Shown here: piece by piece, positions 1 to 64,000 of the stretch
How positions within the stretch are numbered: the first letter of the stretch is position 1
Layout of the letters: the number at the start of each line of letters is the position of its first letter
Assembly (NCBI GenBank): GCA_032128875.1
Contig: JAVLKG010000015.1
Location: 28,346-92,345 of the forward strand
Direction: 5' to 3'
From: Candidatus Melainabacteria bacterium 17Bon1m
GTDB lineage: Bacteria > Cyanobacteriota > Vampirovibrionia > Obscuribacterales > Obscuribacteraceae
Length of the DNA: 64,000 nucleotides
Notes under the pieces: model-generated
Databases searched by the model: none
What the model saw: the letters and a program-made list of their open reading frames with translations, nothing else
Told to the model about the DNA's origin: nothing
Translations under genes and position numbers: made by a program

Positions 1-152
1 TCCCCTGCTAAGATCCTGGTGGTCAGGGCAGGTCAGGAAAAATCAACGACGCCCAGGACACTCCCACTCAGGCGATCAGGTTTCCCAAATCACACTTGCT
101 TTCTCTCCGAAAAGTCCCAAGTTTTCGGAGCGCCGATACCCAGAATCGACCG

Positions 153-235
153 CGGAGCAAGGCTTTTGGAACTTTTCAACAGAGCAGCACCTCAAAAGTC
201 CGCAATACCTTACGGAGCAAGGCTTTTGGAACTTT
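153..235. repeat. 23-bp direct repeat CGGAGCAAGGCTTTTGGAACTTT, two copies, 60-bp period
   Basis: Identical copies at 153-175 and 213-235, followed by a perfect 13-bp inverted repeat (236-248 / 257-269). Confidence 0.85.
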
Positions 236-430
236 CGCACTACGAAAACTTACGGTTTTTCGTAGTGCGTGTTCGAACAATAATTCAAGGTGTCCCTGAG
301 AGCTTGTCCCCCCCGCCGCTCCACTACACCTTTTAGTATTAATCATGCCAACGAAATAAGATCGAGGTGAAGACCAACAATCAAGAATCGCCCGGCTCAC
401 CCGATTCTCCAATAACTAGCCAGCCTAAGA

Positions 431-460
431 AGAGCAGCAGACGTCCCTGTCTGTTGCTCT
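431..460. terminator. Hairpin just downstream of ftsH, possible terminator
   Basis: AGAGCAGCAGAC (431-442) pairs with GTCTGTTGCTCT (449-460), 14 bp past the ftsH stop. The U-tract is weak. Confidence 0.45.
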
Positions 461-474
461 GTAGGACCTTTAGC

Positions 475-2796
475 TTAGGCGTGGTTGTCCTGCTCCAAAG
501 CCAGGTAGCGACCGCGCAAATTGTTTATCCGTGCTTCTATGAAGCTGCGCGTAGCCACATCGAGTGGTTCGGCAGACCAGCCATAAGGGTCTTTCTTGAC
601 CTTCTCCATAAGCGCATCCAAGCGTCCGTTAGCCCATTCAGGATGAGCTTCGACTTCCTGCATCGCTGCCGCAAAAAGCTCAGCAAAACGGTCTTCTCGC
701 ATGATTTTCTCCTCGAGCAATTCCCAAAACATCGTCCAGATGCTTTCAGAACGAATGAAGAGATTCATGATCCACCAGGTTCTTGCATAGAGAACTTTGG
801 TTTTCAAATTGCACTCTGCGTCAATCAAGTCCTTTTGAGCAGAACCCATCTCTGTAGAGTTAGTCATGCCGCGCTGCCCCAACGAAATCGGTCCCAATTT
901 CTCAGAACCGTACCAGCGGCCGATTGCACGGTAAATGTTTCCTGCCACCACTTCGAAGTCGTTGTCTGGTCCCGAGTCTTTAGTGTTGAGAAAGACAAGT
1001 TGAGCAGCACTGCCTCCGAAACCGCAAACGGCATCGGCATCTACGTCATCCAAGGTTTTGGTAAAGGAATCTCGGCTTGGAGTTTTAAAAGTCAAACCAC
1101 CTGAGCGTCCCCTCGGTTCAACCGCGATGAAACGCACCATTTCATCGGTCCTTCCCAGAAAGCCTTCGTATGCAATGCCGATCGCATGACCTGCTTCGTG
1201 CACTACAGTATTGAAGATTTCCTCAAAGGTCAGGTTTACTTGCGTTTTTACACCCATCAAATGCCGCAACAATCCCTCAAAGAAATCCTCCTGGGTGACA
1301 GTTGATTTGATGATTTCCTTTATGTCGTCTTCGCTATAGCCTCCCTTTGCTCTCAGCTTGTCTGCTTCGACCTCAGCCAACTCGTCCGCGTAGAGTGCGG
1401 TTTCGTTGACTACGTTTTCCAAATCCGCGCCGGTTAGACCTCCTAAGACACTGGCTATGGCGTAGAAATTAACGTCTTTAGCTAAGGGCACTTCACGTTT
1501 TGCGCTATGCACTTTGAGAATGGCAACGCGTCCGTCCAAGTGTGGAGGGTCGACTTTGATCTTCCAGGTAAAGCGACCTGGACGAAGAAGTGCTTTGTCC
1601 AGGATATCGACCCTGTTCGTGGCACCAAATATCCATAAACCGAAATTCTGATTGCCGGTGTTTAATCCCTGCAATTCGACCAGAATCTGGTTCAATGTTT
1701 GATCCGCTTCCGGATGAGCGACAGGTCCATTCGACCGAGCCCGTCCAACCGCATCCAACTCGTCAATAAAAATTATGCAAGGCCGTTTGTCACGGGCATC
1801 GGCAAACATCTCTCGTACACGGTTTGCACCCAAACCCACGAACATTTCAACGAAGTCAGATCCGGAAATAACGAAAACCGGCACATTGCACTCTTTGGCC
1901 AGAGCTGTAATAAGCAGTGTCTTACCAGTGCCCGGAGGGCCTTCGAGCAAAACGCATTGAGGAAGCTTTCCTCCAAAACGAGACTTTTTGCTCAGCGACT
2001 GCAGCCGAGTCATCAACTCAGCAGCGGTTACGGACAACGCTCCTTTCTCGTTTGCCTCCGCACGTTTTGCCTCTTCTTCAGTACGAATTTTTTTGACGAC
2101 TTCAGCTTGCTCAACTATTTTAAGCTTGAGCTTTTTCATCTGACCGATTGCCTCAGGAATGCCTGCCACATCCGAAAATCCGTTACCTTTGATGTCTTCC
2201 GGATTGACCCACTGCCCAAAAACCTTGTCTGCAACACCTTGAGCATCGCCCAATCCACCTCGATTCGGGGCGAGCATGCCTTTACCGCGTCCAGCCAGAC
2301 CACGCCACTGCCCGGTGATCATCATGATTACAAAACCAATAATGATAAAGCCCAGTGCAAGTTTGGCTATGTACATAACGATCGCCAGCAATCCAGCGAA
2401 GAACGAACTTAGCGAACTGGGGTTGTGTCCCAGATCGTTTTCTTCGTCGTTGCCGTGATGCCCTGCTCCAGTATGCTCATGCTTAATAACGATCTCTAAC
2501 GGCTTGCCTCCGGTGGTGTCACCAGCGGTGACAACCGTACTACCTTCAGAAAGAGTGAGCGGCTTTGAAGTCGTTGGCTGCACAGCAGTGGTATCGAGCG
2601 CAGGCTTAGATGTTTCTGCATTTTTTGCAGACACTGGATTCATGTCAGGCCAGGCTGATTGCGACGCTGGAGTGACACCGTTATTGACCTGCTGCGGAGG
2701 TCCTTGACTGATTATGCCAGAAGGCATTGTCTGAATGTGGTAAAAAACCGCTCCAAACGCTACTGCGAAAAACGCAGGTATAAAGTAATTTTTCAT
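475..2796 (-). CDS. ftsH: ATP-dependent zinc metalloprotease, FtsH family (divergent paralog)
   Basis: Walker A GPPGTGKT, pore loop MFVG, Walker [19 protein letters not shown], zinc motif HEAGH, N-terminal hydrophobic segments, AGGAG RBS. Confidence 0.92.
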
Positions 2797-3161
2797 AACG
2801 AACTCCTAGTTCTCTCCGGAAGCCCTTCGAAAACTCGATTTTCTTGCGTTAAACAATCGAGATTGCTCAACGATTGCGAATTAGCGAAAGCAGGTTTTCA
2901 CCGCACTTCGCCGCCCTCCAGCAGTTGACTCGAGTCAAAGGCCGGAGCAAACTGCATCAAAATCAATCTCTCAACTAGAAAGATCGGCCCTTATTCCTTT
3001 TGTGCAACCGTGCCTCAGGAAAAGGTTGGCCACCGTCCGAAATTCCGCTTAAAAGCCTCCAACCGATCGCACCAATGCGATTGAAAAAAACATGATTCGC
3101 GAACGAAACGTTGTAGGTGCGAGGGTAAGGGCTCTTTGAAGGAAAGAAGACGGTTGATTGC

Positions 3162-3190
3162 AGTCTAAAAAAAGTACGCTGCCGGCGCAA
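3162..3190 (-). promoter_or_regulatory. Putative sigma70-type promoter for ftsH
   Basis: Minus strand reads TTGCGC, a 17-nt spacer, then TAGACT; this implies a leader of about 360 nt. Confidence 0.45.
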
Positions 3191-3736
3191 TGAAATATTT
3201 AGGTTTAACACGCGAGGATGGCTGATTTTAGGGTTGCCGAACTAATCACAGAGTAAATAACTGATCTAAACGGGCCGATCGTCGAACAAAAAATTGAGAC
3301 AGTAGCAAAATTTGCAAACCTATCAAAAACTGCCTTCCCAAGCCAAGCGCTTAGCCCCTCTTGCACCGTCTCAGACAAAAATCAAAAACTGGTAGGTATT
3401 CGTCAATAACAAAAAAAACTCTCCTCAGCCCTTCTTTTTCATTTTATTTAGCGGTTTTGGAAATGTTATTCCAAGAATGCAATTACCGCAATTTCCAATA
3501 AGACGAAAACCTCCTGCACTAAGAGAAATAGACAGTCTGAACATTGCATACACCCTTAGCGGTGTAGCAATGGAGGTCGGCAGTGCGTTGAAGTTGGGTA
3601 GAAGCAAAAATTGCGCGTCGCAACGGTTTTACAAAAATCCTGCGCCTTGTTTTTTCACGCCCAAACATCCTCGAGCACTGGTCTGCAAGCAGGTCGGAGT
3701 TCGAGCGCGTTTACCATTCATTTGAGGATTTATGTC

Positions 3737-4846
3737 ATGAAAAACATCATCACAGAAATACCATGGCGAAGACTGATAAGGGTTGGCAAGCCGTTTTGGG
3801 CGTCCGAAGACGGCAAAACAGGCTTTATGTACCTTGTCACAATTCTGCTTCTGCTGACCGCCAAGACATACTTAGCTGTATTCGTGGTGCGCACGGCAGG
3901 CAATTTTATGACGGCTATCGAACAGAAGAGTCTGGGTAATTTTTACCTTTACCTGACCTTCTCAATCGTAGCCATTTGTTTCACCGTACCAATAGAGGTT
4001 TACTACAACTTTTTAAAAACAAGACTCGCTCTGCTCTGGAGAAATTGGCTGTCCGAGACATTTATCGACCGGTACTTTCTGCAAAAACTGGGATTACCGA
4101 TCGAATGTTCTGCAGAAATAGACAATCCTGAGCAACGCATAACGCAAGATGTGGACAGCTTTTGCAATTCGTCCGTAAGGCTGTCTATCACCATTTTGGA
4201 TGCCACTGTCAGCGTTTGCACATTCATGGTGGTGCTCTGGAATCTCTCCGGCACTCTTGTTTTCACTGTCATCATCTACTCTACAGTGGGGCTGCTGGTT
4301 GTATCGCACGTAGGCAGGGCGCTGATTGATCTCAGTAATCGACAGATTGCTGTTGAAGCTGATTTAAGAGCGAATATCAAAGATGCTCGCATTCAGCTGG
4401 AGAAGAGCCGTACAGACGAAAATGGCGAATGTCTGCAAGACTGCGTCAATGAGTCGAAATTGCGCCTCTCAAGCGTCATGACGACTCTGACAAACATTAT
4501 GCTCGTGCATAAAAGCATCCAATTATTCACGGGCACATACAACCACATAATGCCGTTAATACCGGCAGTGATTATGACTCCTGCATATATTGCAGGTGAC
4601 ATAGATTTTGGCGCGATTACACAGGCGGTTCTTGCTTTTACAGCCGTATTCAATGGCGCGACAGTGCTGATTGGACATTTCGGCGACATCAGCCACTTCG
4701 CAGCTATAGTCAACAGACTTGGCACCATGGAAGAAGAAATGAGCAGCGCCGAAACCGCATCGTACAGAGACTTCTGCTTGCAGAGAGGACAACATCAATC
4801 CGGCAAAGAAAAGGATAGTACTCATGCAAGCGCAGCCTGCAAATAA
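3737..4846 (+). CDS. ABC transporter transmembrane domain only (YddA / ABCD / SbmA-BacA-like), no ATPase domain
   Basis: Motifs L.WR.WL, IDNPEQRITQDV and GDIDFGAITQA..AF, about 6 TM segments; the ORF ends without a Walker A. ATG at 3737 follows GAGG. Confidence 0.8.
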   Translation: MKNIITEIPWRRLIRVGKPFWASEDGKTGFMYLVTILLLLTAKTYLAVFVVRTAGNFMTAIEQKSLGNFYLYLTFSIVAICFTVPIEVYYNFLKTRLALLWRNWLSETFIDRYFLQKLGLPIECSAEIDNPEQRITQDVDSFCNSSVRLSITILDATVSVCTFMVVLWNLSGTLVFTVIIYSTVGLLVVSHVGRALIDLSNRQIAVEADLRANIKDARIQLEKSRTDENGECLQDCVNESKLRLSSVMTTLTNIMLVHKSIQLFTGTYNHIMPLIPAVIMTPAYIAGDIDFGAITQAVLAFTAVFNGATVLIGHFGDISHFAAIVNRLGTMEEEMSSAETASYRDFCLQRGQHQSGKEKDSTHASAACK

Positions 4847-5242
4847 CGATTTGCCCAAGAAGTCGAAGCCGCGCTGCAACATCAAAGCTGGTGATGATCG
4901 AGAACGGACTCCGCATCGCCAGCAATTTCATCCTTTTTTGCAGCCTTTACTACAGCTTTTAATAAATACAGACAATTTTTAAAATAGGCTTGGCAGGCTG
5001 TTTCTTAAGGATCTTCTGACTGAGTTCGATAAACTCAGCCAGAATTTCCAAAAATGCCATGGCAAGATTTACTCACGTTTCACCAGTTATTTATTCTTTC
5101 AAATTGCGAAAAACGCTTACGATACGGTTTTTATAGGTTTCAGTGTTCATTTCATTACTCCTAAAAAAGTTGCTGGTCGTATCCCTGCGATCAGCAACTA
5201 GAAATTACCAACTCATCCAGTGTTGGTGCTTGTTCAACTTTT

Positions 5243-5596
5243 TCAGCGAGCTACAGTTAGCTCGTAGAATGTCTTCTTTACTGCAAATACGAACTCATCT
5301 CCCACCTTTGGAGTAGAAGATAGTCGCAAATGCTTTTCTGTAGAGGGCGCAAAGGCAAACTTCTCGCCACTGCCTACCCCCTCGATTTCTACTGCAATCG
5401 CGGCTGTTCCGGTGGCGCCCGAAGCAGAAATGACATTGGTCACAATAACGTGCTTATTTCGCGCTGCAAAACGCTGCAAAGCTGGAGGCTCGACATCGCG
5501 GAGCGAATATTCGTGAAAAATTCCAATGCAAAAGGTAAGCACATAAAGTGCGTAAGGAATAATTTTGTCCTTGAATGACGCTTTTTCTTTGACCAA
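5243..5596 (-). CDS. Hypothetical protein with N-terminal membrane anchor
   Basis: 117-aa ORF directly abutting the upstream ORF stop at 5597; one hydrophobic segment. Confidence 0.6.
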   Translation of the reverse strand: MVKEKASFKDKIIPYALYVLTFCIGIFHEYSLRDVEPPALQRFAARNKHVIVTNVISASGATGTAAIAVEIEGVGSGEKFAFAPSTEKHLRLSSTPKVGDEFVFAVKKTFYELTVAR

Positions 5597-6049
5597 TTAG
5601 CTCTCCGAATGATTGTTACGTTGGCTGCTCCCATCCTCTTTCGGCAGCGTCTTTTGATTTTCATTTGGCGGCGAATTCTGCCGTTTTACTGCCTGTTCTT
5701 TTGCATAGCGATAGCCTTTGAGCAAAATCGCACTGAGCACTGAAACGACATATAAACGCAAGCAGTAAGCTAAAACTGCCAGCGAACCGCAAAAAAATGA
5801 ACCCACAAAATAGAGTATTTCATATGAGTCTAAATACCATCCGGCGACGCCGAAAAGCAAAGAGAGAAACAGCGCGGTATATGTTATTAAGGCTAAAATC
5901 CGTGCCGGTGGCAGTTGGTCGATTGCTATCTCTGTAACTGTTTCGGCAACACCTTCTTCCGCAAAACTAAGAGCCCATTTCTTCAGTCTCTCTTTCAATG
6001 TCACTTGTCGTTTCCTCTTTTCGTTTTCATTTAAAGCAATGAACAGCAA
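5597..6049 (-). CDS. Hypothetical membrane protein
   Basis: 150-aa ORF with two hydrophobic helices; start uncertain. Confidence 0.6.
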   Translation of the reverse strand: MLFIALNENEKRKRQVTLKERLKKWALSFAEEGVAETVTEIAIDQLPPARILALITYTALFLSLLFGVAGWYLDSYEILYFVGSFFCGSLAVLAYCLRLYVVSVLSAILLKGYRYAKEQAVKRQNSPPNENQKTLPKEDGSSQRNNHSES

Positions 6050-6107
6050 TGCAAGCGACGCAAAAGCGAAAAATAGAGCCCGCTGTACGGACCATTAATC
6101 GCTAACC

Positions 6108-6164
6108 AAAAGAAGACGGCTCGCACAGTTCGAGTCTTGTGAGTGACTGGAAAAGCGCGAGCCG
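6108..6164 (-). terminator. Putative intrinsic terminator after fadJ
   Basis: CGGCTCGC (6117-6124) / GCGAGCCG (6157-6164) stem followed by TCTTCTTTT on the minus strand. Confidence 0.5.
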
Positions 6165-6183
6165 ACTGAATTATTATTGCGAC

Positions 6184-8526
6184 TTACTTGTAGAAGTTGT
6201 CGCGTGACGAGCTGTGCTCGGCGAAATGAGCGCACCCGCGATAGTTAGCTCTGAATGGCTCATCACTACAGGCCAAACTCAAATCCTCGCTCAACTCGAA
6301 AAGAGTGCGTACACCTCTCTGATCGGCATAACGGATTGGTCCGCCCAGAGAAGGCGGAAAGCCCGTAGCGAAGACGAAAGCCAGGTCGATGAGATTAGGC
6401 TCGTCCACAACACCATCGGCAAGAACTCTAACGGCTTCGTTGACTATCGCAAGAACTAGATATTCCTGCACCGATTCAACTGCCATATTGAGGTTGCCCA
6501 TGCCGCTGAATTGCTTCGCAAGTTGCGGATTCACCTTGGGCAGACGAGTTTTAGCATCTCTCACGATGTTTCCCTTATCCCAAAGATAGATGCCGGCGCC
6601 GCTTTTCTTTCCGAGCTGGCCCTTCGAGATAAGCCAGGAGACAAAGTCCGTCTCAGCGCTCGGGCGCGACATCCTTTGCCCATATGCACTGAACATCGAA
6701 TCAGAAACACTGGAGATGACATCCAGTCCGACTTGATCAAGCAGCGTGACAGGTCCCATCGGCATACCCAGGTCAAGCATCGCTTTGTCAATCAAATGCG
6801 GCGAGACGCCTTTAGACAGAAGCCACGATGTCGTGAGGATGTAGGGTGCGAGGATTCGATTGACGACGAAGCCGGGATTGTCTTTGCAGACGATAGGCAA
6901 TTTTCCCAGCTTCACTGCAATATCCATCGCTGTTGCAACAGCTTCAGGACAGGAGTTGGCGGATTTACCGACTTCGACAAGTCCCATTTTGCTAACCGGA
7001 TTGAAGAAGTGAAGGCCGGCAAAACGCTGCTTATTTCGCAGGTTGTCCGACAACTCCGACAACGACAATGCGGAAGTGTTGGTGAAAAGCCAAAGTTGTT
7101 TGCCGCCGTTAGCATCGAATGCGGACTCAATTTTGCGATAACACTCCATCTTGTCCTGGACGGTCTCGCGCACGGCCTCGATGATAGCGTCACATTGACA
7201 CAGATCCACGTATTCTGTCGAGGTGAGAAGCTTCGCGATTAGAGCAGGCTTGTCATCCAATCGCAGCTTGCCTTCACGAATACGACCGTCGATTAGGTTC
7301 GATATTTCCAAGACGGCTTGCTCAAGGGACTTTTCGAAGATATCGACGAGCACTACTTTTGCAAATGCTTTCGAGACAATCGCCTCAAAAGCAATCTCGC
7401 GACCCATTACACCGGCTCCGACAACACCCAAAGTGCTTACCGCGTGCGGCGATACGCCCTGTGGAAATTGCTTGGCTCGGCTCTTATCCTGGAAAATATC
7501 CACCATATTTTGCGAAGCCTGCGACATTGCCAGCTCCGCAAAAACAACCGATTCATTTCTAAGCGCCTCGGGAAAGGGCAGTTCGGCAGAGCGCATTATC
7601 ACTTCTGCTGCTTTCAGCGGCGCGATATAACCTTTGCTCTTGCGCTTCACTTCAGAGACGACACCCTGAGCAAATCGGTCGCGCCCCATTTGACCCGAGT
7701 AATTGCGAAGAAGAAGCACGCCGACATCCTTGATCCGCTGGCGCCAGTCCATATTCGCAAACTGACGCACGGAGGCAATTTCAGACTCTTCGTGTTCGTC
7801 CGCCGCCTGACTGGAATCAGTGCTCGCGACCCAAACTCCGGTCATCAGCACCTCTTGCGCACGAGACATCAGCTGATCTTGCGAAACCACTTCATGGATA
7901 AGCCCTTTGGCAAGCGCGTCTTTTGCTCCCACGCTCTCACCTCGACTGATGAATTCCACGGCTTTCAGAGTATCGCCCATCGCTCGAGGCAAAAGAATAC
8001 ACCCGCCAAACCCTGGAAGGATGCCGAGTTTGACCTCAGGCAAACCCAGATGGGTAGCCGGATCATCCGTAGCAATGCGGTAGTCGCACCAGAGCGCCAA
8101 CTCCATACCGCCACCCTGGCACGAGCCGTGTATGGCAGCTAAAGTCGGAATATGTATTCCGCGCATACCAAGGCGCCCGAGCACTTTCTTCCCGTACTCA
8201 GCAGCGGCAAAAGCATCTGCGATGCTCTGCTCTTGCAGTGCGTCGATCTCATGGACATCGGCGCCCGCAATAAAATTGGCGGACTTTCCAGAGCGAATAA
8301 TCAAGCCAGATCCCGCAGCGTCCTCATCGTTGATGAGGCTTTCGATCTGATTTAAGCGCCTGTCAATTTCTTGCAACGTCTTCTTACTCAGAAGATTTAC
8401 TTTGCCCGGCACATCAATGGTCAACACGAATATGCCGTTAGGTAGCAGTTCCATTGACGTGCAAGAGAAAGGACCACTACCGTCCGTCTGTTTCAATAGA
8501 GCGTTCAGCTCCTGATTGGTTTTCAT
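6184..8526 (-). CDS. fadJ: Fatty-acid oxidation complex alpha subunit (enoyl-CoA hydratase / 3-hydroxyacyl-CoA dehydrogenase), FadJ/FadB-like
   Basis: Crotonase motifs FIAGAD, GGGMELAL, LPEVKLGILPGFGG; dehydrogenase motifs GAGVMG, IIEAV, NTS, HFFNP, PGFVVNR, PMGP. Start trimmed to ATG 8526. Confidence 0.92.
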   Translation of the reverse strand: MKTNQELNALLKQTDGSGPFSCTSMELLPNGIFVLTIDVPGKVNLLSKKTLQEIDRRLNQIESLINDEDAAGSGLIIRSGKSANFIAGADVHEIDALQEQSIADAFAAAEYGKKVLGRLGMRGIHIPTLAAIHGSCQGGGMELALWCDYRIATDDPATHLGLPEVKLGILPGFGGCILLPRAMGDTLKAVEFISRGESVGAKDALAKGLIHEVVSQDQLMSRAQEVLMTGVWVASTDSSQAADEHEESEIASVRQFANMDWRQRIKDVGVLLLRNYSGQMGRDRFAQGVVSEVKRKSKGYIAPLKAAEVIMRSAELPFPEALRNESVVFAELAMSQASQNMVDIFQDKSRAKQFPQGVSPHAVSTLGVVGAGVMGREIAFEAIVSKAFAKVVLVDIFEKSLEQAVLEISNLIDGRIREGKLRLDDKPALIAKLLTSTEYVDLCQCDAIIEAVRETVQDKMECYRKIESAFDANGGKQLWLFTNTSALSLSELSDNLRNKQRFAGLHFFNPVSKMGLVEVGKSANSCPEAVATAMDIAVKLGKLPIVCKDNPGFVVNRILAPYILTTSWLLSKGVSPHLIDKAMLDLGMPMGPVTLLDQVGLDVISSVSDSMFSAYGQRMSRPSAETDFVSWLISKGQLGKKSGAGIYLWDKGNIVRDAKTRLPKVNPQLAKQFSGMGNLNMAVESVQEYLVLAIVNEAVRVLADGVVDEPNLIDLAFVFATGFPPSLGGPIRYADQRGVRTLFELSEDLSLACSDEPFRANYRGCAHFAEHSSSRDNFYK

Positions 8527-8567
8527 GACAGTTCCTGTTTTGTTTGAATGGAGGGAGCGCAAACTAG

Positions 8568-9803
8568 CTATTCGCTCTTGTAGCGCTTTAGAAGGGCAGC
8601 ACCGCCAATTCCACCGCCGACGCACAAGGTGCAAATAGCAGTGTCGATTGAGTTGTCGATGAGCATTTCATAACTGGCAGCACCAATAATTCGCGCACCA
8701 GACATGCCTAGTGGATGGCTGAGCGATATTCCGCCGCCGTTATGATTGACTTTATCGAAAGGAATTCCCAACCGCTTCAAACAAGCCACTGCCTGTGCGG
8801 CAAATGCCTCGTTAAGTTCGAAATAGTCAATTTCAGCTATGTCCATGCCGTGTTTCGCGAGCAGCCCGTTAACTGCGTTTACCGGTCCCAACCCCATCGA
8901 TAAGGCGTGCCGACCGCTGAAGTGGAAGTCCACGATTTCTGCAATTGGAGTTAGACCCAGGCGCTTCGCCATGCTTTCGGAACACAAAACTAGCGCACAA
9001 GCGCCATCGCCCATTCCGCTCGCATTGCCTGCAGTGACAACGCCTGTCCCTGCTTGATCTCTGAGATCAGCCAGGGCTGCAATGTCTGTCACTCGAGGAT
9101 GCTCATCCTCAGTTACTAGTCCCACGCCCGGTACAACGATCGGCTCGATTTCCAGGGCGAGGCGATTACGCTGACTGAGAGCACGGTTTTGGGACATGAG
9201 CGCAAACTCGTCAGCGTCTTGGCGCGATACATTCATCAAGTCCGCCACAATCTGTGCGGTCTTGATCATGTTGAGAGCTTCGGCATCCTTTGACAAAGAC
9301 AGCGGGCCCAAACCACTTTCGGCAAGACCGATGAAGGGCAACGGACCAAAGAGCTTCAGCTGCTTGAAGCGTTTCAAAGCCTGCTTGCTCATCTGGCTAT
9401 AACGGTGTTGTCCCGGTATTATCAGTGGTGCCAGAGACATTGATTCGACGCCCACCGCTATCCCTAGATGCGCGTCGCCGCAGGCGATTCGATCAAACAC
9501 GGCTTGTACGGCTTTCATCCCGGAGGCACATTGCTCCTGCAAAGTGAAGGCTTCAATCGATGCAGGCAAACGCGCTTCATTGTAAGCAGAGAAACGAGCC
9601 GTATTGGGCTCGAAAAAACTCTGCAACGTGTGACCAAAAGCTATGACGTCAATCCAGCTCTTGTGTTTGATTCCGGCACGACGAATTGCGCCGGTAAGCG
9701 CGTGCGCCCCCAGTTTGGACGGCGGAACTCGGCTGAGTTTCCCACCCAATTTTCCAATCGGTGTGCGGCTCACAGCCGCAATTAGAACCTTTTGCTTGTT
9801 CAT
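8568..9803 (-). CDS. Acetyl-CoA C-acyltransferase (thiolase)
   Basis: RTPIG, QCASG, ESMS, TAGNASG..DGA, ELNEAFA, HPLGMSG and CVGGG thiolase motifs; adjacent to fadJ. Confidence 0.93.
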   Translation of the reverse strand: MNKQKVLIAAVSRTPIGKLGGKLSRVPPSKLGAHALTGAIRRAGIKHKSWIDVIAFGHTLQSFFEPNTARFSAYNEARLPASIEAFTLQEQCASGMKAVQAVFDRIACGDAHLGIAVGVESMSLAPLIIPGQHRYSQMSKQALKRFKQLKLFGPLPFIGLAESGLGPLSLSKDAEALNMIKTAQIVADLMNVSRQDADEFALMSQNRALSQRNRLALEIEPIVVPGVGLVTEDEHPRVTDIAALADLRDQAGTGVVTAGNASGMGDGACALVLCSESMAKRLGLTPIAEIVDFHFSGRHALSMGLGPVNAVNGLLAKHGMDIAEIDYFELNEAFAAQAVACLKRLGIPFDKVNHNGGGISLSHPLGMSGARIIGAASYEMLIDNSIDTAICTLCVGGGIGGAALLKRYKSE

Positions 9804-9887
9804 GAATTTATCTCGTTCTTTTGAGTTTCGATTGACCGGCGCAGCAAGTCTTTTGCTACACCGGTCGCTAAGAAGCGCTACCGCGGA

Positions 9888-11459
9888 CTAGCGGAAGAAG
9901 CGCTTTAGAGTGTCTTTTACTTCCTCTTCATAGGCCTGCTGACGAGCCGCTTTGATTTCGCCTTCATACGTCGCCAGGGTATTCGCATCAGCGACACTGA
10001 CGGCTTCTCCGCGGGCAATGCGCAGTGCCAAATCAAGTTGTGAGTCTGTTGCTGCAGTGCCGTCCCTTTTGCTGACGACATCCGGTGTAATTCCAACCCA
10101 ATCTAAAGCCTTGCCGCCAGCAAGGTACTCCATACAGATGAAGTTAGCCGCATAGCCATAAGGCAACCCGATAGTGCATTGTCCAACGCCCTTGCCTCGC
10201 GTCTGAGCCCCGACAACCACAGCACCTCGTTGTTGTTGAAGAATTCCAGCCATAGCCTCTGCGCCACTGGCGCTGAATTCGTCCACGATGACGACAATGC
10301 GACGATCAAGCGGGAAATGCAGGTCGAACTGCCTGCGATGGGCAGCAGTGTTTCCAGCCTCCTTTACCACCAGAGCATCCGTCTCCAAAACGAAGTCGGA
10401 GCGCACAATCTTGTCACCATCACGCATCATGACACTAGACAAATTGCCCTTCTCCAGAAGCAACTCACTGCTAAGAAGCACCGCATCGAAGCGACCACCG
10501 GGATTGCCGCGCAAGTCCACAATAAGGGCCTTTGCTGCGCAGTCTGCAACGCTTTCTGCTTCCAGTGTGGATGTTGTGCCGCACAGAACATCAATGGATT
10601 TATGCAGGTCATTCGCCACACGCATCGATTCGAAGTGGGAGATGCGCAGATAACCAACATCATCCAATTTCTTCTCGCTGGTTGTTTTAAAATCGACAAT
10701 TGCTCGGATCAACTCGAGGTCGATTTTTCCACCTTGTCGCAAAACAGAAAGTTTGACCGGTGTGCCTGGTTCACCTCTGATGAGATTAAGGACTTCATCT
10801 AGCGATTTACCAGCAACATCTTCACTGCCCACTTTGACTATCACATCACCTTTTTTCATGCCTCCCTTAAAAGCTGGAGTGCCTTCATCAGGTTCTGCGA
10901 TCACCACCAGTGGATTATCGCTTTCTATCAATGTTTGGCGCGCTCGGTCTAACTTCAGCAAAGCAATTAGCTGAGGCGTCGCGTGTTCTGGCAAGCGAAT
11001 TTGAGAATTGCTCCTTTCGCTCGCAGACAGGGGCATTGCAACACTGGCGCCTATACCTGCCAGTTGCCCCTTTTCGATGATCTCATTCTGCTCTACGGCA
11101 GAAGGAGTAAAGACGAAATCAAATCGCCCTTTCAGCGACAAAACCATCTCGCTGATTGCCTTTAACGTGCCTTCTTCTGTTTCCAGAGCGGACGTCCCAT
11201 CGAATTTATGCAACCACTTTTGCAAGAAGGCCTGACGGGCACCTCGATTTACTAATTCTCGATGCCGCTCAGCGACTGCTAATACCGTGCAGGTGTAAAG
11301 CGTTTTTCCGTTGAAGACCGCCTTCTTTGCAGTTTGACACTGCTCGAAAGCGCCTGCGCTTTTGGGACTTTCTGTTTTCAGATAGTGTGCGCCCAAAAGC
11401 AAGACTAAAAATCCCGCCAGAACCCAAAGTCCGTGCGGAAAAAACTTACTTGTTTTCAT
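9888..11459 (-). CDS. S41 family C-terminal processing protease (CtpA/Prc-like) with PDZ domain
   Basis: GIG..., PA.KGG.K.GD.I (PDZ), GYLRISHF, DLRGNPGG, SASGAE (Ser), RGKG (Lys), GITPDV; N-terminal signal/anchor; ATG 11459 with GAGGT RBS. Confidence 0.9.
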   Translation of the reverse strand: MKTSKFFPHGLWVLAGFLVLLLGAHYLKTESPKSAGAFEQCQTAKKAVFNGKTLYTCTVLAVAERHRELVNRGARQAFLQKWLHKFDGTSALETEEGTLKAISEMVLSLKGRFDFVFTPSAVEQNEIIEKGQLAGIGASVAMPLSASERSNSQIRLPEHATPQLIALLKLDRARQTLIESDNPLVVIAEPDEGTPAFKGGMKKGDVIVKVGSEDVAGKSLDEVLNLIRGEPGTPVKLSVLRQGGKIDLELIRAIVDFKTTSEKKLDDVGYLRISHFESMRVANDLHKSIDVLCGTTSTLEAESVADCAAKALIVDLRGNPGGRFDAVLLSSELLLEKGNLSSVMMRDGDKIVRSDFVLETDALVVKEAGNTAAHRRQFDLHFPLDRRIVVIVDEFSASGAEAMAGILQQQRGAVVVGAQTRGKGVGQCTIGLPYGYAANFICMEYLAGGKALDWVGITPDVVSKRDGTAATDSQLDLALRIARGEAVSVADANTLATYEGEIKAARQQAYEEEVKDTLKRFFR

Positions 11460-11572
11460 ATATGAGACCTCAAAATCAACAGCATTCAGCTGCAAAAAAG
11501 CACCGAGAACTTTTGATTAGCTCTCGATGCGTGAAAAATGTGCCAGCGGATTAAAACCGTTGTTGCGTAAAC

Positions 11573-12076
11573 TCAGGGCACATTCGCCGCGACATTGGTG
11601 GCGATGAATTGCTTGACCTCATCATCTGTTCGCAACGGTGGTGCGACATTGAGATCGTTGCCTTTGAAAACGTAGACCGGATATTGAAGACCGATCGCAG
11701 TTTTATTGATCTTCGCCAGCTCCGCTTGCTCCCTTTCGAGCCGCTCAGCGAAATCGACATTGTCCTTGCTGCTCATCTGGACAAATTTGACCTGCGCAAA
11801 TCCCTGACGCACTCTCGCCAGAACATCCTTGTCTGCCTTGCATTGCCCTGGTTTACACACCTGTATCAGAACATTGCTCGCATTATCCAGCTCTGCAGCA
11901 TAATCTGCCGGCGTCACCACTTTGATTTCGCCTCCAGTTGCCACAGGCTGTCTAACTCCGACAGGGCTTGAGTGCCCACGCCAAAAAGCAGATATCAGCC
12001 AGACACTGATAATTAGAAGGCACGCAACCACCTGTGCTGCGAGCGGGAGTCCACGAAAATACTTTCTTGATGCCAT
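11573..12076 (-). CDS. Membrane-anchored thioredoxin-fold-like protein
   Basis: N-terminal TM, then VLIQVCKPGQCK (CxxxxC variant), VKFVQM and YPVYVFKG resembling the Trx fold; AGGAG RBS. Confidence 0.55.
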   Translation of the reverse strand: MASRKYFRGLPLAAQVVACLLIISVWLISAFWRGHSSPVGVRQPVATGGEIKVVTPADYAAELDNASNVLIQVCKPGQCKADKDVLARVRQGFAQVKFVQMSSKDNVDFAERLEREQAELAKINKTAIGLQYPVYVFKGNDLNVAPPLRTDDEVKQFIATNVAANVP

Positions 12077-12121
12077 TTTTTTCTCCTGGTGTTTTGGAAA
12101 CTGCCGTTCGTTTGCAGCAGG

Positions 12122-12949
12122 TTAGACTTGCTCAGAATTGCCAGAAGTGGAAACTAGCTGTACTGCCTCGCATCGCTTAGATGTTTGCCAATAGCAATAC
12201 CAGAAGGACGCATAAAGCAGCGTCAAAAGAACACCGGTCGCTGTGCCTTGAGACTGTGCAATTGTGTCCCACAATCCATGCAAAAAGATGGCTGGAATCA
12301 CGCCCAATAACATCAGAAAAAATCTGTTGGTGCCCCGCATGAAGTAGGCGATACCGAGAGTGGCGCCCCAGAAAGAAGCATAAAGAGCGTGCAGAGGCAC
12401 ACGTATAAATGCTCCCAGGAAAAACGCCTCGGCAATCCCTGACTGAATTTGGACAAGATAGAGATTGTGGTAGATGTTTTCGTATGATGCAAAGCCCAAA
12501 GCCGCTGCACAAGCCAGAACTACACCCTCTCGAGGATGTTTGATAGCGTCAGGTGCCAAATATTTGATCACGATGAGGACAGCAGTCAGCTTAAGCAGCT
12601 CCTCCACCAGACCGGCACGCAAAACGAAGTACATGAGCACGTTTCCGGCGGAAACAGAAGCAAAGGTGTTATTTAGCGACTCAGCTACAGCGACAATTGC
12701 TGGAGCTATTAAGCAAGACATTGAAAAACTAAGAACGACAGGCCAAACCTTTCCGCCAGCAGCTTGCACCGAGCGTTTTGGCGCTTTGCGAAATTCGGTG
12801 AGTCGGCGCGGCAAGCAAAAAACAAATAGCCAGGCCACCGGAACTGCGATAGCAAGGGTACCGTACATCAAACCAATGTCTCTGCCTGCAAAAACAATGG
12901 TGACCAGCGCCAGAGCAATTGTCATAAGACGCAAATTTGTTTTACTCAT
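12122..12949 (-). CDS. PrsW family intramembrane protease
   Basis: VEELLK, GFASYEN, PLHALY and LHGLWD motifs, multiple TMs; ATG 12949 with AGGAG. Confidence 0.88.
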   Translation of the reverse strand: MSKTNLRLMTIALALVTIVFAGRDIGLMYGTLAIAVPVAWLFVFCLPRRLTEFRKAPKRSVQAAGGKVWPVVLSFSMSCLIAPAIVAVAESLNNTFASVSAGNVLMYFVLRAGLVEELLKLTAVLIVIKYLAPDAIKHPREGVVLACAAALGFASYENIYHNLYLVQIQSGIAEAFFLGAFIRVPLHALYASFWGATLGIAYFMRGTNRFFLMLLGVIPAIFLHGLWDTIAQSQGTATGVLLTLLYASFWYCYWQTSKRCEAVQLVSTSGNSEQV

Positions 12950-13697
12950 AAAAAACTCCTCTTGCCTAAGCAAGACTCAAGGTTGAATCAGTCGCAGACC
13001 CCTTGTCTCCACATCGACGCCCAAACCTCATGCCGCAATCGGCATTTAAAGCGTTCGAAACCGGGAAGCAGTGAAGTTAGGAAGGGCTCTTTGAATGAAA
13101 AGAATTGGAGAATTTGGTCCTGACGCTAGCAACAAACTATTGGCATAAACAACCAAAAGTTTTGTCACTCTTTTATATGACTGACATCATCAAAAGCAGA
13201 GCCAGTGCGCAAAATGCGGCTGTAGTGAAGTTCTCCATAGATTGGTTTGACTATTCAGGCCGGTCCTAAGGAATTTCATCGGACAGTTTCAACTAAGCGA
13301 AGTCTCCGTGCGCAGCAAACAACAGTCCCACCAAATTCCAGACAAGCGGCCCGATCCCGACATCGCGGCTAATCCATAGTCAAAACTCCAGCGGTCATTA
13401 CACTTTCAGCCCTCTCTCCCTGACAGGATTTGCTTCAGGTCTCGAATTCGACTGGAAAAGACGGCAAAGGGATCAACTCCACGCGTTTCTTAAGCCTGGA
13501 GACAAACTCACGGTCTCGTCTTTTTTAACGCATTTTGGACACGCTTATCCAATTCGTCAAGGCTGGCAATAAGCTCAAATCATCCAAAGTGACGCGGCTT
13601 CAGGTAAGGAGAATTACTTCTGCCAAAAACCGGGAAAGACAAATCTGCACTTCCCTTATAATGAGATGTCCGTCTGCGCATGCCGTAGAGAATCAAT

Positions 13698-15170
13698 TTG
13701 AATTTCTTACTCAATCTCGAATATCTTCCGCGCCTACCACTGAATAAGCGCTTATCGAAGGCATTGCGCAAAGCAATCGAAGAAGGCAGATTGAGGCCAG
13801 GCGACGCCCTTCCATCAACCAGAGACCTGGCGACCAATCTCAAGATATCTCGCTCCACAATTCTGTCTGCAATGGAAGAATTAGTCGAAGAAGGCTTGAT
13901 CATTGCATTGCCTGGTTCTGGCTACTACGTGAAAGAAACGGATATCGTAGAAGATTTCCAGCCGAGTCTAAATTCTGAATTTACCAAACCGCTCAGGTTG
14001 AGCGAGTTTGCTAAACGAGTCCGCGATGTACACGCTGAGATGCAAACGCGCTGGTTGGAAAAGTTGCCTGATATTAATTATGGAACCATACCTAGCACCC
14101 TGACACCGCATAAAGAATGGGAAAGAATGATGCGGCGCTATTGCCGGGCGACTGACATCGACACCCTCACGCCAACCATTCAACCGTTCGGTTATCCGCC
14201 CTTACGAGAAGCAGTTGCAGCGTATCTCCATCGAGCCCGCGCCGTAAAATGCGACAACAGGCAGGTCGCTATTTTTTCTTCCAAACAATTACGCTTGGAA
14301 TTGATCACGAGAATTTTGATAAATCCAGGAGACTATGTGGCTTTTGAAGAGCCGGCTTACGCAGAAGCGAAGTATCTTCTCAAAGCGCATGGCGCAATAA
14401 TTCGCCCAGTGGCTACGGACGAGCAGGGTCTTGTAGTGGACGAACTTTTCAAAGATGCTACGCCCGTCAAAATGATTTATGTAACTCCATCTCACCAGGA
14501 TCCAACCGGTTCTGTAATGTCTCTGGAAAGGCGCAAGAAACTGCTCCATTGGGCTTACAAAACCGGCACGATAATCATTGAAGACGATTATGACTGCGAG
14601 TACAGGTACGGCAAAAAAAGTCTTCCCTCCCTTCAAGCCCTGGACGAATTCGATAACGTCATCTATTTGGCCTCGATTTGGAAGTCTCTTTCATTAGTCG
14701 GTTTTGGTTTTACAGTCTTTCCACGACGCCTGGCAGACGTGGCACAAATGGCAAAAATGGAAATGGAAAAATACTTGCCGGTCGCCGAGCAAGTTGCGCT
14801 TACAGACTTGATTAATGAGGGTCATCTGGAAAAATATTTGCGCAAATCACAAGCAAAACTGGCATTGCGAAGACAGGAGATGATTTTGGCTCTGGCCAAA
14901 TATTTCAAGAATCGACTCAGTCTTTTTTCGGAAGGAGCCGGAACGCACCTGGTAGTGCGGTTTATCAGCACCAGCGAAAACCTAGTGGTAGAAACGGCAA
15001 AAGTCGCAGGAATCAGCATCATGAGTACTGCATCCTATTACGAAGAGTCGCCTCGGCAAGGGGAATTCATGCTTCCCTTCGCCTGCTATCAGAACGCAGA
15101 AGTGGACACACGTGTCAAGAAATGGGCTGATGAATTGAAAAAACGGTTAGCAAAACATGCCACTAACTAA
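13698..15170 (+). CDS. MocR/GabR family regulator (GntR wHTH + aminotransferase-like domain)
   Basis: LPSTRDLA..LKISRSTI wHTH; GYPPLREAVA; YVTPSHQDPTG; IIEDDYDCEYRY. Confidence 0.93.
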   Translation: MNFLLNLEYLPRLPLNKRLSKALRKAIEEGRLRPGDALPSTRDLATNLKISRSTILSAMEELVEEGLIIALPGSGYYVKETDIVEDFQPSLNSEFTKPLRLSEFAKRVRDVHAEMQTRWLEKLPDINYGTIPSTLTPHKEWERMMRRYCRATDIDTLTPTIQPFGYPPLREAVAAYLHRARAVKCDNRQVAIFSSKQLRLELITRILINPGDYVAFEEPAYAEAKYLLKAHGAIIRPVATDEQGLVVDELFKDATPVKMIYVTPSHQDPTGSVMSLERRKKLLHWAYKTGTIIIEDDYDCEYRYGKKSLPSLQALDEFDNVIYLASIWKSLSLVGFGFTVFPRRLADVAQMAKMEMEKYLPVAEQVALTDLINEGHLEKYLRKSQAKLALRRQEMILALAKYFKNRLSLFSEGAGTHLVVRFISTSENLVVETAKVAGISIMSTASYYEESPRQGEFMLPFACYQNAEVDTRVKKWADELKKRLAKHATN

Positions 15171-16614
15171 CTTAGACTTGCAACTAGATCCGTTTTCAAA
15201 GATTCCTCTCGGTCGCCAACTGACCGACAAACTGCGTCGAGCTATCATCGAAGAGCAAATTGCCTCAGGCAGCGTGCTGCCGTCAATCAGAACGCTTGCA
15301 ACCAAGCTAAATGTTTCGCGCTCTACAGTAATGAGATGCTACGAGGAGTTAGCGGGTCAGGGATATATCTCAATCACCCCAGGCTCAAACACTTCGGTCT
15401 GCAAACGCATGCCTGGCGAGTTAGAGAAAAAGCATTCGCCGCTCGAACTCGAACCGAATGAGAATTTCACACCTCCTGCACTTTCGCACTACGCCGAAAA
15501 ACTTCTCTTTGCGGCGCGCGAAGCCCCCGCGCAATCAAAATTCTTTCTCAACTACGGAGGACCGCCTTTAGATACGGCTCCCGTAGATCGATGGCGTGAG
15601 CTTATAGGCATTCACATAAAGAAGAAGCAAAGCCCACACTGCTCATCCGCTGGATATTTACCGCTGCGAAAAGTCTACAGCGATTATCTTTCGCGCACAC
15701 GCGCAATAAGATGCGACATATCGCAAGTTTTTGTTTTTACGGCCCGAGAACTGCGCCTGGATTTGCTGTGCCGCTTGCTGTTGGAGCCCGGTGATGCTGT
15801 GGCCGTTGAAAATCCTGGATACCCTGGCGCGAGGCAACGTTTTGCCGTGCATGGAGCAAAAATTGTGCCTATTCCGGTGGACTACCAGGGACTGGATACA
15901 GATTATCTAGCTAATTTGAAAGAAGACATCAAGATGGTTTATTTGACGCCATCTCACCACGAGCCTACCGGTGTAGTCATGCCGGCAAGTAGAAGAAAAA
16001 AACTGCTCAGTTGGGCGGAATCGAGGGGCGCAATCATTGTTGAGGATGACTACGACTCAGAATTTCGCTACGACTCGAGACCAATTGCATCTCTGATGAG
16101 TATGGATGAATCGGACTCCGTGGTCCATATTTCATGCCTCTGGAAAACACTATCTCCCGTTTCGAAATTGGGATTCATGATAGTGCCAAAACGCTTGTCA
16201 CACATCCTAGCTTGTGCGAAAGCTCTTGTAGAGCGCGAAACACCACCACTTGAAACTTTGGTGCTTACTGACTTTATCAAGACCGGCAATCTGGAGAGGA
16301 TCATCAGCAAAAATCGCAAAATCTACGAATCGCGAAGAAGCTCTCTAGTCAACGCACTGAAGACCGCCTTTGCCGAAAAAATTACCATGTCATCCGAAAG
16401 TGCAGGCATGGACCTTTTCGTCCGGCTCGATTGCCCCCTTCTTGAAATTGAAATTCTAAAAATGGCGCAGAAGGCAGAATTACCGATAGTGAGCGCTGCA
16501 CCTTATTACGTCGACACGCCACCCGGCAAGGAATTTATCATTCCTTTCTCTGAAATTCCGGAGCAGGTAGTGGAAGAAAAAGTCAAAAATTGGGTCAAGC
16601 TCTTACAAATGTAA
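15157..16614 (+). CDS. MocR/GabR family regulator (second tandem paralog)
   Basis: LPSIRTLA..LNVSRSTV; YLTPSHHEPTG; IVEDDYDSEFRY; overlaps the upstream paralog by 14 bp. Confidence 0.93.
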   Translation: MPLTNLDLQLDPFSKIPLGRQLTDKLRRAIIEEQIASGSVLPSIRTLATKLNVSRSTVMRCYEELAGQGYISITPGSNTSVCKRMPGELEKKHSPLELEPNENFTPPALSHYAEKLLFAAREAPAQSKFFLNYGGPPLDTAPVDRWRELIGIHIKKKQSPHCSSAGYLPLRKVYSDYLSRTRAIRCDISQVFVFTARELRLDLLCRLLLEPGDAVAVENPGYPGARQRFAVHGAKIVPIPVDYQGLDTDYLANLKEDIKMVYLTPSHHEPTGVVMPASRRKKLLSWAESRGAIIVEDDYDSEFRYDSRPIASLMSMDESDSVVHISCLWKTLSPVSKLGFMIVPKRLSHILACAKALVERETPPLETLVLTDFIKTGNLERIISKNRKIYESRRSSLVNALKTAFAEKITMSSESAGMDLFVRLDCPLLEIEILKMAQKAELPIVSAAPYYVDTPPGKEFIIPFSEIPEQVVEEKVKNWVKLLQM

Positions 16615-17030
16615 CAGCAGGCGAGCGTGCCTTTCATGAAAGTATAGATTGCCTTACAAAGCGGCACACGATTTCTCGCAAAAGCGGCCTCGATGGGTTC
16701 GACTTGGAATCTGTATTCGCCCCGCAAAACACTGTGAATACGGGCGTTGCGAGCAAATCACGCAGCAAGCCAAGTGAAATAATCTGCCACCGCAGGAAAA
16801 AGACTGGTGTCGGTATCACCGTCTGTGATACCGCTCTGGTGCAGGTTTGAGAGGAGTAGACAAAATGCATATTACTGAGATCCTCGGTTTTGCTTATATA
16901 TTCTTTGCTGCAATTTTTTGCTTTATTCTCACAACTCGAACATAAACCACCAAACTAGAAGGTCTGATATGGAAATTGTCGATGTAATGGAATACATTGG
17001 TGTCGCAAATCTAGTCGTCATCTTTTTTCT

Positions 17031-18203
17031 GTGGTTAACAGTAATCCGATATCAATAATCGAAAAAAGAACTCGCGTTGTTGCAAGCACGTTTATAGCCG
17101 CAAGCACCACGATGTTTTTGTTGGGCTCTGCGGCTTTCTCGTGTGCGCAGTGCGGCCACGGATTTGACGCGCTGAGTAAGGGTCAAATTGCAAAAGCGAT
17201 TCGACAGTTCAACACCGTAATTCGGGCAAATCCAAGCTGCTCACAAGCTTATTTGGGCATGGGCGAAGCATTTATTGAACTAAGAAAATATGATGTTGCG
17301 AAAGACCAACTCGACCGCGCTCTGGCTCTTGATCCTCGCTCATTCCGCGCCTACTATTTAAGAGCCCGAGCCAATCAAGAATTGAAAAATCCTAAGGCTG
17401 CGCTAGCAGATGCGTCTATCGCGATAAAACTCAATTCAAAGTTTGCTCCAGCATATGCGCTTCGCGCAAAGGCTTACTACGAACTTGTCTACATTTGTTT
17501 TAGTAATGACCAGGGTTATACAAAACTTGGACTTGCTGATCTGGATAAAGCAATGGAGCTGGACCCCTCATTCGCCGAAGGATTTAAAAGTAAAGGGATT
17601 TGGCTATTGAGCGAGAAAAAGCACAAAGAAGCTCTCAAATTTCTCGACCGCGCTATACAACTTTCGCCACAAGACTCATCGATTTACGGTTACAGGTCTA
17701 TGGTTTATTCCGAAATCGGAAACTATCCAAAAGCGCTGGCAGACCTGAATAGCCTTGTGCGAATGCGCCCCAACAACAGAATTAGTTTGATGAGGCGCTC
17801 CGACCTTTACTTTCTAATGGGTGATCAAAAGCACGGCTTGGAAGATTTGAGCACCGCTATTTCTATCAATCCAAAAGACTCATCACTGAGAAATTTACGA
17901 GCCTCCGCCTACACAAAGTTGAACCGATTTCCAGAAGCTTTAGCCGACTACTTGGTTGTTGCAAAAAATAATGCGCTGGATGATGAAGCCTACAAGCACA
18001 TTGGCGATGTCTATTTCAAAATGGCGAAATACTCGTTGAGCTTTGAGAATTACAGTAAAGCAATCGAACTAAGGCCTGACTCCCCTGCAAATTACGAAGC
18101 ACGCAGTATTGCACTAGAAAAACTCGGACGCTTCAAGGAAGCAGCAAAAGATCGGCAATGCGCTCGTGATGCGAAGGATGCGCCAGCCGAGAAACGCCTT
18201 TAA
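17031..18203 (+). CDS. Secreted/anchored tetratricopeptide repeat protein
   Basis: Many 34-aa TPR units (AYLGMG, AYYLRA, A.ADL..AI.L.P) after an N-terminal hydrophobic segment; start uncertain. Confidence 0.88.
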   Translation: MVNSNPISIIEKRTRVVASTFIAASTTMFLLGSAAFSCAQCGHGFDALSKGQIAKAIRQFNTVIRANPSCSQAYLGMGEAFIELRKYDVAKDQLDRALALDPRSFRAYYLRARANQELKNPKAALADASIAIKLNSKFAPAYALRAKAYYELVYICFSNDQGYTKLGLADLDKAMELDPSFAEGFKSKGIWLLSEKKHKEALKFLDRAIQLSPQDSSIYGYRSMVYSEIGNYPKALADLNSLVRMRPNNRISLMRRSDLYFLMGDQKHGLEDLSTAISINPKDSSLRNLRASAYTKLNRFPEALADYLVVAKNNALDDEAYKHIGDVYFKMAKYSLSFENYSKAIELRPDSPANYEARSIALEKLGRFKEAAKDRQCARDAKDAPAEKRL

Positions 18204-18378
18204 GAGTCGCTGATTTACATGTCTATAGCCCATAGTTCGCCCTTAGGTTGCAAATGAATATAACGCGACAACGCGGATCAAACCAGTCCTATTACTTCGG
18301 ATAGTATTATGCAGATAAGAGGAAAAACCCGAGGAGGGCGACTTGCACCGCACTCCCCGAGCCTTTCAAGCTGCGTTG

Positions 18379-19260
18379 TTAGGCAGCCTTCGCGACCTTG
18401 CCGACGTCCTGCGGGCGCGGCGCGAACCGGTTGCGGACGAGACGTTCGACGACCGTGTCAGCCAGGCGAGCGAAGGTGAACTTCGTTTCGCCGGCAGCGA
18501 TCATCGCTTCGAGTTGCGGACGATACCAGAGAATGGCTTCGTCCGTTTCGCGATCGACATCGGGAATCGTCTCATGAGCTTCCATGCAGAGGTCCAGATA
18601 TTCCTGAACATCCAGCGTGGCGCCCGTGAGATCGATAGCCTTGCCGCCGGCGTCCTGCTCGAGCGGGTAGAACCCGAGCGAGAGGTACTTGACGGGCGAA
18701 CCTTTGCAGGGCTCTCCATCTTTGTCGACAGTCGGCATGCCGGACTGCCAGTAGACCGGCAGGCGACCGAACGAGTCGTGCAGCACGTAGAGACCCATGC
18801 GAGCCCACAGCACTTCACGATCTTCGGTAGCCAGACCGGCGGCGGCATCAGCCTTGAGCTGCTCCCAGGACATCTTCGAGCGGTCGTTGAACTCCATGAA
18901 GACGTATTTGGCACCGGTCTTACGCCAGTCGTCCGTCGCGATGCGAAGGAGCTGACGGAAGTTGGTGTAGCAGCGGGCTTCCGGAGTCAACCAGATGTGT
19001 TCGCCCCAGATGAAGCGACCACGGACCTGGTACTGGATGCCGCCTAGCACTTCGCCGTTCTCAGAGAGAAGGGCGAGCATGTGCCAGTCGAACGAGTCAT
19101 CGGCGAAGTAGCCTTTGTAGGTGTCGGCGTCTTCGCGCTCGTCTTCATCAGGAAACGCGGCTTCAAAGCCAGGCATGTAGGCGTCGAACATCGGCGCGAA
19201 TTGATCCGACTTGCCACGGAAAAGGGCACGCAGGTCGACATAGTTCTTGATCAGTTCCAT
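18379..19260 (-). CDS. Hypothetical protein, probable GNAT-fold acetyltransferase
   Basis: F..AFP..DERE, GEVLGG, HIWLTPEAR, YVFME, LWARMG and YWQ pattern resembling GNAT-like families; strong C/G third-position bias; hairpin + U-tract at about 18322-18362. Confidence 0.65.
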   Translation of the reverse strand: MELIKNYVDLRALFRGKSDQFAPMFDAYMPGFEAAFPDEDEREDADTYKGYFADDSFDWHMLALLSENGEVLGGIQYQVRGRFIWGEHIWLTPEARCYTNFRQLLRIATDDWRKTGAKYVFMEFNDRSKMSWEQLKADAAAGLATEDREVLWARMGLYVLHDSFGRLPVYWQSGMPTVDKDGEPCKGSPVKYLSLGFYPLEQDAGGKAIDLTGATLDVQEYLDLCMEAHETIPDVDRETDEAILWYRPQLEAMIAAGETKFTFARLADTVVERLVRNRFAPRPQDVGKVAKAA

Positions 19261-19747
19261 TCTCTTGTTCCTTGCCTAGATTAAAGAAGCCCATTCAGTC
19301 CAACCTGCCGTGGTCTCACCTCTTGCATAGCTGCGCTTACCTTTCAGCCCTCAAACTGCGATTGCATGTGCAAACGCGCGGCGATAGTCGCGAGGGTTTG
19401 AGTAAGCTTAAGTGCAAGGTTCAGCTATTTAGGAGGGTTGATACTTTCGGAAGATTCATGAGATGGGTACTTAGTACTAACACTGAAAGCTCGGAAATAC
19501 CAAGTTTTAGAGAGTTTCCAGGAAAAGCAATCTTGGTCTCTAATCCCGCCGTTATTGAGCGTTTTCGCACTTCTTTTAAAACACGGAACACGCACAGCAC
19601 TGAGCACAGTGGGGAAATCCCCCTCTCATTTGCCACTGCGCGAGCTCAGATAACCGATTTCTCATAAAGCAAAAAGCGCTCTGGCCATTTGAAAACGGCC
19701 CAGCGAAAGTTATGACGCAGCAGTGCACAAGGTTCATTTTCAGCACA

Positions 19748-19773
19748 AAAACGGCCCCGATGGGGGCCGTTTT
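19748..19773. terminator. Bidirectional intrinsic terminator-like hairpin
   Basis: AAAACGGCCCC-gatg-GGGGCCGTTTT, downstream of the minus-strand Csp-like gene. Confidence 0.7.
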
Positions 19774-19814
19774 GAGTGCAATATCTTTGATTTCAATGAA
19801 AACTCAAAGGTGAA

Positions 19815-20234
19815 TTATTTAGTCGGGCTGCCGGCGCTGGCAACCTTCTGCATATTGCTTGCAGTTTTACGGCATTCATTTGCTGTTGCGAGCATTTTGT
19901 CGTCGTTTTTAAATGACTCGCATGTTTTGGCAGCTTCTATGCAAGCTTTTGCTGCTGTTGAATAAGCTTCTTTTGCATATGCTGAATTACGCGCGCTGAA
20001 TTCTGAAGCCGTTTTGCAGGCGGTAATGCAGTCCTTAATTACGTTCGTGGTTGCTGCCTCACCGTATCTACCTTTCTTATCAGTGCAGTATTTAAGTGTC
20101 GCTTCGCACCGCTCTGCACAAGCACGTGCATTGCCGAGTGAGATTTGCTCAGTAGTTTGGGCAAACGCTGCATAAGTGAATCCGGCGGACAGCATGCTAC
20201 ACGCGGCAAGCGTGATAATTGATTTCTTTACCAT
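19815..20234 (-). CDS. Four-helix-bundle copper-binding protein (Csp/DUF326-like), exported
   Basis: CxxxC patterns (CAERC, CITAC) in helical segments; Sec-type signal ending AFA-Q; AGGAGGAG RBS. Confidence 0.75.
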   Translation of the reverse strand: MVKKSIITLAACSMLSAGFTYAAFAQTTEQISLGNARACAERCEATLKYCTDKKGRYGEAATTNVIKDCITACKTASEFSARNSAYAKEAYSTAAKACIEAAKTCESFKNDDKMLATANECRKTASNMQKVASAGSPTK

Positions 20235-20488
20235 AACTCCTCCTTGTTATGGAGCTGTCTGTGATTCTTCGCCAACCGGTAAAACCCGCATAGATTCCCG
20301 CTTAGAAGCACTTCCGGCCCCGTATTTCTCTTATAAAAAAGTGTGTGCAACAGGTTGGTGACGGAGCGCCGTCCTGAAAGTGCCCGCTGTGAAAAAAATA
20401 TTCACGGGAACTTTGCTTAGGTCGCTGGGTCTTAACCCGTGTCGGGAGTCCGGCAAACGAAATTTCATGAGGAAAGAGGGACAATAAC

Positions 20489-20752
20489 ATGACCATTTTG
20501 ACGTTTATTTTATTCCTTATTGTCGCGGCAGCTTGCGCGTACCTCGGTGAACTCCTCGTTCCTGGAACTATCCCTGGTGGCTTTTTCACCTCTGCCATCG
20601 TCGGCATTATCGGTGCCTGGGTAGGTAGTTCAGTAATGGGCAGTTTTGGACCGACGCTGGCAGGCGTTGCGCTTATCCCCTGTATTTTGGGATCTGCAAT
20701 TGTAGTCTTCCTGCTTGCACTGGTCTCGCGAGGTCTCCCGCGAAGGGTTTAG
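20489..20752 (+). CDS. GlsB/YeaQ/YmgE family (transglycosylase-associated) small membrane protein
   Basis: Three TMs; PG..PGG...IVGIIGAWVG and LGSAIVVFL family pattern. Confidence 0.85.
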   Translation: MTILTFILFLIVAAACAYLGELLVPGTIPGGFFTSAIVGIIGAWVGSSVMGSFGPTLAGVALIPCILGSAIVVFLLALVSRGLPRRV

Positions 20753-20798
20753 ATCTAACACCGAATCAAGGGTTCGGTCTGGTTACGAGCTAGTTGAC

Positions 20799-20828
20799 CA
20801 GACCAAGGCAAGGGTTTTCACGCAAGTG
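20799..20828 (+). terminator. Hairpin with GCAA tetraloop after the GlsB-like gene
   Basis: CAAGGGTTTTCAC-GCAA-GTGAAGACCCTTG, preceded by a second hairpin GGTCTGGT...ACCAGACC; coordinates approximate. Confidence 0.5.
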
Positions 20829-21051
20829 AAGACCCTTGTTGCTTTAGGAAGTTGCCTTGAGAAGTTGTTTGCGAAGTGGTTTTGGGAGTTGTATTTGGAT
20901 GCTTTAGGTAAAACCTCTCACAATCGCGGCCTGGAAATTGCAATGTTTTTCACTTTGATCTCAAGCAGGAACCATGGTCCGATTGAGACGTCCCACAACC
21001 GTTACCTAGAGCATCGGGACCCGCTTATGTGGGCTTATTTCAGGAGAAACT

Positions 21052-21600
21052 ATGAGCACTCAATTAGATAACAACAAAAAGACTCTGTCTTCTGTAGACG
21101 AATTGCGGCGCAAAGCCAGACAACAGGTCGAAGAAGGCGCTGTCACAGAAGGTTATGAGGCTGATCGCAAGCAGATTTTGAAGATGCTCAATGAAGCGCT
21201 TGCTACTGAATTGGTGTGCGTACTTCGTTATAGAAGACATTACTTCATGGCTAAGGGACTGGAATCAGAACCTATCGCCAATGAATTCTTGGAGCACTCC
21301 AACGAAGAACTCTCGCACGCCGACAAATTGGCTTCTCGTATTGCACAATTGGGCGGTGAGCCGGTTTTCAATCCGAATCTCATTTGTGGTCTGAGCCATG
21401 CTGAGTACATTGAGACACCGGACCTCAAAGAAATGGTCAAGGAGAATCTTGTTGCTGAGCGCATTGCCATAGATTCATACCGGGAAATGATTAACTTCGT
21501 AGGAACCACTGATTCGACTACTAGAAGAATCCTTGAGGAAATCCTGGCCGTTGAAGAAGAGCATGCAGATGAGCTCTCCGATCTGCTGACAGACAAATAG
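21052..21600 (+). CDS. Bacterioferritin / ferritin-like di-iron protein
   Basis: LNEALATE, HY, EELSHA...RI.QLGG.P, AERIAIDSY and EEEHA di-iron ligand pattern; AGGAG RBS. Confidence 0.9.
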   Translation: MSTQLDNNKKTLSSVDELRRKARQQVEEGAVTEGYEADRKQILKMLNEALATELVCVLRYRRHYFMAKGLESEPIANEFLEHSNEELSHADKLASRIAQLGGEPVFNPNLICGLSHAEYIETPDLKEMVKENLVAERIAIDSYREMINFVGTTDSTTRRILEEILAVEEEHADELSDLLTDK

Positions 21601-21719
21601 ATCGTCAATTGGGGACAGGCCCTAATTGGGTCTGTCCTCTAAAAGACCGTTCGCATGCGTGTGACCGCCGGTAATTAATACAAAAAAGCGCATGCAAAAG
21701 TTAGTTGAGGAACACGACA

Positions 21720-21998
21720 ATGTTGACGGAAGTAGAAAGAAAACACCTGGCCCGCATCCCTTTTATCGCTCACAAAAGCGGTTCGAGGCTCACTTTCATG
21801 CCGATAGTTATCGCCTTTTTTGCGATGACGACTATCCTCTGCTTGATGAGCTTGGTCTTCCATTCAACATTGCCGGTCTCGCAGGTGAGCACGAAGAGTG
21901 ACATGCCACCTAAATCAGACAAGCTAACCACACGAATCGCGGATAACCTGCCACATGCAAGTCCATTCATGTTTCCCTATTTGGAAACGCGATATTAA
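21720..21998 (+). CDS. Hypothetical small membrane protein
   Basis: ORF with one TM segment; GAGG upstream of ATG 21720. Confidence 0.45.
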   Translation: MLTEVERKHLARIPFIAHKSGSRLTFMPIVIAFFAMTTILCLMSLVFHSTLPVSQVSTKSDMPPKSDKLTTRIADNLPHASPFMFPYLETRY

Positions 21999-22193
21999 AA
22001 GCTAAAGGCAGAGTCAGAACGGCGGGCTGCGATGTCGTTTTCTCTTTTTCGCCTAGCACTTACTACCGGCTGTGGTATTAGTTTCAAAAACCAAAAAACT
22101 CCCTGTAGAAAGGCAAGAAAGCGCAGAGAAATCCGCTCAGTGAGCCGACTTCTCTGCGTCAAAATTTACGACACCAATGCCGACATCAAGATT

Positions 22194-22460
22194 TCACGAC
22201 CAGAAAATCGTGCAGCCTCGGCGCATGACATTAAATTGAAAAGTCCATTTGCTGCCGAACTCGGCACGCAGGCGATCTTCCACCGCCGGTGTGACAGTGT
22301 TGGTCAGGTCGTTGTAATGCGTCTTGCCGGCGCGCATCGCGTTTTTGATCCCACTTTTGAAAAGCTCGAAGCTATCGTCTTCGCTCATTTCCACAGGAGA
22401 CGGTTCTTTCAAAACGCCGCCACGAAGTTCAAATCGGGTTGGAAGTCTTCTCATAATCAT
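22194..22460 (-). CDS. Hypothetical protein
   Basis: 88-aa ORF with AGGA RBS, co-oriented with the upstream gene and followed by a hairpin at about 22123-22158. Confidence 0.55.
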   Translation of the reverse strand: MIMRRLPTRFELRGGVLKEPSPVEMSEDDSFELFKSGIKNAMRAGKTHYNDLTNTVTPAVEDRLRAEFGSKWTFQFNVMRRGCTIFWS

Positions 22461-22514
22461 TCCTGAAATTCCTAAAATATTGGATGGAATTTGGAGAAAA
22501 ACACAGTGTAAAAA

Positions 22515-23081
22515 TCAAGGCAGACCTCCGGCGCGAACGTAGCGAATGACCATGGTTTCCAGCTCGTACGTCGGGGCGTGAAGACCTAGAAGGCAACGCG
22601 CAAAGTGAATGCGCATCGCGATTGTTCGCTGAGGCTGCTGCCAACAAGCATGCTCCTCAACCTTCTTCATGAAGGAGAGATCGGGCTTACCCAGCCGCTT
22701 GCGCTCGGAGCAAGTCGCAAAGAAAACCATGAGCGAATCGCAATAGCGCTTATGCACAGCGCGGCAATGGTGCCTAAAAACTGCCTTGTCGTGCTCATTT
22801 GCAAGTAAACCGACAAAGTAAGCAAAACCAAAGAATGCAAGTTCTCCACAAAACGCGACCCAATGATCCGCCCAGCCGGCCAACACCGAAAACAACACGC
22901 CAAGCCCACCGGCGAGGATTGTCCAGCCGAAGACATGACAGTGAAACTTCGACATCTCTTCCTCAGTGGTTTCTTCAAGCCTGCCGTTTTCGATTACAAC
23001 GGGTGCAAAGATGCCCACTAAGACCACGATGATCGTGGCAAGACAGAAAAAGAGATAAGAGCTGCTGAAAATAGATTCCAC
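22515..23081 (-). CDS. Hypothetical membrane protein (3 TM)
   Basis: 188-aa ORF with three hydrophobic segments; GTG start after AAGGGA. Confidence 0.6.
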   Translation of the reverse strand: MESIFSSSYLFFCLATIIVVLVGIFAPVVIENGRLEETTEEEMSKFHCHVFGWTILAGGLGVLFSVLAGWADHWVAFCGELAFFGFAYFVGLLANEHDKAVFRHHCRAVHKRYCDSLMVFFATCSERKRLGKPDLSFMKKVEEHACWQQPQRTIAMRIHFARCLLGLHAPTYELETMVIRYVRAGGLP

Positions 23082-23569
23082 AAAAATCCCTTCGAAATTA
23101 GATTCCAGATTGAAAACTGCTGCCGCCAGATGCGCGCCCCGCTGTCGGGTCGACTCCAGGCGTCGACTGATTCAGAGTTGGCGCGTGCAACTTCCACGTG
23201 GCGCAAAGGCAATGCGCTCGCATGAAGTAGGTGTTTACTTGTGGGGAAGTCGGAGTTCTTAAGGGCGGCGATCAAGAAAAAAAACTTGTGCAATAAGGGC
23301 AATAACCTAAACGCTCATTTATCGACAGCTCAATGTACATTCTGCGATTAGAGACATATTTAAGGGCTTAGATTGCAGAAGCAGTCCGCGCAGGTAAAAC
23401 CGGACCAGCTAAATTCGATCCAAACGGATCAGGGAAAAGCTGATAGCAAGCTCATCCACGTACCTACTATTTGCTGTCGTTTCTGATACAAATACAAAAA
23501 AAATCGAAGCGAAAGCACATGGAAATGCAGACGAGAGTGGTTGTCCTCTCGCCTGCATCCATGGCAGTA

Positions 23570-24067
23570 TCAACCAAAGGTCGAAGCATACGCCTCGTCA
23601 ATCAGCTCGTGCATCATTGCCAAACGCAGCGAACGATGCTCAGCTTTGAACTCGTCCACCGTCATGATGTGACGAGTTCCTTCCAGCGGCTCGGCGACGA
23701 TGGCGTCCACGATTGCGGTCATGATGACCATGTACGTGAGTTCGCCGGGTTCGGTACCGTAGAGGTCGGACTCGATGGCGCGCAGGAATCGAAGATTGCG
23801 CAGCGTGATGCCGGCTTCCTCCAGGGACTCGCGCCCAGCGGTTTCCTCCAAAGAACTTTCGCCCTCGGCGACGTGACCGCCAGGAAGGTCCTTGCCCCGT
23901 TTGTCGTCGGTGGCGACCATGGCACCATCCGCGGTGAAGGGAATCACCGAGACACTGGTCACCTGGTCGAACGGCGGCACGAACCCAGGCTCGCAGAGCC
24001 GGAAGTTGGCTTTACGTCCGCCCTTCGGCGTCCGCTTCTTGTCGGGTCTTGGCAGATTTTCAGACAT
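23570..24067 (-). CDS. Nudix hydrolase
   Basis: Nudix box LPGGHVAEGESSLEETAGRESLEEAG; start overlaps the upstream stop (TGATG); terminator-like hairpin at about 23519-23562. Confidence 0.88.
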   Translation of the reverse strand: MSENLPRPDKKRTPKGGRKANFRLCEPGFVPPFDQVTSVSVIPFTADGAMVATDDKRGKDLPGGHVAEGESSLEETAGRESLEEAGITLRNLRFLRAIESDLYGTEPGELTYMVIMTAIVDAIVAEPLEGTRHIMTVDEFKAEHRSLRLAMMHELIDEAYASTFG

Positions 24068-24834
24068 CAGGAATTACCTCCCGAATTTTCGTCCCGCCCG
24101 TAGCTGACTTTCAGAGCGAAGATGACCATCGCCAGAGACAGAAGTCCCCAGACAATGCTCCACACAGCAGCAGGAATGCCCGTATAACTCGCCATGTTGG
24201 TTGCGTCGGTGAAGGAGCCGTGCGCAGAAAAACCGACCGAAATCTGGATCAGATACCAAACGTCGCTCATTGCGCTGAGAGCCGTTTGTCCAGCCAGAAT
24301 CAGCAAGGTGATGTGCGCGATTGCGGGTGAGAATTTCAGTCCTGCGAAGAACAGACCGGCAGAGATTGCCAGCCCGATGCCCAGACTCATGAAGGCTTCA
24401 CTTCCGTGCCGTGCATCGAACAGCCCGGGGATGATAAAACCGACACAGCAGAGGGCGAAGAGAACACCCAGGATGTTTAGAACCAGCTTGGCGTTTTCTT
24501 CCTTACGACCGAACCAGATAAGCAGCGAGCCGAAGAACGCTGTGCCCATGTAACCGGCAGACGAGACGAGCGGTCCGATGCCTCCCAGGTGGAAGGTCAG
24601 TCCGCCTGCGCCTTCGCCATCCGGAACCATGGTCAGACCAGTGACAGTGCCACCCGTGAAAAGCGTCATGAGTGCATGTCCGAACTCATGCAAACCAGTC
24701 GTGAACGTGCGCAGCGGCATCAGCACCAGATTGATACCCGGATACTGCGTGATGAAGAAGAACAGGACATTGAGCCCGAGCATGAGCCAGAGCGAGGCTC
24801 GTTTGGACGGGGCTGACGAGATCATGCGATTCAT
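24067..24834 (-). CDS. M50 (M50B-like) membrane metallopeptidase
   Basis: HEFGH, LFTGG, AGY.G and TDA..MA..TGIPA..W motifs; multiple TMs. Confidence 0.88.
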   Translation of the reverse strand: MNRMISSAPSKRASLWLMLGLNVLFFFITQYPGINLVLMPLRTFTTGLHEFGHALMTLFTGGTVTGLTMVPDGEGAGGLTFHLGGIGPLVSSAGYMGTAFFGSLLIWFGRKEENAKLVLNILGVLFALCCVGFIIPGLFDARHGSEAFMSLGIGLAISAGLFFAGLKFSPAIAHITLLILAGQTALSAMSDVWYLIQISVGFSAHGSFTDATNMASYTGIPAAVWSIVWGLLSLAMVIFALKVSYGRDENSGGNS

Positions 24835-24985
24835 AGCTAGCCCTTTTCTCAGTTAGAGAGCGACCTGGCGCCCTCATTAGTTGCGCCGCCAGGGCGCGAA
24901 ACCACACGCAGGGGCGCTGCATGCGAGCCTTGAGAGGCAGGCGCATGTGCAACCCCTACGTGCTTTCTTGGATTTCCGCAGGCGC

Positions 24986-25837
24986 CTAGGACGCGGGCTG
25001 CGGAGCAGTTTCACCCGGGCGAGCTTGCTGCTCACCCTGATGGTCTTCGTGCGCTTCGCCGGACGCAGCGCTTTTGACGCGTTGCGTTTGCGGCTTTGAC
25101 GCGGCCACCTTTGGTTGCTTCAGGAAGACTGTTTCCATCAGCCCCCTGGCGCCGTTGCAGACCAGCATGCCGTGCGCATCCGTCTGGCTGCCGACATAGT
25201 CGAGAGCCATGCGGAAAAACGCGACCGGCTTGCCTTCCTGAACAACATAGGTCGGCTGCACGCCCCAGACACTCTCCAGGCTATGGAGAATATGACGGCG
25301 AGTGCGGACCTTAACGGCGATAGTCGGTTCGTTACTGGCGTTTTCCGCTTCATAAGGGCTCTTTCCAGTCTTGATGAGCTGGAGGTAAAGCCCCTCTTTC
25401 GAGCGAATCACCAGCGGCTTGGGATTGTCGCTCCAGTAAAACTCCTGAAGGACTGAAGCCGACACCTTGTGTGAGAAAACTTCCAGGCGAGACAGTTGCC
25501 CGAGCTCGTCCTGGCCGTTTACGTACACTTTCACCGCAATCGGCTGTTCGCCGACGGACTCGGTGTAAGGCGATACGACTCCAGGAATTCCGAATTTCCC
25601 GAAGTACTTCCTGCCCAGACGAAAGCCGATTACCCCGAAATAGAGAGCGATAGCGCCCTCCAGAATGAGGAAAATCGGATTACCGTCAAAGCCGCGATAG
25701 ATCTCCTGGAAGATGGCGGGGTCGCCAGCCAACCATTGGAGAAACACCACCAGCAGAGCACCGGCGAGGTAGTACGCCAGAACTGCAGCTGTGATACCGG
25801 CCATGGTGGCCAGTAATGTTCGAATGGATTTTGACAT
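24986..25837 (-). CDS. Hypothetical membrane protein
   Basis: ATG 25837 with AGGAG upstream; two N-terminal TMs; upstream TTGCAC-17nt-TAATCT promoter-like element at about 25981-26009. Confidence 0.7.
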   Translation of the reverse strand: MSKSIRTLLATMAGITAAVLAYYLAGALLVVFLQWLAGDPAIFQEIYRGFDGNPIFLILEGAIALYFGVIGFRLGRKYFGKFGIPGVVSPYTESVGEQPIAVKVYVNGQDELGQLSRLEVFSHKVSASVLQEFYWSDNPKPLVIRSKEGLYLQLIKTGKSPYEAENASNEPTIAVKVRTRRHILHSLESVWGVQPTYVVQEGKPVAFFRMALDYVGSQTDAHGMLVCNGARGLMETVFLKQPKVAASKPQTQRVKSAASGEAHEDHQGEQQARPGETAPQPAS

Positions 25838-26270
25838 CCTACATCTCCTGGCATAGAAGCCGTATGAATGGACCGTCCCGCAAAGCGGCAACGCTCCATA
25901 AGTGATTGCAAAACTAAACCTGGTTATTGGTTTTGAGTTCTGAGTTGGAAGCAAAAAGAATGAAAGAATGATGCTCCAAGAGATTAGTTCTCAAGCTTAT
26001 TAAGTGCAAGCAGCCAGCCCACCGGCCGGCGCGCTTACACGAATGAAATTTGCGCTAGCTCAGCTAGAAAATTCTGAGAGCCCTGCCATCTGATTAGTAA
26101 AAGCCTTGAATTTTGGGCGTTTGGCAAATTCTATGCAGACTCGATCAACGCTAGAACGAGTGAAAAGATTCCTGTGCTGCGACTTATGTGAACTGCAGCA
26201 AATCTAGCACTGACGCAGGACATACGCTGCGGTGCGCGGAGTAAGTTGGATGGAAGGTGAAAGCCTGTGC

Positions 26271-26468
26271 TTAGTTCTTCTGACCGTGCTGCAGACGACC
26301 CTCAACCGATGGTTTCCAGATTGCTTCGCAAACGTTGCCGCTGCATGAGCGCTCTTCGGTTATTTGTCCTGCCGTCCCAAATTGCGATTGCTCTCTGAGA
26401 TTTCGCTTGCGCGATTGGTCTTTTACACCTGGTGCGAGTTGAAAACTATCCAGGGATTCCGAATTCAT
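26271..26468 (-). CDS. Small hypothetical protein with C-x4-C-x3-WKP motif
   Basis: 65-aa ORF with AGGAG at normal spacing before the ATG; CSGNVCEAIWKP. Confidence 0.55.
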   Translation of the reverse strand: MNSESLDSFQLAPGVKDQSRKRNLREQSQFGTAGQITEERSCSGNVCEAIWKPSVEGRLQHGQKN

Positions 26469-26891
26469 CTAAGACTCCTACTAGCCTCGAAATGAGGATT
26501 TGCTTTGCACAACGTCGTTTCTTCGGACGAAACGAGGCGCCAAGGTTGTCACGAGAAAGGCTCGGGTATACCGTTTTACCCCTCTGGCGACATATTAGCA
26601 GCGATATTCTACAGATGAGATTGACATACGCTATTAATACTCAGCTAATCATCGAACACAATTATCGGTCAAAGACCGAATAAGCCCACTAGAGTGAGCT
26701 TTTAGCTTATCTAAAGGTGCGTTACATCAGTTGATGTTGATATATGCTTTTGACACCTATTGTGGTGCCGGCATCTAAAAACAAACATCAAGTCTTAATC
26801 TTGATCGGCTCACAGTCTGGTTGAATACTGGTTGAATAGATGTAGGCGATAAAAAGCACCTTTATCCAAATTCCCCAATCGTTCCATATCA

Positions 26892-27416
26892 GTGATAAGT
26901 CCAAGAGCAGGAAACCTACCTCAAGCCCTGACCAGTTGCCCGGTTTGCACAACTGTTCTGATCGTTGCAGAACTGGGCGGTCGCGACAGGCTGGTATGTG
27001 AGGTGTGCGAGTTCGTACACTGGGACAATCCAAAACCTGTCACGGCGACGCTCGTTCCGATGGAATCGGGAATCGTGCTTGTCAAGCGCAAATACGAGCC
27101 CTATGTGGGAGACTGGTGCCTTCCAGGCGGCTTTATGGAAGCACGCGAAGAGCCGGAAGAGTCCGCACAAAGAGAAGTTTTTGAAGAAACCGGATTAAAC
27201 GTCGAAATTGACCGCCTTGTGGGCGCTCATTCACCAGGAAAAGGCATCAACGTCATAATTCTCTTCTACTTAGCCAAGCCTGCTACAGGCTTGATGGTGG
27301 CTGGAGACGATGCATCGGAAGTAGCGTCTTTCACGAAAGACTCGCTGCCTGCCAATGTCGCTTTTGAATTGCACCGCCGCATGATTGAGCAATTCTTCGA
27401 TAATTTCAACACTTAA
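26892..27416 (+). CDS. Nudix hydrolase with N-terminal zinc ribbon
   Basis: CPVC...CEVC, NPKPV, and WCLPGGFME..EEPEESAQREVFEETG Nudix box. Confidence 0.92.
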   Translation: MISPRAGNLPQALTSCPVCTTVLIVAELGGRDRLVCEVCEFVHWDNPKPVTATLVPMESGIVLVKRKYEPYVGDWCLPGGFMEAREEPEESAQREVFEETGLNVEIDRLVGAHSPGKGINVIILFYLAKPATGLMVAGDDASEVASFTKDSLPANVAFELHRRMIEQFFDNFNT

Positions 27417-27486
27417 AATACTGACAAAGCCTGGCTGAAATTGGGGTCAAAGCGTTGCGCCTGACTCACAACAAAGAGGCACGCTT

Positions 27487-28500
27487 TCAGTTATTGCTTT
27501 CAGCGCGCTCGCTGATTCTATCTGCCAGTGCGGTTTCAAGTTCGTCGCTCCTATCCATGCCATTGCCGATCAGATACCAGCCTTTGGTTGTCTTGATCAT
27601 AAAGCCTTCCGGCAAAAGCGGCATGGTAGGCTTGACAGAGACGATTTTTTCCCACGGCAAGGCGACCGTAAAAAAGCAAGTCTTTATGACGACAAACTCG
27701 AGCTTAACCTCGACATTGAGAGGCATCAGAAGGACCATGGCGGTGCGCCAGAGAAGAATTCCGGTGGCGACCAGGCAGAAAACCAGCACCATCACCGAAT
27801 CGGACTGATTGCCCTTTTTCAAAGTTTCAACATAGAAAAACCAGAGGACACCCAAGAAAAGCAATCCGGCAGCCGATTGCGCCATATGCATGGCAAGAAT
27901 TACAGGATCTTGCCTGAACATTCGATAGGGATTAAAAGAAGCAGAACCGGCAGGCAGATGGTCCTTAATCCGCTCCAGCAGTTCGTTTAAGTTGTCCAGC
28001 CAAACAGGGAATGAAGCTTCGCTGTTCGAGCCTTCCACAACATACCGCGGAAAATTCCAGGTGGAACGCTTCACCAATGCCCGCACTTCGCGCCACGCGA
28101 TAGTTTTTCTTTTGAAAGCAGTGACTGCCGTCAATCCCTCGTCATCAGTGCGCACCTTCCATGTGACAAAACCGTAGAAAGGAACAATCGTCGCGGCTCC
28201 TGCCGCCATGATGGACATAGCAATTTTCCATGGCAGGGGCAGAATTTGAAACTTGCCGAGGCAAAGAAAAACAATGGGCAAGATTGCGACAATGATCAAA
28301 GCTGCCACTTCCGCCATGATGCGCACCAAAACCATCATCCTTAGCCGATAGTTTTTCTGTTTGGAAACAGCTTTGCCCGCAGGAGCCGGCTCTACAAAAG
28401 CCTCCTGCTCTGTATTGGCTGAATAATCTGGCGACGGATCCTGAGATGGCCCCGGCGAGGGCTGTTGCGTCATCTGAACTTTCCTGAAGAACAAGAACAT
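27487..28500 (-). CDS. Membrane protein with two bacterial PH-like domains
   Basis: Two repeats of 2 TMs followed by a V..D..G....I.W..V type beta-domain; start could be at MTQQ. Confidence 0.65.
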   Translation of the reverse strand: MFLFFRKVQMTQQPSPGPSQDPSPDYSANTEQEAFVEPAPAGKAVSKQKNYRLRMMVLVRIMAEVAALIIVAILPIVFLCLGKFQILPLPWKIAMSIMAAGAATIVPFYGFVTWKVRTDDEGLTAVTAFKRKTIAWREVRALVKRSTWNFPRYVVEGSNSEASFPVWLDNLNELLERIKDHLPAGSASFNPYRMFRQDPVILAMHMAQSAAGLLFLGVLWFFYVETLKKGNQSDSVMVLVFCLVATGILLWRTAMVLLMPLNVEVKLEFVVIKTCFFTVALPWEKIVSVKPTMPLLPEGFMIKTTKGWYLIGNGMDRSDELETALADRISERAESNN

Positions 28501-28551
28501 AATACTGCCCTGAGCGACTACAATTTGCTCAGATAAATTTGGGTTTTATAG

Positions 28552-29073
28552 ATGAGCGATCTCGAATCGGCGGCATCTGACGTAGAAACAACAAAACCGG
28601 TGCACAATACGCGCCGTAAACTAGTGACGGCGTCTTTAATCGTAATTTCGATACCACTGGTGGTGGTAGTCGCCGGTATAGTCACAACCTGGTGGCGACC
28701 GGTCACGCTGCTGATGCTCTGTCCCGCGCTGAAAGCGATGGGATACAGCAAAATGGCCGAGCCTATGGCGCTTCGCGCCGTTGAGTTATACGCGCATTCA
28801 GACGGCTTGAACAGCAAACTAACCATGACCGCCCTCTGGAACCTCGGTCAAATCTATGTCGACAACAACAAACCTGCCAAGGCTGAGCAAGTTTTTCGCG
28901 CTATAGCCATCTACAACGCGAAGAAACCGAAAGAGGGACCTATTGCGCCGTATCAGGTTTTAAGAGCCTGGGGCAAAACGCTGCGCACACTGGGAAGAAA
29001 AAAAGATGCTGAGCGCGTAGAAGCCCAACTGGAGCGGACTTCGTCTAAAACACAAACAAAAAGTCGCCCCTGA
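28552..29073 (+). CDS. TM-anchored TPR-like protein
   Basis: TM, then AEP..LRA..., NLGQIY...K..KAE..F kinesin-light-chain-like TPR. Confidence 0.7.
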   Translation: MSDLESAASDVETTKPVHNTRRKLVTASLIVISIPLVVVVAGIVTTWWRPVTLLMLCPALKAMGYSKMAEPMALRAVELYAHSDGLNSKLTMTALWNLGQIYVDNNKPAKAEQVFRAIAIYNAKKPKEGPIAPYQVLRAWGKTLRTLGRKKDAERVEAQLERTSSKTQTKSRP

Positions 29074-29622
29074 GCAACTTTTTCTGTACACGGTATCGAG
29101 GTACCACGCGTGCCGGAGAAGCTCTACAGTAACGGTTCAACTCGGCCGGGCTCCCCTCCCCTTGTCGAATACCGCTCCGGTTTCTTTCGCATTCCGCACA
29201 AAACAAGACAGTAGTCATGACGTCGCGCGAGCACACTTGAACGTAAACAAAGCCGCCACCTGGCGCGGTTTCGAACGAATTGCACAACTCGCACGAACAC
29301 ATGACATCAACACCTGCCTAAAGATGCAGCAACAGTGGCTTCGAGCGAATTGGACAAAAGTTGTCAGCAGAAGATCTTAACAAGTGAGAGCATCTGGGCC
29401 GTTTTTTGAACTAATACAAATGCACTTGAAGTAAGCCCTTCGGGATTTCTAGTGTTCTCTCGTCTCTTTATATTTACTTCTTGATTTCTCTTTCGTCTCT
29501 ACCCGAAACCTCCTTCTGCTGAGCGCTATTGCTTTTTTTGCCAGGTTTTTTCTTGGCAGTGATTCATAGCGCCTTCTACAGAACGCCCTTCTGCGCGCTC
29601 TCAATAACAACGGAGAAGCCTC

Positions 29623-31065
29623 ATGTCATCTAGCAAAACATCTGGAAAAGGTGGAAAGCGACGCTTTCGCACCGAGACTGATTCGATGGGTCAAGTGATG
29701 GTGCCTGTCGACGCCCTTTACGGCGCGACGACACAACGTGCCATCATCAACTTCCCCATCAGCGGGCATCCGATGCCCCCTTCGTACATTCACGCCATCG
29801 CCGCAATCAAGGCATCAGCCGCCGAAGCCAACGCTCAGCTCGAGCTTCTGGACCGGCGCACAGCTTTCACGATTGTACAGGCGGCCGAAGAAATCATCGC
29901 TGGAAAACACGCGGGCGAATTCCCCATCGACGCGTATCAGACGGGCTCCGGCACTTCGACGAACATGAACGTCAATGAAGTAATTGCCGCGCGGGCTCGC
30001 CAGATTCTCGGCGCGGATCTCGCCGACCGTCACACGGTGCACCCCAACGACCACGTCAATCGCGGTCAGTCGTCAAACGACGTCATCCCGACTGCGACGC
30101 ACGTGGCTGCTTCTCTGCTCATCTGCCAGAAGCTCCTGCCCGCTCTCACAAATCTCGAAAAGGCGCTGAAATCCAAGTCGAAAGAATTTGCCAAGGTCGT
30201 GAAGACAGGGCGAACCCATTTGCAGGATGCCACCCCCATCACGCTCGGTCAGGAATTCTCGGGATACGCCGCTCAGGTGGCCAACAGCATCCAGCACGTG
30301 AAGTACGCCAAATCGCGGCTCAGCTATGTTGCGCTCGGCGGGACGGCTGTCGGCACGGGTATCAACGCCCATCCGCAGTTCGCTCGTCTGGCTCTGGCGC
30401 GGCTGTCTGAGCGGCTTGGCATTCGCTTCCGCGAAGCCACCAACCACTTCCAGGCGCAGAGCACGCTCGATGAAGTGGTTGTCGCATCAGGCGCGCTGAA
30501 GACCGCGGCGGTCACACTGATGAAAATTGCCAACGACATTCGGCATCTCGGCAGCGGTCCGCGAGCCGGTCTCGGCGAGTTGAACGTGCCCGAGGTTCAG
30601 CCCGGCAGCTCGATTATGCCCGGCAAGGTCAACCCTGTCATCGCAGAATCGCTCTGCATGGTGTGTGCGAAGGTAATCGGCAATGACGCGACAATCACCG
30701 TCGCTGGTCAGTCGGGTCTCTTCGAACTCAACGTCATGCAACCCGTGGCTGCGATTTGCTTGATCGAATCGATCGAACTGCTCGCCAATTCTGCCGACAA
30801 CTTCCGCAATCGGCTGGTCGAGGGTCTCACCGCTACCGACCGCGGACCGCGTCTTGTCGAAGAGGGTTTGATGCTGGCGACGGCATTGGCTCCCGTTCTC
30901 GGTTACGACAAAGCCGCTGCAATCGCACACGAGGCTGCCACCACGGGTGAAACCATCCGCCAGGTAGCTCTGCGAGTTTCTGGATTGCCGGAAGATGAGC
31001 TCAACAGGCTGCTCGACCCGCTCTCCATGGTGACCAATAAGCCTCAGCGCGGGCGCCGAAAGTAA
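29623..31065 (+). CDS. fumC: Class II fumarate hydratase
   Basis: QTGSGTSTNMN, HPNDHVN..QSSND, KTGRTHLQDA and GSSIMPGKVNP signature. Confidence 0.96.
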   Translation: MSSSKTSGKGGKRRFRTETDSMGQVMVPVDALYGATTQRAIINFPISGHPMPPSYIHAIAAIKASAAEANAQLELLDRRTAFTIVQAAEEIIAGKHAGEFPIDAYQTGSGTSTNMNVNEVIAARARQILGADLADRHTVHPNDHVNRGQSSNDVIPTATHVAASLLICQKLLPALTNLEKALKSKSKEFAKVVKTGRTHLQDATPITLGQEFSGYAAQVANSIQHVKYAKSRLSYVALGGTAVGTGINAHPQFARLALARLSERLGIRFREATNHFQAQSTLDEVVVASGALKTAAVTLMKIANDIRHLGSGPRAGLGELNVPEVQPGSSIMPGKVNPVIAESLCMVCAKVIGNDATITVAGQSGLFELNVMQPVAAICLIESIELLANSADNFRNRLVEGLTATDRGPRLVEEGLMLATALAPVLGYDKAAAIAHEAATTGETIRQVALRVSGLPEDELNRLLDPLSMVTNKPQRGRRK

Positions 31066-31207
31066 AGCTTGTGCCGATGCTGGTTTTGGCATCAGCATAA
31101 CGCAGACCTGAAGGTCGCCACAACAACAGGTAATTCGCCGGGACGCGCACGGACGTGCGTTCCGGCGAATTCATATCAACGTCCGATATACATAAGGAGT
31201 AGTATAA

Positions 31208-32272
31208 ATGGAGCAATTCCACAAGTACGACCCCGCTCAAATGCTCGGGCCGAGCCCCCTCGCGAAAGCAAGCGATGAGCTCATCCTGACGCACATGGTT
31301 TCTCCCCAAGTGAAAGCCCTTCTGGGTCCTGTAACCGGAGGTCGAGTCGAACTCCGCGATAGTCAGGCCGGCTTTTTCCCCGGGGACGAAGTGTCGAATA
31401 TCAACGGCAACATCATCAAGGGGCGCGACGGCGAGGCGCTGGTGCGCTTTCCATACGTGTCTAGCCTGTACGAACACAAGAACGGCTGCCTGATCATCAA
31501 GCGCGACTTTGCGAAGATCAAGGTCTTTGCGTGGCTCGGCGACTGGAAATCCGGCAAGGCTGACCTAATCCTCAGCAGCGCTCTTCGTGACCGGCGTTAC
31601 GACGGCACAAAACTCGCCAACGACTGCTCACTGCTCGACTATCCTTACGACGACCCTGTGCTGTCGAAGCGAATGACGGTCAACGGCGAAACCGCCGACC
31701 TCGTCACCGCCGAGACATCGCTGTATAGCTACTTCCCAGGCTCGACCATCGCCAAAAGCGGTGGCGGCAAGCAGCTCGACGCGTTTATCGCCAAACCGTT
31801 CACGTTCATGGACCGGCCCAAACTCTTCCTGCGTTTGTTCAAACGCGCCTGGAAGCTGGACCGTTTTCCCGGGCAGAACTCAATTCCCATCCCCGACGTT
31901 GGCAAACTCGCTCACGCCGGCTGGGAAGCTGTCGCGCGCGAGTGCGGCTTGGACGCTCTTGAGACGTGCCCCAGCCATTACCACGTCACTCTGTGGAACA
32001 TGGCAAAGGGCTACACGTTCTCCTATGCAGAGCAAGAAGCGAACATCAACGCCTTCAAGGCCGGCATCCAGAAGCTCAAGGACAACGGCGTCAGTCTTAC
32101 ACGAGCGCAGGAGGCGTGGGTTTGTGTGCTGAACAGCCTGGAACCGAAGGAGCTGATTCCCGAGCACCTTCGCATGGATACTCCGAAGTGGATTCAGACT
32201 TGTCTGGATCAGGAGTCCATCTGGCTCGTGAAGCCGCTTTCGGCGAAAGCTGCTCAACTGCTCAAGAAGTAA
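31208..32272 (+). CDS. Hypothetical protein, possible divergent GNAT-like C-terminal region
   Basis: Strong codon bias, AAGGAG RBS; PGQ...A...G.D.....P..YH......GY.F pattern. Confidence 0.75.
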   Translation: MEQFHKYDPAQMLGPSPLAKASDELILTHMVSPQVKALLGPVTGGRVELRDSQAGFFPGDEVSNINGNIIKGRDGEALVRFPYVSSLYEHKNGCLIIKRDFAKIKVFAWLGDWKSGKADLILSSALRDRRYDGTKLANDCSLLDYPYDDPVLSKRMTVNGETADLVTAETSLYSYFPGSTIAKSGGGKQLDAFIAKPFTFMDRPKLFLRLFKRAWKLDRFPGQNSIPIPDVGKLAHAGWEAVARECGLDALETCPSHYHVTLWNMAKGYTFSYAEQEANINAFKAGIQKLKDNGVSLTRAQEAWVCVLNSLEPKELIPEHLRMDTPKWIQTCLDQESIWLVKPLSAKAAQLLKK

Positions 32273-32353
32273 GAGCAAGCACGGCAAGACAAATAGCCGA
32301 GGCAAATACCGCTAAAAACTCGGCTAGAACACAGCTAAAAATCTCCACAACTC

Positions 32354-32398
32354 AGCAGAAATTCGCACTTTCACAGGTGTCGAATTTCTGCTTTTTTT
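32354..32398 (+). terminator. Intrinsic terminator
   Basis: AGCAGAAATTCG / CGAATTTCTGCT stem followed by a T run. Confidence 0.75.
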
Positions 32399-32721
32399 GG
32401 ACCAGCATATACTATGCCTTTTAGTATAAACGTTTTGCGACTCAACAGTAAAGTCATCAATTTGAAACACCTTGAAGTAAGACTTTAGACAGTGTTCTTC
32501 AGTTTTGGACTCAGTGGTAGCTAAAGCTTTCAACTGAGTCTACTCATCACCTGAATTAGCACTCAGAGCATTCCTTTTCAGCTTATTAATCTGGGATACA
32601 AACAGGTTCTTCACCTATAGGATGCGGGGTTTACGGGTATGAAATCGTAGGTTCCCCATTGAAAAGGGACCCGCTTTGCTTAAAAATCGCTAAACAGCAA
32701 AGCCAGGCACGGTGTTCAAGC

Positions 32722-35064
32722 ATGTACCAGTTAGAAGGCGACAACCAGCAAGCTCTCGCCCCAAACGAGGCTAAAGTTGCCGAAGCAAAAGAGAAAGCCG
32801 CCCAGGGCATGCTCGCTGAAGTTCAAGGCGGTCGCAAAACGACTGCTGTCGTCGATACTGCAGAAAGAGATGCGAATCTGCCTCTTTCCGCAATGATGTA
32901 TTTCGGCGCCATACCGGGAGCTGACAAACCTCCTGAGCCGGTAAAAATGCCGGAAGCGCCAAAGGGTTTTGCAAACAATTTAGCCAAGTCTTTCACTTAT
33001 TCGCTTATACAAGCACCTGTCGATGGTTTAAGTCAGCTCGTCGACAAAAGCTTCGGCTCATCGTGGCAGAAATCACTGCACTTCATGGACGCTCCGGCGC
33101 CAGCGAAATACGGCACATCCGATTGGGCAGCACAGCAAATCGGTGGCGCAGGCGGCATGATCGCGCCTTACTTGCTTTTGCACACCGGTGTTTCAAAAGT
33201 AGTCGGACGCGAAGTTCAAACAGCCAACTCCTTAAGCAGAGCCAATATCGGCAGGTTCGCAGCGCAAGAGTCAGGCATAGCAGCCGTCTCCGGTACGATT
33301 TACGGCGGTGTTTTCACACCGGTAAATTCAGCGTCGCAAGACTTCTGGGGCGACCGCTTCAGAAATGCGGCAACAAGCGGTTTAACATTCGCCACCCTGA
33401 CCGGCAGCTCAATCGGCTTGCAAGGCTTGGGACGCTCTATGAGCGCTCAAGGACGCACAGCCTTCGGCGGCATGCTCCAACACGAAGTCGCTGCCGGCGT
33501 CTTATCGGCAGTGCCGGCTGGTATCGTTCATGCGGACGGCGGTTCGCTTTTGGCAGGCAAGGGCCTGGCAACAGGAAAAGAACGCACAGAAGCAATCACC
33601 ACATTCGCGATGGTGGGCGGCGTCTTTGGCGGCGGTCATCGCTTATTGAACAATTACCGAGCTCGCAATCAAGCGACTGAAACGAACGTTCCTGCAGTTG
33701 ACGCACCAGTCGGAAGCGTGAGAGCCGCAAACGTTTTCATGCTGGGCGAGCGCATCACAAAGCCAAGTGAAGCAGCAAAAATGCCTGAGGTGAAAGGCCT
33801 CACGGAACAGCCAGCCACTGGTGAGACGGCCAACACCGGTACAAAAGCCGAAGCCAATCTTCCGCTTCTCGAAGTCGGCAAGCCAACTACACGCTACCAG
33901 GGCGTTGAACCAAACGCTATCGTCGAAAGAGTCATCGATACCAAGGGCGGCGGCAAAATCGTCATGTTCTCGAATGGCGAAAAGGTCGTCGACATCCCCG
34001 GCGAGCCCATTCGTACACAGAAAGCAGGTGGACACGTTGTCGTCGAAGCACGCGACGGCAAAGTCTCCGAGACTCGCATCAAGAGCCAGATCCCACTTGA
34101 AGAAAAGCCGCTGAACGTAGCCAGCGGCGCATACGAACAAATTGGAAAAGACCTTTCCAATTTCGCAGACCGCCCATTCACACTCGACGGCAGACAATAC
34201 GCTTCGGTGGAAGCTTTCTATCAAGGGCTGAAGTGGCCTGATGCTGCAAAACGCGCAGAAGTAGCAGTACTCACCGGCAAAGAAGCAAAATACTCCGCAA
34301 GAGAAGCACCGAAATCACAAACTTTCGAGTACGAAGGGCAAACATACAAGCTCGGCAGCCCGGAGCATCATCAATTGATGAAGCGCGCTATTCGCGAAAG
34401 CTTGGAACAAAATCCGGAAGTGATGAAAGATTTTGTGGAAACTTATCCACGACCGATCGAGCACAAGACAGGAAGAAGAGAGAATCCACGCTCTGCATTC
34501 CCGGGCTCTGCATTCACTCGCATCCTTTCGGAAATCAGAGCAGAATTGCGTGAGAAGTACGGCATAACCAACGATGCGCCGGCCCCAATCAAACCTGCAG
34601 TCGAGGAAAACATGAGCAAGTCGGTCTCTGAAACTCTTCGCGACGTGGTCAGCTCAGGCAACGCCCCTGAAAGACAAAATCTCGATGTTTACTCGAAAGC
34701 AATGGAAAATTCGCCGCATCGCGTCAAGGAATATGTGACAACAGGCAGTGATTCGGTTGTGATGAAACTGACCGATGGCAATATGCTCAAACTCACAAAA
34801 GAAGGCGAATTGCCCCCGGCAAGATCGTTCGACATGCCCGTTGTAGACAAAGGAACAGCACTTGCCGATCAAATTACCGTCAATTGGTTCATTCAACCGG
34901 AAGCGAAGTCACCAGTTGCACAAGCTGATTTGATGCCATTCTTGCAGAGAATTAGACAAGAAGGCTACAGAATGATTGATCCATCGTTGTCTAATTTAGG
35001 CTATTACAACGGCGAAGTAAAACTGCTCGATCCCTGGGCAGTTGTAGAAATTCCGAAGCAATAA
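32722..35064 (+). CDS. Multidomain effector-like protein: Gly/Ala-rich N-module + NADAR domain + C-terminal minimal protein-kinase-like domain
   Basis: LSNFADRPFTLDGRQYASVEAFYQGLK ... RILSEIR (NADAR, about 34141-34550); GSDSVV..LKLT..IDPSLSNLG..KLLDP (kinase-like, about 34700-35061). Start trimmed to ATG 32722. Confidence 0.8.
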   Translation: MYQLEGDNQQALAPNEAKVAEAKEKAAQGMLAEVQGGRKTTAVVDTAERDANLPLSAMMYFGAIPGADKPPEPVKMPEAPKGFANNLAKSFTYSLIQAPVDGLSQLVDKSFGSSWQKSLHFMDAPAPAKYGTSDWAAQQIGGAGGMIAPYLLLHTGVSKVVGREVQTANSLSRANIGRFAAQESGIAAVSGTIYGGVFTPVNSASQDFWGDRFRNAATSGLTFATLTGSSIGLQGLGRSMSAQGRTAFGGMLQHEVAAGVLSAVPAGIVHADGGSLLAGKGLATGKERTEAITTFAMVGGVFGGGHRLLNNYRARNQATETNVPAVDAPVGSVRAANVFMLGERITKPSEAAKMPEVKGLTEQPATGETANTGTKAEANLPLLEVGKPTTRYQGVEPNAIVERVIDTKGGGKIVMFSNGEKVVDIPGEPIRTQKAGGHVVVEARDGKVSETRIKSQIPLEEKPLNVASGAYEQIGKDLSNFADRPFTLDGRQYASVEAFYQGLKWPDAAKRAEVAVLTGKEAKYSAREAPKSQTFEYEGQTYKLGSPEHHQLMKRAIRESLEQNPEVMKDFVETYPRPIEHKTGRRENPRSAFPGSAFTRILSEIRAELREKYGITNDAPAPIKPAVEENMSKSVSETLRDVVSSGNAPERQNLDVYSKAMENSPHRVKEYVTTGSDSVVMKLTDGNMLKLTKEGELPPARSFDMPVVDKGTALADQITVNWFIQPEAKSPVAQADLMPFLQRIRQEGYRMIDPSLSNLGYYNGEVKLLDPWAVVEIPKQ

Positions 35065-35066
35065 AT

Positions 35067-38000
35067 TTAGTCACGCGGAACAGGAACAGGACCGGTTCCA
35101 TCAATAACCGGCGTCCAGTCATGATTGCGGAAGCGACGCGGCAATCCGAGACCTGTGGGAGACTCGATGAAAGCTTGAATCCAAGGGATATTGTTGTTAG
35201 GACCGCCATACGGCAATATAAGCGCGCTGCGCACATCTGAAAAGCGATACATCGAATTCGACATCATAGTGGTCAAAACGTCTTGCTCATGAGGCGTCAA
35301 ACTGTTGTAGAAGCGGTTGTTCGGGTGGTTAAGCGGCAGATAGGTGCTCGGACTGTCCACCACCTTCACGTTCAGGTGCGGCTTGCCGTCTGCTGGGAAA
35401 AGATTTGGATAATCGGCTTGATTTGTCCATGGATTTTTTCCACCAGGAACATCATGGCGACCCAAAGTTCCAACCGTGATGTCTTGAATGAGCGGCTTGC
35501 CATCCTCCATAAACCGGCTTTGCAAGACACTAAAGACGTTCTTTTGATTTTGATCAAGCAGTTTTGGTATTTGGTGACCACTCATCGCATAGTCATCGAT
35601 AAAAACGAGACGCTTAGTTTTCAGAGATTCATAAAGCGGTTTCAAGCTGTCCGGCACATTCTTCAGTGATTTATATCGAGCCAGAGCACGAATATCATTC
35701 ATCGAAACGAAATTTTCCGGAGTTAGCCCATTCACTTTTCCGTAAAGGTTATTGATCATGTAAGAGCTGCCGCCACCGGCTTCCAAGCCAGTGATAATGA
35801 GCATGTTCTTCGGATCGCCGCCGGGCACAGTTTCCAATATTTTCTTATGCAACTGTGCAGCCTGAGTCATCATGTCGGCATAGGTATTGACTTGCGTGCC
35901 TTCCATCAAAAGCCTTGCTGCAAGCCGTTGTTGCTCAGCGTTCATTTTTCCGAGAAAGTTCTCAATTTGCTGCGGTGTCGCTTGTGGTTCAAATATCTGC
36001 CTGTACAGAGCGTCTGTTTGATAGTCGTTGGCGCCGTGCAAACGCGCAGTATCTGCGGTCAAATCTCTGGCGACTCGACCACCTGTTACTTCGTTTGAGT
36101 TAACAACATGCGCATTGTCAAACTGTTCTCTCACTGTCTTGGCATACTGCTCGCGCAGCAGTTTGGCGGCTGCATCCGAATCGCTAATGCCTTCAGCGGC
36201 TTTTAGACGATTGATCTCGCCAAGCATCTGACCGATTTTGTCTTTGACGGCGCCGTTGTTGCCGGTCATCTGCGCGATTGACAGGTCGTAAATGTTTGGA
36301 CCTCTGGTAAATCCATCCATATCTGCAACAAGCAAATTCTTCACACTGGAAAGGATTTGACGTTGCTCTGGTGTGGCGTTTGCAATATTGTCGAAGAACA
36401 TCACGTTGTTGAGATTGTATTCTTCCCTCAACGAATTGATGCTGTCCTGCTGCTTCTGAATCAACTCGCGCGTGGTTAATTTCTTGCCGGGCAGAACCGC
36501 ATCGAGGTCCCCAGCAGCTTCCTTGGTAAATTTAGCGATTGCATCCTCGGCTGCTTTGATTTTTACGGCTGCTTCCTTGATTCTCAAAAGCTCGGCGCCG
36601 GTCAAAATGCGGACGTCTACATCAAGTCCGCTGTTCGCTCTGAACAAATGAGCCAAACCATTGCCATCACTTGCACCATCCAGAGTGAAGACAGTTGCTG
36701 TGGGAGGGCCACTTTCTTCAGTGAAGCCGCGCGAACGATTGCGCCAACTCCAACCATCAATCTTCTCCGCCTGCTCACGCAAGGCTTCCATGCGCTGATT
36801 GATAGCCTTGTTGGACATGTTCGGTCCAGACTGCTCCATCAGTTCACGCACAATCTTTTGCTCGTCAGCGGTGAGCTTACGGGTGACGCCGTCGATAGTG
36901 TAATCGCCGTTGAATAGGTCGTTGAAACTCTCTTTGGTGATTGGGCGATTGCCAAACTTCGCGCTTATCTGCTCGGCAAACTCTTTGAGTTCATCCGGTC
37001 GCATCAAACCGCTAGGGGCATCTGTAGTGGGTCGAAGCTGCTCGCCTTCTCCCTCACGGCGAGTCGGTGGTGCCTCTGCGTCTTCTTTGGGTTTTACCTT
37101 CTCATCAGGTGTTTCAGTGCGACGCACGACAGACGGATTGGCGTCGACAACCGGCTCATTAGCTACGCGCACAGGTTCTACACCATCGCGTCCAGGAACG
37201 ACAGGTTGCTCAACTACAGGTTCATCCATACGTGCACGAACGAATGTTCCGTCTTCATGAGGGACTACTCTTTGCGCAGGCAAGTTAGCATCAGGTGTGC
37301 CGCGCACAGCAACCTTAGCTCTTGCTCCCAAGTCCTCTAGGGTAGACGCGGCACTTCTCACATACGGACTGGCTGCCGTCCAACCTTTTCCTGCCACGTG
37401 CATGCCAGGGGCCAGCACCCATGTACCCACGCCGCCGCCCAAGCCACCAAATGCGGTAGAAGTAGCAGCCATCTGCATAAATTCCTTGAAGTCGCGAGCC
37501 TCTGCGCCAGCCCGCATAGTTCCGGACAAACCGCCGCCCGCCATACCGGCAAGTACATTATCCGGGGTGCTCTTAATCAACTGCTTGAGAAATGTGCGAC
37601 TTTGCTCTTCCATAGATTCGGCAATGGACTTCTTGAGCATTTGCGCAACGGCCTGCTCTTGTCCTTCCTTAGAAATTTGTTTGGCAAGAATACCAATTGC
37701 TTCATCTGTAATCTTGCCACCCTGCGCAAGTCCTTCTTTGACGAGGGTCGCGGCACCTCTTTTGAGAGCGGCTTCACCACCTTCTTTAAGCAAATGCCGT
37801 CCACCAAGAAACAGTACTTTGTCTGCTGCACTGGTGGCAACGCCGGCTCCCAGGAAAGTTGTAAAACCATCGGCGAAACCGGTCGCCCCATCAAGGGCCA
37901 CCTGACTGCTTCCCCAATCGTAGTCACCGCCCATGATGGCGCCTTTGGCTCCAACTTTAAAAACAGCCGCCGCAGCGCCAGTGTAAGCCAACAACGACAA

Positions 38001-41000
38001 ACTGACGCCACCCGTAAAGAAAGCGCCACCAACAGCTCCAGCCGCAATGGCTGTATCGACGACCGCATCCGCCAATGCTTCTTTAGACGACGCGTGCATG
38101 TCGACCATTTTGTAGACATTGTCGACGTACTCCCGCATTTTTGCCGGGTCTTCAACCATCTTAGCGGCTAGCTGGTTGACTTCATTGTCCAATTGATAAC
38201 CAGTGCCATCCCAGGCACGATCTACAAACCCACTGCCAAAGCCGGATCTTGTCGTAGCTGCGTCATTAAGTGCATAGAGGAATTCAGAACGAGCATCTCT
38301 GCCATTAACCTGACGAAGCGCTTGACGTTGGTCTTTACCGCCCAATTCGGAAACCAAATCAGCCGAAAGATCGGAGCCATATTTGCGGGCGTATTCGTCT
38401 CTTACCTTCTGAATTCTTTGCTGAATGACCTGGTCGATTTCAGCTTCCGTCTTACCTTCTGACTTCAACTGAGTACGATCATTAAGTGCAGCCAGCGTCT
38501 CTCTTATCTCTGCTTCACTCGTCCCGAGCCCTAGTTGGTATGAGCGCAGTTTGTCTTCAGGACGCATCTCGCCCTGTTCCATGGAAGCAAGAGCGACTTT
38601 GCGCTCATCTTCGCTAAGGAAGCCCATGACTCGCTCCTGGAAGCGTTTGTCCGTGAGAATTCTTTGTCTTTCGGCAGCGCTGGCACGCTGAATATCTTGA
38701 TACGCGCCCTGTTCATCGTCGTTGAACACACCGTTATTGAGATCCATCTGCAACTCTACGGAAAGCTTGCCGGTTTCAATCAGCGGCTTGGCATACTTTT
38801 CATAGTCGGAGCTGCCCATGGCACGGCGAGCGGCGTCTTTAAAATTCTCGGAGAAAGCCTTATCTTCAGGCGTTTGCGGATTGGTGATGCGGTCGCGCAT
38901 CTTCGGATCTTTGTCGAACGCGCCCTGTATATCTCTTATGACTTGCGCTTCGTCAGAATCGAAATAAGATGCTTGCAGATTGAGTTTGTCGAGAATTCCC
39001 ATCTGCGGTTTTTCGCCGCGCTGGACTTGTTCTAGCAATCCGAAGGCGACTTTCTGTTCGCTAGGATCAAGTGATTGCTTGAGTTTTGCGTCCAGATCGT
39101 CTTTGAACTTTTTGTCTGCGTCGCTTGCACCCGGCTCGCTGGCGCGTTTGTACTGAGCACGCTCGTTATCTGTCATGTTTTCGAGCGTTTTATAGATTGC
39201 AGCTTCGTCGTTGTTGTACCAACGTTTATTGTCTTCGATAGCGTCAAGAACCGGTCGACGCTCTTGTTTGCTGGCATCGTAAGAGGTCGCGTTCTTTTTG
39301 TCGGTGATCACCTTCATTGTGCGATCGAATTCTTCTTGGGAAAGATAGGTCTTCAATACCTGTTCGATCTTGCCGATTTGCGCTGGATCGTTCTTTAAAC
39401 GATCCCAGTCTTCTTGAGACATGTTCTCCACTGTGGAGATCACATCCTGCATACTCGAGTCATAGATATTGCCACGATGGTTGGCGAGCTGAGTGACGAG
39501 CGATCCGCCTTTTTGCGTGATCATGTCTTCCCATTTCGCGAGTTCGTTTATTTGCGAATCACCGGAGAACCATTTACCGGCGGCGGCTTTCAACTGTTCG
39601 TGTGTTTTGGTGTAATAGTCGAGAGCCTTCTGTTTGTCCGATTCTGAAACAGGTGTTTCCAGCGTTTGATTGTTGGCGATGCGCTTGCCTAAAGCGTATC
39701 TGTCGCGCTCTTCCTTACTCATGCTGGCGAGAGAATGTTCGATGGCTTCTTCGTTGTCGCCTAACCAACTTCTGTTGTCTGTTACTTGAGTGGCAACAGA
39801 GAGCTTGCCGTACTCGGCATAGTCTTGAACATGCCGCAATTCGGTGTCAGTAAGATTGCCGCCGGTCAGGAAGTTGAGAACACCGCCTTCAAATTTCTTT
39901 TTGAGTGTGTCTTTACCTTCGCCGTTTGTAAAGTAGTCTCTGACTTCTTTCGGCGCACGACGCATTGATTCCTGGAACATCTCAGCATTGCCGGCATTGA
40001 CGGCGTTGAGCGCCAATTGTTTGGTTTCTTCCGGCGTGCGGTTATCGTGCCCTTTGATATAAACCTTGGCCGAGTCTTTGGTTGCAGCAGAAAGATTCGG
40101 ATCGTTTTGAATTGCGTCGTTCAGTCCATGTCCATAGCGACGACGATACTCAGCGTCTGTCTGCGCGATTTCCGCAGCACTCATTGTCTCAAGAGTATTG
40201 CGAACAATCTTCTCAAGCTCGGAATTAGAACGCCCGAATGTCTCACCACGTTCTACCAAAGCTTGCCTGATTGTGCCTGCATTGTCAGCTCCATCAGGGC
40301 GATTGAGCAACGACATTGCCTTCTCAAGGTCGGAGCCTTTCATTTCATCGGCAAATTCTTTCTCCAAATTCCAATTGGCGCCGTACTTTGAAGCATGCTT
40401 CTTGTCCCAGATGTCCCTTATCATCTGTCTTTCGGCAGCAGTCTTGTTTTCCAACGTGGCATAAACAGTATCTTTATCAGTGCCAGCGCCCCACATGAAT
40501 CCTTCGTTCATTGCGGTTTCGAGAGCATCGGCAGCGGCTTCCATTGCTTTGTAATTGACGTCCTGGCGAGAACCATCCATCTTGCGCCACTGCTTGTTGC
40601 CCGCTGTGTCTTCCTGATAGTAGGTTCCGTCTTTCTCGACTTTGACGGTCCCTTGCCATTTGGAGCCGTCTTTGGTGTTCGTCCAATTCTTTCCGTCTTT
40701 TGTTTCCCAAGAAGCATCGCCTTCGGTCATTCTATTGACGTTGCCATCGGCACCATAAGCAAAGGTGCGCTTCACGCCTTTGGAATCGAGAGTTTCAACA
40801 ACTTGGCCGGCTTTATTCTCGACTCGATAGACACCGGACAGATCGCTGCGCCTGGTGTTGCCGTCTAACTGTTTGGTGACGACGGTATTGTTTTCAATGT
40901 AATTGTAGTTACCGTCCGGCGTTACCCAAGCAGCGCCTTTAGACTTGTCGCCTTTATTCGACTCCCAATTCTCGCCATCTTTGCTAGTCCAGACTTTTCC

Positions 41001-42863
41001 GTCTGCTTCTTTGATTTCAGACAGTTTGCCATTGGTGCCATACTTAAATTCACGCACCTGATTGTCGGCTGATTGTGTGCGTACGACGCGACCTTGTGGG
41101 TCAAAACTTACTTGGCTGCCGTCCTTGTTTTTGACTTCGAAGCCTTTGACTTTACCGTTATCGCCATACTCAAAACGAGTACTGGAGCCGTCTGCGTTGT
41201 CGGCTCTCTGGATGGTAGAGTTTTTGTCGAACGTCAGATTGCGTCCATCTGTGGTTCCAATCCTGCGATTACCTGTAGCGAGATCGTTTTCTTGATACGT
41301 TCCATCAGGTCGCACCAAAACGTTCATCTTGCGAGTTTGGTTGCTGCCTTCCTTCGTCCAGTTAGTACCGTCTGTAGTGCTCCACTTCGCGCCGGTGCTC
41401 TCAGTTACTTTTGAAATTTTGCCGTCTTGACCGTAGTCAAACTGGCGCCAGGTGCCGTTGGATGCTTCAACGCGCGAGATCCGGTTGTCTTTGTCGACTG
41501 AGATAGTCGACCCGTCCGGCTTGAAGACGCGCTTGCTGCCGTCAGCCGAAACTTCGCGATAGAGACCTTCTTCATTCGCCTCGAGCCGCCCTTTCCAGCT
41601 CTCTTTGGTCTTTTCATTGGTCCAATTCTGCCCGTCTTTGGAGGTCCAAGTGCCGGTAGAGTCGGTCATTTTGCTCATGCGACCTTGATCGTCGTACTCG
41701 AATTTTCTTGCCTTGCCTCGGGCATCAACAATTTGAGTGACTTGATCCAGTGCATTCTTGGTGACTTGCGAGCCGTCACGATTGGTGCGCTCAAGCCGGG
41801 TCTTGTCGCCTTCTTTGACTTCGTTCCAGCCGTCGCTGCGTTTTGCAACTTCCTTGCCGTCTGGGTATTTCTCGCGCACCGTACCGTCAGCATCAACCGA
41901 AATTTCAAGTTTTGCAGAATTCCTTGTGCCTTCTTGTTGCCAAGTTTTGCCGTCTTGTGTGCGCCAAACACTACCGTCCGGTTCTTGAACACCATTAAGC
42001 TTTTTGTTGGCGTCATAGGTGAAACGCCTTTCTGCGCCCGCCTTGTCTTTAACCGCGACGACGTTGCCGTCCTTGTCTCGCGAAACAGTCGAGCCGTCCA
42101 TTTTGAAAGTGGTCGTCTCGCCGCGAGCGTTCTTGACTGTCTGTGCGCCGTCTTGCGCCACCGATATTTCGCCCGAGCGATTTTGCCGCGTTTTCTCATT
42201 CGTCCAATTCTTACCGTCGCTGCTGCGCCAGGTAGAGCCATCCGGCTCGACAATTGAAGCCAGCCTGCCGTCGCTTTCATAGCCGTATCCGCGCTTGGCA
42301 CCGGAGGCATCGATAGACGCGGTAACACGATGCTTCTCATCAAACAACAACTGCGTGCCATCGTTGTTCATGCGCTTCGTTTCGTTGCCGTTAGCATCAA
42401 GCATGCTGACGCTGCGGTCAGGATTGCGCTTCATCTGCCTGCCGTCAGGCATAACCAGCGTATAAGTGCCGTCTTGTTCGAACTTCACGTCTTTGACGGG
42501 GATTTTCTCGCCAGTTTGTTTCAAAATAAGAGACTTTCCGTCCGCCGAGCGATTCCACTCGGTGCCGTCGGTTTCAGTAATGCGCACGACATTCCCGTTG
42601 GCGTCTCTTCCCGCGTTTACCGTGTAACCACTTTCGCGTTTGAAAGCCTCGGTCTGCTGAATCGCATTGGGATCCGCAAGTTGCCCAAGCAACGCTTCCT
42701 GACTCGGAAGTGATGCAATTTCCTCACGTTTTGCAGCGGCGGTTCTGGTAAGTTGCTCGAGCCCCTCAACTGCCTCATTGGCGGCGTGATCCTCTTCCAC
42801 CTCTTCCGGCGGATCCTCAATGCGAGACTCTTTCTTAGGTTGAGCTTCTAAGGGCGTAGACAC
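35067..42863 (-). CDS. Giant 2598-aa protein: YD/RHS-like beta repeats, annexin-like repeats, Gly-rich hydrophobic segment, C-terminal PRTase-like domain
   Basis: F.YD..G.l..v.E.DG..W.S.DG..W repeats (about 42620-40570); GTD/DE..I...L....ER..Y annexin-like units (about 40545-38320); AIAAGAVGGAFFTGG..; RLVFIDDYAMSGHQ and PYGGPNNN near the C-terminus. Confidence 0.85.
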   Translation of the reverse strand: MSTPLEAQPKKESRIEDPPEEVEEDHAANEAVEGLEQLTRTAAAKREEIASLPSQEALLGQLADPNAIQQTEAFKRESGYTVNAGRDANGNVVRITETDGTEWNRSADGKSLILKQTGEKIPVKDVKFEQDGTYTLVMPDGRQMKRNPDRSVSMLDANGNETKRMNNDGTQLLFDEKHRVTASIDASGAKRGYGYESDGRLASIVEPDGSTWRSSDGKNWTNEKTRQNRSGEISVAQDGAQTVKNARGETTTFKMDGSTVSRDKDGNVVAVKDKAGAERRFTYDANKKLNGVQEPDGSVWRTQDGKTWQQEGTRNSAKLEISVDADGTVREKYPDGKEVAKRSDGWNEVKEGDKTRLERTNRDGSQVTKNALDQVTQIVDARGKARKFEYDDQGRMSKMTDSTGTWTSKDGQNWTNEKTKESWKGRLEANEEGLYREVSADGSKRVFKPDGSTISVDKDNRISRVEASNGTWRQFDYGQDGKISKVTESTGAKWSTTDGTNWTKEGSNQTRKMNVLVRPDGTYQENDLATGNRRIGTTDGRNLTFDKNSTIQRADNADGSSTRFEYGDNGKVKGFEVKNKDGSQVSFDPQGRVVRTQSADNQVREFKYGTNGKLSEIKEADGKVWTSKDGENWESNKGDKSKGAAWVTPDGNYNYIENNTVVTKQLDGNTRRSDLSGVYRVENKAGQVVETLDSKGVKRTFAYGADGNVNRMTEGDASWETKDGKNWTNTKDGSKWQGTVKVEKDGTYYQEDTAGNKQWRKMDGSRQDVNYKAMEAAADALETAMNEGFMWGAGTDKDTVYATLENKTAAERQMIRDIWDKKHASKYGANWNLEKEFADEMKGSDLEKAMSLLNRPDGADNAGTIRQALVERGETFGRSNSELEKIVRNTLETMSAAEIAQTDAEYRRRYGHGLNDAIQNDPNLSAATKDSAKVYIKGHDNRTPEETKQLALNAVNAGNAEMFQESMRRAPKEVRDYFTNGEGKDTLKKKFEGGVLNFLTGGNLTDTELRHVQDYAEYGKLSVATQVTDNRSWLGDNEEAIEHSLASMSKEERDRYALGKRIANNQTLETPVSESDKQKALDYYTKTHEQLKAAAGKWFSGDSQINELAKWEDMITQKGGSLVTQLANHRGNIYDSSMQDVISTVENMSQEDWDRLKNDPAQIGKIEQVLKTYLSQEEFDRTMKVITDKKNATSYDASKQERRPVLDAIEDNKRWYNNDEAAIYKTLENMTDNERAQYKRASEPGASDADKKFKDDLDAKLKQSLDPSEQKVAFGLLEQVQRGEKPQMGILDKLNLQASYFDSDEAQVIRDIQGAFDKDPKMRDRITNPQTPEDKAFSENFKDAARRAMGSSDYEKYAKPLIETGKLSVELQMDLNNGVFNDDEQGAYQDIQRASAAERQRILTDKRFQERVMGFLSEDERKVALASMEQGEMRPEDKLRSYQLGLGTSEAEIRETLAALNDRTQLKSEGKTEAEIDQVIQQRIQKVRDEYARKYGSDLSADLVSELGGKDQRQALRQVNGRDARSEFLYALNDAATTRSGFGSGFVDRAWDGTGYQLDNEVNQLAAKMVEDPAKMREYVDNVYKMVDMHASSKEALADAVVDTAIAAGAVGGAFFTGGVSLSLLAYTGAAAAVFKVGAKGAIMGGDYDWGSSQVALDGATGFADGFTTFLGAGVATSAADKVLFLGGRHLLKEGGEAALKRGAATLVKEGLAQGGKITDEAIGILAKQISKEGQEQAVAQMLKKSIAESMEEQSRTFLKQLIKSTPDNVLAGMAGGGLSGTMRAGAEARDFKEFMQMAATSTAFGGLGGGVGTWVLAPGMHVAGKGWTAASPYVRSAASTLEDLGARAKVAVRGTPDANLPAQRVVPHEDGTFVRARMDEPVVEQPVVPGRDGVEPVRVANEPVVDANPSVVRRTETPDEKVKPKEDAEAPPTRREGEGEQLRPTTDAPSGLMRPDELKEFAEQISAKFGNRPITKESFNDLFNGDYTIDGVTRKLTADEQKIVRELMEQSGPNMSNKAINQRMEALREQAEKIDGWSWRNRSRGFTEESGPPTATVFTLDGASDGNGLAHLFRANSGLDVDVRILTGAELLRIKEAAVKIKAAEDAIAKFTKEAAGDLDAVLPGKKLTTRELIQKQQDSINSLREEYNLNNVMFFDNIANATPEQRQILSSVKNLLVADMDGFTRGPNIYDLSIAQMTGNNGAVKDKIGQMLGEINRLKAAEGISDSDAAAKLLREQYAKTVREQFDNAHVVNSNEVTGGRVARDLTADTARLHGANDYQTDALYRQIFEPQATPQQIENFLGKMNAEQQRLAARLLMEGTQVNTYADMMTQAAQLHKKILETVPGGDPKNMLIITGLEAGGGSSYMINNLYGKVNGLTPENFVSMNDIRALARYKSLKNVPDSLKPLYESLKTKRLVFIDDYAMSGHQIPKLLDQNQKNVFSVLQSRFMEDGKPLIQDITVGTLGRHDVPGGKNPWTNQADYPNLFPADGKPHLNVKVVDSPSTYLPLNHPNNRFYNSLTPHEQDVLTTMMSNSMYRFSDVRSALILPYGGPNNNIPWIQAFIESPTGLGLPRRFRNHDWTPVIDGTGPVPVPRD

Positions 42864-43118
42864 GAGTTTTTAGAAACGCTGGTAAGTGGTTTCGGCGCAG
42901 TTCGGCAGTTACTTCTTTATTCCCGAAGGGGGATAGTTTTAGCCTATAAATCGTTTGTGACAAACTGGTTGCAGCATCTATACGCAACCGCGACAATTTC
43001 GACCAAAATCGCTCGATTTAATCAAAACAGCGCGCATTTAACGTTCGCGCCCGGTTTAATCTGAGCCAACCTCGTGGCAGCCGTTAATGAAGCAGGTTGT
43101 CAGATCATGTAAATACTC

Positions 43119-44573
43119 ATGATTATGTCCCAAAGGCCTCTACCTCGCTATTTTGTCAGCCGACAAGACGATAAGTCGTTTGCGGATTGCATAAGCACGC
43201 TAGATCCTTGCCATGCCATAGACAGCTTCTTCATTGGCGGCCGGCACCTTGTAGAACGCGAGTGGGTTGTAACCATCGACTCAGCCGGTTACCTCAAAGC
43301 TGCAGACGGCGACAAGCTAGGCAGTTTGCCTGCCGAAGTACAGCAAGACCTAGCTTTCAACGAGGTTATTGGTAGCGCAGCCAACCGCACGCTCGACAGT
43401 TCCGCGGTATATCTTTTCTACCTCGAGGCGCTGGAACAGCCGCCGGAAACACCCGGCTTGAACGACCCTGTTTATCTCTACGGCACCCTCTACGGACCCT
43501 TCCCGTCATCGTCCAACGACAGCCTGCGCGGCATTAACGGTCAGTTGACCGTCAACCGTATGGACTTGCTTGCCGGACTAGTCGATTCTGCAAAATTCGC
43601 CTTTAATTACCAATCGGTCGGCAACGAAACTCTGAGATGTTTCAACTTGCTTTTGCCAGGAGACCGAGAAGAGGAAATCGCGCAAGGAAAAGGGCTTGTT
43701 ATGGCGTACCCGCTCATGCCCGCCGAAGTCGTGATGGGAGAGCCCTGGAACGAAATTGTCGTTTGCGGTCTTATTTTCGACATCCTGTCAGCGCTCAAGG
43801 AAGATCTGGAAAAAGAGAAGGTCAACCATCCGTTGCGCAGCATGACCCTACCAGTGCCCAACCGTGCCTGGCTGGAGCAGCAATTGGAATCAAACGGCTA
43901 CCAGATCAAAGGAAACATCGCCACACGCTTGCCAGGCTCTAATACAGGCATTCCAAAGATGCTCTCCTACGCTCTCGGACATTTGATCAAAGACAAAACC
44001 ACCTTGCCGCCGCAAGGCACCATCAACGATTTCATCGAAATTGCAGAAGCGACAATCAAACATTTACCAGGCTTTCCTTCTACACGATTGAAAGCCCTGC
44101 GTTCACGAGTGCGCGATGTTTCGCCGGAAGCCCGTGCTCAGGGTTCGCGCACAAAAACCGCGCCGTTGCAACCGGCTCGAATACCGGCGGGACAGGTGTT
44201 TCCCGCACAAATGGGCAACGCTCCGGCAACCAAGAAAGTTGACTGGATGCAAGATTTCATCACCAAACATCGCCCAGCCGGAGGCGGCGAAACCCGCCTG
44301 ACCACGATGTCGGGACTTGCAAATTCTCGTCCTTCCCAACCTGCAAAAGCGCCAGCGAAAGCAGAAACGAAATTAAATGCTAAACCTGACTGGATGAGCG
44401 ATTTTGATGGTCAGCCAGCGGGCAAAGAGAATATCAATTCCGAAGGACCTACAGAGAAGAAAGAGAAGAAAAACGAAAACTCTCAGCAGCGCAAAGAGCA
44501 GAAGCAGAACCAGAACCAGAACCAAAAGCCAGAACAAAAACAAGAACAAGACTGGATGAAAGATTTCCAGTAG
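43119..44573 (+). CDS. Hypothetical protein with disordered tail carrying three DWMxDF motifs
   Basis: 484-aa ORF; DWMQDF, DWMSDF and DWMKDF, the last at the C-terminus; Q/N/K-rich linker. Confidence 0.8.
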   Translation: MIMSQRPLPRYFVSRQDDKSFADCISTLDPCHAIDSFFIGGRHLVEREWVVTIDSAGYLKAADGDKLGSLPAEVQQDLAFNEVIGSAANRTLDSSAVYLFYLEALEQPPETPGLNDPVYLYGTLYGPFPSSSNDSLRGINGQLTVNRMDLLAGLVDSAKFAFNYQSVGNETLRCFNLLLPGDREEEIAQGKGLVMAYPLMPAEVVMGEPWNEIVVCGLIFDILSALKEDLEKEKVNHPLRSMTLPVPNRAWLEQQLESNGYQIKGNIATRLPGSNTGIPKMLSYALGHLIKDKTTLPPQGTINDFIEIAEATIKHLPGFPSTRLKALRSRVRDVSPEARAQGSRTKTAPLQPARIPAGQVFPAQMGNAPATKKVDWMQDFITKHRPAGGGETRLTTMSGLANSRPSQPAKAPAKAETKLNAKPDWMSDFDGQPAGKENINSEGPTEKKEKKNENSQQRKEQKQNQNQNQKPEQKQEQDWMKDFQ

Positions 44574-44646
44574 AAGAAAACAACCGAGGAAGCCCCGTTT
44601 AGAAATCCACTCACAACACATCCACAACCAACAGGTAAAACAGCCG

Positions 44647-45576
44647 ATGACTAAAGTTCATGAAAGACCAGTAGAACCCTTCTCCGACATTCACTTCGAA
44701 CACGGAGAAGTGAGAGCGACACTGTTGCATGATCCGACAGTGGAAGGCATGGACATGGCGCTCTACCTTGATGGTTCGGGCAGCATGAGCGACGAGTACG
44801 AAAACAAAGCAAAATCCGAGACCTTTCTCGATTGGCTATTCGGCAGAAAAACTGTCATCCAAGACAACGTCGTAGAACCGCAAGCACGCTGGATACTCGA
44901 ATATCTCGCCACAAAAGATCGCAACGGCTTCTTGCGCGTAGCCTATTGGGCAACCGGCACGGCAGGCTCGATTGAAGTGATCGGAGAATTGCAGGGCAAA
45001 GACGTTCACAGCTACAAATTTCCTGGTCCAAAGAAATTCGGTAATCAAACAAATTTGAAACCGGCGATAGAAGATTATGTTGAATATTTGGAAGAGCAAA
45101 TGCAACACGGCGCTCGTCGCGGATGCGCTGTGTTCATCACCGATGGCGTCATTCACGATGCTCACGAAGTAAAATCCTACTGCGAATATCTCGTCAAGCT
45201 GATGAAGAAGGGCAAGCTGCCGAAGATGAACTTCATTCTTGTCGGCGTCGGCAAAGACGTTGATGAAGAGCAAATGGAAGACATCTGCCATGAGGAATAC
45301 GAAGGCTTTGGTCACCTATGGTGCCACCGTATCGCAGAAGAAGTCAACCAAGTCGCTGAGCTTGTCGCGGTTCTCGTCGACGAGAGCATGACCGTCGCAT
45401 CCGGAGGAACTATCACCGACGACAAAGGTCGCGTATTGGCTCGCTATGAATCGCGTCTGCCAGCCGTTCTCGAATTCAAAGTGCCGGAAGGCATTCATAG
45501 CTTCACGCTTGAAGTCAATGGACAAAAATTCACGCAACCGCTTCCGGACGAAGATGACGACGATGATCATCACTAA
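44647..45576 (+). CDS. vWA (MIDAS) domain protein, paralog 1
   Basis: LYLDGSGSM (DxSxS), T.L.PA, FITDG, FILVGVG; HLWCHR; acidic/His tail DEDDDDDHH. Confidence 0.85.
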   Translation: MTKVHERPVEPFSDIHFEHGEVRATLLHDPTVEGMDMALYLDGSGSMSDEYENKAKSETFLDWLFGRKTVIQDNVVEPQARWILEYLATKDRNGFLRVAYWATGTAGSIEVIGELQGKDVHSYKFPGPKKFGNQTNLKPAIEDYVEYLEEQMQHGARRGCAVFITDGVIHDAHEVKSYCEYLVKLMKKGKLPKMNFILVGVGKDVDEEQMEDICHEEYEGFGHLWCHRIAEEVNQVAELVAVLVDESMTVASGGTITDDKGRVLARYESRLPAVLEFKVPEGIHSFTLEVNGQKFTQPLPDEDDDDDHH

Positions 45577-45592
45577 ACCAATTAAGCGTGGT

Positions 45593-45633
45593 GGCGCGTT
45601 GCACGCGCCCTCGGGCGGCATTAATGCCGCCCG
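45593..45633. repeat. REP-like palindrome pair
   Basis: GGCGCGT-tgc-ACGCGCC and the perfect 22-bp palindrome CGGGCGGCATTAATGCCGCCCG. Confidence 0.7.
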
Positions 45634-45722
45634 CCGACAGCTTTGGGAGCCAATAGTTCAAAAAAAACCAATACAAAATCCGGCAGCGGAACCGCACATA
45701 TTCCGCAGCAAAGAAGGACAAA

Positions 45723-46679
45723 ATGAGTCACAAACACGAAACTATCGTCAAGCCATTTTCCGACGTTCACAACAAAGGTGGAAAAATTCTCGCCACCTTG
45801 CTGCATGATCCAACGATCGAAGGACTCGATGTAGCGCTGTACATGGACGGCTCCGCCAGCATGGAAGACGAGTATGGACCGCGCGGCGTTCTTGCCAAAC
45901 TTGGCGGCGTGCGCAATCAAGTCGAGCCGCAAATGCGATGGATGCTCGAATATCTGGCAACCAAAGATAAAGACGGCGTTCTGCGCGTCGCTTACTGGGC
46001 AACTGGAGACGGTTCTGAGCTTGAAATTGTCGGTGATCTCACCGGTGTTCAAGCAAAAGAATACAAATTCCCCGGACCCAAGTTCTACGGCAAAGGCACG
46101 GTTATGTTGCCGGTCTTGCGTGACTACGTTGCGCACATCAAAAACCACAGCGACAAGCACATCAAGCGCGGTCTCGCTGTAATCATCACAGACAGCCAGA
46201 TCTACGATCCAGACGACATCAAAGCGTACTCTGCACAAGTCGCCAAAGAGATCGAAGCGGGCCGTTTGCCGAAGATCAACTTCGTGCTCGTGGGCGTCGG
46301 CGAGCAAATCGATGAAGAACAGATGGAGGAAATCTGCCACCAAGAATATCCCGGTATCGGACACCTCTGGTGCCACCGCATCGCCGACAAGATGGAAGAG
46401 ATGGCAGAGTTGGTCGCGGTTCTTGTGGATGAAACAATGACCGTCGCATCGGGTGGTGTCATATACGATGACAAAGGCAACGTGTTAAAACGTTATGAAA
46501 CGCGCTTGCCTGCAGTCATGGAATTCACCGTTCCTGCTGGATGCCAAAGCTTCACACTGGAAGTAAATGGTGAGAAATTCACCCAACCTATTCCAGAAGA
46601 GGACCACCATGACGACGATGATGACGATGACGATCATCAACCGCAGGTTCAGCAAGCAAAAGGCGGACACAAACACTAA
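45723..46679 (+). CDS. vWA (MIDAS) domain protein, paralog 2
   Basis: LYMDGSASM, IITDS, FVLVGVG, HLWCHR; clearly collinear with 44647-45576; tail EEDHHDDDDDDDDH...GGHKH. Confidence 0.85.
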   Translation: MSHKHETIVKPFSDVHNKGGKILATLLHDPTIEGLDVALYMDGSASMEDEYGPRGVLAKLGGVRNQVEPQMRWMLEYLATKDKDGVLRVAYWATGDGSELEIVGDLTGVQAKEYKFPGPKFYGKGTVMLPVLRDYVAHIKNHSDKHIKRGLAVIITDSQIYDPDDIKAYSAQVAKEIEAGRLPKINFVLVGVGEQIDEEQMEEICHQEYPGIGHLWCHRIADKMEEMAELVAVLVDETMTVASGGVIYDDKGNVLKRYETRLPAVMEFTVPAGCQSFTLEVNGEKFTQPIPEEDHHDDDDDDDDHQPQVQQAKGGHKH

Positions 46680-46690
46680 TCAAAAGGCCT

Positions 46691-46715
46691 GTAAGGGCGA
46701 CGCATGCCGTCGCCC
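46691..46715. repeat. REP-like palindrome
   Basis: GTAA-GGGCGACG-catgc-CGTCGCCC. Confidence 0.65.
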
Positions 46716-46784
46716 GGTTGTGGGACCAAACAGGGCCATTACGAACTTCACTGAATCGGCACTAAGGAATTAGCTCGGGAGTTT

Positions 46785-49517
46785 ATGAGTAAGAAAAAGG
46801 ATCAAGGTTCGTCACAGTCATCGCACGACCACGGCGAGCACAAGCACGGACCTGGCTGCAATCACGATCATGAGCATGAACCAAAGAAAGAGGAGCACGT
46901 CCACGGTCCCGGTTGCTCGCACGGACATGACCATGAGCACGAACACAAGCACGAAGATAAAGAACACGTCCACGGTCCAGGCTGCTCGCACGGACATGAC
47001 CATGAGCACGAACACGGACACGACTATGGACACGGTGGATGCGGTCACGACCATGGACATGGGCACGACCACGATCATCACCACGAAAAAATTGACTACG
47101 ACAAGCGCAGACGCGAAGCGCCAATGACGACAAAAGCAGCTGAAACAGGCGGTTCAGCATGCCAGATGGAGCTGGATGTCGTCATTCCCGGCGAGGAAGA
47201 TGAAGTTGGAAGATTCGAACAATTAGAAAAGGAACTCGAAATGTTCATCGGCGTGACCGATGTTCACGTCCGAAAAGACGGCGATTTTCCGGAAGTCTGC
47301 ATTCACTACACGCCAGAAAAAGTTTCACTCGAAAAGTTACGTGACGCGATCAATTCAATCGGCACAGCGGTCAGCAAGCGCTATTTACAGCACACATGGT
47401 TTGTTCGAAACATGGAATCAGCGCAATGCGGATACGTAATCGAGCACTCCTTGCACCGCATGCCTGGAATACTTTCAGCCAACGTCGCATACGCAGCAGA
47501 ACGTCTGGTAGTTGAATACGACCGCGAATTGACACGGCCGAAACAGATCAACAAGCGTATCGAACTTCTAGGCTACGAGCTGGAAGAGCCAGAGAAAGGT
47601 CATGCGTGTTCTTTCCATGCACACGGCAACAGCGGGCTGGCTCCAAAGATTCAAATGCCACTCACAATTGCGGGCGGAGTACTCTTGGTGGCTGGTTTCG
47701 GCTGGCAACATTTGGTTAATCCGGCGGACATAGTCGGCGAAGTGCTTATGTTTCTCGCCATGGTTTGCTCTGGATTCTTCCCATTCAAAGGTGCGCTAAG
47801 CTCAGTCAGACAGGGCGTTTTCAGTATTGAAACATTGATGGTTCTCGCAGCAGTGGGAGCAGGACTCACTGGTGCTTTTTTTGAAGGCGCTTTCTTGTTG
47901 TTCCTCTTCAGCATGGGTCACGCACTGGAACACCGAGCAATGGACAAGGCGCGAAACGCGCTCGATGAGCTCGGCAAGCTGCGTCCACAGAATGCACTTG
48001 TCAAAAAGGGCAATGACATGGTGGAAACACCTGTCGCAGAAGTCCAGCGCGGAGACATTGTTGTAGTCCGACCAGGGGACAGAGTTCCTCTAGATGGAAC
48101 CATAAGATCAGGCAAATCCTCACTTGACCAAGCAACAATCACAGGTGAGTCTGTACCAGTCGCAAAACAGGTTGGTGATGAGGTTTTCGCTGGCACTATA
48201 AATACTGACAGCGCACTCGAAGTCGAAGTAACAAAACTATCTTCAGAGTCTATGCTTGCAAAAATTGTTGACCTCGTGTCGGAAGCAGAAGCACAAAAGG
48301 GTGCCAGCCAAAAGTTCGCACAAAAGGTCGAAAGGACGTTTGTACCGATCGTTCTGATCGCAGCTCCAGCCTTGACCGTGGGGCTCATGCTCTGGGGACT
48401 TCCATTGAAATTAGCTGTTCTTCGCGGCGTTTCGCTTTTGGTAGCCGCATCTCCTTGCGCATTGGCGATTGCCACTCCGGCCACGGTACTATCAGCGGTG
48501 GCGCGAGCCGCCAAAGCCGGCATTTTGATCAAGGGCGGAGTTCACCTAGAAACGCTCGGAAACGTAGAAGCCATCGCATTCGACAAGACGGGAACACTCA
48601 CAATCGGCAAACCGAGTCTTGTCAGCATCAAACCGGAAACAGGAATCAGCGAAACAGAACTACTGCAACTCGCTGGTGATGCCGAAATGCATTCCTCCCA
48701 TCCGCTCGCGCTCGCAGTAGTCAACGCGGCGAAGTCACGCGGTTTGACCCTCGGAAACTGCCAAAACTGCGAAGCAGTGCATGGTCGAGGAGTGAAATCA
48801 TCAATTGACGGAAAAGAAGTTTGGGTTGGAAGCGCGTCGCTGTTCGACTCAGACCCGCTTCCGCAGACGATTTCTGATGGTGTAAAGGAATTAGAGAAAA
48901 ATGGACAGTCAATTGTAATTGTCCGCAGCGAAGGCAAATACGTAGGAGTTCTGGGAGTTGCTGACACCGTCCGCAACGAAACCAAAACGGTTCTCAACAA
49001 GCTAAAGCAAATGGGCATCAAGCGCAATGTGATGCTTTCCGGAGACAATCAAACAGTCGCGGAGGCAATCGGATCACAAATCGGAATCGATGAAACACGC
49101 GCACCACTAATGCCAGACGGCAAAGTGAAGATGCTCAAAACGCTGTCTGAATCAGGCGGGGTTGCAATGGTCGGTGACGGAGTCAACGACGCCCCCGCTC
49201 TCGCAGCAGCGTCGGTTGGCATCGCCATGGGGGGCACGGGCTCTGACGTTGCGCTGGAAACAGCGGATCTGGTGTTGATGAGCGAAGGCTTGAGCCGCCT
49301 GCCATTTGCGGTTGAACTCTCGCGCGTCGCAACACTGACAATCAAACAGAATATGTCTATCGCACTTGGGGTAAGTGCGCTTCTCATCGTTGCGACAATT
49401 TTCGACCTCGTCCAAATCTCCAGCGCTGTGGTCTTGCACGAAGGAAGTACTCTGCTCGTCTTATTCAACGGCTTAAAACTGATCAAATTCAAAGGCTCAG
49501 AAGGCAACGTTGCATAA
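46785..49517 (+). CDS. Heavy-metal-translocating P1B-type ATPase, P1B-4 subclass, with His-rich N-terminus
   Basis: TGES, SPC (ASPCAL), DKTGT, HP, GDGVND and HEGST motifs; N-terminal HGPGCxH repeats and two HMA-like domains. Confidence 0.95.
46896..47023 (+). repeat. Intragenic 69-bp tandem duplication encoding [17 protein letters not shown]
   Basis: Near-identical units start at 46896 and 46965. Confidence 0.85.
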
Positions 49518-50269
49518 TGTTCCACCTGCGTACAAAGCTAGCGTTTGCCACCACTTTGTGTGCGCTCGTCAATTTGCAACTTTTATCCTCTTGCGCTTTA
49601 GAAAACCGATACTCTGCGCTAAAGAGCGACGAACCTAAAGCAACAGAACTGCCATTCACCAAACACCCATCAATGCTCAAATCCGGCGCATCGGTGAATG
49701 ATGTGCTGAGCAAACGGGTTGTCTGCGAAAGCTATTTCGACGGCAAGGATACGATTCAAGTGATCCTTCTTGGAGATAGAGTTGTTCACGAATATCAAGA
49801 CGGGGCAGCAAGTGACATAGCGTATTTTGAGTCAAATGGTTCAAATCCAATTCAAAGCGGCTTTGGAACCGGTAATTGGGTACTTACCAATTTTTTCACT
49901 GACTTCAAAAAGCAAAAACAACTTGAAGGTCAAGCAAATCTCTCTATTCGAGTAAACTCAAATCAAACTTGCGAGGTCGTAACAAAAACCATTTACGTGC
50001 CCGGGCGAGAACCATACATAGGCGGGGATCCCACCGATCCGAAGGTGGAGGAATTTTGGCAGCAGGTGCGGTCAGCAGTAGCAGCAATTGAATCAGATCA
50101 TCTGCGCCTTCCAAGTCCCATGCACAAGTCAATGACTCTAGAATTAGTCGTCGGCCGAGATCGCACTATGTTTCCGCGATATCCAACACCATTTGACGGA
50201 CAGATGGTAAGAGATTCAAGCGGCACCATGCGTCACACCAAAGCATTTGTGAGGGACGGTGCTGAATAG
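49517..50269 (+). CDS. Secreted hypothetical protein, paralog A
   Basis: Signal-peptide-like N-terminus; ATG overlaps the ATPase stop (TAATG); GQAN, YVPG, EFW and GRDR..FPRYP shared with the next gene. Confidence 0.75.
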   Translation: MFHLRTKLAFATTLCALVNLQLLSSCALENRYSALKSDEPKATELPFTKHPSMLKSGASVNDVLSKRVVCESYFDGKDTIQVILLGDRVVHEYQDGAASDIAYFESNGSNPIQSGFGTGNWVLTNFFTDFKKQKQLEGQANLSIRVNSNQTCEVVTKTIYVPGREPYIGGDPTDPKVEEFWQQVRSAVAAIESDHLRLPSPMHKSMTLELVVGRDRTMFPRYPTPFDGQMVRDSSGTMRHTKAFVRDGAE

Positions 50270-50912
50270 TCTAAGATTTTTGGGGTTTGCTATTACTCTT
50301 AGCCTTTGTGCTGAGCCCGCGTTTTCGTTGACACCGGACACTGAAAAGAAAGATGGCACAGTCCTTGCTTACACAAACACATCTCGTACACACATTGAAG
50401 CGTCGATTGTTTGCGACAGCCTGACGCTCAAGTATAAAGACGGAAAAACGAAGAAACTGAGCTTGCGATCGCTGAATAGCAAAGGCGCAACAGATGTCAC
50501 CGCAATGTGGAATCTTTTTAGCTTCTACATTGTGAAAGACATTTGGCGCGGGCTGATTCACTCCGACAAAGTGATGGGGCAAGCGAATATAAGCCTTGAA
50601 ATTACGTCCGACGGCAAGCACAAAGTCACTCGAAAAGCTGTCTATGTCCCGGGATGCAAGCCATGCCTGGGGAACGGCCCACTTCCGGCTAAAGCTCAGG
50701 AGTTTTGGAAAGGCGCATATTCTGCTGTTGAATACATCGAGTTCAAGGAAATGAAAATTCCAGATTTCAAAGTTGCGTCAGCAACTATGGATGTTGTTTA
50801 CGGGCGCGATCGTGAAGTCTTCCCGCGCTATCCGTTTTGCGATTATCAGGGCATTCTCAAACGCGACAAAGAAGGTTTCATCTATCGCGCCAAAACACTG
50901 AAGACGCGCTAG
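50259..50912 (+). CDS. Secreted hypothetical protein, paralog B
   Basis: Signal peptide; same GQAN / YVPG / EFW / GRDR..FPRYP blocks; overlaps paralog A by 11 bp. Confidence 0.75.
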   Translation: MLNSLRFLGFAITLSLCAEPAFSLTPDTEKKDGTVLAYTNTSRTHIEASIVCDSLTLKYKDGKTKKLSLRSLNSKGATDVTAMWNLFSFYIVKDIWRGLIHSDKVMGQANISLEITSDGKHKVTRKAVYVPGCKPCLGNGPLPAKAQEFWKGAYSAVEYIEFKEMKIPDFKVASATMDVVYGRDREVFPRYPFCDYQGILKRDKEGFIYRAKTLKTR

Positions 50913-50994
50913 CTGCGCCAGCTTGGACGAACAAGTCCCATGGCATCGCTAATAAGTTCAATCAAAAGCCGGCGCGCCGCCGGCGCTCCCAGGT

Positions 50995-51729
50995 CTAACG
51001 TTTCTGATTTTCCGGCTGTTCTTGCGGTTTTACCACATGTAGTTTTTCACCGAGACCGCGGAAGAACTGCCCTGTTTTGCTGCCGGCTTCCTTCGCACCT
51101 TCGATTATTCTTTGTTGAGTCTGCGGATTGCGTGCCGCATCAACAGCCTGATCACGAGCCTGTCTCTTCACTTCAGTTTCAATTAGATTGGAGATTGACG
51201 GATTGGTGATTATTGACGTTTTGTCAAACAAACGTCTGGCTTCGCGCAATTGCACACGCTGTTCCGGAGGTGCATTCTTGATCACTTCGTCAAATGCTTT
51301 ATCCTTGGCGAGTTTCAACGCGAGCGCTTCAGGTCCGATTAGAACATCGCGAACCAGCGGAGCGCCATTGCGAATCACTCCATTTACGTCGCGGCGTTTA
51401 CCAGCCTCGACAACACCTGTCGCTTGTTGCACTTTCTCGCGACCAATTTGCTTGCCTTGTTCAACAACTTCGCCCGTGATGCGCCTGGTAGTTGGAGAGT
51501 TCACAACCTGCTTACCGTGATCAACTATCTGTCCAACAGCCTCACTGTTGCGTACATCTTGAACTGTTTCTTTGCCTTTCTCCCAACCTTTTTGAGCAAC
51601 CTCTCCAGCGCCTTTGCCGAACTTTTTCAATCCATCCATGAAGCCGGAGCCTTCGAAGAGGCTGCTTCCGCTATTTGATTGTCCGGAATTTTGTTGTACT
51701 TCTCTAGTTGAAGCTCGGTCGCCGCCCAT
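50995..51729 (-). CDS. Hypothetical hydrophilic helical protein
   Basis: 244-aa ORF with GAGGG RBS; amphipathic LEA/apolipoprotein-like composition. Confidence 0.7.
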   Translation of the reverse strand: MGGDRASTREVQQNSGQSNSGSSLFEGSGFMDGLKKFGKGAGEVAQKGWEKGKETVQDVRNSEAVGQIVDHGKQVVNSPTTRRITGEVVEQGKQIGREKVQQATGVVEAGKRRDVNGVIRNGAPLVRDVLIGPEALALKLAKDKAFDEVIKNAPPEQRVQLREARRLFDKTSIITNPSISNLIETEVKRQARDQAVDAARNPQTQQRIIEGAKEAGSKTGQFFRGLGEKLHVVKPQEQPENQKR

Positions 51730-51943
51730 GATTTGCCCTCATAGTAGAAACTGCGAAACTTTGGCTCTCACGCTGAGCCAAACGATTTCGCCGATTGGAG
51801 ATTCTGAAAATATAGGCATGCTATGTGACAGGCGCGTGGCAGCTTCATTAAGCGACTAATGTCGGAGAGGCGCTGCATTCCAAACCTGGGTATTTCACTC
51901 ATTTCCGAGGGAAATACCTGAGAAAATCCCTCAGCAGCGGCAA

Positions 51944-53212
51944 CTAAACGTAGCGGCGATTGTCGCCCTGTGCCGTTCTCATAATCTGGGCGCCCGCATA
52001 GAAATTGCGCCGCGGATCACCAGGAGTTCCATTTCCGGAGCCTGGGAAAACCATGTATTCAACACCGCCGCGAACACCGCCGGTGCGCGGGCTGGCAGGG
52101 ATACCGAGTTCTTGTGCTAACGCGATAGAACCTTCGCCTAATTTGTGACGCGGTCCAACATCTGCGAATACGGCAAAAGCTACTTTACCGTTGTATCTAA
52201 CAGCGGCAATATCGCCGAGTTTTATTCCGAGGTGTTTGTATTGTCCACCCGGCAAGACGAAGTAAGGAACGGTCTCGGCGTTTACCGAACGACCGTCAGG
52301 ATAGCGAAGCGATGTTTGCGTTTGGCCGGTCGGATCAATTTGCCTGGCGCGCGGGCTGCCGTCGGCGTCGATGGTCATACCGGCACGGAAGTAGACGGGG
52401 CGGCGGCCGTTGACCAACCCATTTTTGGCAGCATCGAATGCTTGATTAAGTGCAACCTGGTCTGTGTTGCCATTGGTCATATCGGTGATATTTGGAATAG
52501 GAAGAATTCCGTCACTCGGTCGATAATTCGGTTGGAAACGATCCCAGACCACTGGCTGCGTACGTTGGTTGGGCTGATATTGTTCGATGCGACGCGGCAT
52601 GTAGAGCCCATCGGCGCGCGCTTCAGGCTGGAGCTGATCTCCTCTCGTAATAGGTTGCCTAGCTTCGACAAAGTTGCTCTTGTCGGACATATTCTTTGTC
52701 CACCAATCGCCGTAGAAGCCGACTTCACCGTTCTTGCCGCGCTGTTGTTTGTATGTTCCGTCACCGTTGCTAACTGCGCGAAGAAGCACTCTTTCTTTGC
52801 CGCCCTCGTTGGTGAATGCGTGAATTAGAGGCTTTCCGCAAGACATGTCCAGTTCCAAACGAAGCTGTCGCTTGGTTCCATCTCTATCGGTGATTTCCAA
52901 CTTGTCTACACCGGTCGACAACAGTTTTTCCACTGCTTTCAATTTGTCCTGAGCAGTAGCTGAAGGGTTCTCCAAAGCTGCACGGGCCTGAGCGGCTGGC
53001 GAGTCGCCTGTTTGCGCAACTAGGTCAGGGCGTGGCTGAGCACTCTTGTCTTGTCCATCTCCGGAAAAACGATAGTAATCGAGCGAGTTCGGACGCGCAT
53101 TTTGCACGCCTGTCGGGTTGTCGCCCGTGAATTGGTAGAGGTTTCGCTGGTTTCGGACGATAGAACTATCATCGTTGACCGCGCCAGATTTTTCTGGAAC
53201 GTCAGTACTCAT
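51944..53212 (-). CDS. Glycoside hydrolase family 75 (chitosanase-like) domain fused to an uncharacterised N-terminal region
   Basis: MTIDADG, DP..Q.QTS, NAETVPYFVLP, LGDIAAV and AVFADVGP..KLGEGSIALA GH75 motifs. Start trimmed to ATG 53212. Confidence 0.85.
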   Translation of the reverse strand: MSTDVPEKSGAVNDDSSIVRNQRNLYQFTGDNPTGVQNARPNSLDYYRFSGDGQDKSAQPRPDLVAQTGDSPAAQARAALENPSATAQDKLKAVEKLLSTGVDKLEITDRDGTKRQLRLELDMSCGKPLIHAFTNEGGKERVLLRAVSNGDGTYKQQRGKNGEVGFYGDWWTKNMSDKSNFVEARQPITRGDQLQPEARADGLYMPRRIEQYQPNQRTQPVVWDRFQPNYRPSDGILPIPNITDMTNGNTDQVALNQAFDAAKNGLVNGRRPVYFRAGMTIDADGSPRARQIDPTGQTQTSLRYPDGRSVNAETVPYFVLPGGQYKHLGIKLGDIAAVRYNGKVAFAVFADVGPRHKLGEGSIALAQELGIPASPRTGGVRGGVEYMVFPGSGNGTPGDPRRNFYAGAQIMRTAQGDNRRYV

Positions 53213-53950
53213 CGAATTTTTCGGAGGGTGGGGAGGAAGGATTTGTTGCTTATTTACTAAGGTCGTTGACCGAATGGAAGCTCGGATGTCAACAACCACG
53301 CAAATCGTACTACTGAAAAGCCCTGAATGCAAGCACAATTAATGGTTTCCACGATTTCAAAACTTCGCGCATCCCTCACGTTCCGGTCACGCAGAAATGC
53401 CAGATGAGAGACTCGCGCAACCAAACATTAGAGACTCGCGCAATTGTGAGCAGCGCTTCATATTGCGCCAAACGCAATTTTTGACACCTCTTCACATTTG
53501 CTTCCATCCCCCTTTGAACGCAGAAGAAGGCATCTGGGTGAGGCTCAAGACACATTAGCAACAGCTAACACAGTTATCGCTAAGCCTTTTTTGGTGCTTT
53601 TTCCTGAGCGTGCTTCTTGATACGTAAGGGAATCGTTCTTTTTTTCAAGCAATCTCGGAGCAATCCAACACAACTAACAATTCAGCATCCATGAGCCGCC
53701 ACTCAAAGCAACTTCGGTTGTCGGATGTGATTCGTAAGTCGTGTTGAGCTTCGCGTGAGCCTTGCTCACCAGTAAGTTGCACAAAAAAACAACGGGTTTG
53801 TCTCGAATTAATTGGCACGGACATTGAAGTGAGTCTGGGCCTCCAACTGGAAAACAAGCGTTGTCGTTCTCGACTTGAGGATGGCTGCGTTTTTTTGCGC
53901 CTTTTGGCGTGCTCACTTCAAGTTCTCTAAATCCCCAAAGGAGGCCAAAT

Positions 53951-54571
53951 ATGAAAAACATCGGAATCCTCGGTGGCACATACGACATCGTCCATAACGG
54001 ACATGTCGATGTCGCCAAGTTCGTGGCCAAGCAACTTGGTCTCGACAAAGTTCTGCTCGTCACGGCAGGCCAACCACCGCACAAGCTGGGCGTCACCGAC
54101 GGTGAAGTTCGGCATGAGCTGGTGAAGGGCGCCGTCGAGGGCAATCCTGAGCTGGAAGCCAGCCGCATCGAGCTGGACCTTCCGGGTCTGTCGTACACCT
54201 ACCGCACAGTCGAACAGTTGACGGAACTGCTCGCTGCGCAAACAGGGGAGGAGGTCGCAATCACCTTCATCCTCTCGGCGGAATATCTCGACCCGGAAAA
54301 TCCGGCGAACGTCACCAAGTGGGAAGAGGCGGAAGCCTTGCTCGCTCGTGTGTGTCTCGCAGTTGTTCCGCGCGGGAAGTACACCGCCGAACTCGCTCGA
54401 AAGTGGGCGGACGAACTGAAGCTCACGAATGTGCGCGTCTTCGACCAGCAAATCTCGACCCTCTCGAGTGGTATCGTCCGCGATGCCATCAAAGCGGGTC
54501 TGTCCATCGATACCCTCGTTCCCCCGCGGGTTGTGGAGCTGGTCAAAAAGCACGGCATCATCTTCAGCTAA
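53951..54571 (+). CDS. nadD: Nicotinate-nucleotide adenylyltransferase
   Basis: GILGGTYD.VHNGH, PPHK, SYTY.T and LSS..VR motifs; GGAGG RBS. Confidence 0.88.
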   Translation: MKNIGILGGTYDIVHNGHVDVAKFVAKQLGLDKVLLVTAGQPPHKLGVTDGEVRHELVKGAVEGNPELEASRIELDLPGLSYTYRTVEQLTELLAAQTGEEVAITFILSAEYLDPENPANVTKWEEAEALLARVCLAVVPRGKYTAELARKWADELKLTNVRVFDQQISTLSSGIVRDAIKAGLSIDTLVPPRVVELVKKHGIIFS

Positions 54572-54703
54572 GCTGCAGCTGAGCGCTGTTCTCTAAGCCC
54601 GGTGAATTGTCATCGCCGAAAGGCTTTGCAATCTGTTGCGGCGGACGAGAAATTCTGTCGCGTTTGCGATAATCATTCAAACTCAATAGCCAAAGGAAAA
54701 TGT

Positions 54704-55420
54704 ATGAAGCGTTCAGAAATCGATGCAGCAATCGCTCGCGCCATTGCCAACGCCAAGAAGCTCGGAGTCGCGTTGCCCAAGTGGTCCGAGTGGCAGCCCT
54801 CGCAGTTCGACGCCAGCGCTGACGGCATCCGCCATCAGAAGCTCGGCTGGAAGGTCGTCGACTTCGGTGTGGGCGACTTCCCCAACTGCGGACTTGTCAT
54901 CCTCTCGCTATGCTCGCCGCTCGTCGACGAGACTGGCGCTCCGGTGACGAAGACGCAAACGGTCGGAACCCGCGAATACCCGGTCACGGGCTTCTCGCGC
55001 AAGTTCCTCTTCGTGCAAGCCGGTCAGACCGAGCCGCACCACTTCCACCGCCAGAAGGCTCGCAAGGAAGTCACGGTCGTCGCAGGTGCCCCGGTGCACT
55101 TCGAGCTGGCCTGGGCTGACGGCGACACCGCTCTGTCGGACAAAGAAGTGAACGTGCAGGTCGACGGCATCTGGCACAAGCTGGCTGCCAACGGCTCGAT
55201 CGTAGTCAATCCCGGCGAAACGATCACGCTGCCCGGCGAACTCTCGCACATCATCTCGGTGCCGAAGGGCGGCGAGGACACGATCATGCTGGAGACGTCG
55301 ACGGCGAACAACGACAGCAACGACAACATCTTCCCGTTCATGACGCCGACCTCGGTGCCGGTCGACGAAGATGCGGTCGCGCGCTATCAGCTCCTCGACG
55401 AGCACGGCGCGAAGGTCTAG
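54704..55420 (+). CDS. D-lyxose/D-mannose family sugar isomerase (cupin)
   Basis: MKRSEI, LGW.V.DFG.GDF, P.HFH..K..E, PGETITL and ETST.N.D..DN.F. Confidence 0.88.
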   Translation: MKRSEIDAAIARAIANAKKLGVALPKWSEWQPSQFDASADGIRHQKLGWKVVDFGVGDFPNCGLVILSLCSPLVDETGAPVTKTQTVGTREYPVTGFSRKFLFVQAGQTEPHHFHRQKARKEVTVVAGAPVHFELAWADGDTALSDKEVNVQVDGIWHKLAANGSIVVNPGETITLPGELSHIISVPKGGEDTIMLETSTANNDSNDNIFPFMTPTSVPVDEDAVARYQLLDEHGAKV

Positions 55421-55680
55421 CACGGCAACCGGACTTGCCATTCAGGCGGGTCAACAGCGAAAAGCCCCGTCACTCGCAGGCTGCGGGTGGCTGGGTAACT
55501 TCGCATTCACGTTGAGACTTCCTCGAAAAGCGGGCAGTGGGAAGTGCCGATTTATCGCCATTTACCTCTGCCTTGCTTTTTTTGCAGAGGCAATGCTACT
55601 TGATGTAGTACAAACCAAATCAAAACGTATGACCTCAGTAAACGTAATGCTCTCTGTTCTTCCAAGACGCCAACTGCGAT

Positions 55681-55719
55681 TTGCTGTAGGGCCTACGCCA
55701 TACGTAGGCCCTACAGCAA
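55681..55719. repeat. Perfect 17-bp inverted repeat, GTAG-type REP-like
   Basis: TTGCTGTAGGGCCTACG-ccata-CGTAGGCCCTACAGCAA between convergent genes. Confidence 0.8.
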
Positions 55720-55822
55720 CGAATTTGCACATCACACCCAAGGGCGCAAATGGCGATTTTAACTGGCTAGGCAGGGGCCAGTTTTAGGCGAGCCCCTGCC
55801 TTCCTCATCGGACTGTTCGCGC

Positions 55823-56143
55823 TCAGTGGTGAGCGACCAGCTTACCGTTGAGCCGGTAGTGGATTTGCATGAGCAACTTGCCCTCCTCCAGCAGCGGATG
55901 CCAGATCTCGGTCCACTCCTCCTGGCTGAGGAACTTGGGCTTGCACCAGCTCCAGCTCGTTTCGACCACGCAGGTGAACTCGAGCCAATCTTGGTTCAGA
56001 CACCCCCAGCCCGCCATCGTGTCGGCGAACTGGTAGGCGATCGCGTGCGCGTCCAAGAGGCGCATGATGGGCTCGAGCGTGGGGTTCTTGCGCAAGGGCG
56101 TCTTCGTGCCCGGGCAGCTCACCGACACGAGGCACATTACCAT
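55823..56143 (-). CDS. Hypothetical protein
   Basis: ATG 56143 preceded by AGGAG; GC3-rich codon usage like the upstream PKD gene. Confidence 0.6.
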   Translation of the reverse strand: MVMCLVSVSCPGTKTPLRKNPTLEPIMRLLDAHAIAYQFADTMAGWGCLNQDWLEFTCVVETSWSWCKPKFLSQEEWTEIWHPLLEEGKLLMQIHYRLNGKLVAHH

Positions 56144-56241
56144 GAGAGTCTCCTGATGAGGTTTTGCATCAGTGCAATTCAACAGTTGAAGTTGAACTGC
56201 ACTGCGTTTCCGAGCAACGTTCCAAAGACTCGATGACGGGC

Positions 56242-58854
56242 TTAGTTCTCGTTGTGGGCGTTTTCCTTCTCTCCGTCTCGTTTGTGCAGCTGGCGACTGC
56301 CGACGTAGATGCCGCCGAAGACCACGCCCAGTGTGAGCAACGCGATTTCGTCTCCGGCGAACAAGTCGTCGAGAGCGCTGAGGTCGATGTCGGCGTTCGT
56401 TTGCCCGCCGCCGCTTCCATTGTCGATGCCGACGCCAGCGAAGCCTTCACAACCTGCGTCGCTGTAGCCGCAATTCTCCTCGCCGAGCCCGGGCTCCGAG
56501 CCGTTCGGAGCTCTGGCGGCAACGTCATCGACCTCCACCGTGAACTCAGCCGAGCCGTGACCCTTGCCGTCGAAGATCTTAACGACGACTTTGTAGGTGC
56601 CCTCCTTTTCGTACTTGTGCGAGAGCTTGAATGACTTGCCGTCGAGGACGATGCCCGCCGGCTTGCTGCCGTCTCCGTAGTCGACGACGCCTGTGAAGAC
56701 GTCAGCACCAGGATCCTCGAAGCTGCCGTCAAGTTGCATGTTGTCGCCCATCTTGCACAGCTTCTTGCCGTTGAGCTTCACCGATGGCAGCACGTTGTTG
56801 ACGTGCACCGTCATGGTGTCGCGGCCCCAAAGTCCGTAGCTATCGTAGATCTCGACGATGACCTTGTAGTCGCCGTCTTGACCGTAGAAGTGCTGCAGGG
56901 TGAAGCGGCGACCGGGCTCGATGACAAGCTCATGCCAACCAGAGCCGTCACCATAATCGACGCGCCCGCGCCAGCTGTCGACTTGGTCTGCGTCATCAAA
57001 CCAACCTTGATACTCCATGACGCTGCCTTCATCGATGGTGCGGTCGGCCAGATGAGGCACTGGCGGGTAATGCTGCTCGCTGAAGTAGAAGTACCCAACG
57101 GGCGGAACGACAGACTGCGGGACCGGCTGCGCAACGTAGCCTGGCAACTGGATCGCAACCGGCGGCAACGGGGGCACCAGCTGCGGTACCACCACAGGAG
57201 GCGGTACCGTCGGCGGGAAGAAGATCGTCGGAGGCGTCACCGGCGGTTTTGCCGGCGGAGTGACGGGGGGCGTCACTGGCGGCTCCGTCGGCGGCGTGAC
57301 CGGGGGCGTCACTGGCGGCTCCGTCGGCGGCGTGACCGGTGGCGTCACTGGCGGCTCCGTAGGCGGCGTGACCGGGGGCGTCACCGGCGGCTCCGTAGGC
57401 GGCGTGACCGGGGGCGTCACAGGTGGTTGCGTCGGCGGCGTGACCGGGGGCGTCACCGGCGCCTCCGTAGGCGGCGTGACCGGGGGCGTCACAGGTGGTT
57501 GCGTCGGCGGCGTGACCGGAGGCGTCACAGGTGGTTGCGTCGGCGGCGTGACCGGAGGCGTCACAGGCGGTTCGACGGGAGGCACCGCCTTCGGAAGTAC
57601 GGTGATGAAAAACGAGTCGCTGCCAAGGCTATCGTCATCATAGACTTTGACCGTGACGTTGTAAGTCCCGACAGCCAGACCATCGAAGATTGCCGAGTAG
57701 TCGGTGTTCGGCAAAACCGGGACGCCCTTCGGCAGTGCGAGCACGCCGTTGAGGTAGATTTCGTAACGCCAGAGCGGTGAACCGTCTGCAGCGTACTCCT
57801 CGCCGGGGTCGCGGAAGGAAAACAGCCCCTTGTCCGCGCTCTCACCGACGTAGATGACCTGATCCGGGCGCGCGTTCACGTCCGGCACCACGTTGTTGAC
57901 GAAGACGAGGAACGTCGCGTCGGTCACATCGCCCTCGGCTTCGACTACTCGCACCGGCAGCAGATATGCACCACCCGTGATGTCACTGCTGTCCTGTCCG
58001 TAGAATTTAGAGACAGTGTACTTCCCATCGGCGCCGAGTGCCACCGGGACATAGCCAGAGCCGTAGTCGACGAAGACCTCGTGCAGTCGTCCGGAGTCGA
58101 TGCCGCTGAACACCACATTGAAGGTAGCCGTCTGACCTTCGTTGATGGTGGTCTGCTGCGGCGGCAGCACCGGAGGGTCGTTCGGTTCGCCCCGGACCGA
58201 CACGACCAAGTACGCCTCGCTCGAGGTCGGCACTTCCGAATTGCCATCAGAGATGACGATGCGAATCGTGTAGTCGCCCGGCGAGTCGTAGAGGTGCGAC
58301 AAGTTGAAGGTCTTATCCGGGTTGAGCTGCAGGGGCTCCACGTCGCCCGGATTGTCCTGGTCGACGTAGTTGTAGTAAACCTCGCCGCTCCAGACGTCGT
58401 CGCCCGGGTCTTCAAATGAGCCGACGGCGTTGATGGGTTGACCGACGACGGCAGGCGTCAGAAGGCGGACATCGATGACCGGCAGCACGTTGACAGACTG
58501 AACTTGCATGACCTCCACGGCTTGGTTGCTCTGGTCGTCTTGCACCGTCAGGGTAATATCGATGCTGCCCTCGTAGGGTGGCACGTAGCTCAGGCGGAAG
58601 GAGCCGTCCGGGTTGATCGAGACAGGCTCAGGGCCCGTGCCAAAGTTGACGGTGGCGTTGAGCAAATTGGTCGGCGTGTCGCCGTCGAGAACGCGACCGG
58701 TGATGACGAATTGGCGCCCCTCGCTCACTTCGCTAGCGAACGGGTCGAGGAAGATTTGCGGCGCCGAACCCACCGGGTTACCGGACAGCACGCACCGCGG
58801 CTCGAGCGCTTCAACAGAGAGGGTGCGCTGCGAGTTCGACCGAGTGGTCTTCAT
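56242..58854 (-). CDS. Surface protein with planctomycete-type N-terminal motif, PKD/Ig-like repeats, Pro/Thr-rich linker and C-terminal TM anchor
   Basis: RTLSVEALEPRCVLS; F.DPG.D...G.VDYGDG...F.L.H.Y...G.Y.V PKD units; (PPVT)n; C-terminal hydrophobic helix with basic tail. Start ATG 58854. Confidence 0.85.
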   Translation of the reverse strand: MKTTRSNSQRTLSVEALEPRCVLSGNPVGSAPQIFLDPFASEVSEGRQFVITGRVLDGDTPTNLLNATVNFGTGPEPVSINPDGSFRLSYVPPYEGSIDITLTVQDDQSNQAVEVMQVQSVNVLPVIDVRLLTPAVVGQPINAVGSFEDPGDDVWSGEVYYNYVDQDNPGDVEPLQLNPDKTFNLSHLYDSPGDYTIRIVISDGNSEVPTSSEAYLVVSVRGEPNDPPVLPPQQTTINEGQTATFNVVFSGIDSGRLHEVFVDYGSGYVPVALGADGKYTVSKFYGQDSSDITGGAYLLPVRVVEAEGDVTDATFLVFVNNVVPDVNARPDQVIYVGESADKGLFSFRDPGEEYAADGSPLWRYEIYLNGVLALPKGVPVLPNTDYSAIFDGLAVGTYNVTVKVYDDDSLGSDSFFITVLPKAVPPVEPPVTPPVTPPTQPPVTPPVTPPTQPPVTPPVTPPTEAPVTPPVTPPTQPPVTPPVTPPTEPPVTPPVTPPTEPPVTPPVTPPTEPPVTPPVTPPTEPPVTPPVTPPAKPPVTPPTIFFPPTVPPPVVVPQLVPPLPPVAIQLPGYVAQPVPQSVVPPVGYFYFSEQHYPPVPHLADRTIDEGSVMEYQGWFDDADQVDSWRGRVDYGDGSGWHELVIEPGRRFTLQHFYGQDGDYKVIVEIYDSYGLWGRDTMTVHVNNVLPSVKLNGKKLCKMGDNMQLDGSFEDPGADVFTGVVDYGDGSKPAGIVLDGKSFKLSHKYEKEGTYKVVVKIFDGKGHGSAEFTVEVDDVAARAPNGSEPGLGEENCGYSDAGCEGFAGVGIDNGSGGGQTNADIDLSALDDLFAGDEIALLTLGVVFGGIYVGSRQLHKRDGEKENAHNEN
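57226..57570 (-). repeat. Coding tandem repeat, about 9.5 x 36 bp (PPVTPPVTPPT[E/Q])
   Basis: Directly visible in both DNA and translation. Confidence 0.95.
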
Positions 58855-59243
58855 GCGAATGTCATCCCTTCGGATGCAGAGTTTGATGACTTTGCTTTGC
58901 TTTCCACAAGCAAAACAACTCTCAGGCTTTACCCAACTTTCGCTTACACAGCAAAAGTCGTGAACGTTCAAGGTGCCGTAGTCGTTGTAGTGGCGAGTCC
59001 TGGTAAAGCTGAGAGATTAAGAGTCATCGGAAGTGTTTTGAATCTATCCTCGGAACCCACCAGGATTGAAGAGCTAAATCTCAGCTCGAAGGGCTTTTCG
59101 AGACCAAAGAAACAAATTTGTGCCAATTTAAGATTAGAACGAAGATGAAATCGAAAAACCCGCGTTAGCGGGGCTGAAATAGCGAGGCAAAACATTCACC
59201 GCTCTCTAGACGTTCTAAGCGAGCTTTTCCAGCCACCCAACTT

Positions 59244-61049
59244 TTAAAGAATCAGCGAATTAGTGCCGGCTTTCTTTTCCGACTCATTGCTGGGACCGGC
59301 TTCTGACGACGCATCAGCAGAAGCCTCGACATCTCCGCCCTTATCGGTCGCTCGGCGACCAACGCCAAATCTCGCACCTTCGCTGTTACCATTCGACGTC
59401 GCAGCAGCGGCACTTTCAGTCGCATCGTCGTCATCGTCATCTTGTAAAATTTCCAAAAGCTCCGACGGACTCGTAGCTTCTCTCGGCACGAGCTCCCCAC
59501 GCGGAGTGCGTCTGCGGTCACGGTACATGGCACCAATGGTTCCCCAGTCGATAACCAAGCTTCCACCCGACGCTCTGTGCTGTTTGTCCCAGGTCATAAG
59601 CAAGTCGAGACAGGCGTGGTCGATGTAATCGACATCTTCGAGGTGCACGTGCAATTCGCTGTCGGCAGGCACGTCTTCGATAGCTTGAGCCAATTTCGGA
59701 AGTGACAAGAAGGTGGCGGCGCCGCTCAGGTACAGATTTGTCTTGTGACGCTTGTCCTCGCTTTCCTTGCGAATCTTCATGTGCGAGAAGTGATAGAGCA
59801 GCTTGGCGATTGAGAGCATCACGCCGACAAGAACACCTGTAAGCAAGTCGATAAAGACGATAGCCGACATGGTGATGAGGAAAATTGTCATTTCCCCTTT
59901 GCCGAACTTCTTCAACTCTTTGGTTTCTTTGGAAAAAACGAGTTTGTATCCGGTCAAAACCAACAGTGCCGCAAGGCTGGAAATAGGCACCAGACGCACT
60001 ATATTGGGCAAACAGGTAACGAAAGCGAGGAGCCAAATGCCGTGCAAAAATGCTGACAGCTTTGAACGCGCGCCAGCTTTCACATTGACGCCGCTTCTCA
60101 CAATGACGCCAGTCATAGGAAGCACACCTATCAAACCGCAAATCACGTTGCCGATGCCTTGCGCCTTCATTTCTTTGTCGTACTTAGTACGGTGACCGAC
60201 GACCAGTTTGTCGATGGCAGTCGCAGTGAGCATGGTCTCCGCTGTGGCAATGAACGCTACCGCGACAGCATCTACGAGCAAATCCACATTGGTCATGCGG
60301 GAAAAGGCAGCAAATGTCGGAAAGCGCAAGTCAGACAACAGGTCTTTAGGAATATCAACGTGTTTGATGGGCAGGTTGAATATCCCGTCAATTGCTGTGG
60401 CTGTGACAATTGCAATCAGCGCACCAGGAATGAGCGAAACCCACTTCCAGGGCAATCGATGCAATGGAAGTTTGTCCCAGATAATCACAGCAACAATCGT
60501 GGCGACACCGATCATGGCAGCTAAGTGATGGCTCGTACCTTCGGCGTGGACAACGCCTTTGTACACCGCTTCGGGAATGGAAACGAGATTTTTCCAGGCT
60601 TCACCCTTGGGGGTATCGTCGACCATGACGTGAAACTGGCTGAGCATAAGCAATACGCCGATGCCGGAGAGCATGCCATGAATAACGGAAGGTGGAACAG
60701 CGCGAAACCACTGCCCCAAGCCCGCAAATCCGGCAATTATTTGAATGGACCCAGCCAGCATAATGATGACGCCAAGACTTTCGATGCCGTGCTGCTCAAT
60801 AAGTTCGACAATTACAACTACCAATCCAGCGGCCGGTCCACTTACCTGCAAAGGGCAGCCGGAAAGCAGCGAAACAATGCCTCCGCCTACGACACCGGTG
60901 ATAATCCCCGTCGAAACGGGCAGCCCGGCAGCAATCGAAATACCCATACAAAGTGGCAGGGCGACGAGGAAAACGACTATTGAGGCAAGAAAGTCATTGA
61001 GAAAATACTTTCTCAAACTGCGCTTAGTAATTTCGAAACTGACAGTCAA
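59244..61049 (-). CDS. SulP family anion transporter with STAS domain
   Basis: D..AS.VVFLVALPLCMGI, QVSGPAAGL, AQGIGN, LPMTGVIVRS..N and YIDH STAS motifs. Confidence 0.93.
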   Translation of the reverse strand: MTVSFEITKRSLRKYFLNDFLASIVVFLVALPLCMGISIAAGLPVSTGIITGVVGGGIVSLLSGCPLQVSGPAAGLVVVIVELIEQHGIESLGVIIMLAGSIQIIAGFAGLGQWFRAVPPSVIHGMLSGIGVLLMLSQFHVMVDDTPKGEAWKNLVSIPEAVYKGVVHAEGTSHHLAAMIGVATIVAVIIWDKLPLHRLPWKWVSLIPGALIAIVTATAIDGIFNLPIKHVDIPKDLLSDLRFPTFAAFSRMTNVDLLVDAVAVAFIATAETMLTATAIDKLVVGHRTKYDKEMKAQGIGNVICGLIGVLPMTGVIVRSGVNVKAGARSKLSAFLHGIWLLAFVTCLPNIVRLVPISSLAALLVLTGYKLVFSKETKELKKFGKGEMTIFLITMSAIVFIDLLTGVLVGVMLSIAKLLYHFSHMKIRKESEDKRHKTNLYLSGAATFLSLPKLAQAIEDVPADSELHVHLEDVDYIDHACLDLLMTWDKQHRASGGSLVIDWGTIGAMYRDRRRTPRGELVPREATSPSELLEILQDDDDDDATESAAAATSNGNSEGARFGVGRRATDKGGDVEASADASSEAGPSNESEKKAGTNSLIL

Positions 61050-61773
61050 AAATAAGCTCCATCAGGAAAACAGCAAAGGTCGTCGAACGAATCGGTCAGT
61101 AGGCACTGCCTCCTAACGATTGGTTTTTCCATCGATTTGTTGTATCCATGATGCTATTTTAACTCACGAGCATGCTCATTGAAACCGCGCGAAAGCCTGT
61201 TGAAAGCAAGCTTTTCATCAGCCGCCCGAGAGCCGTTTGTTTTGCAAACAGTTTGAAACGCGCGACAACCCAATCGCTTGCACCATATTTAGTACCACTC
61301 TCCGACTTAATAATTCGAGCCAAAATCAAATTTCAACGGACAAATTTCCGTCGCCAAATAACAAAAACAAACATGCGTGAACAACGCTTCATCCGCCGCT
61401 CACACACGTTGTCATTAGACGCATCAAATGTTTTGCAATTATGACCACCCAACTCTCACAAAGTTCGCGCACGTGCGCGAAGTAAAAGATACTATTTCTT
61501 GACGTGTCTGAAAGACTCCTAATACACGTACGGCAAACACTTATTGTCATGACAAGAGAACGATATCTACGGTCAAAGTCTCACATCTCCGTTCTCTCAG
61601 CAGTCAAATTCCCCAACCAGTCAGATCTCCCGTCAAACCAATCGAGTTACAGAAAGCACCACCAGTGCCTCGATCGACTCCGGTTTGGATTGACGCCACC
61701 AACTGCTGAAGAATCAAGTGCTCTCCATCCCACCTCTGCCAAACACAGGGGTGAACTTCTCAAGGACAGCCAA

Positions 61774-62796
61774 ATGAATCGAATCCGTAGGCTCGTTACG
61801 TTCCTCTCGTTTCTTTTGTCCGCAGGTCTCATCTGGTTTTTCTCCACGAACGAAACCGGTTTGGGACTGTCTGGCAGCTGCCTAGCTCTGAGCAGCGTCG
61901 CCATCGCGGTCACTTTCGTGCAGCTATCATGCTTGCTGCGCGGGTACGGAAGCATCTACTCGAGGCTGCAAACCCTGACTGCGTTCGTCTGGGGTATCGG
62001 TCTCTCCGTCGTCTCCCTTATCACTGCCGGCACCCAGTTGCATTTGGCGGCCAGCGTCGTCAGCCTTCTTGTCTGGGGTTACGCCATCTGGCGTTTCAAC
62101 GTGCAGAAGGCGAAATTCGTCAACGTCGGCAGCGGCCCACTGCGCGCAGATGTCTGGGTGAGCCCGCCGGCTGACGCTTTGGAAGCTGGCGATGTCCTCT
62201 GCACGAGCGGTCGCGTCGCCACATGGCTGAAGCAGAGCACCGGTCACACCGAGAACGTCATTCCGTTCGACGGTCGCCTGCAGCTTTTCAGCTCCTGGTT
62301 CGAAACTGGTCCGTGCATCAACGAGGTTTCGCGCATTTGCAAGCCGAGCGACCGCAATCACTACGTCGTTCTTCGCCGGCGCGTGCCGTTGACGAGCGAG
62401 CAGATGGTTTGCATGGAACGCGAAGCCAAGGCGATGCTCGAAGAGAATAAGGTCTTCATCGCTCGCCTCAAGGCAAGCCGAGCGCGCATGCCACGTTTTC
62501 TTTCGAACTTCCTCAATCGCAAGTTTCCCGCCACCGGCTACGACTGGGTCGGCGCCTACAGCGGCAGGCTCGCGAAGGACCACTGGACCTGCACAGGCGT
62601 GCATCTGACGCTTATGCAGCGCTGTGACATCCCCACGCCGAAGCTCGGAGTCGGCATCTTCGGTTTCGGCACCGGTCTTTTCGACATCCTCAACACCGAG
62701 GATCTCGCGCAAGATCGCGGTCTGCGCTATCTGACTCTCGCTGACAAGGCGGAGTATGAGCGGCGCAAAGCTGTTGTGGCTCAGGCGCAAGCGTGA
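61774..62796 (+). CDS. 4-TM membrane protein with C-terminal permuted NlpC/P60 (YiiX/YebB-like) papain-fold domain
   Basis: Four TMs, then L.AGDVL...STGH (His) and GYDW....HWTCT (Cys), His before Cys. ATG 61774 after AAGGA. Confidence 0.65.
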   Translation: MNRIRRLVTFLSFLLSAGLIWFFSTNETGLGLSGSCLALSSVAIAVTFVQLSCLLRGYGSIYSRLQTLTAFVWGIGLSVVSLITAGTQLHLAASVVSLLVWGYAIWRFNVQKAKFVNVGSGPLRADVWVSPPADALEAGDVLCTSGRVATWLKQSTGHTENVIPFDGRLQLFSSWFETGPCINEVSRICKPSDRNHYVVLRRRVPLTSEQMVCMEREAKAMLEENKVFIARLKASRARMPRFLSNFLNRKFPATGYDWVGAYSGRLAKDHWTCTGVHLTLMQRCDIPTPKLGVGIFGFGTGLFDILNTEDLAQDRGLRYLTLADKAEYERRKAVVAQAQA

Positions 62797-63002
62797 GTTC
62801 ATAGCACCACTACCGGAAACGCAAAGCTGAAGGAGGCGTCCAAAACCTCCTTCCGCTGCGCTCTTTGCTGCGGTCATTTTACTTTTTCCGCGCATTGCTA
62901 CATCGTCTAGTACAACACTCAAAAAAGTCAATTCACACGAAAAAGCGCATCGGCAGCCGAAAGAGAAATATCTTTCAGCTGCCGCTACGATCACCAGAAG
63001 AA

Positions 63003-63356
63003 CTATGACAACCAGCTATCGACGCGGTTCGCGACCGCATTCTCGATCTTCTTCCACAGAGCGCAAATTGCCAATGCGCCGGGAACCAGAAAGGCAAACA
63101 GCTGCGCCAACAGGCAAGCGAAAAGCAACTCTGACCAGTCACGAGCATGCGGCCAATAGTCATTAATCTCAGCCATGTAGAGTGTGAGAGAAATCATACT
63201 GAAGGCACCTGCGCAATAGGCACACAAACGAGCCACATCCGACACCTCCTCTTCGTCAAAACGAAGAAGACGAGCCGACAAACGGCCGACCGCCAAACCG
63301 AGGATGCTGGCAGTGATGCAAAAACCAAGCATTGTGAGAACCTGATAGGTAAACAT
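63003..63356 (-). CDS. Hypothetical membrane protein (3 TM)
   Basis: 117-aa ORF, GGAAGGA RBS, three hydrophobic helices. Confidence 0.65.
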   Translation of the reverse strand: MFTYQVLTMLGFCITASILGLAVGRLSARLLRFDEEEVSDVARLCAYCAGAFSMISLTLYMAEINDYWPHARDWSELLFACLLAQLFAFLVPGALAICALWKKIENAVANRVDSWLS

Positions 63357-63439
63357 TTAAGCGTTCCTTCCATGTTTAGGTGAAAGCAACCCAGGGAGCC
63401 AGAATGACTCAGACCGGGCTGATTCAGTTGCGGGTTGTT

Positions 63440-63727
63440 TCAATCACCCCCAGTACCGCGCACCACCCCAATGACTTGACCGCGACGATGCTTGCGGAGG
63501 GTTTTTCTGGGTTCCACGGGAGTGACTGTCATCTGCGCGTTCGCCGCATTTGAGAAATTACCTATCTCCCAGCCTTTCGTGATCAGGAGCTCAGCCACTC
63601 TCATGACCTCAGGGTCACAATCATTTGCTGCGCTCGAAGCGAAGACCATTGCAGTGTGCGCGGATTTACCTGAGGAATGAAGGAAGTGGAAGGATTTCAA
63701 CCTGAAGAATCTCGCAGTTCGAAACAA
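63440..63727 (-). CDS. Possible small hypothetical protein
   Basis: ORF co-oriented with 63003-63356; start uncertain, no motif. Confidence 0.35.
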   Translation of the reverse strand: MFRTARFFRLKSFHFLHSSGKSAHTAMVFASSAANDCDPEVMRVAELLITKGWEIGNFSNAANAQMTVTPVEPRKTLRKHRRGQVIGVVRGTGGD

Positions 63728-63884
63728 GCGATTTCCTTGGCGAACGTGGACAATTTATCCATTTGGCGAGATTCAAAGTTGAAACAATTGGAATCGGCAG
63801 CGTCGAAAATTCTTGAAGTGTACACAAAACGAATGTGAACCCTTGGGATGAAATCGACGAGCATTGTTTCAGGCCCACCACTCC

Positions 63885-63934
63885 GTAGGGTCGGCACATG
63901 TGCCGACCTGGACAGGGAGCCGCATGCGGCTCCC
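63885..63934. repeat. GTAG-type REP-like palindrome doublet
   Basis: GTAG + perfect palindrome GGTCGGCACATGTGCCGACC (63889-63908) and GGGAGCCGCATGCGGCTCCC (63915-63934). Confidence 0.8.
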
Positions 63935-64000
63935 CTTTTATGATGGCCTTGACAGCTTCGAATGGATTATCTATTCGTCGTGTTGAATCAAGGCGAGAGA

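Follow-up and report, generated by a model that had tools for sequence, protein, structure and literature searches.

Two large genes of Candidatus Melainabacteria bacterium 17Bon1m, a non-photosynthetic relative of cyanobacteria, converge almost end to end, and the question they raise is whether their products are separate effectors or belong together. A sequence-only reading of the window (the whole stretch of 64,000 nucleotides that was analysed) had seen in them part of an effector system without immunity genes, in which the neighbour would be another effector. We find it somewhat more probable than the contrary that the pair forms one cassette of an Obscuribacteraceae-specific system resembling polymorphic toxin systems, with the 781-aa protein as a tail-specific partner and not an independent effector.

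The plus-strand open reading frame (32659-35064) encodes 801 aa from a TTG or 781 aa from the ATG at 32722 (P0001), and the 2598-aa protein (P0002) is encoded on the minus strand (35067-42863). Their reported convergence within 2 bp was confirmed: the stop codons (TAA at 35062-35064; TTA, the reverse of TAA, at 35067-35069) are separated by 2 bases, no terminator-like site was found between them, and the 3' ends of the two transcripts would overlap. Such near-abutting convergence exceeds chance and recurs in 14 other loci from nine genera, with 1-146 bases between the stops. The features of the smaller gene and the spacer are as follows.

32722..32958, plus strand: polar N-terminus of P0001 (residues 1-79 from the ATG), no signal peptide, alternative TTG start at 32659 (translation, pLDDT, hydropathy)
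32959..33681, plus strand: module A, the N-terminal trunk shared by family A, a bundle of six weakly hydrophobic helices rich in Gly, Ala, Ser and Thr, at about residues 80-320 counted from the ATG (paralogs, relatives, AlphaFold2)
33682..34107, plus strand: low-complexity linker and short beta-rich stretch leading from module A to the tail domains (composition; pLDDT <50 from residue 330 on)
34108..34557, plus strand: NADAR / YbiA / phage GP30.3-like domain, residues 484-633 from the TTG start (Pfam Phage_30_3, PDB YbiA)
34594..35061, plus strand: minimal protein-kinase-like domain, the last 156 residues of P0001 (AlphaFold2, Foldseek, conservation)
35065..35066, no strand: spacer between the convergent stops (sequence)

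The plan first read from the letters (disordered N-terminus, Gly-rich segment, linker, enzymatic tip) fits this protein, as judged from AlphaFold2 and its enzyme domains. In the N-terminus, pLDDT falls below 50 over residues 1-10 and 40-65, and 0 windows of 19 residues attain a Kyte-Doolittle value of 1.4. Module A is modelled at pLDDT 86-98 and matches no Pfam or NCBIfam model; its closest structures are Tim17-family proteins and mitochondrial carriers, with Z scores (8.4-9.2) that are too low to be trusted for helical bundles. The NADAR-like domain scores 58.1 bits against Pfam Phage_30_3 (cut-off 36) and matches YbiA in the PDB (E 0.0013), and 20 of its residues, E518 and H602 among them, are invariant in 13/13 relatives. 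The proposed kinase holds at the level of the predicted fold: the domain has no Pfam kinase match, yet its AlphaFold2 mean pLDDT is 91, all 50 of the 50 Foldseek PDB matches listed are protein kinases (best E 2.5e-4), and in 10/10 relatives G51 of the Gly-loop and the Asp residues D129 and D146 never vary, while K66 is almost invariant.

The larger gene is built differently.

42654..42863, minus strand: acidic, polar N-terminus of P0002 (residues 1-70), no signal peptide, conserved in close orthologs (sequence)
40494..42653, minus strand: YD/RHS repeat region (residues 71-790), no Rhs core motif (Pfam RHS_repeat E 8.3e-31; TIGR01643)
38184..40463, minus strand: annexin-like alpha-repeat array (residues 801-1560), conserved trunk (Pfam Annexin 34.9 bits, cut-off 25)
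37284..38183, minus strand: family B module, Gly-rich and hydrophobic, residues 1561-1860 with a hairpin over 1597-1638 (hydropathy, paralogs, 42 relatives)
36894..37283, minus strand: Pro/Val/Glu-rich linker (residues 1861-1990), recombination junction for tail swaps (composition P 12%, V 12%, E 12%)
35070..36893, minus strand: exchangeable C-terminal tail of P0002 (residues 1991-2598) with a PRTase-CE-like core (Pfam below cut-off, relatives)
35577..35597, minus strand: putative PRPP-binding loop DDYAMSG, D2423-G2429 (conservation)

Here the supposedly shared plan applies in part: linker and enzyme-like tail are present, but about 1,500 residues of YD/RHS and annexin-like repeats intervene before the Gly-rich segment. 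The annexin-like array had been taken for cargo and instead belongs to the conserved trunk; its region recurs in six paralogous ORFs of the genome. The PxxxxDPxG[LWF] Rhs core motif is absent from P0002 and 41 relatives, and a TEN_YD-shell annotation is precomputed on relatives of P0002. The Gly-rich module reaches Kyte-Doolittle windows of 1.42-1.53 in P0002 (family median 1.62), and homology between it and module A is not detectable (hhalign probability 0.4%). In the tail, Pfam PRTase-CE scores 22.3 bits, under its cut-off of 27, and no PDB sequence match was obtained; PF24390 is precomputed on the relatives P0161, P0163 and P0164, and the core has an Atlas lead at 0.88. D2423, D2424 and G2429 are invariant in 13/13 aligned relatives, and we take DDYAMSG to be the PRPP loop of phosphoribosyltransferases.

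Both proteins belong to modular families. This genome encodes 10 paralogs of module A with unrelated tails, and among 1,312 representative relatives the module is always N-terminal, followed by tails of 1-1,988 aa. P0165, P0167 and P0168 share 54-60% identity with P0002 as far as about residue 1920, where all similarity ends; tails have evidently been exchanged at the linker. The exchange crosses families: 37/146 family-A tails match a family-B tail (E<1e-6; P0137 and P0165, for example, share 47% over 1,174 aa), and the P0002-type tail is also found on A trunks (P0142, P0028), on annexin plus TM trunks without RHS and on trunks without a hydrophobic module. Judged by these alignments, identical tail types clearly occur on at least three trunk types. 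Scanning 125 family-A representatives placed a Pfam domain in the tail of 37, including LOG, GNAT and patatin (six each), GP30.3/NADAR (four) and LRR, GGDEF, FHA, methyltransferase and DSP/PTP (two each); Zeta toxin is also among the tail cargo. Cargo of the Zeta toxin, GGDEF and FHA kinds fits poorly with targets that are eukaryotic only.

Among the genomes searched, both families were seen only in Obscuribacterales. In the two families of this order, module A occurs in 87/96 and 3/3 genomes and trunk B in 85/96 and 0/3, and each is found in 0/201 genomes of the class's other families, counts in which related genomes are non-independent observations. The claim of a lineage-specific set of shared modules with variable tips is thus borne out by the 10 module A paralogs and the tail swaps at the linker, and these paralogous modules with exchangeable C-terminal tips constitute a real, lineage-specific and apparently undescribed system. 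Its proposed membership has to be narrowed: neither the GH75 fusion (51944-53212; 45 bits, cut-off 27) nor the 244-aa protein (50995-51729) has a module in common with family A or B.

How such proteins might leave the cell bears on two alternatives. None of the four proteins (781-aa, 2598-aa, GH75, 244-aa) has a hydrophobic signal peptide, so the signal-less N-termini described for the last two stand; signal peptides are present in two neighbouring genes (49517-50269 and 50259-50912). Searches of the 93%-complete genome found no PAAR, WXG100, TssC, VirB4, FHIPEP or phage-sheath family and no T3SS, T4SS, T6SS, T7SS or contractile-sheath marker, and a search for ShlB/TpsB, run without a positive control, gave no match. 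The asserted lack of T6SS, T7SS and CDI markers is confirmed for PAAR, WXG100 and the DPxG Rhs core. RHS repeats are present, given the YD/RHS match of P0002 (Pfam E 8e-31).

These absences suit the original proposal of immunity-less effectors sent by a lineage-specific route into eukaryotic (algal, fungal, amoebal) targets, as do the eukaryote-type domains (annexin, RI-type LRR_6, DSPc, patatin, mini-kinase, EF-hand) and the lack of any conserved neighbour among the 27 family-A loci compared. The relevant passages of Zhang et al. (2012, PMC3482391) read toxins lacking immunity proteins as host-directed and suggest for annexin domains a part in the breaching of target membranes. We nevertheless consider this proposal unlikely, in view of the Zeta-toxin, GGDEF and FHA cargo, the exclusion of the GH75 and 244-aa proteins, a literature on Obscuribacterales that offered nothing relevant on secretion systems, effectors, predation or lifestyle, and the tail-specific partner genes described below.

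The same absence of an export signal, together with tail enzymes that require cytoplasmic cofactors, could mean that the proteins never leave, the Gly-rich modules serving as lineage-specific anchors or sensors by which assorted enzymes and signalling domains are kept at the membrane of the producer. Tails with GGDEF (2), FHA (2), GNAT, methyltransferase and HAD domains, FHA-bearing family-B members and Hanks-type kinases near family-A genes at 5/27 loci point this way, and the GGDEF and FHA tails suggest that some members may act inside the producer. We consider this improbable: the modules fall far short of the hydrophobicity of true inner-membrane proteins encoded in the window (maximum over 19 residues, median 1.33 vs 2.3-2.8), patatin, Zeta toxin, Tc-R-P (a toxin-type phosphatase) and an EEP domain occur among the tails, and turnover is extreme, since none of the genus's other 12 genomes yielded the P0001 tail combination. 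Trunks built of YD repeats and annexin are, moreover, typical of extracellular toxins (Zhang et al. 2012, PMC3482391).

Evidence for a matched pair comes from neighbouring genes, which co-vary with tail type. A search with the PRTase-type tail returned 30 loci, 17 of them with a complete tail at the ORF end; 15 of these 17, from nine genera, have a convergent NADAR plus mini-kinase gene (in either domain order, stops 1-146 bases apart), and in the other two (L102, L117) the partner is absent from the 1.5-kb flank. Two further loci have a co-directional NADAR gene downstream. Next after the P0165-type tail comes an LRR protein of 281-397 aa at 6/6 loci, and a third type, represented by two paralogs of this genome with homologous tails, has an overlapping homologous ORF of 195 or 220 aa at 2/2 loci. 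The partner gene tracks the tail and not the trunk, and with three independent tail classes behaving so, the description 'without immunity genes' no longer holds. Cognate immunity genes had been named as evidence against the effector reading, and the partner genes bear this out in part; in the window, it is the convergent 781-aa protein that carries the partner domains, NADAR-like and mini-kinase.

That protein looks like an antidote or helper matched to the giant toxin-like protein, and not like an unrelated neighbour. P0002 would be the toxin-like member, in which a conserved trunk (YD repeats, annexin-like array, hydrophobic Gly-rich hairpins) leads through a Pro/Glu linker to an exchangeable C-terminal enzyme, here phosphoribosyltransferase-like with the PRPP-type loop apparently intact. 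In its partner, a helical, Gly-rich module of membrane type would be joined to an N-glycosidase of the NADAR/YbiA type and to a minimal protein kinase. After translation, both proteins may be brought into or to a membrane by their weakly hydrophobic Gly-rich modules; the PRTase-like tail might leave a ribosyl-phosphate-type adduct on its target, which the NADAR domain would strip off as antidote or immunity function, by analogy with NADAR and YbiA antitoxins, the kinase having a supporting role. PMC11125620 describes an antitoxin role for NADAR and YbiA proteins, as in the pairs DarT1-NADAR and YarT-YbiA, and places E. coli ybiA in an operon with ybiB, which encodes a predicted phosphoribosyltransferase-like protein.

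Antitoxins of this kind and PRTase-CE-type domains, both known from conflict and defence (PMC11125620; see also PMC13712802), and the tight coupling of the genes with their probably overlapping 3' ends could also indicate an intracellular toxin-antitoxin or abortive-infection defence, in which the NADAR and kinase protein restrains the giant protein until phage attack releases it. Its YD/annexin trunk of 1,500+ aa and the many paralogs in each genome set the giant protein apart from known defence effectors, and no sensor or mobile-element context was seen; we consider this reading very improbable.

The composition of the partners bears on another arrangement. They always carry a Gly-rich module like those of the tail carriers (module A at four loci, module D at eight), and short soluble NADAR genes often lie beside them, with one stand-alone copy elsewhere in this genome (contig C13). 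NADAR-like and LRR domains also ride as tails on A and B trunks, so that the repertoires of partner and cargo domains overlap, and in P0170 a single chain holds both the PRTase-type tail and a NADAR-like domain, a fusion that fits a two-step pathway or an effector with its regulator better than a toxin with its immunity protein. Adjacent effector and metaeffector genes occur in Legionella. Here, the giant and the NADAR plus kinase protein would likewise reach the same target membrane or cytosol, the smaller tuning or reversing the modification made by the larger, and the small soluble NADAR proteins would provide self-protection. Since no known secretion machine was found in this genome and some tail carriers have no hydrophobic module, we regard this arrangement as unlikely.

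The matched toxin-like cassette that we favour resembles several known systems in its parts. Chlamydial Inc proteins and the Legionella mitochondrial-carrier effector LncP are membrane-inserting secreted effectors, and module A recalls them, as well as Tim17 and mitochondrial carriers, in its weakly hydrophobic Gly-rich helices; its Z scores under the trusted level, the missing Pfam match and the lack of a T3SS or T4SS in the genome set it apart. OspG, NleH and HopBF1 are minimal kinase effectors, with a core of about 150-200 residues that lacks the usual C-lobe extensions and forms the end domain of a conflict protein, and the end domain of P0001 would resemble them in that core. With Rhs, Tc and teneurin YD-shell toxins, P0002 shares the repeats on its N-terminal side (RHS_repeat; TEN_YD-shell on relatives), but it has no PxxxxDPxGL core, PAAR, TcA or signal peptide, and since about 1,200 residues of annexin array and hydrophobic module separate repeats and tail, the tail cannot be shell-encapsulated cargo in the usual way.

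As in the DarT1-NADAR and YarT-YbiA pairs described in PMC11125620, a NADAR-superfamily hydrolase lies beside a nucleotide- or ribosyl-transferring toxin-like enzyme, and the last-strand His of the P0001 domain fits the phage gp30.3 type; unlike in those pairs, the neighbour is PRTase-like and not an ADP-ribosyltransferase, and a convergent gene links NADAR with a mini-kinase and a module of membrane type. Classical polymorphic toxins have their immunity gene downstream on the same strand, whereas the partner here is convergent, large (650-830 aa), membrane-module-bearing and equipped with two enzymes, and partner-type domains also serve as tails. No recognised trafficking domain or secretion system was found, modules A, B-TM and D are undescribed, and NADAR has 0 occurrences in the available text of Zhang et al. 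(2012, PMC3482391). What that text describes and the present families share is the architecture: large proteins of many domains whose N-terminal and central parts are conserved (RHS/YD, annexin as accessory), a C-terminal enzyme swapped by recombination, many paralogs, and a neighbour that changes with the tail.

Two large genes of the window, encoding P0001 (family A) and P0002 (family B), converge with almost no space between them, as the sequence-only reading had stated and as the positions of the two stop codons confirm.

Features of the convergent gene pair
32659-35064, + strand: P0001, 801 aa from a TTG start, 781 aa from the ATG at 32722
35062-35064: TAA stop codon of P0001, convergent with the stop codon of P0002 (TTA, 35067-35069), with 2 bases between them
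35067-42863, - strand: P0002, 2598 aa
P0002 residues 71-790: YD/RHS repeats (RHS_repeat E 8.3e-31; TIGR01643 69 bits)
P0002 residues 801-1560: annexin-like array (Pfam Annexin 34.9 bits, cut-off 25)
P0002 residues 1561-1860: Gly-rich hydrophobic module (B-TM)
P0002 residues 1861-1990: Pro/Val/Glu linker
P0002 behind the linker: tail of 608 aa

The same reading took the tight junction as a sign that an immunity gene is absent. We find instead that the partner gene, encoding a NADAR-like domain and a mini-kinase, is P0001 itself, and that partner and tail gene are convergent at 15 of the 17 loci with a complete PRTase-type tail. Judged by comparison of these sequences, the 2-bp junction is an instance of an arrangement, kept from locus to locus, in which a toxin-like tail faces its putative partner. 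At the DNA level we found no conservation of the junction within the genus, and no ortholog of the exact tail combination of P0001 turned up among the 12 remaining genomes of this genus. A terminator scan around both stops gave no site between them. In three sequencing runs filed as RNA, the region occurred solely in 15-23-kb contigs of even depth, so transcription is not demonstrated by these runs. Within 31000-44000 of the window, the stretch 33500-36500 was present in metagenome runs from drinking water, aquifers, soil and plankton (10 studies), 16 of which contained at least half of its sampled words.

P0001 ends in two recognisable domains. The first is GP30.3/NADAR-like, with a Phage_30_3 score of 58.1 bits (cut-off 36), a match to YbiA (2b3w) at E 0.0013 and two residues, E518 and H602, that are invariant (13 of 13) and whose roles we assign after PMC11125620. 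With a profile above its cut-off and conserved catalytic residues, this domain belongs to the NADAR superfamily (GP30.3/YbiA). The second, the last 156 aa, has no Pfam match and a confidently predicted fold (mean pLDDT 91), for which all 50 PDB matches listed by Foldseek were protein kinases (best E 2.5e-4, TM ~0.5). Its Gly-loop residue G51 and the Asp residues D129 and D146 are invariant in the family, and K66 is conserved at 90% or more. A profile of this mini-kinase family found no kinase among PDB sequences, so that the fold search alone gave kinases, and since the domain has no Pfam Pkinase match the assignment is made at fold level only. At that level, the 'kinase' cargo of the sequence-only reading is borne out by the listed fold matches together with the invariant Gly-loop and Asp residues.

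The tail of P0002 scored 22.3 bits against PRTase-CE (PF24390), below the cut-off of 27, and matched no PDB sequence. PF24390 is, in turn, precomputed on three relatives of P0002 (P0161, P0163 and P0164), the Atlas neighbours of the tail are PRTase-CE clusters (0.88), and a loop 'DDYAMSG' (DD..SG), which we take to be the PRPP-binding motif, is invariant in 13 of 13 relatives. The annotation of the relatives, the Atlas clusters and the loop together support a putative assignment of this tail as PRTase-like.

The main result is the co-variation of tail and neighbour, which was seen in three tail classes, at 15 of 17, six of six and two of two loci. Around orthologs, NADAR-like genes lay beside the PRTase-type tail in 6/6 loci, a count that takes in the window, where the NADAR-like domain is fused into P0001. 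A search for this tail type across 101 genomes of the family gave a broader view.

Loci returned by the PRTase-type tail search (30 loci)
15 loci: convergent gene encoding NADAR and mini-kinase in either order, in nine genera; stop-to-stop gaps of 2, 22, 37, 22, 146, 22, 35, 6, 77, 49, 1, 12, 7, 25 and 4 bases
2 loci: complete tail ends the ORF, no partner within the 1.5-kb flank
2 loci: tail internal to ORFs that continue
1 locus: contig end coincides with locus end
8 loci: central part of the tail only, in ORFs of ~1,000-1,400 aa, no partner
2 loci: co-directional NADAR cases, already among the ortholog loci

The NADAR + kinase partner proteins are 648-833 aa long, and all ten full-length ones examined, P0001 included, begin with a Gly-rich, weakly hydrophobic module. 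This is module A in the window and in one other genome (G240) and a different type, module D, in the eight others. Module A also heads shorter genes for a mini-kinase (371-378 aa) in genomes G274 and G160, which converge with the giant gene at gaps of 6 and 35 bases. One further partner combines LRR, NADAR and kinase domains.

Other tails have other neighbours. Downstream of orthologs with the tail type of P0165, another relative of P0002, a 392-397-aa LRR protein is encoded at three of three loci, overlapping or 14 bases off, and is followed there by a gene for module A with LRR; three further loci bring the LRR follower to 6/6, with an A-module gene next in 5/6. In the third class, two family-B paralogs of the genome have homologous tails, each then followed by an overlapping homologous ORF (195 and 220 aa), and one of these loci has a second copy of the small ORF (184 aa).

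What such a pair might do is suggested by known systems. As described in PMC11125620, toxins that transfer ribosyl groups have proven antitoxins among the NADAR and YbiA proteins, and in E. coli the operon of ybiA also contains a gene predicted to encode a phosphoribosyltransferase-like protein. The most economical reading, which draws on this antitoxin precedent and on the ybiA operon, is that the PRTase-like tail would place an N-ribosyl-phosphate-type adduct on its target and that the NADAR domain would remove it. It is also possible that the two proteins form an effector and metaeffector pair, or are two enzymes of one pathway. Plain toxin and immunity is spoken against by the convergent orientation of the partner gene in the PRTase class, the large size of the partners and their membrane modules, the protein P0170, which joins a PRTase-type tail and a NADAR-like domain in one chain, and the use of NADAR and LRR domains as tails on A and B trunks too. 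Short soluble NADAR genes often lie near the partner genes. The genome also has an intact stand-alone NADAR/GP30.3-like gene of ~160 aa on contig C13 (~93,090-93,610; L002), perhaps an orphan antidote, perhaps a housekeeping gene. It is strongly conserved in four or more further species of the genus, also where the genome gave no match to the PRTase-type tail. In-frame TGA stops in NADAR-like matches proved to mark the ordinary ends of short genes.

The tails are exchanged on several trunks. Three relatives of P0002 (P0165, P0167 and P0168) are 54-60% identical to it up to about residue 1920 and show no similarity beyond, and other relatives diverge at ~2437 or have an insert. The P0002-type tail is also found on family-A proteins (P0142, P0028), on annexin + TM trunks that lack RHS repeats (1,915 and 2,026 aa) and on others with no hydrophobic module at all (1,452 and 906 aa). 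Conversely, 37 of 146 family-A tails have a counterpart in family B at E<1e-6, among them the pairs P0137/P0165 (47% identity over 1,174 aa) and P0001/P0170 (51% over 146 aa). A constant N-terminal and central region with a swapped C-terminal domain, as the break at ~1920 and the several trunks show, is the modular logic of polymorphic toxins.

Family B was represented by 42 relatives annotated as RHS, TEN_YD-shell or annexin, whose tail annotations differ (tyrosine and dual-specificity phosphatases, PRTase-CE, GP30.3, FHA); one relative, named as coming from a Melainabacteria MAG, is 86% identical over the hydrophobic module region (residues 1561-1860). Six other ORFs of the genome share the annexin-like array, and three of these also the hydrophobic module. 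The Rhs core motif PxxxxDPxGL was absent from P0002 and 41 relatives in a regular-expression search, in agreement with the earlier remark that no DPxG core is visible. In the window's family, 85 of 96 genomes gave a match to the trunk; the three genomes of the sister family and 201 from elsewhere in the class gave none. Open frames of 7,221-18,420 aa with a family-B trunk or PRTase-type domain occur in four genomes (G132:C138, G288:C1, G228:C93, G151:C13); some members of the system are, as predicted proteins, extremely large.

Family A is defined by module A (P0001 residues ~80-320), which is common to 10 other ORFs of the genome, nine of 482-1325 aa and one fragment of 119 aa, with unrelated C-terminal parts in which Pfam recognised LOG/SLOG, EEP, a weak HD match and otherwise nothing. 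The module-A profile matched 1,312 representative proteins (50% identity clusters) at E<=1e-3 and 390 at the stricter E<=1e-30. Among the best 150 matches the module starts at a median residue 6, and the tails behind it measure 1-1,988 aa. Pfam recognised a tail domain in 37 of 125 scanned representatives and nothing in the tails of the other 88; the domains were LOG, GNAT and patatin (6 each), GP30.3/NADAR (4), LRR, GGDEF, FHA, methyltransferase and DSP/PTP phosphatases (2 each), and Zeta toxin, pentapeptide, HAD, TPR and Tcp10_C (1 each). Scoring at most 7 matches per genome, we found the module among 300 genomes of the class in 87 of 96 of the window's family and three of three of the second family of the order, and in none of 201 from the other nine families. 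The genomes of this sister family (G015, G021 and G254; 2.8-2.9 Mb) have at least seven module-A matches each and no family-B trunk match. The titles of 16 public loci encoding relatives of the P0001 N-terminal module name Candidatus Obscuribacterales/Obscuribacteraceae (11), Candidatus Melainabacteria (2), Cyanobacteria bacterium DS2.3.42, bacterium isolate RI_106 and Drouetiella sp. (1 each).

Family-A genes had no conserved neighbour, and in particular none resembling a chaperone or machine, across 17 loci of the genome or 27 loci including relatives. At five of the 27 loci (L017/L019, L026, L029, L035, L038) the surroundings of the family-A gene include a Hanks-type Ser/Thr kinase gene, in one case with TPR, which may be chance.

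Module A itself matched no Pfam or NCBIfam model, and 0 of 67 members matched Pfam within it. AlphaFold2, with a 67-sequence alignment, predicted six long helices (residues 83-320, pLDDT 86-98) flanked on both sides by low-confidence stretches. Foldseek gave no match at E<=1e-3 in the PDB or a viral library, in which giant-virus carriers reached TM 0.35-0.40. In an exhaustive VIA-align search, the top matches (rmsd 4.4-5.1 Å over 110-191 residues) were complex I subunit NDUFA11 (Z 9.2), Tim22 (8.8), a Tetrahymena supercomplex chain (8.8), UCP1 (8.7) and OEP16-3 (8.4; E 0.72 by profile), and since the method is to be trusted for helical bundles from Z ~13, the likeness to Tim17 or carrier proteins is no more than a lead. 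Atlas look-alikes were unnamed clusters, partly from phages, with LPD22, LPD14, P22 gp16 and Ntox50 as low-score leads. Its hydrophobicity is weak: the highest 19-residue Kyte-Doolittle window of each member had a median of 1.33, with 17 of 150 members at 1.6 or above, as against 2.3-2.8 for true inner-membrane proteins of the window.

A common origin of the Gly-rich modules was rejected: hhalign detected no relationship between A and B-TM (probability 0.4%), nor between module D and A (0.3%) or B (0.2%). Module D, the third N-terminal type, heads six proteins of 462-1,768 aa encoded in the genome (C1:553455-554843, C14:71739-77045, C1:1036970-1039885, C5:584986-586827, C22:22867-24663, C12:174226-176052), and the one on C12 has the same mini-kinase tail and is divergent to an adjoining family-A gene. 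None of A, B-TM and D has a model in the curated libraries Pfam and NCBIfam.

How these proteins would reach a target is a separate matter. Translation and hydropathy confirmed that none of the four proteins named in the sequence-only reading has a hydrophobic signal peptide, and P0001 and P0002 carry no Pfam domain for a signal peptide, TPS, PAAR/VgrG, WXG/LXG or PVC trafficking. The assembly with the window (35 contigs, 7.55 Mb) is 93% complete; VirB4, TssC, FHIPEP, Phage_sheath_1, PAAR and WXG100 were not found in it, with controls matching in known genomes, and a ShlB search was made without a working positive control. The lack of T6SS and T7SS markers, remarked on for the window, extends to PAAR, WXG100 and TssC in the genome, as far as 93% completeness allows. 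A recognisable trafficking domain with a matching machine, as polymorphic toxins have, was not found among the families searched for. PMC3482391 describes YD repeats and annexin accessory domains as typical of extracellular toxins and proposes that annexin helps to breach target membranes, while the GGDEF and FHA tails point to action inside a bacterial cytoplasm. A bolder proposal, which we consider improbable, would be that Obscuribacterales deliver enzymes without a machine, with weakly hydrophobic, Gly-rich helical modules of no fewer than three unrelated types (A, B-TM and D) inserting post-translationally into the target membrane, much as carrier- or Tim17-type proteins do, and carrying interchangeable enzymes across or to it, and with the PRTase-like tail versus NADAR + mini-kinase as a new toxin-antidote chemistry of phosphoribosyl-type modification and reversal.

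The supposed effector system had been drawn as far as 53212, and its right-hand part does not belong. The GH75 protein (51944-53212/53338, - strand) has a true GH75 match, and its N-terminal domain (~residues 60-180 from the ATG at 53212) is of neither family A nor B; it recurs in six other ORFs of the genome (L062-L067), one with DPBB_1 (lytic transglycosylase-like) and two with EF-hand pairs, and may represent a separate small module family tied to cell-wall glycans. For the 244-aa polar protein (50995-51729, - strand) neither a paralog in the genome nor a family in Pfam or NCBIfam was found, and it shares no module with family A or B. The genes in between (a metal P-type ATPase, two vWA-like paralogs, lipoprotein-like paralogs) are unrelated to the system. 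Among them, 43119-46679 (+ strand) encodes a protein of 484 aa that ends in three 'DWMxDF' repeats and then the vWA-like paralogs, which are 309 and 318 aa long and have a MIDAS-like DGSGSM and acidic tails; three further species of the genus have, next to their P0002 orthologs, ORFs that correspond to these by size and order alone (L054, L055, L056). Directly 3' of the heavy-metal P-type ATPase gene, 49517-50269 and 50259-50912 (+ strand) are overlapping paralogs of 250 and 217 aa with signal-peptide/lipobox-like N-termini.

Obscuribacterales are common in metagenomes from water, soil and biofilms, and we know of no cultured representative. Their genomes hold about two dozen large genes of these modular families each (here 10 of A, 7 of B and 6 of D), which offer a handle on the lifestyle of non-photosynthetic relatives of cyanobacteria. 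The shared modules without Pfam or NCBIfam models are new domain families to define, and the question is raised of how, or whether, signal-less giants leave the cell in a lineage without T3SS, T4SS, T6SS, T7SS or contractile-injection markers. A supposedly immunity-less effector pair has become a testable toxin-partner pair, in which a PRTase-like enzyme would be opposed by a NADAR hydrolase and a kinase.

At title and abstract level, searches of the literature on Obscuribacterales, Obscuribacter, Obscuribacteraceae and Melainabacteria polymorphic toxins brought up no account of these families. Compared with known systems, a polymorphic toxin with a tail-specific partner is a familiar kind; new are the trunks, the want of a known export route, the convergent, membrane-tethered two-enzyme partner and the predicted PRTase/NADAR chemistry.

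Follow-up and report, generated by a model that had tools for sequence, protein, structure and literature searches.

A candidate effector of Obscuribacterales joins a helical N-terminal module to a phage-type NADAR domain and a minimal protein-kinase-like domain

The window analyzed here is a stretch of 64,000 nucleotides from Candidatus Melainabacteria bacterium 17Bon1m. One of its genes (Table 1) encodes a protein of four parts: a Gly-rich helical head, a linker followed by a β-rich stretch, a NADAR domain and a mini-kinase-like domain. The gene is real, and the reading frame given by the earlier note, from the ATG to a stop after 780 codons, stands in the ORF list and in the translation. 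An alternative in-frame TTG start at 32659 would extend the product to 801 aa; in the alignment, the residue equivalent to the ATG is the first residue in four of the seven full-length orthologs (53-100% identity). The first 79 residues are hydrophilic and, read directly from the sequence, have no h-region, in agreement with the earlier statement that a signal peptide is absent. This leader is kept only among close orthologs, most family members starting their N-terminal module (N-module) at residues 3-84. No further copy of any of the four protein parts is found in the 64-kb window.

Only 2 bp separate the stop codon from the end of a convergent gene, which encodes a giant protein with RHS and annexin repeats. 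This neighbor is presented as context only, and no functional link to the gene is claimed. It aligns with P0074, a relative described below, at 42% identity over 1783 aligned columns, and its homologs are located directly upstream of N-module genes at two related loci, L007 and L011. PADLOC analysis of the RHS protein returns only a weak PRTase_III-A match, and it returns no match for the 780-aa protein or for its upstream neighbor. The latter gene is 449 bp away and belongs to no Pfam family.

Table 1. Positions of the gene, its predicted parts and its convergent neighbor in the window
Feature	Position	Strand	Basis or remark
Whole gene	32722..35064	+	780 aa + stop; ORF list, translation
Hydrophilic N-terminal leader, residues 1-79	32722..32958	+	Sequence; no signal-peptide-like hydrophobic stretch
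N-module, residues 80-325, predicted Gly/Ala-rich six-helix bundle	32959..33696	+	AlphaFold2 model; outside Pfam
Linker, residues 326-395, rich in A/T/V/G/E/P	33697..33906	+	Composition; poorly conserved in alignment
β-rich "mid" region, residues 396-455	33907..34086	+	Often N-terminal to this NADAR type
Predicted NADAR domain, phage gp30.3 type, residues 456-612 (Pfam match 476-601)	34087..34557	+	PF08010
NADAR key residues	E497 34210-34212, K504 34231-34233, H581 34462-34464	+	Conserved motif positions
Predicted minimal protein-kinase-like domain, modeled 625-780 (conserved core ~641-780)	34594..35061	+	AlphaFold2, Foldseek
Kinase-like key residues	G675; K690 34789-34791; R701; D704; Q725-P726; D753 34978-34980; N758; D770 35029-35031	+	
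Giant 2598-aa protein: RHS repeats, annexin repeats, weak PRTase-CE match	35067..42863	-	Pfam; convergent neighbor

Judged by sequence, the segment matched by Pfam PF08010 (Phage_30_3; E 1.1e-15, 58.1 bits for a cut-off of 36) is assigned to the NADAR superfamily, phage gp30.3 subfamily. The same part of the protein matches PHROG 652 (E 2.6e-20) and YbiA (2b3w; E 0.0027 with the single sequence, 1.9e-9 with a profile). In tblastn, the matches in 751 phage records (mostly T4-like) are confined to the NADAR part, with ~33% identity over the domain. The model of DarT1-associated NADARs, PF22397, reaches 15.9 bits and stays under its cut-off of 27. Residues S479, N480, F486, S495, E497, H581 and R606 are invariant in all 41 sequences of the NADAR clade, while the residue preceding H581, a Glu, is variable among them. 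The spacing of E497 and K504 is that of E88 and K95 of the E. coli C7 NADAR, to which they correspond by motif spacing; PMC11543638 describes these two residues as the catalytic Glu and the phosphate-binding Lys, whose importance was established by mutagenesis. In the last strand, the charged position is occupied by His (H581) and not Glu or Asp, a criterion taken from PMC11125620, which states that this His is the mark of phage gp30.3 NADARs and that the DarT1-associated ones have Asp. The earlier proposal of a NADAR closer to the phage T4 gp30.3 type is borne out by the above-cut-off PF08010 match, with which the phage matches and the last-strand His agree. Because the Glu-x6-Lys motif and the last-strand His are conserved, the domain would be expected to cleave an N-glycosidic ADP-ribose linkage, for example in ADP-ribosyl-guanine on nucleic acid or in a soluble ADP-ribose derivative.

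Phage T4 gp30.3-type NADARs (PF08010, YbiA fold) are the closest known likeness, sharing the Glu-x6-Lys motif, the invariant last-strand His and an above-cut-off profile match. Whereas PMC9503650 and PMC11125620 describe the NADARs of phages and of the YbiA type as proteins standing alone, the domain studied here is chromosomal and lies inside a 780-aa protein, between the helical head and the kinase-like domain. It is reached through a linker to which a Pro/Glu character had been ascribed; the linker is present, but Pro and Glu together account for 13 of its 70 residues. To note, a β-rich stretch, absent from the description in the earlier note, lies between this linker and the NADAR domain. 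It accompanies NADAR in relatives P0012, P0013, P0017, P0019, P0021, P0027, P0039 and P0053, and its sole resemblance, a weak one, is to the Tcp10_C/CPAP G-box (P0027 matches Pfam Tcp10_C; a profile search finds 4bxq with E 0.13).

NADAR is a proven antitoxin of DarT1, and YbiA of YarT, as reported in PMC11543638 and PMC11125620. The protein could likewise be an immunity or antitoxin-type factor, whose NADAR would undo the ADP-ribosylation caused by a toxin, whether this came from its own cell or from competitors. The antitoxins of the DarT1-NADAR (DarTG1) and YarT-YbiA pairs belong to this hydrolase superfamily and probably share their chemistry, the removal of ADP-ribose from guanine, with the present domain; the conservation of the catalytic residues and the giant polymorphic RHS protein adjoining the gene fit this idea as well. 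Such a role is nevertheless improbable. The earlier observation that no DarT gene is nearby holds, since Pfam gives no DarT/ART match in 42 ORFs of the window, a scan bearing mostly on those above ~130 aa. The RHS neighbor was itself considered as an ART toxin countered by the NADAR and was rejected, its last 699 residues containing no ART domain at E≤0.5. Moreover, the gene is convergent with the RHS gene and does not share an operon with it, the PF22397 score is sub-cut-off, and the last strand carries His instead of the Asp or Glu of the DarT1 and YarT partners (PMC11125620). Finally, the 325-aa head and the kinase-like domain make it a large multidomain fusion, unlike known antitoxins.

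The resemblance to phage proteins also suggests that the NADAR part might be a phage-derived counter-defense gene, and the locus a remnant of a prophage or of another mobile element: the best Pfam family is that of phage gp30.3, and the T4-like records and PHROG 652 point in the same direction. We consider this origin very improbable indeed. The window contains no phage genes, tRNA or Rfam element, and the GC content is unremarkable across the region. None of 50,697 phage records is matched by the N-module in tblastn, and in the 751 records matching the NADAR part the alignments leave the mini-kinase residues uncovered. In several MAGs, the orthologs and paralogs have a chromosomal location.

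The segment following the NADAR domain has no sequence match in Pfam, NCBIfam, PHROG or the PDB sequences, including a profile search, and no Pkinase match at E≤1. Its AlphaFold2 model (pLDDT 94.7, pTM 0.87) finds 37 Foldseek matches in the PDB at E≤1e-3. Among the matches listed, all are Hanks-type protein kinases, aligned over 146-211 columns for a query of 156 residues with TMq values of 0.40-0.53, the best being YabT (6g4j; E 7.8e-5, TMq 0.50). The structure search supports the kinase-like fold anticipated from the letters of the sequence. The motifs that had been proposed, namely the Gly-loop G675-S-D-S, K690, D753-x4-N758 and L-L-D770, are found in the sequence and are conserved across the family, their positions being assigned by order and spacing. 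Among 47 family segments, conservation amounts to 45 for G675, 44 for K690, 45 for R701, 43 for D704, 45 each for Q725 and P726, 42 for D753 (plus three with Glu), 44 for N/Q758 and 46 for D770. The catalytic-loop Asn is replaced by Gln in half of the family.

Compared to Hanks-type Ser/Thr kinases (YabT, PknB), the domain possesses the bilobal fold of the N-lobe and catalytic core, with the N-lobe β-sheet, the hinge and the catalytic and Mg-binding loops, as well as the Gly-loop, the Lys, the D-x4-N/Q motif and the DFG-like Asp. Unlike them, it is ~140 residues long and without a Pfam kinase match; its model lacks the αC helix, whose Glu pairs with the Lys in Hanks-type kinases, there being no helix from strand 64-68 to strand 85-91, and it also lacks the activation segment and the αF-αI lobe that binds substrate, the protein ending ~10 residues past the DFG-like D770. 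Because the helix and the lobe are missing, the term "kinase" is used here as a label for a fold and its motifs; going by the model, the domain may bind a nucleotide without transferring phosphate, or may catalyze another reaction. Minimal or atypical kinases of bacteria and phages, with which the domain may be compared, include HopBF1, T7 gp0.7 and Kinase-PolyVal. The clusters Kinase-PolyVal and Phage_T7_kinase are the nearest named ones in a protein-atlas search (0.92), which serves as a lead only. A search by words for mini-kinases existing as short separate proteins yielded nothing beyond a fragment of the 780-aa protein itself.

The association of the two C-terminal domains was analyzed in a set of 156 retrieved proteins, the cassette counts referring to the best 150 of 1339 matches to a query that holds both domains, which favors their co-occurrence. 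With this proviso, 38 of the 46 mini-kinase carriers also possess a NADAR domain. The order is reversed, with the kinase before NADAR, in P0031, P0037, P0038, P0041 and P0042. As the fusion occurs in both orders in many relatives, NADAR and kinase are likely to share a substrate or a pathway, and NADAR may provide the substrate site that is missing from the kinase core. In P0076, an APH/ABC1-type kinase is fused to the same NADAR type, and the kinase-NADAR pairing therefore arose more than once. The same NADAR type is also found, together with a DSPc domain, at the end of the 3626-aa RHS/annexin protein P0074. The NADAR/mini-kinase cassette occurs as well behind other Gly/Ala-rich N-terminal modules. 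By hhalign, the type 3 module is probably related to type 1 (89.6%, E 1.9e-6); types 2 and 4 were not linked to type 1, the probabilities being 0.5% and 0.1%.

The N-module contains 14.6% Gly and 13.8% Ala. Its AlphaFold2 model comprises six long helices joined by short loops (pLDDT 92.2, pTM 0.85). Charged residues represent 8-18% of the helices, and their best 19-residue hydropathy ranges from 0.4 to 1.1. The hydrophobic moment is 0.74 for helix 1 and 0.03-0.37 for the remaining five; of the Gly/Ala-rich amphipathic helices previously described, the Gly/Ala-rich character stands and the amphipathic one does so only in part. Foldseek comparison of the model with the PDB and BFVD yields no match at E≤1e-3, and the weak sub-threshold PDB matches are nearly all polytopic membrane proteins. 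The sequence has no match in Pfam, NCBIfam, PADLOC or PHROG. LPD22, LPD14, P22 gp16 and PT-TG were considered as relatives on protein-atlas scores of 0.86-0.90 and were discarded, since shuffled sequences reach the same range. As modeled, the N-module represents a large N-terminal family with a confidently predicted fold that has no match in the structures searched. Across this family, the best 19-residue hydropathy is ≥1.6 in 10 of 83 members; stable membrane insertion is uncertain, because the remaining 73 are under the usual transmembrane threshold. The N-module could act as a translocation device and could equally be a membrane anchor.

The N-module is present in 94 of the 156 retrieved proteins and is located at the N-terminus in all 94, heading at least 13 Pfam cargo types. 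The earlier note had suggested a search for paralogs with different C-termini, and many proteins that share the N-module but differ in this way are found. Of the 73 module-only proteins that were scanned, 50 have no cargo named by Pfam and 23 do: patatin (5), LOG/SLOG (3), GGDEF (2), GNAT (2), TPR with methyltransferase (2) and Tcp10_C (2), and single instances of zeta toxin, AAA_28, PTP-like phytase/DSP, pentapeptide, LRR, FHA and extensin-like domains. That note had staked its reading on two points, and the outcome is that the domains match NADAR and kinase folds and that the N-module heads varied C-termini.

The 14 related loci identified in a survey all belong to MAGs of the Melainabacteria/Obscuribacterales type, among which paralogs occur several to a genome (4, 3, 2 and 2 loci in four MAGs). 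This survey used two peptide patterns in one collection; the lineage restriction rests on these and the phyletic survey is accordingly shallow. The gene neighbors, here and at the 14 loci, are housekeeping genes, and none encodes a secretion system, chaperone, adaptor or immunity protein; a cognate immunity gene is not found downstream, nor is any small downstream ORF conserved across the 14 loci. Pfam matches to export-linked domains (T5SS, T6SS, T7SS, PAAR, VgrG) are absent from the protein, from the rest of the window and from the neighbors scanned at related loci. The genes being scattered, export is not supported by their context.

These observations bear on another explanation, in which the N-module would stay in the producer as a polytopic anchor or sensor of the inner membrane and the family would consist of membrane-tethered cytoplasmic enzymes. 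The NADAR/mini-kinase protein would then serve the cell at its own membrane, in housekeeping or under stress, for example by detoxifying ADP-ribosylated nucleic acid or ADP-ribose derivatives. The six long helices with their low charged fraction, the integral membrane proteins that make up nearly all of the weak structural look-alikes, and the location among housekeeping genes, away from secretion genes, fit this explanation. The GGDEF, FHA, TPR, GNAT and methyltransferase outputs behind the N-module fit it as well; such cargos are also typical of resident signaling proteins, which counts against an effector role. Conversely, the small number of members reaching a hydropathy of 1.6 is not what an anchor would lead one to expect, and the short inter-helix loops leave little room for a sensory surface. 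The patatins, the zeta toxin, the PTP-like phytase, the LRR and pentapeptide proteins and the many unnamed cargos form a spectrum that fits effectors better, and the same NADAR type terminates the RHS/annexin giant P0074. Overall, a resident anchor or sensor is a possible explanation, if a rather unlikely one.

We favor, with a probability of roughly 0.55, a lineage-restricted modular protein family whose member described here is an effector acting on ADP-ribose marks or signals in another cell. The earlier note had described a delivered effector with an ADP-ribose eraser and a kinase; this is partly supported, in that the domain calls hold and delivery is what we infer. The gene, its domain architecture, the folds, the motif conservation, the variability of the cargo, the recurrence of the cassette and the phyletic pattern are results of the analysis. 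In the proposed mechanism, in which both catalytic activities as well as the membrane interaction, the export and the target are predictions, the head is the ~245-aa six-helix bundle kept across the family, rich in Gly, Ala, Ser and Thr, poor in charge and weakly hydrophobic. It would bring the protein to or into a membrane, either that of a target cell after export or that of the producer. Behind it stands an exchangeable enzymatic or protein-binding cargo, in this case a two-enzyme cassette composed of the NADAR domain and of a ~140-aa mini-kinase that keeps the residues for ATP binding and phosphotransfer. The most probable role of such an effector would be to erase or rewire an ADP-ribose-based modification or signaling process in another cell.

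The topology of the family resembles that of polymorphic toxins (RHS, LXG, MafB), which also combine a constant N-terminal module with swapped C-termini and exist as several paralogs per genome. Also reminiscent of polymorphic toxins is the way in which one cargo recurs, both with different heads and as the C-terminal part of an RHS giant. Unlike those toxins, the family possesses no downstream immunity gene and no secretion-linked, pre-toxin or processing domain; its N-module matches no Pfam trafficking domain, and its cargos are enzyme or repeat domains rather than nucleases or deaminases. Chlamydial Inc proteins are secreted effectors that insert into membranes through a short bilobed hydrophobic segment. 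By analogy, they share with the present family an N-terminal (semi-)hydrophobic segment, soluble domains that vary, numerous paralogs, genes dispersed over the genome and the absence of a Sec signal, whereas the N-module is a predicted 245-aa six-helix bundle and no type III system is seen here. A bolder version of the favored effector reading, which we hold to be unlikely, would make the family a lineage-specific effector system of non-photosynthetic cyanobacteria, namely Obscuribacterales and their relatives, with a semi-hydrophobic six-helix head of new fold that itself inserts into or crosses the membrane of a target and with dozens of exchangeable cargos. One cargo of this system would be a novel type of composite enzyme, in which the ~140-residue kinase core would use NADAR as its substrate-binding lobe and would phosphorylate an ADP-ribose-linked substrate, erasure being coupled to rewriting in the target cell.

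Neither the N-module family nor the NADAR-mini-kinase fusion was found to be described in the openly accessible full-text literature. The N-module family, the mini-kinase-like family and the order-independent fusion of the latter to a phage-type NADAR all lack a description in the libraries and literature searched. The mini-kinase-like domain is very small and retains the catalytic residues while lacking the lobe that would bind a substrate; if the composite enzyme is real, its ~140-residue core would be among the smallest protein-kinase-like catalytic units. To our knowledge, ADP-ribose reversal is so far known from toxin-antitoxin pairs and phage counter-defense. Should NADAR and the kinase-like domain act together, it would extend to a bifunctional cassette. 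The N-module family marks diversified, multi-paralog proteins in an uncultured and poorly understood cyanobacterial branch, and if these are effectors, they would offer a handle on how Obscuribacterales, whose lifestyle is largely unknown, interplay with other cells.

The coding sequence proposed in the earlier note holds, including the lack of a signal peptide. Among 5.8 billion proteins, a word-based search returned seven full-length relatives (identity 53-100%), which makes this a real, conserved gene; a further protein found in the same search, from the MAG of a "Cyanobacteria bacterium", has the N-terminal part alone in common with it. An alternative in-frame TTG at 32659 would lengthen the ORF; the residue matching the ATG is the start in most orthologs. 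Residues 396-455, which the earlier note had passed over, form a stretch that occurs with this NADAR type in several relatives and bears a weak similarity to the Tcp10_C/CPAP G-box. Proteins P0019, P0039, and P0053, retrieved as relatives, combine it with a NADAR without the other parts of the target.

Features of the target gene, the window, and related loci in other MAGs (L005, L007, L011)
Feature	Position	Strand	Remark
Target ORF	32722..35064	+	ATG start, 780 aa
Hydrophilic leader	residues 1-79	+	no signal-peptide-like segment
N-module	residues 80-325		Gly/Ala-rich helical head
Linker	residues 326-395	+	
Beta-rich stretch	residues 396-455 (33907-34086)	+	often N-terminal to this NADAR type
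NADAR (Phage_30_3 match)	residues 476-601		
Mini-kinase	residues 625-780		
Upstream neighbour	31208..32272		no Pfam family; 449 bp from target gene
Downstream neighbour	35067-42863	-	convergent, 2 bp between ORF ends, 2598 aa
Tandem paralogs	13698-15170, 15157-16614	+	GntR-type HTH + class I/II aminotransferase, MocR-like architecture
Adjacent paralogs	44647-45576, 45723-46679	+	no Pfam family above cut-off; first with weak VWA match
Heavy-metal P-type ATPase gene	46785-49517		flanked by both pairs of adjacent paralogs
Adjacent paralogs	49517-50269, 50259-50912	+	no Pfam family above cut-off
Glycoside hydrolase-like	51944-53338	-	464 aa, C-terminal family 75 (fungal chitosanase) match
L005 kinase	5752-7635	-	Ser/Thr protein kinase with LRRs, divergent from adjoining N-module gene
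L007 LRR protein	6590-7780	+	stand-alone, adjoins N-module gene
L011 LRR protein	6537-7721	+	stand-alone, adjoins N-module gene

The NADAR domain is of the phage gp30.3 type, as had been read from its motif. Its sole Pfam match above cut-off is Phage_30_3 (PF08010; E 1.1e-15, 58.1 bits vs a cut-off of 36), while the match to the DarT1-associated NADAR model falls under the cut-off and all NADAR-type matches in NCBIfam are sub-threshold. A PDB sequence search reaches E. coli YbiA (2b3w) with E 0.0027 from the single sequence and 1.9e-9 from the profile. S479, N480, F486, S495, E497, H581, and R606 are invariant in the 41 aligned members of its clade. The E497-K504 spacing is identical to that of E88-K95 in E. 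coli C7 NADAR, where, according to PMC11543638, mutation of these two residues impairs guanine-ADP-ribose hydrolysis. According to PMC11125620, NADAR subfamilies differ in which charged residue the last strand carries: YbiA has Glu, DarT1-associated NADARs have Asp, and phage gp30.3 proteins have His, as does the target (H581). A tblastn search against 50,697 phage records matched 751, mostly T4-like, all confined to the NADAR part.

The mini-kinase has no match in Pfam, NCBIfam, PADLOC, or PHROG, nor any PDB sequence match. Its AlphaFold2 model (pLDDT 94.7, pTM 0.87, 41-sequence alignment) yields 37 Foldseek matches in the PDB at E<=1e-3; all of those listed are protein kinases, among them YabT, CDK11, STK16, PknB, PknG, and the kinase domain of a lanthipeptide synthetase, with TMq of 0.40-0.53 over practically the entire query. 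Across 47 family segments, kinase-type residues are strongly conserved: G675, R701, Q725, and P726 in 45 each, K690 in 44, D704 in 43, and D770 in 46; D753 is Asp in 42, Glu in 3, and Asn in 2, and position 758 is shared equally between Asn and Gln (22 each). The kinase-like reading suspected from sequence holds. The model has no helix at the αC position and the protein terminates ~10 residues past D770; the domain is therefore a catalytic core without a substrate-binding lobe. Its fold and motifs are protein kinase-like, but it falls short of a complete Hanks-type kinase.

HMMER, run exhaustively over 1.84 billion cluster representatives, gave 1339 matches at E<=1e-3, and the parts of the target were mapped onto the best 150 of these plus close orthologs, 156 proteins in all. 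The N-module is the only one of these parts in 72 and occurs with NADAR and mini-kinase in 14, with NADAR in five, and with the mini-kinase in three; NADAR and mini-kinase occur together without it in 24, NADAR alone in 33, and the mini-kinase alone in five. Within this sample, 38 of 46 mini-kinase carriers also harbor a NADAR, a proportion inflated by a query that contains both domains and by a count over the best 150 of 1339. The two are fused in either order, the kinase coming first in P0031, P0037, P0038, P0041, and P0042. That they are joined in either order, and that the kinase has no substrate lobe, suggests a single working unit. An independent kinase-NADAR pairing is seen in P0076 (417 aa), where a kinase of the APH/ABC1 type is joined without intervening domain to this type of NADAR.

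The N-module is N-terminal in all 94 of its carriers in this sample, and what follows it differs, as anticipated. Among 73 module-only proteins scanned, Pfam names a C-terminal domain in 23 and none in 50. These cargos are patatin (five proteins), LOG/SLOG (three), GGDEF, GNAT, TPR with methyltransferase, and Tcp10_C (two each), and zeta toxin, AAA_28, PTP-like phytase/DSP, pentapeptide repeats, LRR, FHA, and extensin-like domains (one each). In the 24 cassette proteins that lack the N-module, the N-terminal regions are different ones, likewise Gly/Ala-rich. A ~330-residue head (P0012, P0022, P0026-P0028, P0031, P0034, P0036, P0037, P0042, P0045, P0046, P0060, and P0164; 14 proteins) and a shorter one of ~150 residues (P0033, P0038, P0040, P0055, P0069, P0073, P0084, and P0100; 8 proteins) have no detectable relation to the N-module, and their cargo is NADAR or NADAR/mini-kinase. 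In another group, of four proteins, the head is a probable relative of the N-module (hhalign 89.6%, E 1.9e-6). An LRR middle region is common to P0045 and P0134, which has the N-module.

The N-module contains 14.6% Gly and 13.8% Ala and is modelled as six long helices (pLDDT 92.2, pTM 0.85, 83 aligned sequences). In Foldseek searches nothing reaches E<=1e-3, the best E being 0.44 in the PDB and 0.16 in BFVD; nearly all of the weak matches in the PDB are polytopic membrane proteins. Charged residues make up 8-18% of its helices, and the best 19-residue hydropathy is 0.4-1.1 as a family mean, 1.6 being reached by only 10 of 83 members; the module thus carries too little charge to resemble the usual soluble protein, and its helices are more polar than membrane-spanning ones normally are. 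This composition suggests an interaction with membranes: the head would target or insert into one, or may instead be an anchor resident in the producer's membrane.

The window is an unremarkable piece of chromosome (FtsH, fatty-acid oxidation, fumarase, P-type ATPase, and sulfate permease genes, among others), devoid of tRNA and Rfam elements. The downstream giant carries RHS repeats, annexin repeats, and a weak PRTase-CE match, with no immunity-like ORF downstream of it. Over 1783 aligned columns it shares 42% identity with P0074, whose 3626 residues comprise RHS repeats, annexin, PRTase-CE, and DSPc and end in the NADAR type of the target. In L007 and L011, a homolog of this giant immediately precedes genes for an LRR protein and an N-module-LRR protein, the stand-alone LRR protein being a paralog of the adjoining C-terminal cargo. 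As the earlier note had it, no DarT is nearby: a Pfam scan of 42 window ORFs, with relaxed settings for the RHS C-terminus, found no ART or DarT domain. In the other loci, N-module genes lie in housekeeping surroundings, and neither a conserved partner nor an immunity-like ORF nor a secretion gene adjoins them. In L006 and L013, a few kb separate homologs of the glycoside hydrolase-like protein from N-module genes.

All 14 loci come from MAGs that bear the label Melainabacteria, Obscuribacterales, Obscuribacteraceae, or "Cyanobacteria bacterium"; two MAGs with the labels Drouetiella and Oculatellaceae account for three of the loci. Two named protein-search matches are likewise Melainabacteria or "Cyanobacteria bacterium", and these relatives suggest the same origin for the window. 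Restriction to this lineage is provisional, since the scan of one-genome-per-species contigs used two peptide patterns only. Four MAGs hold several loci (4, 3, 2, and 2).

Four traits seen here are those of polymorphic effector families: the head stays constant, the cargo is exchanged, one genome can hold several paralogs, and a given cargo recurs behind other heads and as the terminus of an RHS giant. Most cargo is unnamed; the phospholipase, phosphatase, LRR, pentapeptide, LOG, and zeta-type kinase domains make the cargo spectrum a better fit to effectors than to sensors. The logic of a head with swappable cargo and the role of NADAR as an ADP-ribose eraser are already known. The N-module and mini-kinase are absent from Pfam (2025), NCBIfam 20, PADLOC, and PHROGs, and no description of either or of the NADAR/mini-kinase fusion was found in the full-text literature searched; the target is built from two undescribed domain families. 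Family pattern, cargo spectrum, and head composition together favour an effector-like protein, putatively exported, whose NADAR/mini-kinase cassette would act on ADP-ribose-linked substrates.

Follow-up and report, generated by a model that had tools for sequence, protein, structure and literature searches.

The question raised by this locus is whether a giant bacterial gene, described in a preliminary account as a fusion of annexin-like repeats with W-x-S-x-D-G-containing YD-like repeats, really encodes both, and whether its product could act as a membrane-docking module for effector delivery. The gene lies in a stretch of 64,000 nucleotides (hereafter the window) from Candidatus Melainabacteria bacterium 17Bon1m. 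The span to which the two features had been assigned (38320–42620) corresponds to aa 82–1514 of a single ORF on the complementary strand (35067..42863, stop codon included; P0001), which starts with GTG and encodes 2598 aa. A database protein (P0002) has the same length and is 99–100% identical to P0001 over its parts. RNA-labelled sequencing runs contained the gene on 15–23 kb contigs that span genes of both strands at flat depth; hence, these runs do not speak for transcription. Both types of repeat proved to be real, with matches whose E-values exclude chance as their origin.

Leader and YD/RHS repeats

The first 84 residues of the protein (42612..42863, complementary strand, as are all features of this gene) form an acidic, low-complexity leader without a signal peptide; none was recognized in the 67 family N-termini inspected. 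The sole candidate trafficking feature at the N-terminus is an uncharacterised motif, LPSQEALLGQL (aa 52–62, nt 42678–42710). This is a variant of an LP-x-hydrophobic-x-hydrophobic-x-D motif, the strict form of which is present at aa 47–89 in 17 of the 67 proteins of the family; the background frequency is 0.0096 per 200 aa.

The leader is followed by a region of about 690 aa (aa 85–774; 40542..42611) with six W-x-S-x-DG-x-x-W super-repeats. The motif W-x-[STRK]-x-D-G-x-x-W was located at aa 212, 300, 406, 494, 625 and 719, with a spacing of 88–131 aa. Pfam RHS_repeat (PF05593) matched with an E-value of 8.3e-31 on the whole protein and of 5e-37 on aa 1–774, and NCBIfam YD_repeat_2x (TIGR01643) with an E-value of 2.1e-19, so that the YD-like repeats noticed ahead of the annexin units were borne out by both databases and by the motif scan. 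Solved Rhs proteins also matched these repeats by sequence (E-values from 5.7e-12 to 5e-4), the effectors of type VI secretion systems (T6SS) being the closest.

Rhs toxins possess an RHS core with a PxxxxDPxGL autoproteolysis motif ahead of the toxin. A DP.G[LWM] motif was absent throughout the whole protein, and no RHS-core model was found among the NCBIfam matches at E ≤ 1. The YD region is separated from the C-terminal domain (the tip) by about 1200 aa comprising the annexin array, the hairpin module and the linker. Among 63 relatives, RHS matches were located ahead of the array in 29 and behind the hairpin module in 11, and were absent from 23. A closed Rhs cocoon enclosing the tip was set aside on account of the missing core motif, the short repeat region and the variable position of the repeats. 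The N-terminal YD repeats are probably a positionally variable accessory, i.e. a surface-binding or shielding β-structure rather than a closed cocoon. The protein shares with the T6SS Rhs effectors (8h8a, Tse15; 7q97, Tse5) homologous YD repeats, a variable C-terminal putative toxin and hydrophobic helices, which prePAAR Rhs effectors use for membrane passage. It differs from them in the lack of the RHS core and DPxGL, in the length of the repeat region, in the location of the repeats behind the hairpin module in the 11 relatives mentioned above, and in its 93%-complete genome, where PAAR, Hcp and sheath proteins were not found.

Annexin array and adjoining hairpin module

The annexin array (aa 775–1530; 38274..40541) consists of nine predicted five-helix units, R1 to R9. 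Pfam Annexin (PF00191) scored 34.9 bits when run on the whole protein; on aa 775–1530 it reached 41.5 bits, in three stretches. Both scores exceed the curated cut-off of 25. When the units were isolated, R1 reached 17.7 bits and R9 25.3 bits, and none of R3–R8 matched. The profile of the family alignment of this region (A2, 36 sequences) matched 78 distinct PDB sequences at E ≤ 0.1, with annexin VI as the best one (E 1.4e-36), and the best 60 of these 78 were all annexins or annexin fusions. A plain phmmer search of the PDB with the annexin region gave nothing at E ≤ 0.1.

The AlphaFold2 model of aa 775–1530 (pLDDT 90.1, pTM 0.73) was all-helical, with 49 helices arranged in about nine five-helix units. 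Foldseek placed annexins in the best 26 rows (best E 7.4e-6), annexin VI at the top. The VIA structural search gave Z values of 11.9–9.2 over 133–190 residues, and the 50 matches listed were all annexins, giardins or annexin fusions; the top match had a Z of 11.9 (rmsd 4.8, 140 residues aligned), where values below about 13 are not decisive for helical repeats. Unit-against-unit comparison by hhalign linked R1, R2, R4, R5, R6, R8 and R9 at 89–98.5% and R7 more weakly (80.5%), and found no link of R3 (aa 941–1019) to the other units (maximum 13%). The earlier estimate of about five more degenerate units between the two canonical ones was about right, since five of the seven intervening five-helix units are linked to the canonical ones at ≥89%, leaving one at 80.5% and one unlinked.

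It is highly improbable that the annexin resemblance is a superficial effect of helical low complexity and that this region is an unrelated helical spacer. Such a reading could draw on the individual R3–R8 units without a Pfam match, on the empty phmmer search and on the VIA scores, but it is at odds with the Pfam score above the curated cut-off, the family profile, the Foldseek ranking and the ties of internal units to R1 and R9; by these four lines it was refuted for at least seven of the nine units. The family profile and the predicted fold, in which the helical units take the annexin five-helix arrangement with annexins as the best structural matches, support that they are true annexin homologues.

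The two end units are canonical. R1 (aa 775–857; 40293..40541), recognized by Pfam, by profile A2 against solved annexins and by residue conservation, contains a GAGTD loop and an acidic cap in ADEMKG. The loop that had been reported is present, but at nt 40476–40490 instead of 40470–40484. R9 (aa 1433–1530; 38274..38567) contains GLGTSE (nt 38514–38531) and, with its acidic cap, VSELGG (nt 38337–38354), and has an insert of about 20 aa between helices B and C. In annexins the type II Ca2+ site is formed by a GxGT loop and an acidic residue located about 38 residues downstream. Both elements were found in R1 (GAGT, E840) and R9 (GLGT, E1506) and were absent from R2–R8; 44 residues separate the threonine from the acidic cap in R1, and 57 do so in R9, versus 38 in annexins. 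Conservation in A2 (n=36) was 24 for G794, 24 for T795, 25 for D796 and 22 for E840 in R1, and 32 for G1445, 34 for G1447, 23 for T1448 and 23 for E1506 in R9. At least these end units appear, from their residues, to retain both elements of an annexin Ca2+ site, loop and acidic cap.

Compared with eukaryotic annexins, and with the eight-repeat annexin A6 in particular (annexin VI, the best match by both sequence profile and Foldseek), the array has in common five-helix repeats about 70 aa long, the tandem arrangement and the loop with its downstream acidic residue in R1 and R9. It differs in having nine units instead of four or eight, in the loss of the GxGT loop from most of them, in the longer spacing to the cap, and in the fusion to a membrane hairpin and to enzyme domains. 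The overall arrangement is also different from the annexin disc, with global TM-scores of 0.17–0.38 and rmsd values of 12–25 Å (Foldseek). No four-repeat (or 2x4) disc core was found among the nine units; only R1, R2 and R9 superpose on the annexin core (model ranges 1..165 and 1..746 in VIA).

Directly after the array, in 61 of 63 relatives, comes a conserved hairpin module (aa 1531–1850; 37314..38273), formed by a long helical hairpin and then Gly-rich amphipathic helices. It includes an Ala/Gly-rich hydrophobic hairpin (aa 1596–1639), delimited by Kyte-Doolittle hydropathy and conservation, which is marginally hydrophobic (maximum 1.53 over 19 aa) and highly conserved across 35 sequences. 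Its presence had been correctly noticed, but its coordinates are 37947–38078 and not 38070–37930. The model of the module had a pLDDT of 68. Foldseek gave nothing at E ≤ 0.001 (the best match, the α-pore-forming toxin AhlB, had an E of 0.83 and a probability of 0.06), and VIA, against 48,161 chains, gave generic helical bundles only (best Z 8.2 over 68 residues); therefore, no fold was assigned to the module. Since the number of membrane segments is even, both ends of the protein would be cytoplasmic if the hairpin were inserted in the membrane of the producer.

Distribution of the family and exchange of C-terminal domains

Of 77 genomes sampled from the same family-rank group, 67 encode proteins with the annexin array and the hairpin module, with 1–11 copies per genome; none was found in the 200 other genomes that make up the rest of the phylum sample. 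The family is specific to this group (Obscuribacterales/Obscuribacteraceae, Melainabacteria). When P0001 was compared with its close relative P0005, identity was 72–100% in 34 of the 36 blocks of 50 aa up to aa 1800, with a dip to 60% at aa 951–1000; it was about 50% at aa 1801–1900 and 10–52% in the C-terminal part. P0004 likewise combines a conserved scaffold with a divergent C-terminal part. In these two relatives identity was 71–88% over the stretch that begins with the YD repeats and ends with the hairpin module, and 23–30% in the C-terminal part, with only 48% in the leader of P0004. The break in both is located at aa 1800–1950, in the Pro/Val/Glu-rich linker (aa 1851–1959; 36987..37313) at which C-terminal domains are exchanged. 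A constant scaffold whose C-terminal domain differs from one near relative to the next, by exchange, is the pattern of polymorphic toxins. As judged from the domain order, the array and the hairpin form the invariant core of the family, and the YD repeats and the C-terminal enzyme domains vary.

Other C-terminal types in relatives include protein phosphatases, a transglutaminase and a probable papain-like protease, and behind one type other than that of the window protein there is a conserved, overlapping ORF of about 180 aa. FHA domains are present in some relatives, and a Ser/Thr kinase was identified by BLAST as a neighbour in 12 of 48 neighbourhoods. The survey of the tips that accompany this scaffold, advised in the preliminary description, revealed exchangeable domains of several enzyme types with tip-specific neighbour genes: the overlapping ORF with the type just mentioned, and a NADAR gene with the tip found here.

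The tip in the window (aa 1960–2598; 35070..36986) has a core resembling PRTase-CE at aa 2152–2580. Pfam PRTase-CE (PF24390) scored 22.3–24.8 bits on the window protein (cut-off 27), and 22 of 30 aligned relatives matched it at E ≤ 0.01 (best 6.1e-12). The PADLOC model PRTase_III-A matched the domain with an E-value of 4.8e-5, and its ESM Atlas neighbours, taken as a lead only, carry PF24390. Nothing was found in the PDB with the C-terminal profile. A search of 1.84 billion representative proteins gave 61 matches, mostly C-terminal ends of proteins of 1000–7700 aa. PRPP-binding loops consist of a hydrophobic run, two acidic residues and small residues with S/T-G. A similar motif is located at aa 2419–2431 (nt 35571–35609), and D465 and G470 of the aligned C-terminal domain are nearly invariant in its alignment (A5). 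By these matches the domain is classed as a PRTase-CE-like phosphoribosyltransferase.

Downstream of the gene, in convergent orientation and not co-transcribed with it, the forward strand encodes a protein of 801 aa (32659..35064) with a hydrophobic Gly-rich N-terminal half and a NADAR domain of the gp30.3/AdfN type at aa 471–640 (nt 34069–34578). Of 43 loci examined, 7 have a big gene that the PRTase HMM matched; the same 7 contain a NADAR ORF and the other 36 have neither. Metagenome loci with a PRTase tip and downstream sequence contained NADAR in 4 of 4 cases, among them L055, where the scaffold is without annexin. NADAR therefore adjoins all PRTase-tipped relatives that have downstream sequence (7/7 plus 4/4, 11 loci). 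The genome encodes another PRTase-like domain, a weak match (C3, 60.8 bits), on a contig that lacks NADAR. Longer NADAR partners have hydrophobic Gly/Ala-rich N-termini. The complex prediction for the PRTase core (aa 190–639 of the C-terminal domain) and the NADAR domain, with a score of 0.00 against a mark of 0.32, speaks neither for nor against an interaction. The neighbouring NADAR protein is a candidate antidote or immunity protein for the PRTase tip.

A PRTase paired with NADAR is also found in DS-32 (DefensePredictor, bioRxiv 10.1101/2025.01.08.631726), an experimentally validated defence pair whose authors read it as toxin-antitoxin-like. The likeness concerns the pairing of domains. 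DS-32 consists of two free-standing E. coli genes, whereas in the present loci the PRTase forms the C-terminal end of proteins of 2400–3200 aa and NADAR often has a hydrophobic N-terminus. The accessory proteins of type III-A retrons have a catalytic core of the same Pfam family, here fused to a giant scaffold. The PRTase and NADAR pair, recently validated in phage defence, thus recurs in a different setting, with the PRTase as tip of a scaffold and its partner encoded next to it. This favours a role of NADAR in counteracting what the PRTase produces, and suggests that the toxic act is a phosphoribosyl-linked modification.

Possible roles of the annexin scaffold

Bacterial annexins upstream of C-terminal enzymatic toxin domains are described in Zhang et al. 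2012 (PMC3482391) and Kodavali et al. 2014 (PMC3894181), where annexin is proposed to help breach or engage the target membrane, and some proteins have predicted transmembrane segments beside the annexins. The same papers report fusions with one to few annexin domains, from Haliangium, Microscilla and Burkholderiales, linked to a PVC-type metallopeptidase, Ntox3 or Colicin D and assigned to PVC-type secretion. Annexin-toxin fusions and the idea of delivery are thus already in print, and the latter is not new. The present proteins likewise have annexins ahead of a C-terminal enzyme domain; they differ in the nine units of one predicted array, the invariant hairpin module, the YD repeats, the PRTase and phosphatase tips and the lineage. 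The terms 'RHS', 'YD repeat' and 'Cyanobacteria' each have 0 occurrences in PMC3894181. No paper combining annexin with Obscuribacterales or Vampirovibrionia was found; articles joining annexin and Melainabacteria concern, by their titles, gut microbiota or cell biology, and those retrieved for a predatory lifestyle of the lineage deal, by titles and abstract openings, with other matters.

The layout found here, in which annexin homologues adjoin a hairpin and carry exchangeable tips, is what one would expect if an effector scaffold had a module for engaging membranes. The explanation that we favour, at about an even chance, is a polymorphic toxin scaffold, limited to one family-rank group, whose annexin and hairpin core engages membranes. 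After exit from the producer cell, the nine-unit array would dock on anionic phospholipid, with Ca2+ bound, the adjacent hairpin would next insert into that membrane, and the domain behind the flexible Pro-rich linker would thereby be placed at or across it. The exchangeable tip, here the PRTase-CE-like phosphoribosyltransferase, would be toxic, and the neighbouring NADAR glycohydrolase-type protein would be its cognate partner, conferring immunity. The membrane-docking module for effector delivery postulated at the outset gained from the annexin homology, the near-constant hairpin and the exchangeable tips with their specific neighbours, but neither signal peptides nor secretion markers were found. 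The 93%-complete genome gave no match to Phage_sheath_1, PAAR, T6SS_HCP, VirB4 (CagE_TrbE_VirB) or FHIPEP, so that, as far as these profiles tell, markers of T3SS, T4SS, T6SS and contractile injection were not found there, nor was a link of the PAAR/VgrG type; among 48 neighbourhoods there was no recurrent neighbour resembling a secretion component. The ShlB search, in which the control had no match anywhere, carries no information. Apart from the missing signal peptide and secretion markers, several observations count against the toxin-scaffold reading: the marginal hydrophobicity of the hairpin (1.53), the cytoplasmic location of both protein ends if it sits in the producer's membrane, a nine-unit arrangement unlike the annexin disc, FHA domains and Ser/Thr kinase neighbours typical of cytoplasmic signalling, the known occurrence of PRTase-CE and of PRTase with NADAR in intracellular defence systems, the convergent NADAR gene in the window, and C3 without NADAR on its contig.

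Since the search for an export route came up empty, a cytoplasmic sensor of membrane damage must be taken seriously as a rival, although we hold it to be less probable than a delivered toxin and, on balance, unlikely. The protein would then serve in conflict or defence, anchored in the inner membrane, as a damage sensor fused to a toxin-antitoxin pair of the DS-32 kind: the hairpin would anchor it in the cell's own membrane, the array on the anionic inner leaflet would answer Ca2+ influx or membrane damage due to phage, a toxin or a predator, and this would switch on the PRTase, normally checked by NADAR. The validated intracellular PRTase and NADAR pair, the FHA domains and the kinase neighbours agree with this, and the hydrophobic N-termini of the longer NADAR partners would place both partners at the same membrane. 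Defence systems, too, often swap their effectors. PRTase-CE is, according to PMC13712802, the accessory protein of type III-A retrons, in line with the PADLOC match. However, proteins with YD/RHS repeats are elsewhere exported or exposed on the surface, and the solved structures nearest in sequence are T6SS Rhs effectors; up to 11 copies per genome with differing tips, together with small ORFs downstream that are specific to the tip, resemble a toxin-immunity arsenal; phosphatase, probable papain-like protease and transglutaminase tips are common in delivered effectors; and no defence-island context was seen around the gene. More doubtful still is the fuller version, in which the array, anchored by the hairpin to the membrane of its own cell, on the cytoplasmic side, would be a bacterial counterpart of the eukaryotic annexin membrane-damage response, sensing Ca2+ entry or lipid exposure on envelope breach and releasing a suicide or arrest effector, the PRTase checked by NADAR.

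A sub-case of the toxin scaffold, and a rather remote one, is a giant bacteriocin of the colicin or pyocin kind released by lysis or in vesicles, with the LP motif of the disordered leader as import signal, the YD repeats as receptor-binding part and the annexins and hairpin as translocation domain. The excess of the strict motif over background and its variant at aa 52 of the window protein would fit, but its likeness to a TonB/TolB box is an impression only, and 50 of 67 proteins lack the strict form. The immunity-like gene is convergent and directly downstream (9 nt), as in pore-forming colicins, and its product looks membrane-associated. An architecture of annexin, Pyocin_S and Colicin D from a Burkholderiales genome is reported in PMC3894181. 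No lysis gene was identified.

Annexins of bacteria have so far passed for rare curiosities, and remarkably few strains possess them according to PMC3894181; here one family-rank lineage has them in 67 of 77 sampled genomes, in up to 11 copies, always as a nine-unit array joined to a membrane hairpin, the constant chassis for exchangeable enzymes. For the damage sensor the tips would be alternative outputs of one annexin-based device. The array also provides a confident predicted structural model of a non-canonical annexin assembly. The family offers a concrete, clonable system in which to ask whether bacterial annexins serve membrane docking for toxin delivery or damage sensing, and these findings suggest that bacteria use annexins for docking toxins on membranes.

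A single ORF with YD repeats and a nine-unit annexin-type array

The region 38320..42620, preliminarily described as annexin-like repeats fused to W-x-S-x-D-G-containing YD-like repeats, lies wholly within one ORF (35067..42863, minus strand), which starts with GTG and encodes 2598 amino acids (residue i starts at nucleotide 42863-3(i-1)). A near-identical protein of 2598 aa (P0002; 99-100% over its parts) was found in the protein collection. The protein begins with a leader (aa 1-84) that is acidic and of low complexity and lacks a signal peptide. Next come YD repeats (aa 85-774), an all-helical region (the array, aa 775-1530), a conserved module in which a long helical hairpin precedes amphipathic, Gly-rich helices (aa 1531-1850), a linker rich in Pro, Val and Glu (aa 1851-1959) and a C-terminal domain (the tip, aa 1960-2598). 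The hydrophobic hairpin proposed in that description was located at aa 1596-1639 (nt 37947-38078), and its YD-like repeats were recognized by Pfam (RHS_repeat, E 8.3e-31), by NCBIfam (YD_repeat_2x, E 2.1e-19) and by six copies of the W-x-S-x-D-G-x-x-W motif at aa 212-719, spaced 88-131 aa apart. The DPxGL-type RHS core motif is absent from the protein and the NCBIfam search did not retrieve an RHS core model. Among proteins of solved structure, T6SS Rhs effectors come closest to the YD part in sequence (E 5.7e-12 to 5e-4).

The annexin assignment was confirmed with the Pfam Annexin HMM, which scored 34.9 bits with the complete protein and 41.5 bits, in three stretches, with aa 775-1530 alone (curated cut-off, 25). 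The two strings on which it had been based were identified as GAGTD (nt 40476-40490) and GLGTSE (38514-38531) with VSELGG (38337-38354). Each sequence element of the preliminary description was confirmed. The AlphaFold2 model of the array, obtained with 36 aligned sequences (mean pLDDT 90.1, pTM 0.73), contained 49 helices, which we divided among nine five-helix units (R1-R9). On their own, R1, R2 and R9 matched Pfam Annexin (17.7, 17.9 and 25.3 bits, respectively); no match was obtained for R3-R8. Profile-profile comparison linked R1 to R9 (97.9%), R6 (95.3%) and R2 (92.3%), R2 to R9 (96.2%), and the inner units to one another (R4-R6 98.0%, R5-R6 98.5%, R5-R8 97.2%, R6-R8 97.0%). The best link of R7 was 80.5%, and R3 was linked to no other unit (maximum 13%). 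By these links, at least seven units are annexin repeats by descent.

When the array family profile was compared with the PDB, 78 distinct sequences were retrieved at E <= 0.1, with annexin VI as the top match (E 1.4e-36), and all 60 among the matches listed were annexins or annexin fusions; a plain phmmer search of the array region retrieved no PDB sequence at this threshold. With the array model as query, the first 26 rows in Foldseek were annexins (best E 7.4e-6), with TM-scores of only 0.17-0.38, and in VIA-align annexins scored Z 11.9-9.2 with 133-190 residues aligned, the alignments covering R1-R2, often plus R9. Thus, the helical units are predicted to adopt an annexin-like repeat fold, as had been anticipated, but the overall assembly would not be that of the four-repeat disc. 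The GxGT loop and the downstream acidic cap are kept in R1 and R9, separated by 44 and 57 residues, respectively, versus 38, and these residues are kept in 22-34 of the 36 aligned relatives.

The invariant core, its distribution and its surroundings

The hairpin-module match directly follows the annexin match in 61 of 63 relatives, whereas RHS-type matches are placed ahead of the array in 29, after the hairpin module in 11 and are missing in 23. By this order, the array plus hairpin is the invariant core and the YD repeats are accessory elements. The genome that carries this gene (7.55 Mb, 35 contigs, 93% complete) has five more array-bearing ORFs (1423-1804 aa), one of them 34% identical and also provided with the hairpin module. 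Within the same family-rank group, 67 of 77 further genomes gave matches to the array (1-11 per genome); no match was obtained in three genomes from the order's other family or in a phylum-wide sample of 200 other genomes. The 42 array loci from species-representative genomes were all in MAGs, titled Obscuribacterales, Obscuribacteraceae, Melainabacteria or Cyanobacteriota, with five exceptions (Drouetiella or Oculatellaceae).

Beside the big gene, three plus-strand genes (43119-44573, 44647-45576 and 45723-46679) encode a protein of 484 aa that belongs to no Pfam family, and two ~310-aa, weakly VWA-like paralogues with acidic or His-rich tails. They remain linked to the big gene in loci L010, L011 and L016, downstream and on the same strand in L016 and upstream and divergent elsewhere. 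A 464-aa protein (51944-53338, minus strand) has a Glyco_hydro_75 (fungal chitosanase) domain (E 1.8e-11), unusual in a bacterium, which may have a bearing on what the organism feeds on or attacks. The G+C content at 54001-58000 is 0.59-0.63, versus ~0.50 in the rest of the window. Among the coded runs X1-X20, those of seven studies, labelled as plankton, aquifer, drinking-water or oil-facility metagenomes or with coded organism names, contained nearly all of the segment 30000-48000 (share of words 0.78-1.00), and an eighth study only a small share of it. The three RNA-labelled runs assembled to 15-23 kb contigs, as did the DNA run.

Exchangeable tips and their partner genes

Block-wise identity shows that the C-terminal domain is swapped at the Pro-rich linker. 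Relative P0003 is 54-100% identical to the big protein in every 50-aa block (at least 62% in 50 of 52), its C-terminal part being 84% identical. In P0005, 34 of 36 blocks up to aa 1800 are 72-100% identical; identity dips to 60% at aa 951-1000, is ~50% in aa 1801-1900 and falls to 10-52% in the C-terminal part, and P0004 follows a similar pattern. The precomputed Pfam domains of relatives include tyrosine or dual-specificity phosphatases, PRTase-CE, Pribosyltran and transglutaminase core, together with GGDEF, NADAR-type and FHA domains.

A search of 1.84 billion representative proteins gave 61 relatives of the big protein's own tip, most of them located C-terminally in proteins of 1000-7700 aa. 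PF24390 (PRTase-CE) matched 22 of 30 aligned tip relatives (best 6.1e-12); the big protein itself scored 22-25 bits, below the cut-off of 27, and gave a PRTase_III-A match in PADLOC (E 4.8e-5). A PRPP-loop-like motif is present at aa 2419-2431.

A convergent 801-aa ORF (32659..35064, plus strand) ends 2 nt from the big gene's stop codon and contains a Phage_30_3 domain (E 1.1e-15); T4 gp30.3 is named as the NADAR ADP-ribosylglycohydrolase AdfN in bioRxiv 10.1101/2024.07.11.602962. Custom HMMs of the PRTase core and the NADAR domain were run over the 42 loci and the window. The PRTase HMM matched the big gene in seven loci (the window, L010, L011, L012, L013, L016 and L042, the latter with a distant scaffold, array 35% identical), and NADAR ORFs were found in exactly these seven and in none of the 36 others. 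Scanning metagenomes for the PRTase core yielded five loci, four of them with downstream sequence, and all four had a NADAR ORF within 2.5 kb; in one, L055, the big protein has no annexin or RHS match. Near-duplicates and orthologues are included in these counts, which amount to ~3 independent cases. On its contig (C3), a weak second PRTase-like domain of the own genome (60.8 bits) is not accompanied by a NADAR, which argues against universality of the pairing. On C3, convergent giant ORFs encode 3382 aa (70754-80899, plus strand) and 2322 aa (80928-87893, minus strand). The 2322-aa product has an N-terminus rich in Pro and Glu and, at its C-terminus, a hydrophobic segment; it also contains a weak PRTase-like domain and a stretch resembling a phosphatase. 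This genome appears rich in giant proteins without signal peptides. A PRTase paired with a NADAR protein is already known from DS-32 (bioRxiv 10.1101/2025.01.08.631726), an E. coli system validated as anti-phage and interpreted as toxin-antitoxin-like, whereas here the PRTase is the tip of a giant scaffold.

Other tip types also have their own close neighbours. In L020 (15577-16143), L038 (15603-16145), L039, L044 and L050, the last 21-39 nt of the big gene are shared with a conserved same-strand ORF of ~180 aa that matches no Pfam family. Judged by sequence alone, the tip end in L020, L038 and L050 looks like a papain-type protease; together with the ORF, this tip would be the scaffold's second candidate toxin-immunity pair. 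With another tip type, an LRR protein adjoins the big gene (L014 and L015). Recurrent neighbours in the 48 neighbourhoods were a Ser/Thr kinase with TPR repeats, the NADAR-associated family, histidine kinases and small ORFs. One such kinase (L009:161-1810, plus strand; Pkinase E 1e-52) is divergent from and adjoins the array paralogue L004 on contig C1; BLAST found homologues in 12 of 48 neighbourhoods and clustering placed 15 loci in its cluster. The recurrent kinase and the relatives' FHA domains hint at phospho-threonine control; the recurrence could be due to chance alone if kinases are numerous in these genomes.

Proposed delivery to membranes or sensing within the cell

The constant order of parts (annexin array, hairpin, flexible linker, exchangeable enzyme), the tip-specific partner genes and the many copies per genome fit a polymorphic toxin scaffold with a membrane-engaging core, a reading to which we give an even chance. 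In this reading, docking of the array on anionic lipid would be followed by insertion of the hairpin into the membrane, which would place the tip at or across the bilayer. Export is the weak point of delivery: no signal peptide was found in any family member inspected, the own genome (93% complete) yielded no member of the sheath, PAAR, Hcp, VirB4 or FHIPEP families, and no secretion-like gene recurs in the 48 neighbourhoods. This gap, together with the FHA domains of relatives and the intracellular pedigree of PRTase-CE and PRTase plus NADAR, keeps alive a less likely reading as a cytoplasmic sensor, in which the array would respond to an influx of Ca2+ or to damage to the membrane of its own cell by triggering the tip.

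A bacteriocin-like sub-case rests on the motif [LIVMF]-P-x-[LIVM]-x-[LIVMF]-x-[DEG], which is located between aa 47 and 89 in 17 of the 67 family proteins (0.6 expected from a background of 0.0096 per 200 aa), with a variant at aa 52 of the big protein (aa 52-62, nt 42678-42710). The motif lies ~50-60 aa in, after a charged disordered leader, at the N-termini of relatives P0016-P0063 and of paralogue L006; the RHS-type subfamily has the variant LP(S/D)xxxLLxQL at the same place, and the NADAR neighbour a similar LP motif ~52 aa past its first ATG. It may be an export, import or processing signal.

Bacterial annexin domains upstream of toxin domains, sometimes adjoining membrane anchors, and the idea that annexins help to breach target membranes are already found in passages of PMC3482391 and PMC3894181. 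Our literature search, which left ~1.7 million PubMed Central articles outside, found no paper on annexin with Obscuribacterales or Vampirovibrionia, and with Melainabacteria only five papers, unrelated by title. New with respect to the published annexin-toxin fusions are the nine-unit array with a confident model, its constant fusion to the hairpin module, its combination with YD repeats, the pairing of a PRTase tip with a NADAR partner on an annexin scaffold and the expansion of this architecture across the Obscuribacteraceae lineage.
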